Below are positions 1-64,000 of a stretch of 64,000 nucleotides of DNA, piece by piece. Both the position numbers and the translations under genes were made by a program. This DNA is from Macrostomum lignano (lineage: Eukaryota). Numbering within the stretch: the stretch's first letter is position 1; the number at the start of each line of letters is the position of its first letter. Below the pieces are notes generated by a model. The model was not told the DNA's origin. It ran no database searches and saw only the letters and a list, made by a program, of their open reading frames with translations. Location of the stretch: assembly GCA_002269645.1 (NCBI GenBank), contig NIVC01001295.1, positions 67,285 through 131,284 on the forward strand. Direction: 5' to 3'.

Positions 1-1770
1 GAGAGGAACGAAGATTATCAGAAATCGATAGACAGAAGTCAGCGAACTTAGCTAGACAGTCAGAGCTATCGACAGAAGAATTAGAGAAGCGAAGCGAAGC
101 TGCGGTAGCCCAGAGATGTGCGTTGAGCAGCATAGACTTGAGACCTAGTGAAGTCGAAGGAAAGAACGCTTCGACAGACGAATCAAAAGTAGCAAGAGAG
201 CCATCAGATCTTAAAAACGCATTGCAGGACTTGCGCCAATGGTTGGTTGGGAAAGTCCAAGCGGAGTCAGCGAAAGAAGAGCCAGACAAGAGTGCAACAA
301 GAACTGAACTTGGAGCTGAACTTAGGGAAATGAAGCAGGAATTAAGAAAGTTAGAGACAGCCATCCAGCGAGATGTGGCAGCTAAGAAAGCAACAGAGAA
401 GCAAGAGTCAGAGAAGAGCATAGAAGCAGAAATATCAAGTCAAGTAGTGAATTCCGGATTATTTCTCGACAGCCAGATCAACGGATTAAGCGAAAAGATT
501 TTAGTTGACACCGGCGCCTCGAATTGTCTTATTGAAAATAAATTATATCAGCACCTCTATCCAGAAAACCTAGTCTGAAGCCATGCTCTGTAAATATGCG
601 ATCCGCAAATGGCCAGATTTCAAACCTATTAGGCCAAGTGGCATTGCGCTTGCGCGTCAGATTTGGGGACTGCGAGATCACGCATCCATTCTATGTTGCT
701 GAAGGCTTACTAACGTTAAAATTAAATTAGATATTGCGGGAAAATCCTTAGAATTCAGTGACTGAAGAATTTCGCTTGCAACATCGAGTGATAAAACGCG
801 TTGCGTCCCTACTGAAAGTAATCAAGAAGATATCTATAGCACCGATGAGCGAAATTTATGTCAAGGCCAAATGTAAAGATATCCCAGGACCCAGACGCTG
901 CAGAACTCGGCTTCATCTCAGGCCGTCATCAATTTGGCGAGAAAGATGAGCCACTGGTAGCTACTGTTATGTAGCTAACAGATTTTTCTGTTATCTTCTG
1001 CCCACAAGCCAGAAAGACTTTCTAACACACTGGCCTCTAAGGGCCCTGTTATGAGTGTGAGGCTCACATCTCCGAATCTCTCTCTCTGCCGAAAATTATT
1101 CAAGACAGTGTATTTTATAGTCAAGCAAACAAACTGGTTTAGTTGACAAAATGAAGAGCAATGCATAGTTTGAGTGGGGCAGGGTTATCGCTCGAGCATT
1201 TTTCTCTGTCCTTTTGTTAGGCAACCATATCACCCCCAAGAATTGCTGCGAGTCCACTGTGTCACGCGTTCGCAATCTGCTGGCTTGGCCTTCGAACTTC
1301 AGCTTTTGTTATCTGTCCTTTAGTGTAGAGCTGGTCTGGCTGGATAGCACCAGTTGGGACGAGAGGAGGCCGTTGTTTTTTTTCGCTTCGATGTCAGCAA
1401 AATTCCAGTGCTTACAAGCTAAATCTATTACTAGATTAGACGAATCTGGTGAAGCCTTACGTTAGACTGATGAACCTGACAGAAGAGGCTCAGACGATTC
1501 ATAAGGATGAGATAGTTGCGCAGAAGGAAGATGTAGAATAGATGTAGTAGATGTAGTAGTAGATGTAGTAGATAACCGCTGAAAGATGTAGAACTTTTTG
1601 CAATATCAGAAACTGATTTAGAGACAGGTGCGCAAAAGCAACAGAAAGCAGCAGTCACGACGCAAAAAGTATTGTAGAAAGAATTAGAAAGCAATTCCGC
1701 TAAAACGAGACCGATTTAAGTGAGGCTCAGAATACAAAAGTAATTGAATTGTTACATCGTTACCATGCTC
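1..1770 (+). mobile_element. Degenerate Ty3/Gypsy-type LTR retrotransposon fragment (gag end, aspartic protease, pre-RT linker)
   Basis: The frame is open from the window start to 578 and contains ILVDTGASNCLI. After a frameshift it continues as KPCSVNMRSANGQISNLLGQVALRL. About 1710-1770 reads TDLSEAQNTKVIELLHRYH, typical of the segment just before Gypsy RT. RT itself is absent. Confidence 0.7.
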
Positions 1771-3121
1771 TTTCGCACACATCGGCTCGCGCGTCCACTC
1801 TTCAGTTCCCACGCTCTTCGGGGTTGATTGCCAGATTTTTGTGTGCCCGTCTCCAGCCCAGGCACGTGCCGCGCTCATTGCTCTTCTTCAGCTGTTTACG
1901 CTGCCTTTTTTAAGCGTTGAAAGCGAAGTTTGAAGCCGCCGAGAGCTCGTCAATTGTAGAGTCGTTTCTTTGGACTCCAGCCTTAGAATTGAGTAGATAG
2001 AGGCACCTATTCTAGTTTCAAGAAGAGCATCAATTTTACAGTAAAATAAAAGCCTCCATCTAAGCGCGAGCACAGTACAAGTCGGCCGAAAGGGAACGAG
2101 AGAATTCAGGTGCAAATGGCAAACAGAATGCTACCTGTGACGCCCTCACGTATTACTCATTACACTGTTCGGTACTTCTGCACTTGATATGCTGCAGCAG
2201 GATGTTAGCAGCGAGTCCAATGCATCTTGTAGTGCCTGCCCTGGCTTCTCTGGTCAGCAATCAAGTTTCCTTTACGGGAAAAGCGTTGCGCGGAAATCTA
2301 CGAGTATTTGAAAATTTAGAGTCCCAATTTTGCTTTAAATTTTTTTGTCCAAAAAGGCTTTGGCTAAAACATGTACCGATGGAATGCATGCCAAAAATAT
2401 AAGTTGACATAACACGCGGACTTTTGCTTTTTCTCACTACTGAAATAGGAAAATTTGTTAATCAAACTACTGTGTATTTGAATTTGAACTGAACACAGCA
2501 TGCGTTAGTTTGAGGGGTAGCAAGTAGACGCTTCGAAACTGCAGTTCACTCAATGCTGCAGTACTGAAAGCAAATCCACCGAGAATCATAAAGTTACTAA
2601 AACGGTAGCTGGATTTTTCGAAGTGCAGAATCATCGAGATTATGCGAAAATATAATATTTAATTTCTAGAAATAATTGTTATAATGCTAAGTAGTTTTAG
2701 CTTGTACGGCTGTAGCCAAAGAATCTGGGACACTCACGCACAAAACCGAAAAAGACACTTGCGAGCGTAAATTGATACCTCCAGCCTCTTTGGCAAAAGC
2801 TATCGCAGAAAATAATGCAACCCATCTTAAATTAACAGTGGGAATTCAAACGAATCATATTTTCTCCAAAGAATCCAACAGAAGCGAACAATTACTCCCT
2901 GTCTGTACAGTCAGCTTGATAAATAAAACAAAACGGTAGTTCGCTCTCAAAATATTCCTAATCCAAGTGAGTTATAAAGCTTTGAATAAGAACACAATCT
3001 TAGCTCATACGAAATCGCAATTAGGCTTGCCTGTTCTCTGAACTACGAAATAAAAATACAAAGTTTTGGTCATTTCATATCACCACTAGGCTCATCTAAG
3101 TTCGGATGAGTCCAAATTCCC

Positions 3122-4798
3122 TCACTCGGTAGATGACCTGTCAACCAGTACATTTATTGGATCCGAGATTTCCTTCTGCCCGTCAATTCCTTCTGGATTC
3201 AAAATTTTGCGTAGAAGATCCCGCATCTGGAGCTTCCTCTGCTTTGATCGTCCATATTTCTCAGCCTCTGCATTGTCCAAAGCGTACCGCAGTTCGAACA
3301 CCATCTCGGTGCGCATTAAGTACACGGTGCCCTTCTTCAGATCTTTTACAATCTCTGAAAACTCTTTGTGTCGCTCGCAATTTTTATCAGAGCTAAATCT
3401 ACCTCTGACCTGCACTTTTTGAACTGGATTGTCAATGCAGAAATCGCAGTTGCAGTTGTGCAGCAGGATGTTGGCTGATTTTGATTTTGATTCGAATCTC
3501 ATCGCCTTTTTCTCCGCATTCCACAAAGAACTCTGATTCTTTCCAGCCGTGTCGAAGAACTTTGGGCAGCAAAAGCAGACGCTCTTTACGCTGACTTTTG
3601 CTACAGACTTGCGACTGCTGTCCTCAATACTGAAGTCGAATTGTTTTGTAACACAGCGATACCGGAATTTCTTATCAAAGTAGTATTCTTCGTGAAAGCA
3701 CAGTCGGCTTAGAGCAAAAAACTCACCGAGAAGCGCGGGAAGGTTATCTCGGTTATTTTTGCTACTATTGAGGAACATTTCAACGAAACAGGGGATCTCG
3801 ACTGCCAGGCGTTTGGACTCTAGGAATGCATCAGTCATTTCACTGATGATGAGGTACAGTAGGGCTGAGATTCTGCAATCCCTGTAGCCGTCTGGGACTT
3901 CCAAAATAGCCGAATGAGTTTCATTCTCTTCGTCTGGCTTTCGCTGCCTCTGCTCTTCATGCGGCTCCACCGTGTGCTCTGACTGCTGCTGGCTCTGCTC
4001 TGCATGCGACTCCACCGTGTGCTCTGACTGCTGCTGGCTCTGCTCTGCATGCGACTCCTCCGTGTGCTCTGACTGCTGCAGGCTCTGCTCTTCATGCGAC
4101 TCCTCCGTGTGCTCTGACTGCTGCAGGCTCTGCTCTGCATGCGACTCCTCCGTGTGCTCTGACTGCTGCTGGCTCTGCTCTGCATGCGACTCCACCGTGT
4201 GCTCTGACTGCTGCTGGCTCTGCTCTTCATGCGACTCCTCCGTGTGCTCTGACTGCTGCAGGCTCTGCTCTGCATGCGACTCCTCCGTGTGCTCTGACTG
4301 CTGCTGGCTCTGCTCTGCATGCGACTCCACCGTGTGCTCTGACTGCTGCTGGCTCTGCTCTTCATGCGGCTCCACCGTGTGCTCTGACTGCTGCTGGCTC
4401 TGCTCTGCATGCGACTCCACCGTGTGCTCTGACTGCTGCTGGCTCTGCTCTGCATGCGGCTCCACCGTGTGCTCTGACTGCTGCTGGCCGGCCTTGCCAG
4501 TCTGGGAATGCATCAACCACAGACGCACGGAATCGTGGGTTCCATTTTGTCCCTTCAAAAGCAAATTTGAATCTACCGTCTGCAGGCATCGCAGCAGTGG
4601 TCGGCCGAAGTTTTGCTTGCTCAGTTCCTTACAATCACCTTCGCAGGCTCTCGTGAACCTGTCAAACAGGTTTACCAGTCTATTGTAAATAGCCTGTTGA
4701 GAATCTTTGAGGCAAGCATAGAGAAGTACTTCAATGGCGACGCGTCTAGTGAAGTATAATCGATCAGTAAAGTTCTCTGGCTCAAAGTTTAATTTTTT
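3122..4798 (-). CDS. Orphan protein with a 15-aa Q/S/E/H repeat tract and a Cys-containing C-terminal region; 5' end uncertain
   Basis: The track ORF 3122..4564 starts at TTG, but the same frame stays open to 4798 (NFEPENFTDRLYFTRRVAIEVLLYACLK...), ~559 codons in all. An A7 run at 4793-4799 may hide a frameshift linking it to further upstream coding-like sequence. No family recognised. Confidence 0.5.
   Translation of the reverse strand, partial: KKLNFEPENFTDRLYFTRRVAIEVLLYACLKDSQQAIYNRLVNLFDRFTRACEGDCKELSKQNFGRPLLRCLQTVDSNLLLKGQNGTHDSVRLWLMHSQTGKAGQQQSEHTVEPHAEQSQQQSEHTVESHAEQSQQQSEHTVEPHEEQSQQQSEHTVESHAEQSQQQSEHTEESHAEQSLQQSEHTEESHEEQSQQQSEHTVESHAEQSQQQSEHTEESHAEQSLQQSEHTEESHEEQSLQQSEHTEESHAEQSQQQSEHTVESHAEQSQQQSEHTVEPHEEQRQRKPDEENETHSAILEVPDGYRDCRISALLYLIISEMTDAFLESKRLAVEIPCFVEMFLNSSKNNRDNLPALLGEFFALSRLCFHEEYYFDKKFRYRCVTKQFDFSIEDSSRKSVAKVSVKSVCFCCPKFFDTAGKNQSSLWNAEKKAMRFESKSKSANILLHNCNCDFCIDNPVQKVQVRGRFSSDKNCERHKEFSEIVKDLKKGTVYLMRTEMVFELRYALDNAEAEKYGRSKQRKLQMRDLLRKILNPEGIDGQKEISDPINVLVDRSSTE
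3955..4488. repeat. 45-bp coding minisatellite, about 11-12 copies
   Basis: Unit tccaccgtgtgctctgactgctgctggctctgctctgcatgcgac, encoding HAEQSQQQSEHTVES on the minus strand. Confidence 0.95.
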
Positions 4799-5393
4799 TC
4801 AGCTCTGAAATTGTTTTTAAATCTAACTCGGCTTGAATTTGCCGTGCAACACTAGAAGCCTGTGCTAAATTCATCTGGGCTTTGACAATAGACAGATGAA
4901 CTCGGTCCTAAAATTCAGTAGACGTCGCAGCAAAGTTGCAGTTCAACCTATGAAAATCTTAGTAAGCAGTTTGTCGGTATACAACATTTCGAACTCTAAT
5001 TCAGTGCCTTGCTTGGGTGCTTCAATGTACACAACTAAACTCTGTACAGTTAGCCATGGCATGTGCAATGTTCTTTTGCAACTTTTCACTGCCTAATGCT
5101 AAAGCTATCTATAGAGGACGTAATAGGCGGAAATTTTGGATCCAATGAAATGGCGATACAGCGATTTCATGCGCCTCTATCCCCTGGCCAGTGAGCGTTT
5201 CACATTCTGGATCGGAAAAACTTCGCGCATACCCGCGTAGCTTTTATTGGCAGGACAGTGCTGAGCTGATAGTCCCTAGTTAGCTGCTGAGAATTTGAGA
5301 GCTTAAACTTACAACAGTTACAGCAATTACATAACGTAGAAAAAATCATATTCAAAAAAGCATTGAAGCGACAAGGCTACAGAGAATTTAGGG

Positions 5394-6506
5394 ATGGCAC
5401 TACAGCCATTATACAGCGAAGGATTTACCAAAGTTCTCGAATCATGTAAAATCATTTTAGGAGAGTTGTCCCCAGAGCTGAGGCAACCGGTCAAAACTCA
5501 TGACGGGCCGTCGCTGAAGCTGTCTATAGAAGAAGACGATTCTCAGAGAGCAGTGCATCAGAGCAAAGAATCTTTCCACCTATTTTTTCGTAGAAGAGAC
5601 GCTAATCAGAGCTCGCCAAGTCGACCAAGTTTGCAAACAAGGGATCACTCGCTGCTGTGGAATCCGGCACAATTTCCGATCACAGTAGAGATAAATGGAT
5701 TCGCCTGTCATACCGAGGAATTCCAGGAATTGGAATTGACGCTCGAATTGCTTTTCTATGATTTGTGCAAATTCGCATCCGAGTGCGTCTGCGCATGCAG
5801 CATCAAAAGTCTGGCGATTCAGTGTGATCCGGTGACCGGCGAGAGACTACTCGGCTTGAAGCTGAAGCCAGAAGACTGTGAGTATTTTCTTGCCTGCGGG
5901 TTTATGTTCTGTCACTTCTCGAGAGTTCCGGGAGTCTCCGAGGTGGGGGCAACACTGGATACAATTGACCAGCGATCATGCAGCCTCACTGTAAATCAAG
6001 GATCAATAACTCCGTTATATTTAATGAATTACGAGCCAGACAGCCTCCAATTTGAAGAGGAATTCAAGCGCGCTTTGGATACAGGCGACAGCAAAAAAAT
6101 ACTTTGCATCATGTACAACGAGTTAGAGCTCTGCAACTGGTACCTGAACAAAATCGGTCTCGAAATGCAGCGTCGGAGGCTACCGAATCACAGCACTTGC
6201 TGTCTGTCCATCCACTATGAAGGTTCCAAAATGCGAATTCAAGTCGAGGGCTTTGATTGTGGTCGTCGTGGTACGAGTATGAGAAACTATTATAGCCAGC
6301 TGGATGGCACGGTAGAGGGCACTGGCGTCATGTGGGATGGAGGTCTCGATGTGTACAAGGATGATCAGTTTCTCTCTGCAGTCATAAGGCTTTGCGATGC
6401 TTCATCACGGAAGAAGGTTGATGCAAATTTTCGGCTTGACTGCGTGTTCGTACCTTGTCGCTCCACGCTACACGTGCTGGACTCATTGCGTCGCCATGAG
6501 AAGTAG
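5394..6506 (+). CDS. Orphan 370-aa Cys-rich protein
   Basis: ATG-initiated, non-repetitive 1113-bp ORF, too long to be likely by chance. No family recognised. Confidence 0.6.
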   Translation: MALQPLYSEGFTKVLESCKIILGELSPELRQPVKTHDGPSLKLSIEEDDSQRAVHQSKESFHLFFRRRDANQSSPSRPSLQTRDHSLLWNPAQFPITVEINGFACHTEEFQELELTLELLFYDLCKFASECVCACSIKSLAIQCDPVTGERLLGLKLKPEDCEYFLACGFMFCHFSRVPGVSEVGATLDTIDQRSCSLTVNQGSITPLYLMNYEPDSLQFEEEFKRALDTGDSKKILCIMYNELELCNWYLNKIGLEMQRRRLPNHSTCCLSIHYEGSKMRIQVEGFDCGRRGTSMRNYYSQLDGTVEGTGVMWDGGLDVYKDDQFLSAVIRLCDASSRKKVDANFRLDCVFVPCRSTLHVLDSLRRHEK

Positions 6507-6788
6507 GTTCATTGTTTTATTTTAGTATTTCACAATTCACTCAAGCTTTATTGAGTCTAAGACAAGATATGGACGAGACTCTCCACACTAATTTTAGGAC
6601 CGAAAAATCTGCAGTAACCACTGTCAAATCTGCGACCAAATTTTCTCTAAATCTGGTCAGTGCTTATGTCACGAGCTAGTACATTCTTACCCACTGACCA
6701 TGCAGATGTTGATATTTTCGAAAGTCGCATGTTTTCTTGACCTTGAGCTCATGTTATCTCATTATTGAAATATTTTTTTCATTTACAG

Positions 6789-7214
6789 ACCAGCATTCCT
6801 GCCGGCAGTCAACAAGACTCCAAAGGCAAACGTGAAGATGCTGATTTCTTATTCCGAGAAGAATTTTGGGAGGCCATTCTGGCTGGGGAACTGGAAAGGG
6901 TAAGAGAGCTTCTCGGGTGTTCAACCGCGGAATCCATCGACACCGATGTCAAGTTCTCTCTGCTTCTGCTTGCTGTTGAGGAAGGCATGAGTGATATTGT
7001 CAAGCTGCTGCTCAAGAAAGGATACCCGGGCTGCTCCGAACAGATGGGGCCAATCGAGCTCAGAATTCTAGACGGTGCTTTGGAGTCCTGCGATCTGGAA
7101 ACTCTCAAGCTGCTCATCGGTCAACAGACGAAGCTGTTCGATGCAGACAGGCAGGAGTTTAAGCGGCTGTCAGTGAAACCTCGCGACTTAGGCCACCGGT
7201 TTGTCTATTCTTAA
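6789..7214 (+). CDS. Ankyrin-repeat-like terminal exon
   Basis: FWEAILAGELERVRELL, LLLAVEEGMSDIVKLLLKKG and LDGALESCDLETLKLLI resemble ankyrin helix pairs. A polypyrimidine tract plus ttacag acceptor ends at 6788. Confidence 0.55.
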   Translation, partial: TSIPAGSQQDSKGKREDADFLFREEFWEAILAGELERVRELLGCSTAESIDTDVKFSLLLLAVEEGMSDIVKLLLKKGYPGCSEQMGPIELRILDGALESCDLETLKLLIGQQTKLFDADRQEFKRLSVKPRDLGHRFVYS

Positions 7215-9916
7215 TATTTTACTGGATTATCTTGGTAGGTTGCTGCCACCCGGCTCCTGATGTTCCCTAATCCTAGTATGTAGTAAAGAACCGATTCCAG
7301 GAAACCAATGTAATATTCTTAAGCTTAACAGAAATTTATAAAATATGACAATTGAAAAAATGTTATTGCACAAAAGTGGTTTCTTTACATTAAATTCCTC
7401 TTTTTTAAGTGCTTGGGCCAAACTCCCAGTTTTAGAGGCAAGACTCCTCTTAGTGCGGTTCTAAGTTTTATTTCCCTATTCCCCCTTGCCTTAAACTTTC
7501 TTAAATTTCTGAGGTTGAGCTACGCGGCATGGAGGTTTCTTTCCCGAGAGCACAACTGCTCTTCACTTATTTGGAAGCTCGAAATTCGCGATCTACCCCC
7601 GCCACAAATATTTCCCCACCTACTTACTTACTGACGGGGGCGCCAATATTTCCCCACAATTATTTTTCACGTAATGAACCGCGAAAATTACGCATTCTAT
7701 TTTGAAGGTGTTTTTGCTCTGATTAGTTAGTCCTCTTGCTAAAAAAACTTTTATTTTGCCTTTTGCTTCTGTCTTAATAAAGAAATTTTTGCTTTAAACT
7801 GTACGCCATTTAGCATTAAAAACCTATAAATACGCTTGTACCAGCAGAATATACGATAAACGACACAACTTGCGTCCTGGCATAATTGCTATTCGGCCTC
7901 TGCTGAGCGCCTATCCCGATCTAAAAACTGAATCAGAATCCCTCATTTATAGTTATAGCCTTTCCATCCGTAGAATGTGCTGTTCAATAGGGGCGTTGCT
8001 GCCTCTTCCCGTTTCCACAAGAACGTTTTGTACAATTAGAGACGTGCTGTCTCTTTTCACCCCTGGACGTACAGTCCTTCCTCGAGGCTTCTTGCCTTAT
8101 CCCCTTCCCTAGCTCATAGAATTCTATGATTCAATATTCAAATATTATGAATAGAAGATGCCTCGGTCCCGAGCGGCGTTAACTCTGAATTTTGGAAGAG
8201 TGTGGTCTCAGAACCGTTAAAAGTTTATTTGAATTACAAGAAGATAACGAATTATAAACGGTCAACCGCGATCTCGGTTGTGGTTCTGAGTCAAATAACT
8301 AACATCAGTGCTAGTGAGATCAAGAGGGACTTACACTCCTTTCATGAGGAACGAATCAATAAAATACCTATCCGAGCATTCGGGAGCTGTGTTATTTAGC
8401 TTGAAAACAGATTCCATTTTTCATCTTCAGGGATGAGGCCCTGGGCTGGATTATTAATTCCAGCTGATTAAAGAGTAAAGTCCCACGAAGCGGTCCAAGT
8501 CACTGCAAACAGTTATAGGTCTTGTGAAAGATTTAATTTCTACTACTGACTGAGAGAAGTAGACGAATAAAGATTTAAATCGTAAAATCTCTCGCACAGG
8601 CCGAATAAGTTTCGCCATAAAATAAACGCTTTGCACCCTTAGAGCCGTGTGAGAGGACAGCATGTGGCTGCAGAGGCTACTGGCGAAGGAAAACTCGGTC
8701 TGCCTGCGCGAGATTCCACCACGACTTTTAGTGCGTCACAGGCTCCATCGTTCCGAAATTTGGAAAACTTGAACAAAAATCATGTTGAACACGAGCGTAT
8801 AATGTAAGCTCAGTGCTCGAATATTTCCTCTATTAGATACAGACGCTTAACCATAGAAACAAATACGAGCGTATGTGGCTATTATTCCGACAACAGCTAT
8901 GTTCGGAGTAGTCCGTCCCTTGCTTACGCCATCAAGATTTCCAATTCTATTTATTACAAGCTAAATTACAAATGAGCCTTTAGCAGTAGCAATGTCTCAA
9001 ATCAGAAATCTATTGTATAATTGACAGTTGATTCCTGAATTTTTTCATGCCTGTTCATAGTTTTGCTGCAGACAATTCCCGATTGACTTATAGATGACTT
9101 CGGATTGGCACAATGGCCAACGCTCAAGCAGGTTCCCACTGTCAAATAACTCAGTACACGTGTGTCTGTCGCCAATCTGGAAGGAAACATCTGAAGGTTA
9201 CATTTGTCGCTCAACACTGAAGCCGAGTCTCGATGAGCCGCAGAAATTCCTCACCTGCTGGATTTCTTTAACTACGCTCGTAAAAAGCCTCTAAAAAACC
9301 AGCCCCGTAGCAAACCATGTCATAGCGTGTGAATTTTCCTAGAGCTCCAGCTCTCTTGAGAGCTTTTTCGGTGGATAATAAGGCTTACAGCCTGTCAATT
9401 CAATAAAAATCTTGAAGCATGTTGGAATAGAGCTAATGAATCATAAATTACAGTTTTGCACGCAAAAAATTCTATGTTATATTGAGGTTTCAAGCATCAG
9501 ATATTGATTAAATACAATAAGCTATTTTTCCATACTTATTAATTTAAACAAACACAGACAGAAGGTTAAAAACTCAGGTACCATTGCACAAAACCCCATG
9601 GCCCAGGTCCGTACGTTGTTGGTCCCACAACCCCAGAGAGCCTCTACTTACTTTACTCGTACCAGAGCTTTTTATGTTTTTAATGCTCGTTCTGGAATAG
9701 CAACTGCAGCTAAGTAAAAAACGAACTCAAAATAAAAAATCGTCTTTTGAAGATGCTTGGGCAAGGTTAAGAGCTTGAATCTTAATTAAGTAGTTAGAAA
9801 ATTTATTTCGGTTTGAATGTTTAAACTCTTGCTCCATAGTTTAGGAATAAAAAGTTCGTTTTTAGTAAGTTTGTTTTCGATGTCATTTCCGCGCTGTTTC
9901 GTCTTCAATTCTTCCA

Positions 9917-11063
9917 TCACAGGCTGCACACATTCCGCAGCTGGTCGAACTGGGCCGCATCGAGGTTGCCAGTCAGCAGAGCCCAGCACTGCAGCCAGCC
10001 GTCGAACGGTTGGATTGCGGCTGACATGCAGCTGCCGATCAGAAGGTTGTTGTGGACGTTGATAAAATTTCCTCCGACTACACTGGTCGATGTATCGATG
10101 GAATTTATCATGGACCCATTGTAGTAGGCGTTGAATACGAAGTCCGTGCCTCCAAAGTTGATTCCAAAGCTCATCAGCCGCTCGACTGAGTCTCCAGCAC
10201 AGCCACTTGTCCAGGTCTTGCTAATGTAAGTTCCAGAAGTAAACTGGACCCTAGCTTTGATGTTGCCGCCGCTTTTTATGTACAAATTAGTCGGATTTGT
10301 TGGGTTGTTGACATCGAGAAACGAGCTGATGCACTTGTCGCTGCAACATTGTACAGGTGGTCGAAGTTTGATAAATTAAATTCTTGCTTGAACTTGAGCG
10401 CAATTATTCAGTCACATACTCGTACATAAATACTCACACAGAGTTGCAGGAAAACTTTCCCTGAAAGAACATGCTGTACTGCTTCCCAGATGCAAAATAT
10501 TTGCTGAATCCGGCAGTCGAGACTTTCACGTAGGAGCCGCTCGAGCCCTGCAGACGAACTCCGTCGACTGGACTCTGCTCGGTGACGTTCACTGGTTCCG
10601 CCTGGTAAACTGATTGGTTGACGAAGTTGTTGAAGCTCTTCTTGAAGTTGTACCACAGCACAAAATTCGAGGACAAGTTCTGGATGACCGAAGCTTCCGA
10701 CAGTGAGCTCGCAGGAGTGGCAGAAGTTGGCGCGCTCGGACCTACGGTGACTTCAGAAGCCAGCAGTTTTCTCCTAGCGACCATCCGGGACCCGCAGCTC
10801 CCGGTCAATGGCGGCATCGCAGACAGCCTGTAGCAGACGGCCCTGTCTGTCAGGTACACAGACAGGCGACACTCGCTGCTGAGAGTGCAGAGCAGCGAGC
10901 ACTCGGGCTCACTTTGGGCGGCCACAGCCTCAGCACTCACAGGCTCGGTGGGACAGTCGCTGGTCAGCAACTCAAACACTGCGGAGCCGTGCTCGAGTGC
11001 CACCGACTGGTACAGCACCAGCGAAAAAGCACAGGCTGTGAGCCAAATGACATGTGACTTCAT
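9917..11063 (-). CDS. Secreted PAN/apple + LamG/ConA-like protein, copy 1 (349 aa, 2 exons)
   Basis: Exon 1 is 11063-10438 (donor GTGAGT), the intron is 97 bp, and exon 2 is 10340-9917 (acceptor ttgcag). The phase-2 join gives ...CNSV-DKCISS... in frame. Features: hydrophobic N-terminus, ECSLLC..ECRLSVY..VCY PAN-like Cys pattern, YYNGSM / LLIGS / FDGWLQ LamG-like motifs. Confidence 0.85.
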
Positions 11064-12249
11064 TTTTGGATCTGGCTTAGAATTTCAAGAACGGTGTGTA
11101 GGAAGTGACGCCTTTAGGAATTTATCCAGACTTTATCTTATTGGAAAGATATATTGTGGGAGACAAGTAAATTTTGCGTCGCATGTGATTGGAGGAGAAA
11201 TTCCGGCATTAATGGTTGCATTGTGGTTGCTATGCAGGAAATCATGAGCCATGGCTACCAATACTCATCCGTATGTTGCTTTTGTTAGAGCTGAGACATC
11301 TTTTATCATCTTAGGGAATGTATAACAGTTCTTAACTTCTTTTTGCATGCGGCGTTGCAGCTCGGGTGACATCTTCAGAACAATGAGCTCGGTTTTTTTC
11401 AAATAGAGTTCAAGTATGGGGATGGGCACAAAAATAGAAAAGAATGGATTCTATGAAGTAAAAACACTTTAACGCAGTGTAAGTCTAGTAAAATATTTTT
11501 CTGATGTCTTAGTCTTCCGCAGGCTTTACTGGAAAAAAAATGTTTTCGTCGGAGGTCCTGCGACTCTGGCGGTGTCAAGGGAAGACAATGCGGCTCTCAG
11601 CTTCTTTTTAATTTCCAGTCCTATTCATAAAAATAGCCATTCTCTTGTACTCAGCATCCGAAAAAAACAAAATGCGTTTCAAAGGAAAGAAATGATTCCG
11701 TGAGTTGAGCATAGGTACAGGTTCAGAATATATTCTTCCGGGACGTACGCTAGTATTTTTTCCACCGAAAGCAAGACTCAGAATGAGAAGTTTGACTAGA
11801 GGAGCCGCTTTGCGGGTTAAGGCATGTCGATGGATGCAGCTGGACAAAAGAATATTTCAGGAGATTTTCATGCGCTCATTCCCAATTCCAAGGCCAGCAA
11901 CCGGCTGGGTGCGGATCTGGGACTGGCGGCGCGGGTTTACAATCTACTTGGTTCTCTCATGAAACTGTCTAACGCTACATAAAGTACTGTTTCTTCAAAA
12001 ACTCAATTCCTGCCGTCTGCTGTACTCCACTGGGTGGGCAAGTGGATTTCGGTGATTGCGCTTCACACTCTCGCGTCTTAAGTGTTATGACTTCTTTTGT
12101 GGCAGAAGGCATCGGACCAAAAGGTAACGTACTCGTAATATTTGCTTTTTTAGCCGGCCATGAATTCGGTCGGAATTCTGTAGAAGCTGAATCTTCTACG
12201 CTATAAGAATTAGTAGCAATAGTAATAATTGATTACGCCTGCCCTAACT

Positions 12250-12490
12250 GGGCCAGATGTGCAACCGACAGCTCAACCAGAAGGCTGCGTACGGCTGTTC
12301 AGTCCAAGGACTGTGGGGGGGGGGGGTCGCAACACACCCTCAATCAGCCTCAATTGCTCCAGCTAATGCTGGCACCCATTTTACAGCTGGGTGAACTGAA
12401 GAAAGGCAGAGTTAACTGTCTTGCTCAAGGACACAAATTGTTCAAGTCGATAGTCCGACGCTCTAACCACAAGGCTACAGCCCTCCCTAC
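12250..12490 (+). mobile_element. SINE-like fragment
   Basis: gctggcacccattttacagctgggtgaactg...tgtcttgctcaaggacacaa...ccgacgctctaaccac resembles, from memory, the conserved body of invertebrate tRNA-derived SINEs. Confidence 0.4.
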
Positions 12491-12959
12491 GCAAAAATTT
12501 TTTCATAAAAATCAAACCAAGTATTCAATTATTAGTTCTCAGGAAATTTAAAGTCTTTAAATTGTGAAGGGTCTTGTCTCTGAATTGGCAGCAGCTTTCA
12601 TCGCGGAGCTGCAGAACGAGGAGGCGACGGCCAATCAGCGAGCACTCAGGACTCATTTGAGAGAGCAGAAAGCGGAATCGGATTAGCTCTGGTACAATCA
12701 GCCACGCAAGGTGCAACACCTGATTTGAAGTGGTTGCGTGGCTGGTACGGTAAGGACAGTAAGACATATGGATGGCATTGGCAACTGAGGCTCTCAATAA
12801 AGGTTGAGTAGCTGCCGGGCAGACAAATTCCGAATCAAACTCGTCTTTTCTCCGAGGATGTACCGCAAGATTTAAGTTTGAAAAGCCCCTACAGATGTTT
12901 TGGCATCGTTTTTTCTATTTTTTAGTTTCGACTACTCCTCCTCTGAGCCTTGAGCACGG

Positions 12960-13420
12960 AGCCAAGAGTTTTGAGCACAGAATGTACAGAGGCCTCGAGT
13001 TTTGAGCACAGAATGTACAGCGGCCTCGAGTTTTGAGCACAGAATGTACAGCGGCCTCGAGTTTTGAGCACAGAATGTACTGCGGCCTCGAGTTTTGAAC
13101 ACAGAATGTACAGCGGCCTCGAGTTTTGAGCACAGAATGTACTGCGGCCTCGAGTTTTGAGCACAGAATGTACTGCGGCCTCGAGTTTTGAACACAGAAT
13201 GTACTGCGGCCTCGAGTTTTGAACACAGAATGTACTGCGGCCTCGAGTTTTGAGCACAGAATGTACTGCGGCCTCGAGTTTTGAGCACATAATGTACAGC
13301 GGCCTCGAGTTTTGAGCACAGAATGTACTGCGGCCTCGAGTTTTGAACACAGAATGTACTGCGGCCTCGAGTTTTGAGCACAGAATGCACATCGGCGTCG
13401 AGTTTTGAACACAGAATGCA
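12960..13420. repeat. 31-bp minisatellite, about 14 copies
   Basis: Unit gagttttgagcacagaatgtac(t/a)gcggcctc; period 31 (12966, 12997, ...). Confidence 0.95.
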
Positions 13421-14399
13421 CAGCGATTTCCAATTTCTCAGCGACGACCGCCCGACAGGAAGCAAAAAATTTGTCAGCCGGAAACATTTATTTGAGCTGG
13501 AGCATGTCGAATGCATTTGTTAGATAACGCTGCATAAAAACCTATATTTTGAAGAAAATTCAGCTCTTATGATTTATAACTGTAAAATTAGACAGCTCCT
13601 GAAATTCGGAGCTTGGTAGCCTTCCTTGCTGAAAATTTCCATTGCTGGCCACTTTCTTGGCTCGCAACCTTCGTATGCCGCAAGCAGAGCATTCCCTACC
13701 CATCCACAAGAAATGAGCTCATCAAAAAACTTTTTTGATAAATAGAAAATTATTCGCCTTACAAGAATAAAATAGTAGAATTTCTGCCAAGTCTTGAGAG
13801 CAGCATCTCAAAGTCGATTGCTACTCAAACAAAGCCGGTTTCGCAGCAACACAATTTCGGAATTCTCCTCAGAAATGGAAACCAATAATTAATAGTTACT
13901 ATGGGGAAACCAAAGCGATTATTTGAACAGTTCTTCCCATATCTGTTTGCCAAGCTCGCTGATAACTACCTCATAGCAGTTCAGGTCTTTTGGGAATTTT
14001 TATCGGCGCAAAACAAGCATCTGTTCGTGGTAGAATTCGCGGAAGGCCTTCAGAGCTGACTAATTGGCGATTAAATATCTATTCCGTGGTTAATGTAAAA
14101 GTCTTTAATGTCATTTCACTAATTGACAATCGTATAAGAATTTTATGCTGGTGGCATCATCTGCGAAAAATTATTGATTTTTTGGTTTACATTCATTTTT
14201 TAGCTTCACTTTTTCTAGGAAAGTATTTCTAAAGTACCCGTGAGTAGAACCATCAACCAGGGGCTTCTTAAGTAGTAGGACGGAACACTCGAAATGGTTT
14301 TATGATTCTTTTTTGTCATTCTGACTGTGTACACTGACTGTGTAACAATATTTGTAACAAAAATTATGCATAAAATCGATTAGTAAAAAATTCTGATCG

Positions 14400-14490
14400 A
14401 ACAGTGCAAGTCTCATGAAAATCGGTTAAGCCATTCGGGAGATAATCGATTGCGCACAAACATACAAGATTTTCATTTTTAGTATATAGG
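14400..14490 (+). mobile_element. Possible non-autonomous Helitron-type 3' end
   Basis: gaaaatcggttaagccattcgggagat...acaaacatacaagattttcatttttagtatatag resembles 3' motifs of invertebrate non-autonomous rolling-circle elements. Recognition only. Confidence 0.3.
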
Positions 14491-16313
14491 AAGTCTGATT
14501 TTTGGTCCTGATTTTTTTTAACAATCTCTACCAGTAGAAGAGGGTTTTTTGAAGCTTTCAAGGCTTCAGTGAGAAGCTTGAATTGTTTTTAAAACAAATT
14601 TCAAAATTGTTTGGTTAAAGAATTCCGAAAAATCTTAAAAGATTGGTGTCTTTCCTAGCTACTCCAAGTAGTGCATCCGTGTTGTTGTGAACAAGCTCGA
14701 TTAATTTTTTTTAACAGCGACAGGGGGAATAAATGTTTTGAAGAAACTACATGTAGCTTTAACCTTGTAAAGTCGCTAGATTCTTAAAGAAAATAGTGCT
14801 TCAAGCATTGACAGCCAGCAATCTAGCCCAAGAATATCAGCATGCCCTGTCCTGTGACATCAAAAGTCACCTTTTAAGCCATGGCTTAACTTTCCCATTG
14901 ATTCTTGGCCTACCAAAAACTCCAAATGGCCTTAACATCTGAACAATTCCCCGTGAAGCTCGGTCTCTAGAGCATTTTGGGTCTCTACTGCAGCTTTTAA
15001 ATGCTGCTTTGATACTGTGACGTTGCTAGTTTAAGGTGGTCCCGCAAAAGGGCCGTTGGACTATAGTTTCTCTTGCAATTTCTCGTTTAAATTTCTCCAA
15101 TAGTTTATTTTAACGTTTACTTGTAGTAGCGTGCAAATAATCTATATCAGTTGCTAATTCACTGTGTATTTGGTAGGCCTTGCGTTCGTCTGTAAATTTT
15201 AGCACGATCGATAATTTCAAGTTCTCTCGCCAGCCAATGAAAACTCTCCGTGTTTTATGCTAACCCTTCTGCGCTCTAATTATTAACCCCCGCCTGGCGG
15301 CGGGCTGGGGGCCTCCTCACTTCTCGCTTCTGGCTTCTGGCTTCGGCGTCTGGCTCTCGTTTTCCTTCTCTCTCTCCTGGCTGCCTCGAGCCTCCTTATC
15401 TCTCGCCACGGCTCCTCTGTCTGGGCCAGCCTGTTTACACACTGTACTCCACTGTGTACTGCCACGGCTAACGCCACTCTCACCGCTACTTATCTGCCTG
15501 TTTACTTACTACTCACTGCCTCCAATGTGCTCATCACCATCACTCACTACGTTGCGTCGCCATTGTATCCTTCGCCTGCTACTCGACTTCATCATTCTAA
15601 ATTACCTTCAAAACCATTGTTGCAGCCGCCAGTGGCCCAAGCGCAATAAGTTTTGTATTGACATTAACCAGTTCTAATATTGATCTCAACAATAAATTAA
15701 CTACGGCAGTTTCCTGCCCTTATACGCCAAGTGCTCCGTTACACAATCCGCTTTGCAAGAATTGACTTCGATTCATTTTGGGACTACAACGACTTACGAC
15801 GATTCCCGTTAAACGGCCCTTTTAAGGGTCCCAGCCACCACGCCAATAACGTGACAGATACGTAAAATGTGTACAGTGTGCATGTATCCATTTGTAACTA
15901 GGTTAGTTGCGTTTTCGATACTGCATACATGTAATTTTTCTCGCAAAGTTAATACTTGTAGACGAGTATAGCTAGAAAGATTAGGCAATCCCTTCTGAGT
16001 AGATGAGAGCATCTTCTGTAAGAATTCTCTAAGGAGGACACATTTTAGTATTCTCGCAATAGAACTGCTCAGCACTGACCTGTAAAAACTGCTCATCGCG
16101 GTGCGCATCATAGCGCGAAAATATAATAAAAATTGACACAGGTGCATCAGAAAATTATGCTACACTTCAAAAGATCTTAAATATGTATTTGAACTAAGCT
16201 GGATAAATCCCTCAAGAAAATATAGAGCTTGTTTAGAAAATTCATATGTTTGCTTAGGTTTCAATTTCGTCTTCATCTTCGTCTTCGTTTTCGTTTCGTC
16301 TTCTATTTTTGCA

Positions 16314-17460
16314 TCACAGGCTGCACGCACTCCGCAGCTGGTCGAACTGGGCCGCATCGAGGTTGCCAGTCAGCAGAGCCCAGCACTGCAGCCAGCCGTC
16401 GAACGGTTGGATTGCGGCTGACATGCAGCTGCCGATCAGAAGATTGTTGTGGACGTTGATAAAATTTCCTCCGACTACACTGGTCGATGTATCGATGGAA
16501 TTTATCATGGACCCATTGTAGTAGGCGTTGAATACGAAGTCCGTGCCTCCAAAGTTGATTCCAAAGCTCATCAGCCGCTCGACTGAGTCTCTAGCACAGC
16601 CACTTGTCCAGGTCTTGCTAATGTAAGTTCCAGAAGCAAACTGGACCCTAGCCTTGATGTTGCCGTCGCTTTTTATGTACAAATTAGTCGGATTTGTTGG
16701 GTTGTTGACATCGAGAAACGAGCTGATGCACTTGTCGCTGAAACATTGTGCAGGTGGTCGAAGTTTGATAAATTAAATTCTTGCTTGGACTTGAGCGCAA
16801 TTATTCAGTCACATACTCATACATAAATACTCACACAGAGTTGCAGGAAAACTTTCCCTGAAAGAACATGCTGTACTGCTTCCCAAATGCAAAATATTTG
16901 CTGAATTCGGCAGTCGAGACTTTCACGTAGGAGCCGCTCGAGCCCTGCAGACGAACTCCGTCGACTGGACTCTGCTCGGTGACGTTCACTGGTTCCGCCT
17001 GGTAAACTGATTGGTTGACGAAGTTTTTGAAGCTCTTCTTGAAGTTGTACCACAGCACGAAATTCGAGGACAAGTTCTGGATGACCGAAGCTTCCGACAG
17101 CGAGCTCGCAGGAGTGGCAGAAGTTGGCGCGCTCGGACCTACGGTGACTTCAGAAGCCAGCAGCCTTCTCCTAGCGACCATCCGGGACCCGCAGCTCCCG
17201 GTCGATGTCGGCATCGCAGACAACCTGTAGCAGACGGCCCTGTCTGTCAGGTACACAGACAGGCGACACTCGCCGCTGAGAGTGCAGAGCAGCGAGCACT
17301 CGGGCTCACTCGGCGCGGCCACAGCCTCAGCATTCACAGGCTCCGTGGGGCAGTCGCTGGTCAGCAACTCAAACACTGCGGAGCCGTGCTCGAGTGCCAC
17401 CGACTGGCACAGCACCAGCGAAAAAGCACAGGCAGTGAGCCAAATGACGGGTGAATTCAT
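16314..17460 (-). CDS. Secreted PAN/apple + LamG/ConA-like protein, copy 2 (349 aa)
   Basis: Exon 1 17460-16835, 97-bp intron, exon 2 16737-16314. Same splice phase as copy 1. Confidence 0.85.
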
Positions 17461-17637
17461 TATTAGATCAGTTTTATAACTGCATGTGCTTGTTGAGATT
17501 CTTGGAGAGAAACGACGTGTAGGAAATAATTCTCTTGGGAATCTGTTCAGGCTTTATCTTATTGGAAAGATACTTGCGAGGAACAAGGAAATTTCGTGTC
17601 GCATGCGATTGGAGGAAAAATTCCGGCATTACTGCAG

Positions 17638-17973
17638 CAGGGGCGTCGCCATGGTGGGGGGACAAAGCCAAGAATTCTAGCTACATGTACGTCCATATAC
17701 TCAAAATGGTTAGTCGCTGGGTATCTATCTAGGTATTTTCAGAATCGGTGTTGTCAGCTCTCTTTTTGGCGCTGCAGGCACTCATTAGCACCACAGGTAC
17801 TAATTAGCGCCACAGGCACTCATTTTGGCGCCGCAGGTGCCTTGTTTTGTCCCCCTGCAGCAAAAGTTTTGATTTCCATAACGGGTCGCAAGGTGGGATG
17901 GGGGGACAAAGCATTTGCATGACACCTTCATATCTTTTACTGGGGGACATGCCCCCCGGTGTAACGGCCCCTG
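17638..17973. mobile_element. hAT-type MITE upstream of copy 2
   Basis: Termini CAGGGGCGTC...ACGGCCCCTG. Absent at the homologous sites upstream of copies 1 and 4. The TSD is degenerate. Confidence 0.8.
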
Positions 17974-18525
17974 AGTGGAAGGCTTTGTGGTTGCTATGCA
18001 GGAAATAAAGAAGCCATTCTGTCGCTACCAATACTCGTCCGTTAGACCATATGTTTTTTTGCTTGAGCTGAGATGTTTTTTATCATAGAAAATGCAAAAG
18101 GATATTGAAAATGCTTTTAACATTTTCAGATAGGCGTTAAACATTAGGAAAAGAAATTTAAGAATGGCTTGGCTTTGCAGTACCTTTTAATAGAAATACG
18201 AGTAAGTTGTTTCTAAGTTGGGTCTAAGTTTTAAAGTGACCTAATACAATCACGACTCAGATGTGGCTCAGTGGACGCTGCTAGTGGCTCTGAATCATTA
18301 ATTTTTAGTTTCGACATCGTCAAGGCAAGAGCTGCTCTACAAACAACTTATAATCAATAATTCAAATGTCACGATTGCAAACTATTCATCAATTTCCATC
18401 GGCAAACCGAAATAATGAAAATCAAACTTGAAGATTTGCTTTCGGGAAAACAATTTCTTTATTTGAACGTCTTTCTTTCTAGCACGCGCTGTCATCGCTT
18501 CGTTTTCTTCCTTTCGTTTTAGAAT

Positions 18526-18585
18526 TAGCGCGCCCTGTGACGCTGACTTTTACCATCCTGACAGCGTATTTTGTTGTTGTTGTTG
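18526..18585 (+). mobile_element. Severely 5'-truncated RTE LINE (3' UTR plus (TTG)n tail)
   Basis: Matches the reverse complement of the RTE 3' end at 49190-49250. TSD tcgttttaga(a/g)t on both sides. Confidence 0.8.
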
Positions 18586-18725
18586 TCGTTTTAGAGTGCT
18601 TATTTTGGGCAGTAGTTTGGTGGTTGTTCTTCCTCCTAAAGCAAAATATTGGCTAATTTTCAGTATATTCTTCAACCAGAAAAAGGCTGCTTCTAAAGCG
18701 TAAAAATTCGTCTGAAACGTTTACC

Positions 18726-18995
18726 CAGGAGCGGATTTAGGGGGGCGGGGGGGACGGCGCCCCCCCCCCAAATAGCTTGACAGAACATATTGCGCCCCCA
18801 AAAACCTGAGTTTGCGCCCCCTAAACTTGATTTTTCGCCCCCAAAAGACATTTTTTGGCGCCCCTAAGCTTGACTTTTCGCCCCATACACGCATTTTTGA
18901 CGCCCCTAGCTTAAAAATTGGCGCCTCTTATACTCGTGTTGGCGCCCCAAACTTGGACCACCCCCCCCCAAAATGAAAATCTAGATCCGCCACTG
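18726..18995. mobile_element. hAT-type MITE
   Basis: TIRs CAGGAGCGGATTTAG / CTAGATCCGCCACTG; perfect 8-bp TSD CGTTTACC at 18718 and 18996. Confidence 0.9.
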
Positions 18996-19749
18996 CGTTT
19001 ACCCTTTGGGCTTTTATTCTAATGAAGCGATCGTTTCTATTTTCTACACCCAAGCCAGCCTCACCCAGGGCCATCTATTCCATAGCGACAGGGCAGCAGG
19101 GAGGGCCCGGACCCCACGCCTCATCGGATGCACCACTGGGACTTACGATGTCGCTGAATAGCCTGGGATTCTAAACCCCGACATGCAGCTGAGTTTGCGC
19201 AGCAAAACCCTGCTCAGCGTCCTGTCGAATAAACAACTCAAATTTCCTGGATGTTTTCGAAACTTCCGGAATCAAACGGTCTGGAATTTCTTGCGACTTT
19301 TGTTTCAATACTTCCCGTTTGTGCTATGGCTTCCTGCAATGTTGTGAAGCCTAGTCCTTGTCAGCTTAAGAATAATTCGAGCTATTCAGACAGTGAGAAA
19401 ACTGCTTCTTCATTCTTTATTTCCACTATGCAGCTCCCGCAAGGGTTTGGGATTGAGTCAAAAGATGACTGTCTGAAAGCTGGTCAAAATCTCTGGAAGA
19501 AGTTTTGCAAATTTTGCGAGCAATCTCTGACAGTAGCTATTACGTCGTAATATGAGTCTTGAACAGTCTAAAAGCATCCATCCACCAATATATGCGCACT
19601 TCTCATAATGCACATCTGGGTCAGATCCTAACGGAAGTGCACCAATGTACTCGTAATACTTGTATTGCTGCGCGCACCGACAAGAATTACAATTGGAACG
19701 ATGCTAGAACGCTGGAAGAATCTAGCACGCTGACGAGTGCGTCAATAAT

Positions 19750-22700
19750 GTAGTAGAGGCCGGGGCTGTTGCCCCCAGGACCCCAGGTCCTGCACGCAAT
19801 GGCGTGGTGAACTATCTGTGCAGTATGAGACTGGTATGGCCTCTATCCCAGCCAGCGATGCTCACACCTGCCTCTCCTGGCGGGCTGATAGCTCACGAGA
19901 CTCTGTCTCCTGATTTTCACCTTGCAAGGCGCACTTCGAAGGGTACTCGTCCCGTGGGTGTTAAGGCAGGCTCTTGGGCCTCGCCGAGCTGATTCATTAG
20001 CGCCGGGTCCTGGTGTGACCATATAAACGCACCCTCTAATGTCCCAGTGTAACTCCGTGCTCATGGACGCTTGGCCAGGGAGTAGTCTGGTCGCTAACGG
20101 TTCCCCTTGCGCTTTTGGGTCCCCCGCAGGATGGTAAGGTTTGCTTTTTGGGGCCTGTCGCTTGGTTTGGGGTTGCGGCCTTGCGGCTCTTTGCCTGTGT
20201 TCTGCAGGAAGTCCCACCTTTTTACTTTCAGCCAATGGCTTCTAACCGAAGTAACCAACCGGCTGTGGATGACACAGTGCCTCCGGCCTCGGCTGGGGCC
20301 GTGGACTCCGCGGCCACACGATCTGCTACCATCGGGGACGCCTCGGCGAGACCCGTGGAACCAACTCTGAGCGGTGCCTCCGATAAGATACCTGCTACTC
20401 CAGCTGGGCACGCCTCTGCACATTCATTCAAATGCAATGAGGGACTCGTGCCCTCTCATTTGGCCTAGTGATGCTGACTCGGGTCGGCGGCTCCTTGAGC
20501 TGCTGCCCGAGCAGAGCTGGGACCTCAACTTAGCCTTCTGCAGAGAGGACGAACGTCCCCGGACCAAGAGGCATCGAATCTGGGTTCCGGCCAGGAGCGT
20601 CGTTACCTCTGCTGACGAGCTCCGGAAAGGACTGCTAGCAGTCAACCGGGAGCTTCCCGCCGCGGGCCTAGTGGTGCATGATACCCTTAAGCGCAGCGAC
20701 GGCACTGGCTTCACAGCCATCCTGGGGCTGTCGGACGCCTGGATGGCGCTATCCGCACGGCAGCTTCATCAACGTCGGCCTTTGGAAGCTGCGCATCCGC
20801 TCCTACGAGGCCGACCCTCCCCTTGGCAGTGAGCAGAGCTGGCGGGATGCTGAGGCGGCCGGGGCCGAGGCGGGAGCTTCTGCTCAGGCTGCCAAAGCAA
20901 ACCGCCTCGCCCGGCAGCACGGCCGCGCGGGTAAAGTCGAACGCGCTGCTGAGGGCGGAGGCGACCGACGCCCGGCGCGCAGCACCAAGCGGCGCGGCCT
21001 GTACCAGCGCGCAGCTGAGGCAGTCCGTACCGCCAAAATCACCCAGCTGAGGCGAGAGGTCACCGGGATGCCTAGGCGCACCAGCTCGTCCAGGGAGAGT
21101 GGGGACGTCTCAGCTGGGCCCAACCCCTCGGGGCAGGGCCGACTGGAGACGGACCCGCCTGCCCAGGCGGCTGGCTGCAACTGGCTCCAGGGCATTGGGC
21201 CAGTCGGAAGCGGAGGACCCCGTGGCCGGTGGGCGAAGGGCGGCGAACGCTGCCTATTTCCTTCCGACCAGTCGGGGGCTTTTTGCTGAAGAGGAGCCCA
21301 TGGACACCGGCGACCCCGACCTAAGCTGGTGAGCGCCGAGGAGGAGGAGGAACTCCTGGCGACTGCAACACCCGATCTGCACTGATAGCAGCGGCTACCT
21401 GGTGTCTGCAGATCAACACCCAGCACTGCGTGGCGGCGTCAGTCAACCTGATGCGCACGACAGAGCAACAGCTTCCGGGCCTGGTCTTCGTGCAGGAGCC
21501 CTGGATGACTAAAGGTAAGCCAAATAATGTGCCATCTGGCAACCACTGTTTTTGCATGGCGGACTCTCAGCCTCGCCCAAGATCTCTGGTCTTTGCTGCA
21601 AAAGCTTTTAAGACATGGATGAGACCTGATCTCTCTACTGGGGACGTCTGTGTTGTTTCAAATCAATAACCTCATTCCAAATAAACCTGTGCTGGTAGCA
21701 TCTACCTATTTCCCAGGCGATGCCCCAACAGTCTGCGACGCACTAGTCAACCTCATTGACTACGCCGCGTCCCGCCGGTTCGAGCTGCTCATTGCAGGGG
21801 TTGTGAACGCACACCACCTGCATTGGGGCAGCAAGAACACAAATAACAGAGGCGAGGAGCTGCTGGCCTACGTCAGCAGCACAAACCTCAATTTCTGTAA
21901 CGTGGGCAATGCACCAACGTTCAATAATGGGCGGTGGGCCGAAGTCATTGACACCACCATCGCCTCACCCGGACTGTTTTCCGCAGTCACGGGCTGGCGA
22001 GTGTGGGACGAGGACTCGCTCTCGGACCACCGCTTCATCCGCTTTTACATTGGGCCGACCAAGCAAAAGCTTAAGGTCTCTTGGAGTCGGAACGTCAGGA
22101 ACACCGATTGGGCCGCCTTTGGCTCGAAGCTGAGCCGCGGCCTTCGGGATCTTGATCCCCCAGTGACCTCTCTGACTGCCAGGTGGTGGATGATCTCGCC
22201 TCCTCCTTGGGCGGGGCGATCACCACTGCCTTTGAAGCAGCCTGCCCTCTAAAGACCTATAAAGGCAAGAAATCTGCTCCCTGGTGGAACCCAGAGCTCG
22301 GGGCCCTTCGGCGCCGAGCCAGGACCCTCCAAAGGCGAGCGCTCAAAACCAAAGACCCATCTGATATAGAGGCCTATACCCGTGCGATCCACGAGTTTAA
22401 GGGCCAAGTCAGAATGTCCAAGACGGCCAAGTGGCGCCAATATTGCAAAGGGCTTGAGGGCTTTCGCCCCGTAGCCCGCGTGGTTAAGGCACTCACTAAC
22501 GACCGTTTTTCTAAACTCTCTGTTGTGAAGAGACCTGATGGCTCGGTCACAGAGAGCTCGGAAGAGACTCTAGTAGAGCTAATGCTCAACAGTTTCTTAC
22601 CTAAATCTCCGACTCAGCAGGGCCCGCCCGACCACACAGTGGGAGGGCAAGGCCTAGCAAAGTCTATGATCACCAAAGACCGCATTATTAGAGCGGCAAG

Positions 22701-23541
22701 GTCCTTTCACCCGTTCAAGGCGCCTGGGCCCGATGGCATCTACCCAGCGTTCTTGCACGAGGCGGTGAAAAACCACCGTTTCCTGGACCTGCTCTGTCGT
22801 CCCCTTCGAGCTTGTGTGGAGCTGGGCTATGTACCAGTTGCGTGGAGAGAGGCTCGGGTGGTCTTTATCCCCAAGCCTGGAAAGAGCGACTACCAATCGG
22901 TGAAGGCCTTCAGGCCTATCAGCCTCACTTCTTTCTGCCTCAAGCTCTTCGAGAGACTGGTACTTTGGCGCCTACTTTCGGTCGAGCAGAAGCGCTTCCC
23001 ACTCTCGCAGAATCAGCACGCCTTCCGCGCGGGCAGGTCTACCGAGAGTGCCCTCCATGTCATCGTTGACTTCCTGGAGAGGGCCGTTCTTGGCAGCGGC
23101 TTTGCCCTCTCGCTTTTCCTGGACATTGAGGGGGCCTTCGACAACGTCATCTTCGAGGCCTTCTGCAGAGCCCTGGAATCCAGGGCCACGAACTCTCACC
23201 TTGTCCGGTGGATCATGTTCATGATCCGGAACCGCAGTGTTGTGGCCCACCTGAACGGCAGCTCTCTTTCGGCGCCTGTCCAGAAAGGGGCCCCCAGGGC
23301 GGAGTTCTCTGGAACATGGTCATGGATGAGTTGCTTTGCAGTGATCTCCACGACCCCATTCTCAAGGTGGGCTGTGCCGATGATGTGACCGCGATATGCG
23401 CGGGCCCCTCGGTTGATACCATCAGAGACCTTCTGCAGGGCTTTCTGGGACGAGCGGAGCGTTGGGCAAACCAATGTGGCATTAGACTCTCAGAGTCGAA
23501 AATCACAGCGGTCATGTTTACCAACAAACTGCTCTGGACCA
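19750..23541 (+). mobile_element. Non-LTR retrotransposon, LOA/R1-like, frameshifted and 3'-truncated
   Basis: Broken ORF1 at ~20236-21289. APE endonuclease motifs: CLQINTQHC, VFVQEPW, NAHHLHWGS, SDHRFI. RT motifs: KAPGPDGI, FRPISL, QHAFRAGRST, LDIEGAFDNV, with catalytic YADD present as CADD. The 5' boundary is approximate. Confidence 0.85.
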
Positions 23542-23545
23542 TTAA

Positions 23546-26330
23546 CCTCTTCCACACTAATGCCTTAGGGTTTCACTCACGCAAGTGACGGATGGTACGC
23601 ATAGCGTACCATAGAATATTTTGTGGCCGCAAAAATTTTGGCAGCACACCCTTAAGTGCCGGCTAGGCGGGAATTTTTCGCTTTGCCTATCTTTCTTTCT
23701 TTACGAGCGGCTTATTATTTTACGGCGTTTATAATCGTTTGATTTCGATCTTCTTTAATTCACAGCTCCACCGATTGACCGCCTGGTTTGTGTGTTTCTT
23801 TATTACGGTTAATTTTATTTTTCCTGTGTTACTTTTTATACTATTTTGTGTTTGAACATTTTAGTACGCTTTCCATTTGTGTATATATCCTGTTTGTAAA
23901 GTTATAGGCTTTATTTTGTATCGCTGTTACATTATAAGTTATTTAAATTAGCTAGAGCTTTTTGTATCGAATATGGCCATGCAGTTTATTCGTCAAGCTC
24001 TTGTGGGTCTTCGTGGTGGGCCAGCTGAGGTCTCAAGCGATTCTGATGACAGCTCCGAGGACGAGATTTTAGAGGAGGAATCTATGGATGAAGATGTGAC
24101 TGAAGAACAAGGCGATGATGCTGAAATGCAGTGGCGAGGCGTGACTGAGGAGACGGATACACGAGAAAGCGCTGATGTGGAATTTTTCGGTGTTGAAGGC
24201 CTGAATCATGAAGTTCACGTTCCCGCCGACGTTGAGAATGGAATCGGAAGTTTCTTTTCAATGTTCGTTACTGACGATCTATTGGAAATGTTATGCAAGT
24301 TTACCAATGCTAGGGCATGGGCCGAGGTGCATTCATGCGAAGAAGATGGTCTTGGTCAAATGCCTGCAAGGTTGTCAGCTTGGCGCGATTGCACAATTTC
24401 CGAGATGAAAAAGATGCTAGCCATAATCATGTACATGGGTGTCGTCAAAAAGCCCGACATGCGTGCATATTGGTCCACTGATGAGTTTTACGGCAGCAGC
24501 CTGTTTCAAGGCGAGTTTTGCATCGCTCGAGAGCGCTTCCAACAAATCCTCTCCTTCTTACGCTTCTATGATTGCCAGGACAACACGAACGCTGACGATC
24601 CACTAAGAAAGGTGCGCCCATTCCTGCAATATGTTTGCCAAATTTGCAAAAGAAACTACTCACCAGGCAGGGAAGTTGCGGTCGACGAGGAGCTGGTTCT
24701 TCATAAGGGCCGGCTCATTTTCAAGCAGTATATTCCTAAGAAGCGGGCTCGCTTTGGAATAAAAACCTACTGCCTCGTCGACGCCAAAACCGGCTATCTC
24801 TGGAATATACTCGTTCATTCAACACCGGATGAAAATGCTCGCTTCGGAGAGGGCCTGGGCTGCGCTGAACTCAGCATAACTGAAAGAATTGTTGTTGAGC
24901 TCATGCAAGATCTTTTCGGCTTAGGCTACCAAGTATTCACTGATAGTTTTTTTCACGTCAATTCGACTTGCCAGTTTTCTTCTCGAGAAAGGCACCACAA
25001 TCACCGGTTCAGTCCAGGCAAATCGAGGCATCCCAGACTCGCTTAAGACTGCTAATATTCCAGCTCCCGGCTTTCGCTTCATGCGTAAAGGTGATGTCCT
25101 GGCAATAAAGATGACCGACAAGAAGGCAAGTGGCGTTAAGACTTTGCATCTCCTCGACACTCACGGTGTTGCCGGCTCGGTCGAGCGACAGACCATCCGC
25201 CGCGGAGGGCTAGTGCAGCTGGTTAGGAAGCCTACGAGCGTTGCGAACTGCACCAAATTCATGGGAGGAGTCGATAGACTGGACTCGTGTCTCCAACCGT
25301 ACCACCCTAACAGGAAGACATACCGATGGCATCAAAAGTTAGCGCTCCATCTGATGTTTCAACTGGTGCACAATTCCTGGGTTGCCTACCGAATTTCAGG
25401 TGGATCCCGGCCTTTTCTGCGATTTTTGGAAACCTGCATCACTTGGCTAATGAGGAGCAAGGGCACTGGGAAGCTGCGGTGCATGCGGACGACGCCTGCT
25501 ACACACGCTGGTGACGGACACTTTCCTTCGAAGCTCCCACCTACCCAGGGAAATCCACGTCCGTCTAAGCGCTGTCGCGTCTGCTACAGAAATTGAGTAT
25601 CAAAGCGCACAGTGACCGTCTGCAAGGGTTGTGTGAATCAGCCGGGACTGTGCATTGGAGACTGTTTCGAGCAGTGGCACGTTTAAGTGCAGTCCCTGGT
25701 TCGTGTGACTTCTCAGCCAGCGTTTAGAGCTTACACAAGTTTGCGCAACTTATCCTGTGCAATGTACGAAACTTGAGTATGTATCGTTGTTTATTATTCT
25801 CGTTCTAATGTCAGATGTGGATTAGATATTGCAAAAAGCTGTCATCATGATTTACGAAGCATCAACGGGCGAGCCTATTGGATTGCTGCATATTTCGCAA
25901 GGAGATGTCGTTGGTTTGTCGTCTTCTGAGATTGGCGAGCGAATCCGGCGAAGGCGACTATGCAAGGCATGCTGAACGATCTGGCTCAGTTGGATGTGAA
26001 TGAAATCGAGGCGCTGTTAGCTGGTCAAGACCGGAACGAGACTTGCTCAGGGAGATGGATGTAATGCAACTCGACACTACGCCAAAGTCAGTTCTGTTGC
26101 AAGAAAAGTGGGCACTTCGTAAGTTCACATTCAACAACTGCCAATTCCACGTGCATATTTCGAACATGCCTTGATCCGGCGTACAGCTTGGACCGATTTG
26201 TGCTAAATCCGTTGATTGTTTTGTTTATATTAGGTTTTTATAATGTTACAAACTTGTTTTTTTATATTAAGTTTTTATAATGTTACAACTGCTAAATATA
26301 GCATTAAATAGATAGCTCAGACGTTGGCTT
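23546..26330 (+). mobile_element. piggyBac-like DNA transposon, right end not found
   Basis: Begins CCTCTT directly after TTAA (23542-23545), where LINE homology stops. Encodes a piggyBac transposase. The right boundary is approximate. Confidence 0.7.
23973..25686 (+). pseudogene. piggyBac (PGBD4-like) transposase with two lesions
   Basis: DDD triad in VAVDEE, TDSFF and GGVDRLD. An extra T in the T7 run at 24947-24953 shifts the frame. TGA at 25594-25596 interrupts the C-terminal Cys-rich domain (RCRVCYRN*VSKRTVTVCKGCVNQPGLCIGDCFEQWHV). Confidence 0.9.
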
Positions 26331-27049
26331 CGGCCATAGACATTCAAAGCGTGCAACAATCTGGCTTGATTGCTATACCCCTAAAAACCCCTCCAAAATG
26401 ATACAATGGCTGAAACACGAACTGGTGCGCGTAGCGCACGAGGGTTTTTACCATAGACGCACAAGTCAAAGTGCTTGATACCCATTCTTATTGTATTTGA
26501 CCCGACATGTGTGGCTAAAGTAGAAAAGGGTGGAGCTGGGGGTGTGGGGACGAAGCCCCCACAGTTAGACCTGAACCATAGACAAAATAAGCTAAATAAA
26601 GAAACATTGCGCATTACATTCTTGCAGGATTGCCATTCCTGCACCGAGTGCACATGTAAATTCAAGGTGCTTTTACCATAGACTTGAATAGACAGATTAA
26701 ATATACAGAACTATCAATCCCGCTTGCAGAGTCAAACCGGCACCACTCAGCTATTCTTTACTACATCGTTATAATGTATCATACCGATTAAACTTGTGAT
26801 AATCACTTGCAAAAATGTAATATCAATAGTCAATACACTTTGCATACAAACATATTGCGAAAATACTCTCATGCACTACATCTACGAGCGTATCAATTAT
26901 CTACAATCTTCTGAAATCTTGCATGCACGGATTGGTTGAAAAATAGGGAAGCAGCTCCGCTGAGTAGGGGAGCCGAGCCATCACCAAGAAAAACTTAGAG
27001 TAGGAGTTTGGGCTGTGGGGATGGAGCCCCCGCTAAGACAAACTTAAAG

Positions 27050-27406
27050 GGGGGCCGTAGCCCAGCGGTAGCGCAGCTGCTCTGGTGTGCCGCGACCCAG
27101 GCTCGATTCCAAGTGCATCCACATTAATTTGGGGCTGAACTGGAATTTCGGCTTGGCTCGCCTGTGCAATTAACGGCCTTGAGAGCCAACCCCCCAAGGC
27201 GCAGTGAAGTGTACATGCCTAACGATAATATAAAGTTAGGGCCGCTGTACACTCCTGTGTGAGTGTGTGCCTGCGTAACGTATCCGCGCGCTTGTATGCC
27301 TGCTCAGGGGAGTCGGGCGGAATGGGCAGTAATGCCTCTCGCCGGTTGTGTGCCTATGTCGCCTAAAGTGCGCCAGGGTGCACACAACCCCCCTGCCTCT
27401 AAAAAA
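27050..27406 (+). mobile_element. tRNA-derived SINE
   Basis: tRNA-like head with A box TAGCCCAGCGG and B-box-like GGCTCGATTCC, an A tail, and a 14-bp TSD agacaaacttaaag. Confidence 0.85.
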
Positions 27407-27810
27407 AGACAAACTTAAAGTAAGAGTTTGGGGGCGTGGGGTGGGGTGGAGCCCCCGCTAAGACAAACTTAAAGTAAGAGTTTGGGGGCGTGGGTTGGGG
27501 TGGAGCCCCCGCTAAGACAAACTTAAAGTACAATAAGAGTTTGGGGGCGTGGGGTGGAGTCCCCGCCAAGGCAAACTTAAGAGTTTGGGGGCGTGGTGGT
27601 GGAGTACCCGCCAAGGCAAACTTTAAGTAAGAGTTTGGGGGCGTGGGGGGTGGAGTACCCGCCAAGGCAAACTTTAAGTAAGAGTTTGGGGGCGTGGGGT
27701 GGAGTCCCCGCCAGGGCAAACTTTAAGTAAGAGCTTGGAGGCGTGGGGGTGGAGTACCCGCCAAGGCAAACTTTAAATAAGAGTTGCGAGGAGTGTTGGG
27801 GCGGAGCGCA
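27407..27810. repeat. G-rich minisatellite (~49-bp unit)
   Basis: Tandem aagagtttgggggcgtggggtggagt(a/c)cccgccaaggcaaactttaagt. Confidence 0.9.
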
Positions 27811-28329
27811 CCACCAAGGCTAATTAAATTAATAGTTTTGGAGACTATATAATTCCGGTCATTACATTTGCTATTTGCTCCCACTTTAGCGGGAGCAATC
27901 TGGAATCATCTACTACTCGTAGTTTCCAAGGAAGTGAACGGACGCACGGGGTCTTGAACTCTTGCTCTCCGTTGGATGGCTTTTAGCTGTCATTTCCCTC
28001 TACTGTCGTCTCTGTTTTTCATTGTACTTTTAAAAACAAGTTCCAAATTTTTTAAAATAAAAAAGTGAAACAATACATTAAAATGATCGTGTCTTTCTGA
28101 GCTACTTCAAGTAATGCATGCATGTTATTATTAGCTAGCTCGTATTAAAAATTGACAATTTTTTAGAACTTTTACTGACACATCCTATTGTTGCTAGTAT
28201 TAGTAGTATTATCTCAGTAAAACTTTTTAGTAATACGCACGTACAGCACTAGGAAAGCAATATGGCTGCTCCTTCCGGTGTGCAACAAAGCGTGATACAT
28301 TGATAAAACAGGCTAACAGGTGCTATTCA

Positions 28330-28608
28330 CAGGGGTGTCGACATTGATTTTATGGTGGGGGACAAAGAAATAAATTTTACTTGTACATGCACATGACTGA
28401 ATTCCTCTATTTACATGATTTTGAGAATCGGTATTGTCAGCACTCATTTTAGCGTCACAATTGCTAAACTTTAGCGCTCTGAAACAAATCTATTGCTTTA
28501 CTCAACGGGTAATAAGGTGGGGTGAGGGACAAAACATTATCATGTCCCCCATAGCTCATACTGGAGGGGGACATCTCCCCCCTGTCCTACCCGGTGGCGA
28601 CGCCCCTG
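28330..28608. mobile_element. hAT-type MITE (CAGGGG family)
   Basis: Termini CAGGGGTGTCG...CGACGCCCCTG; imperfect 8-bp TSD gctattca/gctgttct. Confidence 0.8.
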
Positions 28609-28667
28609 GCTGTTCTTAAACTTGCAATTCAGAAGATGCTAAATGTACGAGTACTAACTCAACAGTC

Positions 28668-30683
28668 CACGGAAAGGCGTTTGACTCGGTGTTGAGAGCC
28701 GCTCTCCCCTTTGTCCTTCGAGCCTACCGGGTGCCCCAGCAGCTAATCGACGCTGTCATGGCGCTGTATTGCGATACTCGAGCTGCTGTGGTGACGGCGG
28801 ACGGCCTGTCTGACCTGTTCGACACTTCATCAGGAGTTCTGCAGGGAGACACTTTGGCGCCGTTCCTCTTCGTGCTGCTCCTGGACTGGGTGCTTCGGAC
28901 CGCACTCCCCTCGGCTAATGACGGCTTCCTGCTGCGCAGACGCATCGGTCGCCGCCACGGCGAAAAGCGCCTAAGCGTGCTTGGCTACGCCGACGACCTC
29001 GCCCTCCTGTCCTCGTCTGTTGAAGGCGCCCAGCGCCAGATCGACAGGTTGGTCGAGGTAGCATCGAGCGTCGGTCTGGTTGTCAACACGCTGAAGACCG
29101 AGGTGCTGACTGTGTATAAGCTTCCTAGTTGGCCGCAAACTAAGAACCTTACATATGATTAATAGTAACTCAAACGAGGTAGAATATGCTTGGATGTTAT
29201 TTACCGATCAACCATATAATTATATTTACTACTACATTTTCAACGTTTGTATTAATAAGTAAATAAGCAAATAAGCGAGCTACAAGCAGGGAGAATAAGT
29301 CTGAGACACTACGGTATAACTAAGCTACTCAAATACTCCTATTAATCTATTATATATATATATATAAATTACGCCTATCTACCTGGTCTGAGACCGATAC
29401 GCTACTATTCATAAATCTATAGTCATGGCAGTGCTCAGTCTTACCCTCCGGTCACAGGTGTCTGCAGAAGCGGTCGTCGTGATTTACAAACTATTAAGCA
29501 ATCCAAAAGTTAATACAAGGCGTGTAAAAAGAGAGTGAAAAGAGAGTGAGAAAAGGTAAAGTTTTAGACATTTAACCCCTCGCTTATTTATAGTAAATTT
29601 CCCCGATGAAGTCTCTGTGAAACTGTCTGCGTTATCATTTCCCACGTCTTCCAGCCACCGCGCAATTCCGGCCGATTCTCACGGTTCCCCTTTCTCGTGC
29701 GATTCCTGAAATGCCTCTGTTAAAAATGTAATTGAACCCCGCCCCACATAAAGCATACAACCCCTCTAAAGTGGAAGCAGACTTTTAGGGCGGCCTGCAC
29801 TCGCCCTTTGCAATGCCGTCATCAAGCACTTGTGGCTTTTTGTAAGAGTGCAGCTGTCCACAACTGCTACACTCCACCACGCTCTGATAACAATGCATTT
29901 CCCTAATTTCCTAAATCCTAAGTCCTATTCCTAATAGTTCCTACGATAGTCCCTAAATAGTCCCTAAGGCCTACATGCATATGAAATTGAATCCTTATAC
30001 TGTGCCGGCCGACATCCCAGCAGACCCGACATGCCGCGGCGCAGACGGGCAGACGACCAGGCTCGCACGCTGCCAGCGGTTCACCTACCTCGGCGGTCTG
30101 GTGCCCCACGTGGAAGAAGACCTCCGGCGGCGCAGAGGACTTGCCTGGGCGGCCTTTCGTTCGATCCGAGCCGTCCTCCAGTCCGAAGCGCTGCCCGACC
30201 GCCAGAGGGCTCGGCTGTGGCAGGCGGTGGTCGAAACCGTCCTGCTCTACAACGCCGAGACGTGGACGCTGACGGCTACGCTGGAGCGGCAGCTGGACTC
30301 GGCGCACTCAGGGCTGCTCCGTGCGGCCTTTCGAGCTGACGAGAGCGTCGGGACCGAGGCCCTGTACGATCGGGCCAAGCTGCAGCGCCCGTCCACCATC
30401 CTGCTCCGACGGCGACGCCAACTGGCGGGCCACGTGATCCGGGCCGAGGGCTACTGCCCCCAACCTGTTCAGGACGTCCTGCTGCTCACCTTGCAGGGCC
30501 CGTTCAGGCGGGGTCAGGCCCCAACCCGTCGATACGTGGACTGCCTGCTGTGCGACGCTGGGGCGCCCGACACTGCCAACGGAGCGGACTTCGTTCGCTC
30601 TCAGGCTCTGCGGCGCGCCATCTGACGCGCCCTGCTCTAACTGACTTTGCACGCGGGGCCGCGTATTTTGTTGTTGTTGTTGT
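28668..30683 (+). mobile_element. 5'-truncated RTE-clade LINE, interrupted by an 885-bp insert
   Basis: RT motifs KAFDSV, GVLQGDTLAPFLF, LGYADDL and LLYNAETWTL; (TTG)n tail; putative TSD acagtc. Confidence 0.9.
29115..29999. mobile_element. 885-bp insertion, probable solo LTR
   Basis: Absent from the paralogous RTE at 39330-39345. 5-bp TSD ctgtg, inverted ends TATAAG...CTTATA, no ORF. Confidence 0.6.
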
Positions 30684-31196
30684 ACAGTCGGAACACGAAA
30701 GAAGCCAGACGCGAACACAAATATGAGAGAGCGATCAAAAATGCCCCAAAGACTTGCGACAGTTAAAACCAAGGAGTTCTATAATTAGCAATCATAGATT
30801 ATTAGTTTAACGCGAAGAGTATAAAAAGCGATCGCAAACAACTAAAGGAAAAGAAAAACTTGACTAAAAGACAAGCTTGTATAAATAAGGATAAATGAGA
30901 CCACAAAAGATTAAACAAATTAAATCCAACACAGACAGACAAAGCCAACTGAATCAACGCGAAAAGGCCTTGAAATCAGATCGGGCAGATAGGCGCAAAA
31001 GGGAGGGGCACGACGGAGGGAGAGAAAGTGCACAAGGCTTGGCTTCGGAAAACAAAGCTTAGTAAAGAAATAAAAAATTTTCTAAGGTATATTTGAATGT
31101 TTAAACTCTTGCTAAATAGTTTATCGATAAATGGTTCGTTTTCAGTAAATTAGTTGTCGATGCCATTTCTGCGCTCTTTCGTCTTCTATTTTTGCA

Positions 31197-32346
31197 TCAC
31201 AGGCTGCACGCACTCCGCAGCTGGTCGAACTGGGCCGCATCGAGGTTGCCAGTCAGCAGAGCCCAGCACTGCAGCCAGCCGTCGAACGGTTGGATTGCGG
31301 CTGACATGCAGCTGCCGATCAGAAGGTTGTTGTGAATGTTGGAAAAATTGCCTCCTCCGGAAAAAACCATCGACATATGAATAGACTTCATCATGGATCC
31401 ATTGTAGTAGGCGTTGGATGAGAAGGTCATACCTACGAAGTTGATTCCAAAGCTCGTCAGCCGCTCGACTGAGTCTCCAGCACAGCCACTTGCCCAGGTC
31501 ATTAAGGAACTACTGAGAGTACCAGAAGCAAACTGGACCTTAGCAGTGATGTTGCCGTCGCTTTTTATGTACAAATTAGTTGGGGTTGTTGGATTGTTGA
31601 CATCGAGAAACGAGCTGATGCACTTGTCGCTGAAACATTGTGCACGGGTGATCGAATGTTCATAAATAAATCCTTTTTTGATAGAAACCTAATTATTCAG
31701 TCATATACATAAATACTCACACAGAGTTGCAGGAAAACTTTCCCTGAAAGAACATGCTGTACTGCTTCCCAAATGCAAAATATTTGCTGAATTCGGCAGT
31801 CGAGACTTTCACGTAGGAGCCGCTCGAGCCCTGCAGACGAACTCCATCGACTGGACTCTGCTCGGTGACGTTCACTGGTTCCGCCTGGTAAACTGATTGG
31901 TTGACGAAGTTTTTGAAGCTCTTCTTGAAGTTGTACCACAGCACGAAATTCGAGGACAAGTTCTGGATGACCGAAGCTTCCGACAGCGAGCTCGCAGGAG
32001 TGGCAGAAGTTGGCGCGCTCGGACCTACGGTGACTTCAGAAGCCAGCAGCCTTCTCCTAGCGACCATCCGGGACCCGCAGCTCCCGGTCGATGTCGGCAT
32101 CGCAGACAACCTGTAGCAGACGGCCCTGTCTGTCAGGTACACAGACAGGCGACACTCGCCGCTGAGAGTGCAGAGCAGCGAGCACTCGGGCTCACTCGGC
32201 GCGGCCACAGCCTCAGCATTCACAGGCTCCGTGGGGCAGTCGCTGGTCAGCAACTCAAACACTGCGGAGCCGTGCTCGAGTGCCACCGACTGGTACAGCA
32301 CCAGCGAAAAAGCACAGGCAGTGAGCCAAATGACGGGTGAATTCAT
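31197..32346 (-). CDS. Secreted PAN/apple + LamG/ConA-like protein, copy 3 (352 aa, chimeric)
   Basis: Exon 1 32346-31721 is nearly identical to copy 2. The 91-bp intron and exon 2 (31629-31197) match copy 4. Confidence 0.85.
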
Positions 32347-32523
32347 TATTAGATCAGTTTTATAACTGCATGTGCTTGTTGAGATTCTTGGAGAGAAACG
32401 ACGTGTAGGAAATAATTCTCTTGGGAATCTGTTCAGGCTTTATCTTATTGGAAAGATACTTGCGAGGAACAAGGAAATTTCGTGTCGCATGCGATTGGAG
32501 GAAAAATTCCGGCATTACTGCAG

Positions 32524-32859
32524 CAGGGGCGTCGCCATGGTGGGGGGACAAAGCCAAGAATTCTAGCTACATGTACGTCCATATACTCAAAATGGTTAGT
32601 CGCTGGGTATCTATCTAGGTATTTTCAGAATCGGTGTTGTCAGCTCTCTTTTTGGCGCTGCAGGCACTCATTAGCACCACAGGTACTAATTAGCGCCACA
32701 GGCACTCATTTTGGCGCCGCAGGTGCCTTGTTTTGTCGCCCTGCAGCAAAAGTTTTGATTTCCATAACGGGTCGCAAGGTGGGATGGGGGGACAAAGCAT
32801 TTGCATGACACCTTCATATCTTTTACTGGGGGACATGCCCCCCGGTGTAACGGCCCCTG
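32524..32859. mobile_element. hAT-type MITE upstream of copy 3
   Basis: Duplicate of 17638-17973. Confidence 0.8.
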
Positions 32860-33450
32860 AGTGGAAGGCTCTGTGGTTGCTATGCAGGAAATAAAGAAGC
32901 CATTCTGTCGCTACCAATACTCGTCCGTTAGACCATATGTTTTTTTGCTTGAGCTGAGATGTTTTTTATCATAGAAAATGCAAAAGGATATTGAAAATGC
33001 TTTTAACATTTTCAGATAGGCGTTAAACATTAGGAAAAGAAATTTAAGAATGGCTTGGCTTTGCAGTACCTTTTAATAGAAATACGAGTAAGTTGTTTCT
33101 AAGTTGGGTCTAAGTTTTAAAGTGACCTAATACAATCACGACTCAGATGTGGCTCAGTGGACGCTGCTAGTGGCTCTGAATCATTAATTTTTAGTTTCGA
33201 CATCGTCAAGGCAAGAGCTGCTCTACAAACAACTTATATTCAATAATTCAAATGTCACGATTGCATGGTCCGACCGGGCGTAGCTTGGTTGGGTGTTAAA
33301 CCAGTGGGGCGTCGCTCTTGTGCGTTGGTACGGGGGGTGGTGGGCCTGGCCTTGGTCACGTGCCCGCGGCCTGGGTGGCGTTTATTTAATACGGTGCGGG
33401 CTGTCGCTGACCCGCCAAGCGCGTATTGATTTTTTTTCTCAATTTTTGCA

Positions 33451-34569
33451 ATGGCTGACCGCGACAAACTTATGCACCTGAGCAAGGTGGCTCTGCTAGC
33501 CTTGTGTGCCAACGCTAACATAAGCAGTCGGGGCAACAAGGCCGACCTTGTCAGCGCCCTGCTCGCAGCCCCAGACCAGTCGTGGACAGATTCGCTGTTG
33601 CAGAACATGGAGCAATCTGAGCAAGAAGCCGAAGCAGACGACAACATCAGTACGGAGGCGGCTCGGGAGTCGGCGGCGGGCCTGGACGAGGACATCGCGA
33701 AGGCGGAGAAGGAGATCAGACTGTTGCAGCTACGCAAGGAAGCCGCTCAACTCAAGAGGGAGATCGGAGATCTGCAGCGCGAGTGTCCATCCACGCGTCC
33801 TATGAATCGCGGTGAGTGTGCCAAGCCTGCTGGCCCCAGTTACTTTCCTGATGGGTGTGATGATGCTGAATTAGACCAAGCAGATAATGGCAATGAGCTG
33901 CTTGACAGATTGTTGTCACAGAACAGGGCCAATGAACGGATGGAGTGTTCTGGTAGACGTAAGGCTCTCCTGGTTCGTGATTTCCTCGACGGCTTTGAGC
34001 AGGAAGAGGTGCTGGCTAATGGTTCTGGTGGCCGAATCACTTACAAGAGCAGAAAACCTAATCCAGATAGCATCACGGCAGCGCAGTATTTGGTAGGCAA
34101 TTGCAGGCTGATGATGCAGATGATCAAGGATGGTGCCCTGGTGACTAGTAGAAATGGAACTGCCGACACGACTGATTTGATGAATTACTTACGCTACTCA
34201 ATACAGATTGGCGAGCTGTTTGACGCGGGCTTCGGCCTTGCGCAGGTGAATCGTTTTGACGAGGACTACCGCACTAGGCAAGCTGAAACTGGCATGCGAT
34301 GGGGCAAGGAGTCTTTCCAACTCGTTGCTAAGCACTTAATCAGAACTGGAACTCCAGCAAACCATGGAGTCAGCAAGTCATTGCCCCAGCCACGGCAGCA
34401 GCGTTTTCAAAAACCAATAGACCCCAAGAGCCTCAGAACGCCAGACGGGGAAGAGATCTGCTTGCACTTTAATCGCCGGGGGTGCTTCCGGTCGAGCTGC
34501 AAATTCCGGCACGTATGCCGCATCTGTTTCGAGGCCCACCCTGAGGCCAACCATTCGACAAAAAACTGA
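33451..34569 (+). CDS. DIRS/Ngaro gag-like ORF (372 aa, intact)
   Basis: N-terminal SAP/HeH-like helices (LALCANANISSRGNKADLVSALL) and a C-terminal CCCH/CCHH zinc-finger region (ICLHFNRRGCFRSSCKFRHVCRICFEAH). Confidence 0.75.
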   Translation: MADRDKLMHLSKVALLALCANANISSRGNKADLVSALLAAPDQSWTDSLLQNMEQSEQEAEADDNISTEAARESAAGLDEDIAKAEKEIRLLQLRKEAAQLKREIGDLQRECPSTRPMNRGECAKPAGPSYFPDGCDDAELDQADNGNELLDRLLSQNRANERMECSGRRKALLVRDFLDGFEQEEVLANGSGGRITYKSRKPNPDSITAAQYLVGNCRLMMQMIKDGALVTSRNGTADTTDLMNYLRYSIQIGELFDAGFGLAQVNRFDEDYRTRQAETGMRWGKESFQLVAKHLIRTGTPANHGVSKSLPQPRQQRFQKPIDPKSLRTPDGEEICLHFNRRGCFRSSCKFRHVCRICFEAHPEANHSTKN

Positions 34570-34577
34570 AGTCTGCG

Positions 34578-35292
34578 ATGCTCTGTTTTAATCCTAAAAT
34601 TTTGCCTAATGCTCAGCCTGCTTTAAATTTTAACAATCCTGTCGTTGGCAGTGCAGGGGGTCGCCTGCGTTTTTGTTCGTGGGATTCTGAGCTTGAGAAT
34701 GACCCTGATCGGAATTTTATCCTAGACGGCATCGCAAATGGTTTTCGCATTACTGATGGCAAAGGGCTTTGTGAGACTTTTAATGCCAATTACATGTCTA
34801 CTTCTGCTTTTCATCGCGCTGTTGAGCTGCAAATTAAAGAAGAGATTGAGAATGGCAGGTATTTGATTGTGCCTAAGAAGCCTACGATGGTCAGCCCTCT
34901 GGGAGCAATTCCCAAGGATAACGGGAAGGTTCGACTTATTCATGACTGCAGCACGCCTCCGGGCTACTCGGTAAATGACAACTATACGAAGAAGCTGAGC
35001 CCCAGGTTTGAGTCCGTCAAGAAGGTTGCTGCCTCTATCGGCAAGGGCTGGTTCATGGCAAAGCTTGATTTGTCGCAAGCTTACAGAAGCGTGGCGATCC
35101 ATCCGGATGATTACCAGGCGACCGGCATTGGTTGGCGCTTTAAAGGCAACCGTGATCTGACATGGCTTGTCGACACCCGGCTACCCTTTGGTAGCTGCGC
35201 CTCGGTCGAGATTTTCTACCGGCTTAGTCAAGCGGTCAAGAGGATGATGGTGCGACGCGGCGTGGCCAATATTTCGGTTTACATGTTGAAAC
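34578..35292 (+). pseudogene. DIRS/Ngaro reverse transcriptase, truncated just before YxDD
   Basis: SPLGAIPKDNGKVRLIHDCS, AKLDLSQAYRSVAIHP and RLPFG. Homology ends at ISVY. Confidence 0.85.
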
Positions 35293-35453
35293 AATGTCAC
35301 GATTGCAAACTATTCATCAATTTCCATCGGCAAACCGAAATAATGAAAATCAAACTTGAAGATTTGCTTTCGGGAAAACAATTTCTTTATTTGAACGTCT
35401 TTCTTTCTAGCACGCGCTGTCATCGCTTCGTTTTCTTCCTTTCGTTTTAGAAT

Positions 35454-35513
35454 TAGCGCGCCCTGTGACGCTGACTTTTACCATCCTGACAGCGTATTTT
35501 GTTGTTGTTGTTG
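35454..35513 (+). mobile_element. RTE LINE tail (duplicate of 18526-18585)
   Basis: Perfect 12-bp TSD tcgttttagaat. Confidence 0.8.
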
Positions 35514-35653
35514 TCGTTTTAGAATGCTTATTTTGGGCAGTAGTTTGGTGGTTGTTCTTCCTCCTAAAGCAAAATATTGGCTAATTTTCAGTATATTCTT
35601 CAACCAGAAAAAGGCTGCTTCTAAAGCGTAAAAATTCGTCTGAAACGTTTACC

Positions 35654-35930
35654 CAGGAGCGGATTTAGGGGGGGCGGGGGGGACGGCCCCCCCCCCCCCC
35701 CAAAATAGCTTGACAGAACATATTGCGCCCCCCAAAAACCTGAGTTTGCGCCCCCTAAACTTGATTTTTCGCCCCCAAAAGACATTTTTTGTCGCCCCTA
35801 AGCTTGACTTTTCGCCCCATACACGCATTTTTGACGCCCCTAGCTTAAAAATTGGCGCCTCTTATACTCGTGTTGGCGCCCCAAACTTGGACCACCCCCC
35901 CCCCAAAATGAAAATCTAGATCCGCCACTG
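35654..35930. mobile_element. hAT-type MITE (duplicate of 18726-18995)
   Basis: Same TIRs and 8-bp TSD CGTTTACC. Confidence 0.9.
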
Positions 35931-36110
35931 CGTTTACCCTTTGGGCTTTTATTCTAATGAAGCGATCGTTTCTATTTTCTACACCCAAGCCAGCCTCACC
36001 CAGGGCCACCTATTCCATAGCGACGGGGCAGCAGGGAGGGCCCGGACCCCACGCCTCATCGGATGCACCACTGGGACTGACGATGTCGCTGAATAGCCTG
36101 GGATTCCAAT

Positions 36111-36831
36111 CCCAAAAAAAGGTAACACTTTGTGCGCTCACTGTGAGTGAGCAGTTAGGCCTATACCACAGTAATTTAACAGGTCCTTCCAGAGGCGAGT
36201 TATTGAGCACAGAAGTGTAGATTGGCTGGCCAATCGCTGTTAGCGGGGCCGGGGGGCTTGTCGTCGCCCGTGTTTGGGGGTGCTTGGTCCGGGGGTGGGT
36301 GCGCCGCCCCCGGGGCGGGGGTGGGTGTCTGTGGGGCCTTTTTAGCCCCGTGGGTTGTGCCTGCCTCAGGCTATCTCTCCTCGCCAGCTTGCATGCGTTT
36401 TTTTCTGCTTTTAGCCCCCTTTCTCGCAATTCCTGCAACTTCCTTTTTTCCTTTCGCTTCGTTTACCTTTTACTCTTCCAAATAGTTTTTTCGAATGCTT
36501 TCCAAATATACTCGTGTCTCGTAAATTGCCCATACAGGGCGGTAGGATGTTTTGCTCGTGCTCTCCAATCCTTGCCTTTGCTCTCTCCCTCCGGCCGTTC
36601 CGCTAAGTGTACGCTAGCTTTTCTGCCAAGCTTTGCCATACACAGCTGCCATAGACAATCTAAAAGCTAGCGTACACTTCTGTGCTCAATAACTCGCCTC
36701 TGGAGCAATTTTTCGCAACCAAATGTTTGTGGGAAAAACTTACAAATGTTTACTATGGACCTGTTAAATTACTGTGCTATATGCCTAACTGCTCACTCAC
36801 AGTGAGCGCACAAAGTGTTACCTTTTTTGGG
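36111..36831. mobile_element. Non-autonomous DNA transposon with long TIRs (CCC...GGG termini, possibly CMC/EnSpm-like)
   Basis: cccaaaaaaaggtaacactttgtgcgctcactgtgagtgagcagttaggc...aacaggtcc is mirrored at 36757-36831. A second inverted block tccagaggcgagttattgagcacagaagtgta lies further inside. No TSD. Confidence 0.8.
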
Positions 36832-37223
36832 ACACCCGTTACAGAACTGTCAATCCCGCTTGCAGAGTCAAACGGGCACCACTCAGCTATTCTTTACTAC
36901 ATCATTATAATGTATCATGCGGATTAAACTTGTGATAATCACTTGCAAAAATGTAATATCAATAGTCAATACACTTTGCATTGCGAAAATACTCTCATGC
37001 ACTACATCTACAAGCGTATTAATTATCTACAATCTTCTGAAATCTTGCATGCACGGACTGGTTGAAAAATAGGGAAGCAGCTCCGCTGGGTAGGGGAGCC
37101 GAGCCGGCTCCAAAAAAAATTTAGAGTAGGAGTTTGGGCTGTGGGGATGGAGCCCCGCTAAGACAAACTTAAAGTAAGAGTTTGGGGTGTGGGGATGGAG
37201 CCCCCGCTAAGACAAACTTAAAG

Positions 37224-37581
37224 GGGGGCCGTAGCCCAGCGGTAGCGCAGCTGCTCTGGTGTGCCAGCGACCCAGGCTCGATTCCAAGTGCAGCCACATT
37301 AATTTGGGGCTGAATTGGAATTTCGGCTTGGCTCGCCTGTGCAATTAACGGCCTTGAGAGCCAACCCCCCAAGGCGCAGTGAAGTGTACATGCCTAACAA
37401 TTGATAAAGTTAGGGCCGCTGTACACTCCTGTGTGAGTGTGTGCCTGCGTAACGTATCCGCGCGCTTGTATGCCTGCTCAGGGGAGTCGGGCGGAATGGG
37501 CAGTAATGCCTCTCGCCGGTTGTGTGCCTATGTCGCCTAAAGTGCGCCAGGGTGCACACAACCCCCCTGCCTCTAAAAAAA
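37224..37581 (+). mobile_element. tRNA-derived SINE (duplicate of 27050-27406)
   Basis: Same head, A tail and 14-bp TSD. Confidence 0.85.
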
Positions 37582-38040
37582 AGACAAACTTAAAGTAAGA
37601 GTTTGGGGGCGTGGGGTGGGGTGGAGCCCCCGCTAAGACAAACTTAAAGTAAGAGTTTGGGGGCGTAGGTTGGGGTGGAGCCCCCTCTAAGACAAACTTA
37701 AAGTACAATAAGAGTTTGGGGGCGTGGGGTGGAGTCCCCGCCAAGGCAAACTTTAAGTAAGAGTTTGGGGGCGTGGTGGTGGAGTACCCGCCAAGGCAAA
37801 CTTTAAGTAAGAGTTTGGGGGCGTTGGGGTGGAGTACCCGCCAAAGCAAACTTTAAGTAAGAGTTTGGGGGCGTGGGGGTAAAGTACCCGCCAAGGCAAA
37901 CTTTAAGTAAGAGTTTGGGGGCGTGGGGTGGAGTCCCCGCCAGGGCAAACTTTAAGTAAGAGCTTGGGAGCGTGGGGGTGGAGTACCCGCCAAGGCAAAC
38001 TTTAAATAAGAGTTGCGAGGAGTGTTGGGGCGGAGCGCAC
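37582..38040. repeat. G-rich minisatellite (duplicate, one more unit)
   Basis: Same unit as 27407-27810. Confidence 0.9.
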
Positions 38041-38558
38041 CACCAAGCCTAATTAAATTAATAGTTTTGGAGACTATATAATTCCGGTCATTACATTTGC
38101 TATTTGCTCCCACTTTAGCGGGAGCAATCTGGAATCATCTACTACTCGTAGTTTCCAAGGAAGTGAACGGACGCACGGGGTCTTGAACTCTTGCTCTCCG
38201 TTGGATGGCTTTTAGCTGTCATTTCCCTCTACTGTCGTCTCTGTTTTTCATTGTACTTTTAAAAACAAGTTCCAATTTTTTTAAAATAAAAAAGTGAAAC
38301 AATACATTAAAATGATCGTGTCTTTCTGAGCTACTTCAAGTAATGCATGCATGTTATTATTAGCTAGCTCGTATTAAAAATTGACAATTTTTTAGAACTT
38401 TTACTGACACATCATATTGTTGCTAGTATTAGTAGTATTATCTCAGTAAAACTTTTTAGTAATACGCACGTACAGCACTAGGAAAGCAATATGGCTGCTC
38501 CTTCCGGTGTGCAACAAAGCGTGATACATTGATAAAACAGGCTAACAGGTGCTATTCA

Positions 38559-38837
38559 CAGGGGTGTCGACATTGATTTTATGGTGGGGGACAAAGAAAT
38601 AAATTTTACTTGTACATGCACATGACTGAATTCCTCTATTTACATGATTTTGAGAATCGGTATTGTCAGCACTCATTTTAGCGTCACAATTGCTAAACTT
38701 TAGCGCTCTGAAACAAATCTATTGCTTTACTCAACGGGTAATAAGGTGGGGTGAGGGACAAAACATTATCATGTCCCCCATAGCTCATACTGGAGGGGGA
38801 CATCTCCCCCCTGTCCTACCCGGTGGCGACGCCCCTG
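38559..38837. mobile_element. hAT-type MITE (duplicate of 28330-28608)
   Basis: Same termini and flanks. Confidence 0.8.
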
Positions 38838-38896
38838 GCTGTTCTTAAACTTGCAATTCAGAAGATGCTAAATGTACGAGTACTAACTCCACAGTC

Positions 38897-40019
38897 CACG
38901 GAAAGGCGCTTGACTCGGTGTTGAGAGCCGCTCTCCCCTTTGTCCTTCGAGCCTACCGGGTGCCCCAGCAGCTAATCGACGCTGTCATGGCGCTGTATTG
39001 CGATACTCGAGCTGCTGTGGTGACGGCGGACGGCCTGTCTGACCTGTTCGACACTTCATCAGGAGTTCTGCAGGGAGACACTTTGGCGCCGTTCCTCTTC
39101 GTGCTGCTCCTGGACTGGGTGCTTCGGACCGCACTCCCCTCGGCTAATGACGGCTTCCTGCTGCGCAGACGCATCGGTCGCCGCCACGGCGAAAAGCGCC
39201 TAAGCGTGCTTGGCTACGCCGACGATCTCGCCCTACTGTCCTCGTCTGTTGAAGGCGCCCAGCGCCAGATCGACAGGTTGGTCGAGGTAGCATCGAGCGT
39301 CGGTCTGGTTGTCAACACGCTGAAGACCGAGGTGCTGACTGTGCCGGCCGACATCCCAGCAGACCTGACATGCCGCGGCGCAGACGGGCAGACGACCAGG
39401 CTCGCACGCTGCCAGCGGTTCACCTACCTCGGCGGTCTGGTGCTTCAAGTGGAGGAAGACCTCCGGCGGCGCAGAGGACTTGCCTGGGCGGCCTTTCGTT
39501 CGATCCGAGCCGTCCTCCAGTCTGAAGCGCTGCCCGACCGCCAGAGGGCTCGGCTGTGGCAGGCGGTGGTCGAAACAGTCCTGCTCTACAACGCCGAGAC
39601 GTGGACGCTGACGGCTACGCTGGAGCGGCAGCTGGACTCGGCGCACTCAGGGCTGCTCCGTGCGGCCTTTCGAGCTGACGAGAGCGTCGGGACCGAGGCC
39701 CTGTACGATCGGGCCAAGCTGCAGCGCCCGTCCATCATCCTGCTCCGATGGCGACTCCAACTGGCGGGCCACGTGATCCGGGCCGAGGGCTACTGCCCCC
39801 AACCTGTTCAGGACGTCCTGCTGCTCACCTTGCAGGGCCCGTTCAGGCGGGGTCAGGCCCGAACCCGTCGATACGTGGACTGCCTGCTGTGCGACGCTGG
39901 GGCGCCCGACACTGCTAACGGAGCGGACTTCGTTCGCTCCCAGGCTCTGCGGCGCGCCATCTGACGCGCCCTGCTCTAACTGACTTTGCACGCGGGGCCG
40001 CGTATTTTGTTGTTGTTGT
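38897..40019 (+). mobile_element. 5'-truncated RTE-clade LINE, uninterrupted copy
   Basis: ORF 38918..39964 with YADD and thumb motifs; (TTG)n tail; TSD acagtc. Confidence 0.9.
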
Positions 40020-40533
40020 ACAGTCGGAACACGAAAGAAGCCAGACGCGAACACAAATATGAGAGAGCGATCAAAAATGCCCCAAAGACTTGCGACAGTT
40101 AAAACCAAGGAGTTCTATAATTAGCAATCATAGATTATTAGTTTAACGCGAAGAGTATAAAAAGCGATCGCAAACAACTAAAGGAAAAGAAAAACTTGAC
40201 TAAAAGACAAGCTTGTATAAATAAGGATAAATGAGACCACAAAAGATTAAAAAAATTAAATCCAACACAGACAGACAAAGCCAACTGAATCAACGCGAAA
40301 AGGCCTTGAAATCAGATCAGGCAGATAGGCGCAAAAGGGAGGGGCACGACGGAGGGAGAGAAAGTGTACAAGGCTTGGCTCCGGAAAACAAAGCTTGGTA
40401 AAGAAATTAGAAATTTTCTAAGGTATATTTGAATGTTTAAACTCTTGCTAAATAGTTTATCGATAAATGGTTCGTTTTCAGTAAATTAGTTGTCGATGCC
40501 ATTTCTGCGCTCTTTCGTCTTCTAATTTTTGCA

Positions 40534-41683
40534 TCACAGGCTGCACGCACTCCGCAGCTGGTCGAACTGGGCCGCATCGAGGTTGCCAGTCAGCAGAGCC
40601 CAGCACTGCAGCCAGCCGTCGAACGGTTGGATTGCGGCTGACATGCAGCTGCCGATCAGAAGGTTGTTGTGAATGTTGGAAAAATTGCCTCCTCCGGAAA
40701 AAACCATCGACATATGAATAGACTTCATCATGGATCCATTGTAGTAGGCGTTGGATGAGAAGGTCATACCTACGAAGTTGATTCCAAAGCTCGTCAGCCG
40801 CTCGACTGAGTCTCCAGCACAGCCACTTGCCCAGGTCATTAAGGAACTACTGAGAGTACCAGAAGCAAACTGGACCTTAGCAGTGATGTTGCCGTCGCTT
40901 TTTATGTACAAATTAGTTGGGGTTGTTGGATTGTTGACATCGAGAAACGAGCTGATGCACTTGTCGCTGAAACATTGTGCACGGCTGATCGAATGTTCGT
41001 AAATAAATCCTTTTTTGATAGAAACCTAATTATTCAGTCATATACATAAATACTCACACAGAGTTGCAGGAAAACTTTCCCTGAAAGAACATGCTGTACT
41101 GCTTCCCAAATGCAAAGTATTTGCTGAATCCGGCAGTCGAGACTTTCACGTAGGAGCCGCTCGAGCCCTGCAGACGAACTCCATCGACTGGACTCTGCTC
41201 GGTGACGTTCACTGGTTCCGCCTGGTAAACTGATTGGTTGACGAAGTTTTTGAAGCTCTTCTTGAAGTTGTACCACAGCACGAAATTCGAGGACAAGTTC
41301 TGGATGACCGAAGCTTCCGACAGCGAGCTCGCAGGAGTGGCAGAAGTTGGCGCGCTCGGACCTACGGAGACTTCAGAAGCCAGCAGTTTTCTTCTAGTGA
41401 CCATCCGGGACCCGCAGCTCCCGGTCGATGGCGGCATCGCAGACAACCTGTAGCAGACGGCTCTGTCTGTCAGGTACACAGACAGGCGACACTTGCTGCT
41501 GATAGTGCAGAGCAGCGAGCACTCGGGCTCACTTTGGGCGGCCACAGCCTCAGCATTCACAGGCTCGGTGGGGCAGTCGCTGGTCAGCAACTCAAACACT
41601 GCGGAGACGTGCTCGAGTGCGACCGACTGGCACAGCACCAGCGAAAAGGCACAGGCAGTGAGCCAAATGACGGATGACTTCAT
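40534..41683 (-). CDS. Secreted PAN/apple + LamG/ConA-like protein, copy 4 (352 aa)
   Basis: Exon 1 41683-41058, 91-bp intron, exon 2 40966-40534. Confidence 0.85.
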
Positions 41684-42979
41684 TTTTTGATCTGCTTTAG
41701 AATTTTAGGAATGGTGTGTAGGAAGTGACGCTCCTAGGAATTTATCCAGACTTTTATCTTATTGGAAAGATATCTTGAGGGAGACAAGGAATTTTGTGTC
41801 GCATGCGATTGGAGGAGAAGTTTCGGAATTAGTGGCAGGCTTTGTGGTTGCTATGCAGGAAATCATGAAGCCATAACTCCTGACAAACTGTTTAACAATT
41901 TCCACGAGTTAGACAATTGCACGATTTCCACGAAGCCGAAGCGTTCGCTTCTTCTTTCTACTCCCAGCCAGTCTTACACAGGGCCACCCATTCAATGGAG
42001 ACGGGGGACTGTTGCAGGGATTGACAAGCAGTTTTTCACCATCATGCAGGCTGGGCCTTAGAGCCTTTGCCTCGTATGGTGCCTGTGGTCGGTTCGGTCT
42101 CCCATTCCACAATAGATTCACCCAGGCGTACAAGCGTTGCTCTAAGTCTGTATAGCCGCTGTTCTGACGATCCTACAAAGGAGCAAAACAAAGGCAAAAC
42201 ATTTGCAGAATGTACAACAAAATAACAAGTACAGAAAGCATTACACTTTGACACCCCGCCTCACCGGATGCGCCACTAGGACTACGATGTCACTGGATAG
42301 CCTGGGATTCCAACCCCTACCCGCAATTGAGTTTGCTCAACAAAACCCGGCTCAGCGCTCTGTTTAGAGAGCAAATCAAATTCCTGCAATTTTTCGAAAC
42401 TTCCGGAATCAAACGGGATGGGATTTCTGTTGATTTGGTTTCAACTCTTCCCGTTTGTGCTATGATATGGTTTCCTGCAATGTTTTGAAACCTAGTCCTT
42501 GTCAACGGAGAATAATGCAAGCTATCCAGATAGTGAGAAATATGTTTCTTTGTTTTCTATTTCCACTATGCAGCTCCTGCATTGAGTCAACAGATGGCTG
42601 TCTGAAAGCCGAAAGCCGGTCAGAATCTGTATAGAAAGTTTTCGCAAATTTTGCAAGAAATCTCTAGCCATGGTCTATTACTATGAGTCCTGATTCAGTG
42701 GAGAATGCATTGCATAACGCTTTTTTGCTAATAAGATTCCACTGTCAACTTTATTCAGCAAGAAGTAAAGGAAACGTATAAGCAATCGCATGTCGTACCC
42801 AGCCAGTAATCGGCAATAACTGTAATGTATTGTATTGTACTAATTACACTTGTGACAAACGCATGCTAAAAGTATAAAATACGCATAGTTAATACACCTT
42901 CTTGCAATGTTTGGGCTGGTGTCATGAGCATCAGTTTCCGACGATCAGCTCTGGGTCCGGTTCCGGGGTGGCTTCTAAG

Positions 42980-48588
<5,609 letters not shown>

Positions 48589-49187
48589 CGGGAGAGCTGA
48601 TTTTTGCTGAAAGCTCACTTTTTTAAACTGTTTTCTATTGTACTCGTACTATTAAGTCTCTCTGTTATCGAGTAAGTCTGCAAGACTACTCAGCATTGCT
48701 GAAATGAGTGAATTGGTTAGCGTATTTTGTTGTATCTTTGTTAATTTAAACACAAAATATCTGCTGTGTAATATCAATATAGAATGCCCATTTTGCTTTT
48801 TGTGGGGGATATTGCAGGTTTAGCAATTCAACTTGACAAGCTGCCTGTGTTGCCTAACACAGTTAAGTACGGTACACTCGGTGCGTACAGTGTCCAATCT
48901 GTCTGCGTGAGGGTTGCCGACCTGAACGGGTGTGAAGGGCGGAGCCTGTGTACATTCACAGGCGTACCCCTCGTAACGGCGGGTACAGCTGTTGACTGCA
49001 GCGGGACATGCGCCTGAGTACATTTTAGTGTACAGAGCGATAGCGACTGACTGACGCATTCTGGATTTTATATGGGGCTCTTCCACAGACCAGGGTTTGG
49101 AGTTCGAACTTTTTCACGAATCTTAACGTTGTAGCATTCAAACAATATCAGTATATAACTCGGTAGAGATGTTTCTGTATATATACA

Positions 49188-49694
49188 ACAACAACAACAA
49201 CAACAAAATACGCTGTCATGATGGTAAAAGTCAGCGTCACAGGGCGCGCTTCATGGCTTGGGCGCGAACAAAGGCCGCGCCACCGGCAGTGTCCGGGGCG
49301 CCGGCGTCAGCCAGCAGACAGTCGACATAACGCCGAGTTCGCGCTTGACCTCGCCGGTAGGGTGCCTGCAGCGTGAGCAGCAGCACCTCCTGCACCGGCT
49401 GTGGGCAGTACGACTCGGCGCGGATGAGATGGCCTGCGAGCTGGAGTCGCCGACGGCGCAGTAGATCACTTGGACGTGGCAGGCCAGCGCGGCGATAGAG
49501 TGCCGCGTTGGTGACTCGCTCGACGCCGATGTTGAAGGCAGTCCTGCAGTCCGAGGCCCTACCGGACCGCCAGAGGGCGGCGCTGTTCCAGGCGGTAATC
49601 GAGACCGTCCTGCTGTACAACGCCGAGACCTGGACGCTGACGGACTCACTCGAACAGCAAGTCGATGCGGCGCACGCTGGTCTGCTGCGCGCCG
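49188..49694 (-). mobile_element. RTE-clade LINE fragment with an inverted 5' segment
   Basis: The 3' part and (TTG)n tail are on the minus strand (49188-49539). The immediately upstream ORF part is on the plus strand (~49537-49693). 12-bp TSD tgtatatataca at 49176 and 49695. Confidence 0.9.
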
Positions 49695-49739
49695 TGTATA
49701 TATACATCATTTAAATAAACGAACTCAAAGCCAACACAC

Positions 49740-50085
49740 AGAGCTAACATCTATCTCAATGCTAGCACACCTCAGAGCTAGCATCTATCTCAATGCTAAG
49801 ATCTCAGAGCTAACATCTAACTCAATGCTAAGATCTCAGAGCTAACATTTATCTCAATGCTAAGATCTCAGAGCTAACATCTCAGAGCTAACATCTATCT
49901 CAATGCTAAGATCTCAGAGCTAAGATCTCAGAGATAAAATCTCAGAGATAACATCTCAGTGCTAAGATCTCAATGCTAAGATCTCAGAGCTAACATCTAA
50001 CTCAATGCTAAGATCTCAGAGCTAACATCTATCTCAATGCTAAGATCTCAGTGCTAAGATCTCAGTGCTAAGGTCTCAGAGCTCA
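49740..50085. repeat. Degenerate ~32-bp minisatellite
   Basis: Tandem variants of ctcagagctaacatctatctcaatgctaagat. Confidence 0.85.
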
Positions 50086-50840
50086 ACTGAATACATTGAT
50101 TTGAGCAATGACTAACCTGCAAAGCCAGTACTATTGACAATGTTAACCGGCATTTATTCATAGGTTTGTTTAATACAGCATAAAAGTTAAACAAAGCCAA
50201 CAATATCAAAACACGCGCATCGCAAGTTACTCAACTGAGGCGAGCATCAGCTGCTTACCCAAGGCTCATGTGAGCTCAGCTCGTTAAAACGTGCAGACCT
50301 CAGACGCAGTTATGGGTGGCAGGGCCGGCTGGTTGCAATGCGGGGTTATTTGACCGTGGCCGAATGGACAGCAAGGCGTATTTGGCTTCGTTTCTCGTTT
50401 GAAACTTTCAGCAGAATCAATTCAAGGCCAAGCAATTAGCTACAGCGTGACCAACAACCCCTATTTAACCCCGCAACTGTTTTTCGTTTTCAAAGCCGCT
50501 CTGTCTGCCCCTGCCCTGCTGGGACTGCGGGCTGGCGGGGGGGCGGCGAGATGCACACCGACTAAGGGAAAGAAGGCTTTGCTAGCTGCACGGCTTTTCC
50601 AAATTGCAGGGTAGAGAGAGAGAGCGGGTGGCTTGGAGGCTCCTGCTCATGGAGCAGAGACAGAGTTGAGCTCAGCCACCCCGCTTTCAGTGCAGAGGGC
50701 TGTCAGCTCTTAAAAAAAAGACTCGAGAAAACAGCTATAGAAGTTTCCAGAATAACAAGCCGCGGCCTTAAAACTGACTCTATTTGAAATAAATTGAATC
50801 AGCAAAATTCAACAAAGCCTGCAAGCATCCGCTGGCAATC

Positions 50841-51775
50841 ATGAGACTCATTGTGCCAATAGTACTGCTGTTTGTGCTGGTTGCTGTGACCTGTGTCGGC
50901 GCTGAGCAAAGGTGAGGCTTCTGGTTCTTGCTTCTCGTGACGTGTGGTCGGCGCGGAGCTTGTCGTTATTACGTATTTTAAACGTAATAATAGTGGTGTC
51001 GCAGACCTTAAGAATTTGGTGGCAGACACTGAAGGACCGTGAGAGTTTGGTGGCGGACACTAGGACCGTGAGAGTTTGGTGGCAGACTTTGAAGGACCGT
51101 GAGAGTTTGGTGGCAGACACCGAAGGACCGTGACAGTTTGGTGGCAGACCACTTAGGGAACATGAGAGTTTAGTGGCAGACACTGAAGGACCGTGAGAGT
51201 TTGGTGGCAGACACTGAAGGACCGTGAGAGTTTGGTGGCAGACACTGAAAAACCGTGAGAGTTTGGTGGCAGACACTGAAAAACCGTGTGAGAGTTTGGT
51301 GGCAGACACTGAAGAACCGTGCGAGTTTGGTGGCAAACTTTGAAGGACCGTGAGAGTTTGGTGGCAGACACTGAAGAACCGTGAGAGTTTGGTGGCAGAC
51401 ACTGAAGGACCGTGGGAGTTTGGTGGCAGACACTGAAGGACCGTGAGAGTGGGTTCCTCAAGGATACAGGCAGTGCATGCACGATCCTGCATTGGTTTCC
51501 CCTCATTGGCTCGCAGGTGCAAGAAGCACGCGGACTGCCAGCGCTCGCACCACTGCACCCGAGTCGGCGGCAGCTTGGTGTGCCGCCAGCACTGCAAAAT
51601 CTGCCGGGTCTGCTCGGGCTCCAGCGTGAGTCGCAGCGGAGAAGCCAGCGGCGGCAGCTACAGCTACTCCAGCAGCAGCGGGTCCTCGAGGAGCTGCGCA
51701 AGCTGCTCTAGCGAGTTCACCTGCGACCCGGACGGCTCCTGTGAGAAGCCGGAGCCGTGCGACGTGGATGTGTGA
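50841..51775 (+). CDS. Small secreted cysteine-rich protein (109 aa, 2 exons, 12 Cys in the mature part)
   Basis: Exon 1 50841-50911 encodes the signal peptide MRLIVPIVLLFVLVAVTCVGAEQ, with donor GTGAGG. Exon 2 51517-51775 follows the acceptor tcgcag. The phase-2 join is in frame. Confidence 0.75.
51010..51447. repeat. 31-bp intronic minisatellite, about 14 copies
   Basis: Unit gagagtttggtggcagacactgaaggaccgt. Confidence 0.95.
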
Positions 51776-52123
51776 GGAAAGCCGCCTGCCCTGGCGCTGA
51801 AATTTGACCTTGAAAAGTACTTTTACTACAGCTGGTGATCGGCCCTGCCCTCTAAGTTTGAGTAATAAGTTCACGATTTGCTCGAGATTTTAAAATCCCA
51901 AGCGGAAATGGGTTTCATTCCTGCACTAACAATACTGTTTACAACCTTACATACCAATTATCCAAGCTGAGTATTCTAAATACAAAATTTTAAGTTTTAA
52001 CACGGCTCATCTTTAATAACTGCTTATTAGTTGCTTGTTTCATCATCTTCGTTTTAAAAAATGTTGAGAATCGAATAATATTAAGCCAAGCAGACAACAG
52101 CGTACAAGACTCGGGAGAGCACA

Positions 52124-52480
52124 CAGGGGCATCGCCATGGATTTTATGGTGAGGGGAGACAAAGCCAAGATTTCTACATGTACATGTACATGACTAAATT
52201 CCTATATGTACATTCTTTTCAGAATCGGTGTTTTCAGCGATCATTTTTGGCGCCGCAGGCACTCATTTTTGCGCCGCAGGCACTCATTTTGGCGCCGCAG
52301 GCACTCATTTTGGCGCCGCAGGCGCTCATGTTTTGTCACCCTGAAGCAAAGTTATTAATTTACATAGCAGATCAACATGTGGGGTAAGGGCGACAAAGCG
52401 TTGACATATCCCCCATAACTTTTACTGGGGCGGGCATGTGCCCCCTGTCCCTGTCCCCCCCTCCGGTGGTGACGCCCCTG
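52124..52480. mobile_element. hAT-type MITE (CAGGGG family) with an internal 21-bp repeat
   Basis: Termini CAGGGGCATCGCCA...GGTGACGCCCCTG; related to 17638 and 28330. Confidence 0.75.
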
Positions 52481-53919
52481 ACTCAGCACATTTACATGTA
52501 TTCTACGTTCAGTTCAGTAGTAAGTTTTACAGAAGCATTTTAATGTACTTTAAATCTTTCACCCAGCTTAAACCCTCCAAACGCACCTTTCCACACCATT
52601 CACACTATACATCCGCCCTGTCCCAATTTCATTGCCTTTCTCGGAATTCCAGCCAAAAGCTGCCATGTACATTAGCCAATGTACATTACTGCTGAACCAA
52701 TAACAAAATTGTTTACGCCTGCAAGCTTAGGCTTTTAAACTTATCAAAGTAATTTCAGCTGCGTTTACTTTTACAAAATCTGCTCAAATATTCTTCCTTG
52801 CTACTGAACTGAAAGTAGAAAGCTGTTTTACTGAGTACGAGTAGTCATGCCTGAGTGGCCCATCTAGTTATTTTAGTATCCATCCAAAGATTTAAAATGA
52901 AAAATTTTACACCAAATTTCTGTTGCTATTACTCAATAGTAGTATCAAGCGATAGTTTTTTCTATTCATGTAACATTAATGCCAGTTTAAAAAACAATAC
53001 TAAATTTACTTTCGTCCGACTGACCGCAGCACCATTTCGTTACGAGAAATCTTTCTGAAAGAAGCATATCTTCTGCACCTACTGCTTCTTCAGTTCAAAA
53101 ACAGATTCGTGGCTTTTTGCCAATTTACCGTCTTGGACCTCTGGCACCGTGAATGATCAAATAAGCGTACGTATCTGTGTGTGCTCTGGGCTCAGCGGGA
53201 TGGGAATAACTGCCGCCTTGATCTGCCACTGTGATCACAGTCAGAGTGTGCGAATTAGCAGGCATTCTTGTGATCTCCTTTACCCCTGAGATTTTGGCCT
53301 GCCACCCCGGCAGAGTAAACTCTGTGCGCAGTAGACAGCTGGTCTCAAGCTAAGCAAGTACTCAGACTGAGGAATGCGCCCGTATCTACGAACAAGTCTC
53401 AGCTCAGTTGCACCTCGCATTTTCATCAAAGCCTGACTCTGCCCCGAGATGCCACTTGTGCCTTGAAAAGGCCAACTTCATCTTCTGCCTGCACCGCCCC
53501 CCTCCGCGCAGTGCCACAAGTGTTTTTCACCTAAGTGAAGGTTGAATTTTGTCAACAGGGCTAACAAAACAGAAAACCGCTCGGACCCAGTGGCTTTTTG
53601 AGTAGCGAGTGCAGAGCTGCGGGCCACTAGAGATGGCCTTGTCAAACCATCTGCAGTGGGCCATGAAGTGGACTCGTGTACTTACCCAGTAAAACAAGCC
53701 GAATATTCATTTTAGAAACTGGGCGTCAAATTATTTCATAGCGCAATACTTCAGCAAGTTCAGCAAGATCATTTAGAAATAAGCGAAGGTGGTAAATCAC
53801 GTACACATAGGATTGCAACAGTCTTTTTGAATCGAATGGTACTTTTACTGTAAAAACAGAGAGAGTTAACTGTATTGAAAGTAAAAGTAACAACAAGAAG
53901 CGCTCCATTAAGGTGCAGG

Positions 53920-55450
53920 GCAACTGTGTGTGCAAAACATGTGTACAACTGTGTTAAACTGTGTGTGAAATGGTGTGCAAATTTGTGCAACTGTATGCAA
54001 ATGTGTGCAATTGTATGCAAATGTTTGCAACTGTGTGTGCAACTGTGTGATACTGTTTGTGCAACTGTGTGATACTGTGTGTGCAACTGTGTGTGCAACT
54101 GTGTGTGCAACTGTGTGTGCAACTGTGTGTGCAACTGTGTGCAACTGTGTGTGCAACTGTGTGCAACTGTGTGTGCAACTGTGTGATGCTGTTTGTGCAA
54201 CTGTGTTATACTGTGTGTGCAACTGTGTGTGCAACTGTCTGATACTGTGTGTGCAACTGTGTGATACTGTGTGCAACTGTGTGATGCTGTTTGTGCAACT
54301 GTGTGATACTGTGTGTGCAACTGTGTGTGCAACTGTGTGATACTGTGTGTGCAACTGTGTGTGCAACTGTGTGATACTGTGTGTGCAACTGTGTGTGCAA
54401 CTGTGTGATACTGTGTGTGCAACTGTGTGATACTGTGTGTGCAACTGTGTGTGCAACTGTGTGATGCTGTTTGTGCAAATGTGCGATACTGTGTGTGCAA
54501 CTGTGTGATACTGTTTGTGCAACTGTGTGATACTGTGTGTGCAACTGTGTGTGCAACTGTGTGATACTGTTTGTGCAACTGTGTGTGCAACTGTGTGCAA
54601 CTGTGTGTGCAACTGTGTGATACTGTTTGTGAAACTGTGTGTGCAGCTGTGTGTGCAACTGTGTGATACTGTGTGTGCAGCTATGTGCAACTGTGTGTGC
54701 AACTGTGTGCAACTGTGTGATACTGTGTGAGCAACTGTGTGCAACTGTGTGTGCAGCTATGTGCAACTGTGTGTGCAACTGTGTGATACTGTGTGTGCAA
54801 CTGTGTGATACTGTTTGTGCAACTGTGTGATACTGCGTGTGCAACTGTGTGGAACTGTGTGTGCAGCTATGTGCAACTGTGTGTGCAACTGTGTGCAACT
54901 GTGTGATACTGTGTGAGCAACTGTGTGCAACTGTGTGTGCAGCTATGTGCAACTGTGTGTGCAACTGTGTGATACTGTGTGTGCAACTGTGTGATACTGT
55001 TTGTGCAACTGTGTGATACTGCGTGTGCAACTGTGTGGAACTGTGTGTGCAGCTATGTGCAACTGTGTGTGCAACTGTGTGCAACTGTGTGTGCAGCTAT
55101 GTGCAACTGTGTGTGCAACTGTGTGCAACTGTGTGTGCAGCTATGTGCAACTGTGTGCAACTGTGTGTGCAGCTATGTGCAACTGTGTGCAACTGTGCGA
55201 TACTGTTTGTGCAACTGTGTGCAACTGTGTGCAACTGTGCGATACTGTTTGTGCAACTGTGTGCAACTGTGTGTGCAGCTATGTGTAACTGTGTGTGCAA
55301 CTGTGTGATACTGTGTGTGCAGCTATGTGCAACTGTGTGTGCAACTGTGTGATACTGTGTGTGCAGCTATGTGCAACTGTGTGTGCAACTGTGTGATACT
55401 GTGTGTGCAGCTATGTGCAACTGTGTGTGCAACTGTGCGCAACTGTTGGC
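53920..55450. repeat. Low-complexity satellite built from gcaactgtgt/gatactgtgt units
   Basis: About 1.5 kb of 10-12-bp variant units. Confidence 0.97.
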
Positions 55451-56246
55451 TACTGTGTGCAAATGTGGGCAAATGCGTGCTGTCGTGTATCTCTGTAGAA
55501 CTTTGTGCTGGTGGTTAATTTTAATTAACCTAAGATGTCAGGTTGGGAAATTTTGGAAGATTATGGGACAGAGAAGTTGCAGAATCGCTGGAAGCGCGGG
55601 GATCCGAATCCCGACAAAGGACAATACGGTTACCTTTAGTTTGGAGAAAATTCTAGAAAAGGCTGGACTCTGCCTCTTCTCTGAAGCGTGTGCACGGTGG
55701 GTTTAACCTTAAAAGTTTATTGCAAACCAGCAGCGCATTCGGCACCAACGTGCCACGCGAGAACGAGCGACAGCAAACATTACCGACCGAAACAAGTTGA
55801 AGAGACCCGCGCTGATGGGGCAAAGAAGTGCAGCGGCCCATTCAGCTAAAATAGGAAAGGAGAGAGAGACATAAAATGGAGAGAAGGCTGAAAGAAATTG
55901 CAATGAAAAATATCTCAAAAGTGCTGGCGCAATGAATGAAATAGAAGCTGCCGAACAGAAAAGAGAGGCGAAGGGTTGAGCCTTTCTTTCAAAGCTCGTT
56001 CAGGCAAACAATAGACTCCGAGGGGCAAGCGATGGGGGACGCAGAGCTGGGCGCTGCCGCCCAGTTTGAGGGCGCACTGCGGCTTTCTGCTGTGCAGCTG
56101 CGGTCTGTGGCCCCCCCGCTCTGCCAACCTGCTCGCCCCCCCCCCTTGGCCCTCCACTCCCGCCTCCGCAGTACATAAATAAGGCGCCAGCAGGCCGCCG
56201 CCCTCCGCCCTGACCCGAGCCCACAGCCCGCCGCAGACAGGTCTCA

Positions 56247-57058
56247 ATGGGCAACGAGCAGAGCAGCTACTCGGGATACGGCGGCGGTGTGCGCGCCCCT
56301 CCGCGACCCATCCTGCGCCACTCAGCATCTGCCGACTCCGGGGTCCCCAGCCGGCACCGCGGCGGCGAGCAGCAGCAGCAGCAGCGGCGCAGCGTCGGCT
56401 TCCGCGACGCCACCGAAGACGCCATCCGCGGCGGCTACGGCGGGGCGGAGGCAGCGGCGCGGATGACGGCAGCGGCGGAGCAGCGGCGACAGGAGCCGGT
56501 CCAAGTCGACGTCGCAAGGACCGCGCCGCCCCGCCGCCTCCGCAGATTCAGCAGCAGCCGCGACTGCCGAAAATGGACGAGCGCACGCAGGAGGCGATCC
56601 GGACGCGGGCGCGGGATATCGCCAGCAGCCGGCCGAGCTCCGATATCGACCAGCGGCTGTTGATGGACCCGAGGCGCCGCTTTGACATGACCAGCTTCAA
56701 GGTGGAGCTGGCTGAGGCCGCCGCCCGGGTCCGGGAGCGACAGCTCGCGCAGGGCAAGGGTGGCGACTCGGAGCCGGAGAGGCCGCGTCCGGTGCGCGCC
56801 CGGCCTGTCACCGTCGGCGAGTTTTCGACTGAGCCCTCGCCGAAATTCTTCGACCCGAGCAAAGAGGACCTGCCCTCGCCGATTGATGCTCCATCAGCTC
56901 CAGCATCGCCAGCTCCGCCACCCCCTCCGCCACCGCCACCTCCACCTCCGCCACCACCGCCTCAACCACAGTCGCAGACGCAGAAGGCGCCGCCGAAGCA
57001 GCCGCCTCCGCTTCTAAAAGAGACTCTAAGGCAGCAGCAGCAGCAGCAGCAGCATCAA

Positions 57059-57093
<35 letters not shown>

Positions 57094-58725
57094 GCAACAA
57101 CAACAACCACAACGGCAGCAGCAGCAACAGCACCAGCAGCCGGTGCCGCCACCCCAGACGCGCCCCAAGCCGACGTCGACCGCCTTGAAGGAGGAGCTGA
57201 AGCAGGAGATTTTGCGCGAGCTGCTAGAGACGGTCTCCAATGATGCTGCAGCAACCGCAAATGCCGCGGCCGCGACAAAGCCAAACTCGTCAGAAAGCCA
57301 GCGATTGAGCCAAGAGGATCGGCTGCGCCTCATTGAAGAGATTCGACGCGAGGTGTTGCTTGAAGCTCAGCTTCAACAGCAGCAGCAGCAGCAGCAACAA
57401 CAGCAGCAGTCGCAGCAGCAGTTTTTCAAAGCGTCCGAGGCCGCTGAGGCCGCTGCTGCTGCCGCCGCTGCCGCCGCGGCCCGGCGTCAGTTCGATGAGC
57501 AATCAGCGGCAGCCGCCGCAGCCTACCGCTTCGGCTACCAGCAGCAGCCTTTCCGCGCTCCGCCAATGCTGGGGATGCCGAGGGCGGCCTCCGACTACGA
57601 CGTCTACTATGCGGGGCAGCAGCCGCTCTACCCGCCCCAGGTGCCGCCTCCGCCCTACCACGCTGGTGCGGGCGGCTACATTCACTACCCAGCCGCGCAG
57701 CCGCCTCATCCGCCGCCGCAGCCGGTCTTCTCTCAGCCTCCGCCTGTGGCCATGATGCAGCGCTATGGATTCACATCGCCCCCGCGGCCGTATCAGGTAA
57801 GCATCTGAGTAGCGTTAGAATGCAAGGCAGGCTAGTTTCGAGTCATGATAGTTGATCGCCTGCATTTCCGCAGTCGCAGTGGGAGCCAATCTATGCCTAC
57901 GAGGACGATCCGCATGTGCGAAGTGGAGAAGAAGCCGAAGCGGAGCGGCTTCAGCAGGCCGGTTTCGATGGCCGGTTCCAGCAGCAGCAGCAACAGCAGC
58001 GCCGACAGCCTCAGTACCGCCAGCAGCAGCAGAGGAGCAGCGGCGGCGGCGGCGGTGGCGGTGGATCCAAGCGGCGCTTCATCGCCGACAGCTGGAATCG
58101 GATGACCGGCAGTCTCAGCCGCGCCTTCAGCAGCGGAGGCGGCCGCGACGGCGGCGACGGAGTTCATCGACGCTCTTCAGTGCGCGAGTCGACCTTCCAG
58201 CAGCCGGGCGAGCCATCCGACGAGGCCTTCGACTTTAGGGGCCGCACGGGCAGCCTGTACGATTTGTCAGGCGCAGAGATGCCGCGGGACGGTGGCCGCG
58301 CTAGCCCCGCTCCGGGGCGCGCCAAAGCAAGCCGATGGCGGCGCGGCAGCCGTGGCGGCGGCGACGTCAGCGGAGACGAGGAGGCGGACATCTGGCGGCA
58401 CGTGGCTCGGGCCAGCCACGATGGCCTGCACACGCGGAACCCGGCCTTCTTCAGCAACCCGAATGACGATGCTGACGACGCCGAGTACGAGGAGGATGCC
58501 GAGGTGATCAGCGGTCGGCGAAGGCGCTTCGTGACGACAACGGAGACAACGGCGGAGGAGTCGGTGGCGGAGGAGCGGCGCACGGTTGTAAAACTACAGC
58601 AGCGGACGCGGCGAATGCAGGCGGCAGCTGCAGAGGCCGCGGGCTCCGCATCAGCCGGAGGCTACCGAATCCCTCGGGCCGCGGCCGGCCTGGGCCCGGC
58701 GTTCCGAGAGCAGACGCGACTTTGA
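56247..58725 (+). CDS. Low-complexity polyQ/polyP/polyA protein (~800 aa) with an N-myristoylation-type start; one apparent frameshift
   Basis: Starts MGNEQS. A 1-bp shift near 56443 (cggggcgg) joins ORF 56247 to the frame of ORF 56573. Donor cag|GTAAGC at 57796/7 and acceptor ccgcag at 57873 join in phase 0 to the frame of ORF 57916..58725. Confidence 0.65.
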
Positions 58726-59461
58726 ATTCGCGCCAACCGGCTCGGGTCGTGAATTTTCCGGAGCGATTCAATTGTGGCATGAAATTTGCCTTAATTTTAG
58801 CATTAGATTGCGTAGACTGATTTTCGCACTTGACCAGAGGAGTATATTTTGTAATGCTTATAGTGACTCATGTACTGTACAGTTGGTTCCTCATTTTAAT
58901 TTGCTATGAGAGACTCAAGACTTCGGAAACTATCATACATGTAGTTCAGACTGTCTAAGAGATTCTGATTGTCCAGCAGCCCTAACAACTCATCCATCTA
59001 ATAGTTCTGTTTGACAAGCGCGGCTGACGTGTCACAAAAGCCTTCCAATTCAGCTGAGCTTGTTAATCCAAAGCTGATTTGTCCGCATAGATCAAATAAA
59101 TTCAGTAAATAAAAATATCAGTATACCAATAAGCGAAAGTATTCAGTCTTGTCAGTCCTGAGAATTTCAGACTCCGGTGCACCCCTTCAGCAGCTGCAGT
59201 GCCGCAGACAGGCAGACAGAGGGCATCGATGCTGAATTGCCGACTGCGGCAGTGCAGGCAGTACTCGACAGCCAACACAGAGCATTCAGCAAGGGCAAGC
59301 TGCTTTCGGACCTTCACGGGGAAATCGGGTAAAAGGATCAACTCTGTCTCGGTAGACTTCAACCTACGACCCCGTACTACCAAGTCTCGTGCTACGTCTC
59401 ACCGAGACCCTACAAAGACCTCACCAAGACCCGACCCTACGAAGTTCTTACAGTTTAAAGC

Positions 59462-59877
59462 CAGGGGTTGGCAAACTCCGCCCCGCAGGCCTCTCTATCC
59501 GGCCCACGGGTCCTTTGAAACTTAACAAAAGCAATCCGGCCCGCTCAAGGCTTGTCGCTTCTCAGCTCTCATCTCTCCCCTCTTCTCTATTTTCTCCCTT
59601 CTCCCCTCTCCTCTCATCTCCCCCTCTCCTCTAATATTTCTTCTCCTCTCCTCTCCTCTCCTTTCCTTTCCTTTCTTGTCTCCTCTCCTCTCTCCTCTTA
59701 TCTTTTCTGTTATCGCATCTCTTATCTCGCCTTTAACCTCTTCTCTCTTCTCTCATCTCTTATCTCGATCTCCTCTTCCTCTTCTCTCTCCTCTATACCC
59801 TCTTCCTCTTTCATCTAGCCCGCAGCAATGGTCTAGACTCTTTCTGGCCCTTTAGGTAAAAAGTTTGCGGATCCCTG
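59462..59877. mobile_element. hAT-type MITE carrying a CT-rich tract
   Basis: TIRs CAGGGGTTGGCAAACT / AGTTTGCGGATCCCTG; ttaaag on both flanks (imperfect TSD). Confidence 0.75.
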
Positions 59878-60125
59878 ACTTAAAGGTACAGGGATTAAAC
59901 ACAAAAATGTACAGCGGGGTTGTAGCTTTGGGGTCAGAACGTCAGACTCACCGCACGCTCTCTCCGCCTAGGATGTGAGATAGATGTAGATGTACAAGAT
60001 AGTGTGGTCTGGAACAGGTTAAATACGCAAATATTCATTTAATTATACGCACACTTTGGCCTGACGAAGATGCCAGAGGCTTGAAACCGGTCGCCAATTT
60101 TAGAACTCAGTACGCCGTGACCTCT

Positions 60126-60168
<43 letters not shown>

Positions 60169-60229
60169 TCTCTTTCGTACTCTCTTCTTTCGATAGCAAG
60201 ACAGCAAGCAGACAACAAGATTCTGGGGA

Positions 60230-60900
60230 CCAGGGTTTCTTCAAGCCCACCGATAGTCGAGTCCTCATCCATCGCAACTCTCTCCATCCTAAGGGGACTT
60301 TTCGGGACGTGGTGAAGCCTCACCTTCTCAGGTACACCAGGCACCCGGACAACGGGCTGATGTCGCGAATCCGGTCACGGCCATCAAGTGTGATGTGGTG
60401 ACAGAGCTGGACTTCTACCCGACCAGACGATGGGAGTTCGGCTTCCTGCTGTGCAACCCGGCCCGGCGCTGCAAGTGCTGCCAGGCGCACGCAAGGTTCA
60501 CCTCCGTCAATCCCGGATCAGCTGCGACAACAGTCCAACTCATCAGCAGCTAGAGGATCGACTGCAACACGATGAACGCCGCGTTCTGCCTCCGGTGCGA
60601 CCACTCAGTCTACGTCGGCGAGACCGTCAACAGCATCCGTGGCCGCTCGCTCTCCGTGGCACTCCCGAGACACTCCGGTAGCCCGCCACTCCACCAGAGA
60701 TCACGTCGTAATAAACTGGTCCTCGCATGGCGCCAACGAACTGACCGGCGGTGCTGCACAACCCGGAAATCCGACTGATTCTGCCCCCTTGTGCGGCCTT
60801 GCCTGGTTGCCAAGATGAGGACCGGGTGGCTCGGCACTTATGCCCCTGTGTCATCCGCATGCACCAAAGGCAGGAGCCTCTGGGAATATATCTGCCACAG
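60230..60900 (+). mobile_element. Degenerate Penelope-like element 3' fragment
   Basis: FFKPTDSRVLIHRNSLHP...LLRY (RT thumb), CNPARRCKCC (Cys linker, Neptune-like) and CLRCDHSVYVGETVNSIRGR (GIY-YIG-like), spread over several frames. Confidence 0.7.
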
Positions 60901-61433
60901 TCGAGTTGGACCTACGAACAAAATAAATTTTCGGTGCCTGCCACTTTGTTTTTGCACATTTGCAATGGAGAGGCTTTATTTATTTTATTTTTTATTCCTT
61001 TTTCCATTTATTTACACTTTCTACTACTCTCTTACTTTCTCGTCAGTAGGACAGGGCCCTTGCAGCGTCAGCAACAGCAGTTCTTGAGAGTTTCACGGGT
61101 TACGGGATGAAGTCAGCTGGAGTCGACGCCGTCGGTGCAACCGGTCGCTTGAACGGGCCAGGCCTTCTCTCGTTCTCGACGATGATGCCGCCGCCTGGCA
61201 GATTAGACGCTCGCAGCCAGCCGAACAGCCGCCGTGAATGATGTCAGACTGCTCGATGTCGAACTGCTGGTGCAATATTTGGCCACAGATCCGGTTTATG
61301 CAACCCATTTCAGCCCCGCTTAGGAACAGCTTCAACCGGTTATCACTGACAGAGAGAGAGGGAAAAGTATAATTTTTTCTGGAATTTTTTTGTCTGTGAT
61401 CGTCATCTGCACTCATTACTGCCATTCATTTTT

Positions 61434-63318
61434 TGTCGAAAAAAATAATAAGCCTAAAAACTAGAGAATATAATAAACTATACCAAGACGAGGATGAGGA
61501 TTTAAATTAGAATATATTTAAATTAGAGTTAAATTGAATAGACGGAAAAGCAGAGTGGGCACAGGGCCCAAACTAGTATATTTATATGACTAACTTAGAG
61601 GGGTTGACTCCAGATAATAAGGAGAGGGGTGGAGTGCGCGACTAAGGAGATAGGCGAGAATGGAGAGCCAATCAGAAGGCAGCAAGGGGGAGAGAGAGAT
61701 AAGAATAACAAGATTGAGCTAGACAGAGAGAGACAAACCAGTAAACAGAGACAGGTGAAGGTAAACTAAAGAAATTACTAAGAAAGTCGCGACACTCCCC
61801 AAAAAATGAAACATTTTTTTAATTTATAAATAACAATGGAAATTTCGAGTTATGTTGAACTGAGTAGAGTTTTAATTGGACAACGAATTCAAACAGGTGT
61901 ACAACCATAAGAAATGTCTAATATAATATGACTAAGAATTTGAATAAAAAACAGTAGAGTGAATGCAAAATATTAAGACAGAATTTTAAACTTAGATTTT
62001 TAATTAGTAGTTTCTTGAACCAATTAGAAGACTGAAATGACTGAATATATCCACCCTTCAACTTAAAAATTAGCAATTTTACGCTCGTAATTCTAGATGG
62101 CTAGTACAGTTCAGAGAAAATATTAACATTGTCAGTTGAGTACGAGAGATGAGATGATGAGAGATGAGATGAGAAGAGAATCAAGTTGATGACAAGAACA
62201 ACTGGAGACGACTGGAGACAACTGGAGACACTGACAAGAGAGGAGGGGACCGAGTGAAGAAAGTTTGACAAGAGACCGGTGAGATTGACTGCCGACACAG
62301 ACTCCGAAGACGTGACGACGGCCCGAGTTGAATTGTGAATATGCCGCCGGCACCGACTCCGAAGACGAGATCGACAGCCGAGAAGAGGGAAAATGCCGCC
62401 GGCATCGACTCCGAAGACGAGACCGACAGCCCGAGTTGAAATGTGAATATGCCGCCGGCACCGACTCCGAAGACGAGATCGACAGCCGAGAAGAGGGAAA
62501 ATGCCGCCGGCATCGACTCCGAAGACGAGACCGACAGCCCGAGTTGAAATGTGAATATGCTGCCGGCACCGACTCCGAAGACGAGACCGGCAACCATAGA
62601 TAAGCGACGAGGCCGGCAACCAGAGATGAGACGATTGAGAGGCCGGCAGACGAGACGATTGAGAGGCCGGCAGACGAGACGATTGAGAGGCCGGCAGACG
62701 AGACGATTGAGAGGCCGGCAGATGAGACGATTGAGAGGCCGGCAGACGAGACGATTGAGAGGCCGGCAGATGAGACGATTGAGAGGCCGGCAGATGAGAC
62801 GATTGAGAGGCCGGCAGACGAGACGATTGAGAGGCCGCGCAGATGAGACGATTGAGAGGCCGGCAGATGAGACGATTGAGAGGCCGGCAGACGAGACGAT
62901 TGAGAGGCCGGCAGACGAGACGATTGAGAGGCCGGCAGATGAGACGATTGAGAGGCCGGCAGACGAAGCGATCAAGAGGCCGGCAACCAGAGATTATGAG
63001 AGTCGATGACGGGATGACGGGATGACGAGATAACGCGAGACTAACAAAGCCTGCCAGCTAAGCCACTTTATGAACTGACTACATATTGAGTTCTATTTTT
63101 GTTCGGGTGCCATGTCGAAAAACTAAAGATTGAATTACTGCTGACTTTGAATTGAATAGAAGAAAGGAACAGGCTTGAGACCCAGCCCTCCATGCAGCGT
63201 ATATTATTATAAAACTAACGCAGGGGGTTGAGTCGAGAATAATAAAGGAGGGGTGGAATAGATAAGCAACCAATTTGGGGGGGAGGGCTAGCCGATCGAT
63301 AAATCGGCTCGGTCGACA
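61434..63318 (-). mobile_element. Non-coding LTR element with two dissimilar LTRs, PBS and PPT
   Basis: LTR 61434-61794 (TGTCG...CGACA) is preceded on the minus strand by PPT ggggag. A second LTR-like unit at 63113-63318 (TGTCGA...TCGACA) is followed on the minus strand by PBS TGGCACCCGAACA (63112-63100), similar to the tRNA-Lys3 PBS TGGCGCCCGAACA. Confidence 0.7.
62320..62990. repeat. Internal tandem arrays of the LTR element: ~108-bp dimeric repeat (62343-62600) and 24-bp repeat (62627-62990)
   Basis: Period 108 (62343, 62451); 24-bp unit gagacgattgagaggccggcaga(c/t). Confidence 0.9.
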
Positions 63319-64000
63319 AAAACTTGCCTCAAAAGCAATTTCCCATTGTCGTTGAAAATTCTAGAGCTTCTTGTTTCTAACCGTAAAGCGGCCCTGATGG
63401 TGTATATGAAGGCCTTCCACGGAGGCAGCTGTAGCGACTTTCACCATCTTCTTTCAACGCATCCCTGCTTCCGCTCAAACTTCCAAGCCATCCTATTGTG
63501 ACTTATCATACACATTGCTGCAGCTCTCTAAGACAGAAGCTAAAGAAATTTTTGTCGGGCGAAAGAAAGAAACTGCTGCTTAAAGATGAAGAGCTGGGCA
63601 AACTCTTTTCGAAAAGACAAGTTTGCAAGTTCATGTTCCAGCCCAGCGCATTGAGGGCGGGTCTGTCGGGGGCTGCAACAGGAAAGTGTGTGGAGTGTGT
63701 GAGCGGATTAGGAGAAAAGAGATCCACTGAGTAGTGTCTGCCAGTCTAGCTTATGAGCAATGGCGGCGGCTGCATGAGCTATTCTCTCTAGCATGCTGCG
63801 GATGGTCATTGCCTTTTCTAGCAGGCTAGTTTAATGCAGGGGCCGGCTAGCTCAACTCATGTTGTATAGGATGCTGTGCGTGCCTGTGTGGAACGGCAGA
63901 ACGGCAGTAATACGAGTATATAGGATGCGACACTCGTGTTTTATGGATTTTTTTTGAAAGCACGCATGCTTTTCACTTATTTCTGCGAGTAGACAGCACT

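Follow-up and report, generated by a model that had tools for sequence, protein, structure and literature searches.

Four tandem genes in a 64-kb window of the Macrostomum lignano genome (the window being the whole stretch of DNA that was analysed) share sequence in a patchwork that is probably the product of ordinary homologous exchange among tandem copies, in three layers. Taken as a whole, with that exchange included, the array is best read, with fair confidence, as tandem genes of a Macrostomum-restricted family of secreted proteins. The original prediction had read the same four genes as a full 2x2 mosaic of exon modules and as a candidate for an undescribed system. No new kind of system is needed to account for the patchwork of the copies, called c1 to c4 below.

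An array of four intact genes

All four copies are intact minus-strand genes of two exons (Table 1), whose splice donor is GTGAGT and whose acceptor is TTGCAG or TTTCAG, and the predicted gene models hold for every one of them. No further copies or fragments were found in the 64-kb window by tblastn. On the 3' side of c2, homology with the other copies stops about 20 bp past the stop codon.

The c1 protein is identical to UniRef entry A0A1I8FWC3 (Macrostomum lignano), and the c2 protein is identical to A0A1I8G3A5. Exon 1 of c4 is 99.5% identical to exon 1 of A0A1I8IEZ8, whose exon 2 differs by 8%, and the exact c3 protein was not found in databases. Public assemblies, searched for exact proteins, gave no match to P0002 (the c1 protein at full length), to the c4-like paralogue P0001 or to the exon-1 open reading frames of c3, c1 and c4.

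Upstream of the coding sequence, all four copies keep a conserved block which may be a core promoter. The 5' flank around it differs by about 20% between a type found in c1 and c4 and a type found in c2 and c3. The c2/c3 type also has a 24-bp insertion, which lies nearer the ATG than the conserved block.

Table 1. Features of the array, in positions of the window. B1 and B2 are the two forms of the island; a dot marks a feature without strand.
Feature	Position	Strand	Details
Copy c1	9917..11063	-	exon 1 10438-11063, intron 10341-10437 (97 bp), exon 2 9917-10340; 349 aa; own exon-1 form + B1
Copy c2	16314..17460	-	exon 1 16835-17460, intron 16738-16834 (97 bp), exon 2 16314-16737; 349 aa; A2 exon-1 form + B1
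Copy c3	31197..32346	-	exon 1 31721-32346, intron 31630-31720 (91 bp), exon 2 31197-31629; 352 aa; hybrid
Copy c4	40534..41683	-	exon 1 41058-41683, intron 40967-41057 (91 bp), exon 2 40534-40966; 352 aa; own exon-1 form + B2
Conserved upstream block	11131..11214	-	about 70-150 bp 5' of the c1 ATG
Two-form island in c3	31335..31720	-	B2 type; intron and exon-2 codons ~210-307
Island equivalent in c4	40672-41057		B2
Island equivalent in c1	10055-10437		B1
Island equivalent in c2	16452-16834		B1
Homogenised exon-2 tail in c1	9917..10054	-	equivalent stretches in c2-c4; zero synonymous differences among the four copies
Best-supported exchange point in c3	31704..31780	-	last 60 bp of exon 1 and first 17 bp of intron
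Exchange-point equivalent in c2	~16812-16886
Exchange-point equivalent in c4	~41041-41117
Duplicon copy I	16894..31780	.	c2 exon-1 side, upstream flank, interval, LINE-fragment flank as far as the exchange point in c3
Private insertion in copy I	19178-26704		LINE and piggyBac-type transposase
Private insertion in copy I	29115-29998		TIR element, 6-bp target duplication ACTGTG
Duplicon copy II	31780..41117	.	colinear with duplicon copy I
Private insertion in copy II	33266-35292		RT-bearing element, 15-bp target duplication
Private insertion in copy II	36113-36840		TIR element

Exchange among the copies

A nucleotide alignment of the four copies falls into three stretches. Across the 5' flank and exon 1, about 55 informative sites group c1 with c4 against c2 with c3, together with one site that pairs c1 with c3 and one that pairs c1 with c2. 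Across the intron and the first ~300 bp of exon 2 there are about 70 informative sites, and all of them group c1 with c2 against c3 with c4. The last ~130 bp of exon 2 are nearly invariant. Maximum chi-square breakpoint tests on parent-child triplets, a recombination test of the kind proposed beforehand, support exchange with a permutation p ≤ 2e-4 in all four configurations, and the earlier claim that the copies had recombined is borne out.

The states in common might instead have arisen by chance or parallel substitution without any exchange, and several of the exon-1 similarities of c1 and c4 are in fact ancestral residues and not derived ones. However, the site patterns (about 55 sites of one kind, then about 70 of the other, and no more than one or two exceptions), the permutation tests (p ≤ 2e-4) and the heterogeneity of dS (a several-fold change in neutral divergence between adjacent segments) effectively refute this account, whose probability we regard as negligible.

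Each residue contrast that had been listed for exon 1 is seen in the protein alignment: K/N at residue 2, AAQS/AAPS, LSS/LSG, MPP/MPT, RRK/RRR and STAG/STAE, with c4 carrying ISS at the LSS/LSG position. The grouping of c1 and c2 against c3 and c4, proposed from the intron (97 vs 91 bp) and exon 2, is confirmed for the intron and the first ~300 bp of exon 2. The grouping of c1 and c4 against c2 and c3 in exon 1 stands as a site pattern and fails as a tight c1-c4 pair, with a c1-c4 dS of 0.085 against 0.063-0.077 for c1 or c4 compared with c2 or c3. Several residues common to c1 and c4 also occur in paralogues that lie outside the window. The forms of exon 1 are therefore three (that of c1, that of c4, and one shared by c2 and c3) and not two, and the likeness of c1 and c4 is mostly a matter of ancestral states in common.

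The hybrid copy and the duplicated interval

Copy c3 has 80 c2-like sites followed by 64 c4-like sites, with zero private substitutions and no site that matches neither parent. Its 5' flank and exon 1 match c2, and its intron, exon 2 and 3' flank match c4. The outer bounds of the exchange point widen to 31704-32031 because of one discordant c4-like site (31846); this site requires homoplasy, or a parent other than the c4 of this window. The exchange point is found where about 330 bp of near-identity between c2 and c4 ends and an intron of about 20% divergence starts, in a c2-c4 homology that is 89% identical over its whole 1.4 kb. The breakpoint falls at the border of exon 1 and intron because homology collapses there, and not because exons act as modules.

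Self-alignment of the window shows that the c2-to-c3 and c3-to-c4 intervals are colinear copies: 17637-19178 matches 32523-33265 plus 35293-36113, 26704-29114 matches 36840-39343, and 29999-31092 matches 39338-40428. The aligned parts have ~0.2-1.7% base differences (0-6 mismatches per 200-bp window), and the pieces that do not align are transposable elements with target-site duplications. Copy c3 lies where two colinear versions of the c2-to-c4 interval meet. Copy c3 thus presents the features of a hybrid gene, namely a single switch between two neighbouring paralogues and a colinear duplication of the segment between them. A gene so placed marks one unequal crossover, or else two subgenome variants that the assembler set end to end. 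The indel load between the duplicons (about half their length) is high for a base divergence of ~0.7%, and counts against the crossover explanation; it resembles the load reported between M. lignano subgenomes (PMC10733133).

If the assembler made the join, the animal would have no c3 gene and its locus would run c1, c2, interval, c4. An assembler or gap-filler would have placed two variants of the interval in series, joined via the homologous part of c4 (in variant X) and of c2 (in variant Y). Such variants could come from two of the three subgenomes of M. lignano or from two haplotypes. In that case the 2x2 pattern would reduce to three real genes and a chimeric junction, and the older gene-conversion mosaic of c1, c2 and c4 would stay real. 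The DV1 line has three subgenomes with a SNP difference of 1.4-2.4%, or 32-36% counting long indels, and the Mlig_3_7 reference holds collapsed, expanded and chimeric haplovariants (PMC10733133). The duplicons look like such subgenome variants in their mismatches (0.2-1.7%) and their four large private insertions, and the lack of any private site in c3 fits a join as well.

Both of the true parents that a join predicts are present in the independent ML2 protein set. A0A1I8FV41 consists of c3 exon 1 with B1 (c2 with Y18), and A0A1I8G272 is c4-like, with E185 and B2; a c4-like parent with E185 would make homoplasy at site 31846 needless. The ML2 set contains no A2+B2 protein, and neither the exact c3 protein nor the exact c4 protein is in it, but since c4 is missing too, the absence of c3 there is weak evidence. 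Against a join, the window has no run of N and thus no visible scaffold gap at the c3 junction, and an in-line false duplication in contiguous sequence requires a false overlap via only ~330 bp of near-identity. Tandem families often contain hybrids made by unequal crossover, and these would show the same anatomy. We consider an assembly join, a form of the haplotype mis-assembly that the original prediction had itself named as a refuting outcome, unlikely, though to be taken seriously, and c3 is presumably present in the animal.

An old island between homogenised segments

Along the gene, dS is 0.063-0.085 in exon 1, 0.27-0.30 in the divergent patch of exon 2 and 0 in the tail. Between c2 and c4, exon 1 has 10 synonymous differences in 149 sites, the patch 16 in 64 and the tail none in 30, and Fisher tests between segments give p=4e-4 and p=0.002 (the latter for tail vs patch). 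Neutral divergence that differs significantly between adjacent segments indicates concerted evolution around an old divergent island. In exon 1, omega is 0.30-0.44, which indicates purifying selection.

Within the island, B1 and B2 differ with a dS of 0.27-0.30, a dN of 0.16 and an omega of 0.54-0.61. Between their introns, 17-22 of the 89 aligned bases differ and a further 10 columns are gaps, a divergence as old as that of the exon-2 patch. B2 has two more N-glycosylation sequons than B1 (235 and 303) and three more residues; apart from the N-glycan sites, a block of strand and loop residues differs. Exchange is general in the family, since a four-gamete test on independent-assembly proteins still needs at least 7 exchange events with c3 left out, and since both B1 and B2 are carried by a further exon-1 background among the family proteins, one with a 6-aa insertion.

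The mosaic could also be a means of diversity that selection maintains. On this view B1 and B2 are functionally distinct binding cassettes under balancing or diversifying selection, deliberately re-assorted onto different promoter and exon-1 backgrounds to form a combinatorial recognition repertoire (immunity, mating or adhesion). The split between the forms is old (dS ~0.28) and has sharp borders with homogenised sequence, each form occurs on several exon-1 backgrounds in the family, the two extra sequons and the 3-residue length change of B2 lie within the lectin-like fold, and omega rises from 0.30-0.44 in exon 1 to 0.54-0.61 in the patch. However, omega in the patch is below 1, an island too diverged to be converted is the neutral expectation, the forms are only two and not many, and the exchange point cuts one domain where it would have to part domains. 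We find this reading very improbable. Only slightly more credible, and still a long shot, is the proposal that B1 and B2 are old, selectively maintained binding-surface cassettes which conversion re-assorts among paralogues and the three M. lignano subgenomes; if true, they would make a small combinatorial recognition repertoire, directed for example at mating, sperm interactions or microbes.

The encoded proteins

The protein plan is a signal peptide, a PAN/apple-like domain, an S/T/P-rich linker and a ConA-like jelly roll. Residues 5-20 are hydrophobic and are followed by SVA|LE, a likely signal peptide that agrees with the earlier call of secreted proteins; secretion and lectin-like binding are suggested by this plan.

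The PAN/apple domain of the original prediction is retained in a weaker form, as PAN/apple-like. Pfam PAN_1 (PF00024) scores c1 at 16.7 bits and c3 at 16.3 bits, and the best score in the family (P0005, 21.3 bits) is also below the gathering cut-off of 21.4. PAN matches at E<1 are found in 9 of 13 family members. All four copies have cysteines 37, 55, 59, 65, 77 and 90, which align across divergent paralogues. A family profile compared with PDB sequences matches the PAN modules of 6ryw (E 1.7e-4), MIC4 (3.2e-4) and the HGF N domain (0.02-0.3). AlphaFold2 models the PAN region as a helix and three strands, with a pLDDT of only 72-77. The UniProt name for relatives is 'Apple domain-containing protein'.

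Three results agree with the LamG/ConA fold that had been proposed for the C-terminal part. AlphaFold2, run with a 13-sequence alignment, predicts a two-sheet jelly roll at pLDDT >90 over residues 125-349. In a Foldseek search, lectin-like subdomains of clostridial neurotoxin Hc fill all of the top 50 places (best E 5.9e-8, probability 1.0), and the family profile has a weak sequence match to these chains (E 0.014). One distant paralogue, P0014, matches Laminin_G_3 (PF13385) at 4.2e-6, precomputed as 'weak'; c1 and c3 have no Pfam match to this model at E≤1. The intron, at codon 209, splits the jelly roll (residues ~125-349), so the exons are not domains, and the exon modules of the original prediction are not structural units.

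All detectable relatives come from Macrostomum lignano, which indicates a flatworm-only, Macrostomum-restricted family. A search for expression data or literature on the c1-c4 family found none, and a recognition, adhesion or reproductive role is putative only.

A proposed order of events

Hybrid copies and gene conversion are textbook behaviour of tandem gene families. Most recently, c2 and c4 would have undergone unequal crossover (non-allelic homologous recombination) in the near-identical ~330 bp with which exon 1 ends on its 3' side. This exchange would have duplicated the whole c2-to-c4 interval and left at the junction the hybrid c3, in which the promoter and exon 1 of c2 are joined to the intron and exon 2 of c4. 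After the duplication, separate transposon insertions would have entered each duplicon. In an older layer, gene conversion would have homogenised all copies over the coding sequence of exon 1 and the final 130 bp of exon 2, and an island of ~385-460 bp (the intron and the first ~300 bp of exon 2) would have escaped, leaving the old forms B1 and B2 in place. One island form would also have passed between c1 and c2. This order is our reconstruction. The full 2x2 mosaic is thus real as a patchwork with intact frames and loses its force as evidence of a special, module-recombining system, since one hybrid and conversion around an old island would yield the same pattern.

Comparison with known systems

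The PAN/apple proteins named for comparison were the HGF/plasminogen N domain, apicomplexan MIC4 and fungal alcohol oxidase PAN modules. Like them, the family has six conserved cysteines and a profile that aligns to the PAN of 6ryw, 4a5v, 2ll3 and HGF (E 1.7e-4 to 0.05); unlike Pfam PF00024 members, the window proteins score 16.3-16.7 against 21.4 bits, and their PAN model has a pLDDT of 72-77. The predicted C-terminal jelly roll matches the fold of the tetanus and botulinum Hc N-subdomain at a sequence identity of 11-19%, a likeness of fold only that says nothing on toxicity. Unlike Laminin_G_3 (PF13385) members, the window proteins have no Pfam LamG match of their own.

Unequal crossover is known to make hybrid genes in tandem arrays, as in the haemoglobin anti-Lepore delta/beta duplication product and the red/green opsin hybrids. 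As in those cases, c3 stands between its two parents, the sequence that separates them is present twice, the junction falls in a tract of high identity, and each half of the hybrid is near-identical to a different parent. The differences are that c2 and c4 share ~89% identity overall and a near-identical tract of no more than ~330 bp, that the duplicons already carry different transposons, and that c3 is a putative hybrid, read from assembled sequence.

In the RHD/RHCE, MHC and KIR clusters, concerted evolution goes together with a region that gene conversion does not reach. The array differs from them in having only two main island forms. It resembles them in that homogenised segments, exon 1 (dS ~0.07) and the tail (dS 0), flank a divergent island (dS ~0.28), and in that the island of c1-c4 comes in discrete forms and moves between paralogues.

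Gene array and encoded proteins

Self-alignment of the window gives four homologous units of about 1.45 kb, each holding one minus-strand gene (4/4 units), called c1 to c4 in order of position. Exon 1 is 626 bp from the ATG in every copy, the intron (GTGAGT...T(G/T)CAG) is 97 bp in c1 and c2 and 91 bp in c3 and c4, and exon 2 is 424 or 433 bp, giving proteins of 349 or 352 aa with no internal stop. The original prediction of a four-gene array is borne out by these four intact two-exon models: its span, 9917-41683, runs exactly from the stop codon of c1 to the start codon of c4, and the residue contrasts it listed among the copies are all seen in the protein alignment. Extra copies or fragments of the gene were not found by tblastn within the 64-kb window.

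Positions of the array, its duplicated interval and other features of the window, with two loci elsewhere in the assembly
Feature	Position	Strand	Details
c1	9917-11063	minus	unit ~9812-11252
c2	16314-17460	minus	unit ~16293-17637
c3	31197-32346	minus	unit ~31092-32523
c4	40534-41683	minus	unit ~40428-41874
Duplicon I	16894-31780		
Duplicon II	31780-41117		
Duplicon match	17637-19178		= 32523-33265 + 35293-36113
Duplicon match	26704-29114		= 36840-39343
Duplicon match	29999-31092		= 39338-40428
LINE + piggyBac-type transposase	19178-26704		LINE Exo_endo_phos_2 + RVT_1 21650-23388; DDE_Tnp_1_7 23973-25596
TIR element, ~720 bp	36113-36840		long terminal inverted repeats; same duplicon position as the 19178-26704 insert
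TIR element, 884 bp	29115-29998		ends TATAAG...CTTATA; 6-bp target duplication ACTGTG; private to one duplicon
RT-bearing element	33266-35292		gag-like ORF + weak RVT_1 ORF; 15-bp target duplication AATGTCACGATTGCA; empty site kept at 18365-18379
Dispersed repeats, ~80% identical	19110-19441 vs 42250-42581		upstream of c2 and c4, respectively; could be the remnant of an older, larger duplication unit, or a transposon
Dispersed repeats, ~80% identical	17736-17945 and 32622-32831 vs 52216-52430		
45-bp tandem repeat	3798-4607	minus	~13-18 copies; within 480-aa ORF 3122-4564; 15-aa repeat SQQQSEHTVESHAEQ-like
Minisatellite	12868-13498		31-bp units; between c1 and c2
Minisatellite	48195-48447		33-bp units
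Minisatellite	51004-51450		31-bp units
Minisatellite	62291-62995		~24/54-bp units
Long microsatellite-like array	43409 to ~45000		8/12-bp period; strong strand asymmetry (GC skew -0.37)
Long microsatellite-like array	53982-55084		10/12/22-bp units
Partial ORFs with RNB and Dis3 cold-shock (OB_Dis3) domains	45370-47085	minus	probably exons of a DIS3-like exoribonuclease gene just past the array
Very GC-rich region (up to 67%)	56573-58725	plus	long ORFs with polyQ, polyP and polyA tracts
P0014 locus L001	NIVC01003538.1		gene 10001-11017 of retrieved locus; adjoins amino-acid permease gene
P0014 locus L002	NIVC01000193.1		gene 10001-11017 of retrieved locus; adjoins amino-acid permease gene

The N-terminus of all four proteins looks like a signal peptide. 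Six conserved cysteines lie within residues ~37-90, a stretch whose PAN_1 match falls below the Pfam cut-off; the family profile aligns with PAN domains of known structure (E=1.7e-4), and a PDB sequence search with a shallow profile returned only noise. An S/T/P-rich linker follows. AlphaFold2 reached a pLDDT of 36 from a 4-sequence alignment, and that model was discarded; a 13-sequence alignment was required, and it gave residues 125-349 a pLDDT >90. In Foldseek the modelled C-terminal domain matches the lectin-like jelly-roll subdomain of tetanus/botulinum toxin Hc (E 6e-8). A toxin reading was rejected: identity is 11-19%, and what is matched is the lectin-like jelly roll in its generic form. 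This fold is one of the ConA-like/LamG superfamily, and the likeness is one of fold only; one distant paralogue matches Pfam Laminin_G_3. The original domain assignment, PAN/apple with LamG/ConA, holds up on the whole, strongly for the ConA-like half and weakly for the PAN half.

Exon mosaic

The copies had also been described as a mosaic in which exon 1 and exon 2 group them differently, and a four-way alignment agrees. Exon 1 and the 5' flank hold ~55 informative sites that set c1 and c4 against c2 and c3, with one site pairing c1 with c3 and one pairing c1 with c2. From the intron start to ~codon 307 all of the ~70 informative sites set c1 and c2 (type B1) against c3 and c4 (type B2). The tail, ~130 bp at the end of exon 2, has nearly no variation among the four. 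Breakpoint tests on parent-child triplets gave permutation p<=2e-4. B2 differs from B1 by three additional residues, two additional N-glycosylation sequons (at 235 and 303) and clustered changes in strands and loops. The intron sits at codon 209, in the middle of the jelly roll; the exchanged "modules" therefore do not correspond to domains, and exon shuffling of domains was rejected on this ground.

Origin of c3

The c2-c3 interval is colinear with the c3-c4 interval, with 0-6 mismatches per 200 bp in the aligned parts of the two duplicons; the unaligned pieces are transposable elements. One of these, the 884-bp TIR element, splits a LINE reverse-transcriptase ORF (28689-29162 / 29975-30625) that is intact at 38918-39964 in the other duplicon, where the counterpart of the insertion is 39338-39343. 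At the junction lies c3, which has no private bases: across the 144 sites at which c2 and c4 differ, the first 80 follow c2 and the next 64 follow c4, except for one c4-like site (31846) and the positions of private c4 changes. The switch falls at 31704-31780 (outer bounds to 32031), at the end of ~330 bp of near-identity between the c2 and c4 types and directly before the intron, which differs by ~20%. Colinear duplicons with a hybrid gene at their junction are the layout expected from a single unequal crossover between c2 and c4, which would have duplicated the interval and left c3 as the hybrid.

We lean towards c3 being a real hybrid gene. Less likely, and the chief source of doubt, is that it is an artefact, two variants of a c1-c2-interval-c4 locus having been placed in series. 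M. lignano DV1 has three subgenomes, with 1.4-2.4% SNP divergence and indels over about a third of their length, and its reference assembly is reported to hold collapsed, expanded and chimeric haplovariants (PMC10733133); the two duplicons closely resemble such subgenome variants. Both predicted "parents" are present in an independent M. lignano protein set (ML2), namely c2 with Y18 and B1, and a c4-like protein with E185 and B2, and the latter would account for the discordant site 31846. No ML2 protein joins the exon-1 form of c2 and c3 (A2) to B2, but the exact c4 protein is likewise missing from ML2. Against an artefact, too, the window sequence is contiguous with no N, a false overlap must rest on ~330 bp, and genuine crossover hybrids are common. 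Exact-protein look-ups in public assemblies found no match for the full-length c1 protein (P0002), the c4-like paralogue P0001, or the exon-1 ORFs of c3, c1 and c4.

If c3 is real, it is a clean, recent unequal-crossover hybrid that put one promoter and exon 1 in front of a different exon 2, and it arose in a neopolyploid flatworm with known genome instability. If it is not, the locus is a concrete, checkable expanded haplovariant in the reference that would inflate gene counts. One of the four exon "combinations" may be an assembly join.

Divergence along the gene

Exon-1 dS is 0.085 between c1 and c4, 0.063-0.077 between either of them and c2 or c3, and 0.007 between c2 and c3; since c1 and c4 are further from each other than from c2 and c3, they are not a close exon-1 pair. 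Several of the residues common to them, S63, K99 and G185, also occur in paralogues outside the window and are therefore shared ancestral states. Between c2 and c4, dS is 0.07 in exon 1, 0.30 over codons 209-310 and 0 in the tail, an uneven neutral divergence (Fisher p=4e-4 and p=0.002). The intron resembles the exon-2 patch (17-22 mismatches per 89 aligned bases, plus indels), and the 5' flank is likewise ~20% divergent, but with another partition. Old segments (5' flank; intron and patch) thus alternate with homogenised ones (exon 1 CDS; tail), a sequence signature of concerted evolution, with gene conversion that one island, the intron and patch, would have escaped. With omega at 0.54-0.61, positive selection on the patch was rejected on present data. 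A distant subfamily was likewise rejected as the source of the B2 patch, because B1 and B2 are about equally far from the outgroup P0005 (41-44% identity).

Mosaicism across the family

The c1 and c2 proteins are identical to two M. lignano UniRef proteins. ML2 holds further combinations: c3 exon 1 with B1, c4-like exon 1 with E185 and B2, another c4-like exon 1 with a B2 variant, and a sub-group whose linker carries a 6-aa insertion and which bears either B1 or B2. A protein-level four-gamete test that left c3 out gave at least seven exchange events, a count that could be too high if amino-acid sites are homoplasious or gene models chimeric. The mosaic pattern therefore characterises the family and is not confined to this array.

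Searching 1.84 billion representative proteins with a profile gave 13 matches, 12 of them M. lignano family members; P0016 was rejected as a member, looking like a spurious repeat-driven match, and P0007 and P0010 are apparently fused gene predictions. On the evidence of current databases, the family is restricted to the Macrostomum lineage. The distant paralogue P0014 is intronless and single-copy at two loci of GCA_002269645.1, probably subgenome copies, so neither the intron nor the tandem arrangement is general to the family; both are features of this subfamily.

Relation to known systems

What is left of interest, judging from sequence, is a lectin-like, predicted secreted family, apparently confined to Macrostomum, that carries an island persisting in two old forms. 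Whether or not c3 is real, this family, with its predicted secreted PAN domain and ConA-like jelly roll, is uncharacterised; we found no literature on a Macrostomum PAN/apple and ConA-like family. RNAi and in situ hybridisation can both be applied to M. lignano, which makes function testable. No long-standing question is opened, and the suggestion of a special module-recombining or undescribed system is not supported: the mechanism is textbook, and unequal crossover and gene conversion yield the same pattern in any tandem family.

What the first reader, a model, noticed from the sequence alone, without database searches (positions are those of the whole stretch)
16835..41057. Copy 3 is an anti-Lepore-type chimera made by unequal crossing-over between copies 2 and 4
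Seen: on the plus strand the order is [E2x E1b] spacer [E2y E1b] spacer' [E2y E1a], which is the product expected from an unequal crossover within the genes. The crossover maps to about 31704-31779. Copy 3 carries the copy-4 6-bp intron deletion at ~31704, but copy-2 bases at 31780 and 31793. The two spacers have since gained independent insertions, which argues against a simple assembly duplication.
Basis: partly seen in the sequence, partly recalled or inferred. Interest (0 to 1): 0.75.

Follow-up and report, generated by a model that had tools for sequence, protein, structure and literature searches.

The report
Hybrid gene in flatworm tandem array
In a four-gene tandem array of a secreted protein in the flatworm Macrostomum lignano, the third gene is a clean hybrid of its two neighbours, as unequal crossing-over would produce, but the sequence alone cannot show whether this happened in the animal or is an assembly error in this hidden-polyploid genome.

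Summary
The window is Macrostomum lignano DNA with four intact two-exon paralogues on the minus strand (c1-c4). Copy 3 matches copy 4 through exon 2, the intron and about 5 kb of left flank. It matches copy 2 through the 5' part of exon 1 and about 3 kb of right flank. Of 128 informative sites, 63/65 are c4-like, then 60/60 are c2-like (0/10000 permutations). The two spacers are colinear throughout, apart from private transposon insertions. Gene order and hybrid polarity fit an anti-Lepore product.

Two corrections:
- **Exchange point.** The safe interval is 31705-32030. The 184-bp tract 31847-32030 is at least as likely as 31704-31779.
- **Private insertions.** They do not argue against an assembly artefact. 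The units differ by 1.0% in substitutions and 46% in private TE sequence, the published level between the three M. lignano subgenomes, whose assemblies are heavily chimeric.

The amino-acid differences between c3 and its parents (C18Y, G185E) already exist as variants in other copies. In ten database family models, no other E1b+E2y chimera exists. A real inter-haplovariant crossover (~0.5) and a register-shifted mis-assembly (~0.4) predict the same sequence. Only long reads or depth can decide.

The parts
9917..11063 (-). Copy 1 (context, not part of the duplication): exon 1 11063-10438, intron 97 bp, exon 2 10340-9917; 349 aa
   Evidence: Gene model. The protein is identical to UniRef A0A1I8FWC3 of Macrostomum lignano.
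16314..17460 (-). Copy 2, a parental gene (E1b + E2x): exon 1 17460-16835, intron 97 bp, exon 2 16737-16314; 349 aa
   Evidence: The protein is identical to UniRef A0A1I8G3A5.
31197..32346 (-). Copy 3, the hybrid gene (E1b + E2y): exon 1 32346-31721, intron 91 bp, exon 2 31629-31197; 352 aa, ORF intact
   Evidence: The exact protein is absent from the 15-billion-protein collection.
40534..41683 (-). Copy 4, a parental gene (E1a + E2y): exon 1 41683-41058, intron 91 bp, exon 2 40966-40534; 352 aa
   Evidence: The exon-2 CDS is identical to that of c3, 0 differences in 433 bp.
31705..32030 (.). Exchange zone inside exon 1 of copy 3. All four copies are nearly identical here. The sub-tracts of perfect c2/c4 identity are 31705-31779 (75 bp), 31794-31845 (52 bp) and 31847-32030 (184 bp, the longest in the gene).
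   Evidence: One search gives the site string and identity tracts. One search gives the codon effects of 31780, 31793, 31846 and 32031.
16961..31846 (.). Duplication unit 1 (14,886 bp): c2 5' part of exon 1, spacer 1, c3 exon 2, intron and 3' end of exon 1
31847..41183 (.). Duplication unit 2 (9,337 bp): c3 5' part of exon 1, spacer 2, c4 exon 2, intron and 3' end of exon 1
19179..26703 (+). Unit-1-private 7.5-kb transposon nest (Z): LINE endonuclease and RT ORFs at 21650-23388, and piggyBac-like transposase ORFs at 23973-25596
   Evidence: Absent from unit 2. Pfam hits are Exo_endo_phos_2 5e-18, RVT_1 1e-11 and DDE_Tnp_1_7 3.5e-51.
29115..29998 (.). Unit-1-private 884-bp insertion (Y), flanked by the direct repeat CTGTG. 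It splits a LINE RT ORF that is continuous in unit 2 (38918-39964).
33266..35292 (+). Unit-2-private 2.0-kb retroelement fragment (X), flanked by the 15-bp target-site duplication AATGTCACGATTGCA. The empty site is at 18365-18379 in unit 1.
   Evidence: RVT_1 hit in ORF 34578-35450.
36112..36831 (.). Unit-2-private MITE-like element with 75-nt terminal inverted repeats (96% complementary), at the site where unit 1 carries Z
27406..27838 (.). 50-54-bp minisatellite in the shared spacer. Its counterpart is at 37581-38066, with a different copy number (7.5 against 8.5).

Best explanation
Copy 3 is the duplication-side (anti-Lepore-type) product of a non-allelic homologous exchange between copy 4 and copy 2 of a Macrostomum-specific secreted-protein gene array.

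The two genes were already diverged paralogues (6% in the 5' part of exon 1, 10% in exon 2). They paired out of register. The exchange resolved inside the block of exon 1 that is nearly identical in all copies (31705-32030). That duplicated the whole c2-c4 interval. It left an intact hybrid gene with the c2 promoter, signal peptide and PAN-like N-terminus, and the c4 variable half of the C-terminal jelly-roll domain.

The partners were most likely two already diverged haplovariants or subgenome copies, not sister chromatids. The private transposon insertions and the roughly 1% substitutions between the units would then mostly predate the event.

Shown: the mosaic, the colinearity and the intact ORF. 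Inferred: that the exchange took place in the animal and not in the assembler, and that the partners were different haplovariants.
For: - **Clean switch.** There are 128 informative sites, 63/65 c4-like then 60/60 c2-like, with 0/10000 permutations reaching the observed chi-square. Pattern counts by segment are 79 '12|34' sites on the left and 52 '14|23' on the right.
- **Flank homology.** It extends over kilobases on both sides and is colinear over the whole spacer.
- **Polarity.** In gene orientation the order is c4-c3-c2. The hybrid takes its 5' part from the downstream gene and its 3' part from the upstream gene.
- **Location of the switch.** It falls in the only stretch where c2 and c4 are about 99% identical, which includes their longest perfect tract of 184 bp.
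- **Integrity.** The hybrid ORF and splice sites are intact.
- **No gap.** The window has no N, and no other tandem duplication of this kind occurs in the 64 kb.
- **Family mosaicism.** Other UniRef members (P0004, P0010) combine a- and b-type residues, so ectopic exchange seems to be ongoing in the family.
- **Inter-haplovariant partners.** The only exon-1 amino-acid difference between c3 and c2 (C18Y) is carried by c2-type proteins P0013, P0012 and P0003. E185 is carried by c4-type proteins P0001 and P0008.
Against: - The same sequence would result if an assembler joined c4 of one haplovariant to c2 of another.
- The divergence between the units (1.0% substitutions, 46% private TE sequence) equals the published inter-subgenome divergence of M. 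lignano. Also, 36% of Mlig_3_7 length lies in subgenome-chimeric scaffolds (PMC10733133).
- In ten independent UniRef gene models of this family, E1b is always linked to E2x and E2y always to E1a. No c3-type protein exists there.
- Divergence is strongly heterogeneous along the units (chi-square 33, p 1e-6). That is not expected for a simple in-cis duplication followed by clock-like decay.
- The switch is not perfectly clean: 31793 is c2-like but 31846 is c4-like.
Confidence: 0.5

Rival explanations
1. Assembly artefact. The true locus has three genes (c1, c2, c4). Spacer 1 and spacer 2 are the same spacer from two different haplovariants or subgenomes (S, L1, L2). The assembler traversed the c2-c4 interval twice, switching from c4 of variant A to c2 of variant B through the near-identical exon-1 block. 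That would create a false tandem duplication and a chimeric 'copy 3'.
For: - The units differ by 1.0% in substitutions and by large private TE insertions (46% of sequence). This is the published signature of M. lignano subgenome divergence: 1.4-2.4% SNPs, 32-36% with long insertions.
- Wrongly expanded or collapsed haplovariants are reported for Mlig_3_7, and 36% of its length lies in chimeric scaffolds.
- Mlig_3_7 was built with Canu at errorRate 0.04 and Pilon-polished with Illumina and RNA-seq reads (PMC5730564). Exon 1 of c2 and c4 differ by only about 3.5%.
- Each half of c3 equals, at protein level, an attested parental-type gene from an independent annotation: the P0013 exon 1 (Y18), and the P0008 E185 plus E2y.
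- No E1b+E2y protein exists among the ten family models.
- c3 and c4 are identical over 573 bp spanning exon 2, where about 6 differences are expected (P = 0.003).
Against: - The join is seamless and in register inside a gene, with no N.
- A long-read overlap assembler would have needed a spurious edge through at most about 330 bp of 99% identity (626 bp at 96.5%). It would have had to prefer that edge to the true continuation.
- False haplotypic duplications usually sit at contig ends or gaps and have arbitrary junctions.
- No other such duplication is seen in the 64-kb window.
- The UniRef set is incomplete: the exact protein of copy 4 is also missing. So the absence of c3 there is weak evidence.
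Confidence: 0.4
2. An old in-cis duplication (sister-chromatid unequal exchange). All differences between the units, including the TE insertions, C18Y and G185E, arose afterwards.
For: The topology is the same as in the best explanation. The private insertions have target-site duplications and are genuine insertion events.
Against: - C18Y and G185E coincide with variants already present in c2-type and c4-type genes elsewhere. This reading would therefore need parallel mutation or later conversion.
- Divergence is very uneven among blocks, from 0.28% to 2.75% (p 1e-6).
Confidence: 0.07
3. There was no duplication by exchange. Copy 3 is an old independent paralogue whose two halves were overwritten by gene conversion from c4 and c2. 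Alternatively, the unit was duplicated by a non-homologous, replication-based mechanism.
For: Gene conversion is plausible in this family: all copies share a homogenised block in exon 1.
Against: - Homology at about 99% runs through the entire intergenic spacers (about 6.5 kb shared, including the same LINE fragment and minisatellite), far beyond any conversion tract.
- The unit boundaries fall at homologous positions of two paralogues. A non-homologous mechanism would hit these only by coincidence.
Confidence: 0.03

Closest known systems
Haemoglobin anti-Lepore chromosomes (for example Hb Miyada, Hb P-Nilotic): delta - beta/delta hybrid - beta (comparison from general knowledge)
   Same: - A hybrid gene sits between both intact parental genes.
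- The hybrid has the 5' end of the downstream gene and the 3' end of the upstream gene.
- The whole intergenic interval is duplicated.
- The exchange lies in a tract of high paralogue identity.
   Different: - The physical existence of the chromosome is not demonstrated here.
- No reciprocal (Lepore-type) deletion haplotype is known.
- The parental genes are Macrostomum-specific secreted PAN-like and jelly-roll proteins, not globins.
- The partners appear to have been diverged haplovariants of a neopolyploid genome.
Other NAHR hybrid genes in tandem arrays: red/green opsin hybrids, CYP11B1/CYP11B2 chimera, GYPA/GYPB hybrids, CFH/CFHR (from general knowledge)
   Same: The mechanism and outcome are the same: an in-frame chimera creates a new promoter and coding combination in a tandem family.
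   Different: Those cases are validated by population and molecular data. This one rests on a single assembled sequence.
Heterotype (haplotypic) false duplications in assemblies of heterozygous or polyploid genomes
   Same: - The two tandem copies differ at the level of allelic or homeologous divergence.
- The species and its assemblies are documented as prone to expanded, collapsed and chimeric haplovariants (PMC10733133).
   Different: - The junction is seamless and in frame, at paralogous rather than arbitrary positions.
- It is not at a gap or contig end within the window.

Membership tests
Anti-Lepore-type (duplication-side) unequal crossover product | The hybrid gene is flanked by both parental-type genes, in tandem and in the same orientation | tested here: met
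   c2, c3 and c4 are all on the minus strand, and c3 lies between them.
Anti-Lepore-type (duplication-side) unequal crossover product | The hybrid takes its 5' part from the downstream parent and its 3' part from the upstream parent (gene orientation) | tested here: met
   The gene-orientation order is c4-c3-c2. The c3 exon 1 and 5' flank match c2. The c3 exon 2, intron and 3' flank match c4.
Anti-Lepore-type (duplication-side) unequal crossover product | The whole inter-gene interval is duplicated, so the two spacers are colinear end to end | tested here: met
   All shared blocks are in the same order. The differences are four private TE insertion regions and a change in minisatellite copy number.
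Anti-Lepore-type (duplication-side) unequal crossover product | A single switch of parentage inside a tract of paralogue identity | tested here: inconclusive
   There is one switch at the scale of the gene. Within the 326-bp zone, 31793 (c2-like) and 31846 (c4-like) conflict. The conflict is resolved if the c4-type parent carried E185, as P0001 and P0008 do. Short-read polishing could also have altered single sites.
Anti-Lepore-type (duplication-side) unequal crossover product | The arrangement exists on one physical DNA molecule | not testable with these tools
   No reads or alternative assemblies could be retrieved.
Anti-Lepore-type (duplication-side) unequal crossover product | An ancestral two-gene haplotype and/or a reciprocal deletion haplotype exists | tested here: inconclusive
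   UniRef models show only the parental combinations (E1b+E2x, E1a+E2y), with about three variants of each gene. This fits arrays without c3 in the other subgenomes, but no linkage information is available.
Haplotypic false tandem duplication (assembly artefact) | The copies differ at the level of allelic or homeologous divergence for the species | tested here: met
   The units show 1.0% substitutions and 46% private TE sequence. The published subgenome values are 1.4-2.4% and 32-36%.
Haplotypic false tandem duplication (assembly artefact) | The junction lies at a gap, a contig end or an arbitrary position | tested here: not met
   There are no Ns. The junction is in register inside the paralogous exon 1.
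Haplotypic false tandem duplication (assembly artefact) | Read depth is halved over both copies and no spanning molecule exists | not testable with these tools
   No read data are available.
PAN/Apple domain proteins (Pfam PF00024) | A match to the PAN_1 profile above the gathering score | tested here: not met
   The score is 16.3-16.6 bits against a cut-off of 21.4 (E 0.007-0.009, residues 44-83). UniProt nevertheless names the relatives 'Apple domain-containing protein'. The domain is PAN-like only.
Concanavalin-A-like / lectin-like jelly-roll domains | A beta-sandwich jelly-roll fold in the C-terminal 230 residues | tested here: inconclusive
   The AF2 model has pLDDT 70-85 for residues 122-349, but the alignment had only 9 sequences. 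The Foldseek top hits are the lectin-like subdomain of clostridial neurotoxin binding domains (E 1e-7, TMq about 0.45, 10-17% identity). This is fold similarity only and gives no functional inference.

The most novel reading that the evidence does not exclude
The hybrid is real and arose by unequal exchange between two different haplovariants or subgenome copies of the neopolyploid M. lignano genome. That would be direct sequence evidence that the supposedly isolated subgenomes (L1, L2, S) still recombine ectopically. It would also show such exchange creating new expressed combinations of a c2-type promoter and N-terminus with a deeply diverged (dS 0.19-0.29) alternative binding-domain cassette in a lineage-specific secreted protein family.
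Probability: 0.2. Interest if true: 0.5.

Novelty: new member of a known kind. Interest (0 to 1): 0.27.

Why it matters
**If real.** This is a textbook-clean example of tandem arrays generating new genes by non-allelic homologous recombination. It would have caught the process soon after the event in a flatworm model. It would also bear on whether the three subgenomes of M. lignano still exchange sequence.

**If an artefact.** It is a concrete, checkable example of a false gene gain. Paralogous genes flanking a haplovariant bubble would have caused it. That matters for gene-family counts, and for knock-out or RNAi design, in this model organism.

Either way, the mechanism class is well known.

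Tried and rejected
1. **Retrieving the locus from other assemblies or runs.** Nothing was on record, so I could not test the structure independently at DNA level.

2. **The 'four-gamete' idea.** I considered whether c1 (E2x plus an a-like exon 1) is the reciprocal, Lepore-like product, or proof of a second recombination. I rejected it. In exon 1, c1 simply lacks both the c2-derived and the c4-derived states, giving a star tree with all pairwise distances near 5-6%. The apparent oddity of the c2 3' flank arises because its homology ends at 16293.

3. **Positive selection on the variable exon-2 core.** dN/dS is 0.58-0.70, not above 1, so this test shows no diversifying selection. The x and y cassettes are simply much older (dS 0.19-0.29) than exon 1 (dS 0.07).

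4. **Distant homologues.** A full phmmer scan of 1.84 billion representatives found only Macrostomum relatives at significant levels.

5. **UniProt accession order.** I considered using it as a proxy for linkage in the older assembly and dropped it as unreliable.

6. **Literature.** A search for this gene family in M. lignano found nothing.

Full report
**What the window is.** The sequence is eukaryotic, with many mini- and microsatellites and transposon ORFs. The protein encoded by the first gene copy is identical to UniRef A0A1I8FWC3. That of the second copy is identical to A0A1I8G3A5. Both are Macrostomum lignano 'Apple domain-containing protein' entries. The window is therefore genomic DNA of the free-living flatworm M. 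lignano. It contains no N.

**The genes.** Four paralogues lie on the minus strand, each with two exons and a 91- or 97-bp GT-AG intron:

| Copy | Exon 1 | Exon 2 | Length |
|---|---|---|---|
| c1 | 11063-10438 | 10340-9917 | 349 aa |
| c2 | 17460-16835 | 16737-16314 | 349 aa |
| c3 | 32346-31721 | 31629-31197 | 352 aa |
| c4 | 41683-41058 | 40966-40534 | 352 aa |

- All four ORFs are intact, and tblastn finds no further copy in the window.
- The protein has a signal-peptide-like N-terminus and a weak PAN/Apple-like stretch (16 bits, below Pfam's 21.4 cut-off).
- A low-complexity linker follows, then a C-terminal beta-sandwich of about 230 residues.
- AlphaFold2 models this domain at pLDDT 70-85.
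- Foldseek aligns it to the lectin-like jelly-roll subdomain of clostridial neurotoxin binding domains (E about 1e-7, TMq about 0.45, 10-17% identity). This is a generic fold resemblance and gives no functional assignment.
- A scan of 1.84 billion representative proteins finds significant relatives only in Macrostomum.
- Exon 2 encodes the second half of the jelly-roll. It comes in two deeply diverged forms: x (c1, c2) and y (c3, c4). They differ by 43 fixed substitutions and two in-frame indels. dS is 0.19-0.29, against 0.07 in exon 1, and dN/dS is about 0.6.

**Checking the observation.**
- Self-BLAST shows that c3 shares its left side with c4 (29999-32362 with 39338-41699, and 26704-29114 with 36840-39343).
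- c3 shares its right side with c2 (16300-18379 with 31183-33265, and 18365-19178 with 35293-36113).
- A four-way alignment gives 128 informative substitution sites between 31177 and 32523. The first 65 are c4-like except two c4-private sites. Then come 31780 (c2-like), 31793 (c2-like) and 31846 (c4-like). All 60 sites from 32031 onward are c2-like.
- The maximum chi-square is 116, and no permutation out of 10000 reaches it.
- The 6-bp intron deletion shared with c4 at 31703/31704 is present.

**Anatomy of the duplication.**
- With the switch placed at 31846/31847, the units are 14,886 bp (16961-31846) and 9,337 bp (31847-41183). They share about 6.5 kb in the same order.
- Unit 1 has two private regions. 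One is a 7.5-kb nest at 19179-26703 with LINE endonuclease/RT and piggyBac-like transposase ORFs. The other is an 884-bp insertion at 29115-29998, flanked by CTGTG. It splits a LINE RT ORF that is continuous in unit 2.
- Unit 2 also has two. One is a 2.0-kb retroelement fragment at 33266-35292 with a 15-bp target-site duplication. The other is a MITE-like element at 36112-36831 with 75-nt inverted termini.
- A 50-54-bp minisatellite differs in copy number between the units.
- Over aligned shared sequence the units differ at 61 of 6030 positions (1.0%). The spread is very uneven, from 0.28% to 2.75% by block (chi-square 33, p 1e-6). There are no differences over the 573 bp that include exon 2.

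**Polarity.** In gene orientation the order is c4, c3, c2. The hybrid has the promoter side and exon-1 5' part of the downstream gene (c2), and the exon 2 of the upstream gene (c4). Both parents flank it intact. That is the duplication-side (anti-Lepore) product of an out-of-register exchange, not the deletion-side (Lepore) product. Spacer-wide colinearity rules out gene conversion alone. The homologous position of the unit boundaries makes a non-homologous mechanism an unnecessary coincidence.

**Where the exchange lies.** Three points weaken this.
- 31780 (synonymous, Y189) is private to c4, so it says nothing about the source of c3.
- 31793 is the G185E site. c4-type proteins from an independent annotation (P0001, P0008) carry E185, so a c4-type parent could have supplied that base.

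A single exchange in 31847-32030 between an E185-bearing c4-type gene and a c2-type gene explains every site. One published assembly of this species was polished with short genomic and RNA-seq reads (PMC5730564). Single-site states inside a near-identical paralogous block may therefore be unreliable. The safe statement is 31705-32030.

**Real event or assembly product.** This is the crux, and the sequence alone cannot settle it.
- M. lignano DV1 is a neopolyploid with three subgenomes. They differ by 1.4-2.4% in SNPs and by 32-36% once long insertions are counted.
- 36% of the Mlig_3_7 assembly length lies in S/L-chimeric scaffolds, and wrongly expanded or collapsed haplovariants are reported (PMC10733133).
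- The two units here differ in the same way: 1.0% substitutions and 46% private transposon sequence.
- The only exon-1 amino-acid difference between c3 and c2 (C18Y) is present in c2-type proteins P0013, P0012 and P0003. The c3 combination of E185 with E2y is present in the c4-type protein P0008.
- Among ten database gene models of the family, E1b always goes with E2x and E2y with E1a. c3 is the only E1b+E2y combination, and its exact sequence is absent from the 15-billion-protein collection.
- These facts make an old in-cis duplication with later mutation unlikely.
- They fit two scenarios equally. One is a real unequal crossover between two diverged haplovariants. The other is an assembler walking c2, spacer(A), c4(A) | c2(B), spacer(B), c4(B) through the shared exon-1 block. 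Both yield the identical sequence.
- For a real event: the seamless in-frame junction at the longest identity tract, the absence of gaps, the absence of other such duplications in the window, and evidence of mosaicism in other family members (P0004, P0010).
- For an artefact: the documented state of the assemblies, the missing c3-type protein, and the perfect identity of c3 and c4 across exon 2.
- The missing-protein evidence is weak, because the exact protein of c4 is also absent from the database.

I put a real non-allelic exchange at about 0.5 plus 0.07 for the in-cis version, the artefact at about 0.4, and other mechanisms at about 0.03.

**Comparison with what is known.** The arrangement meets the sequence-level criteria of an anti-Lepore-type product: position, polarity, spacer colinearity, and a switch in an identity tract. 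The criteria I could not test are physical existence on one molecule and the existence of ancestral or reciprocal haplotypes. Unequal crossing-over in tandem arrays is well known from globins, opsins, CYP11B, glycophorins and CFH/CFHR. If real, this is a new member of a known kind.

**Verdict.** Interest is modest. The finding becomes more interesting only if it proves to be a real inter-subgenome exchange in this neopolyploid.

Noticed in passing
window 31197-31629, 40534-40966 (E2y) versus 9917-10340, 16314-16737 (E2x): Exon 2 exists as two deeply diverged cassettes, x and y. They differ by 43 fixed substitutions and 6-bp and 3-bp in-frame indels (dS 0.19-0.29, dN/dS about 0.6). The 3' half of exon 1 is nearly invariant in all four copies (3 variable sites in 326 bp among c2-c4). 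This suggests either homogenisation of exon 1 by gene conversion or long-term maintenance of two alternative binding-domain halves.
   Followed up: partly
UniRef relatives P0001, P0004, P0007, P0010: Other M. lignano family members are themselves mosaics of a- and b-type exon-1 residues. Some carry a 6-aa insertion (TTPSNP or TAPSNP) in the linker. P0001 has a third exon-2 variant (z). There are about three variants per gene, which fits three subgenomes.
   Followed up: partly
window 43543-45238: A very long pure (TAAC)n microsatellite: 424 copies, 97% matches, 1.7 kb. It accounts for the strong GC and AT skew in 44-46 kb.
   Followed up: no
window 53920-55467: A 1.5-kb degenerate 22/34-bp minisatellite (GCAACTGTGTGT-type units). 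It is followed by an unusually GC-rich stretch at 56001-58000 (66.8% GC) with long ORFs at 56573-57808 and 57916-58725, which I did not examine.
   Followed up: no
window 3943-4488, 12966-13425, 48195-48447, 51004-51450, 62291-62985: Several further high-identity minisatellites (45-, 31-, 33-, 31- and 24/56-bp units). This agrees with the published 15% simple/tandem repeat content of this genome.
   Followed up: no
window 23973-25596: A piggyBac-like transposase (DDE_Tnp_1_7, E 3.5e-51), split into two ORFs, is nested next to a LINE (endonuclease plus RT, 21650-23388) inside the unit-1-private 7.5-kb block.
   Followed up: partly
window 16100-16293: Downstream of its stop codon, c2 loses homology to the other three copies at 16293. 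c1, c3 and c4 stay alignable for about 85 bp more, so the c2 3' flank was replaced by an indel or rearrangement.
   Followed up: partly
window 5394-6506: There is a 370-aa ATG ORF on the plus strand upstream of the array, and a 480-aa ORF overlapping the 45-bp minisatellite at 3122-4564. I characterised neither.
   Followed up: no
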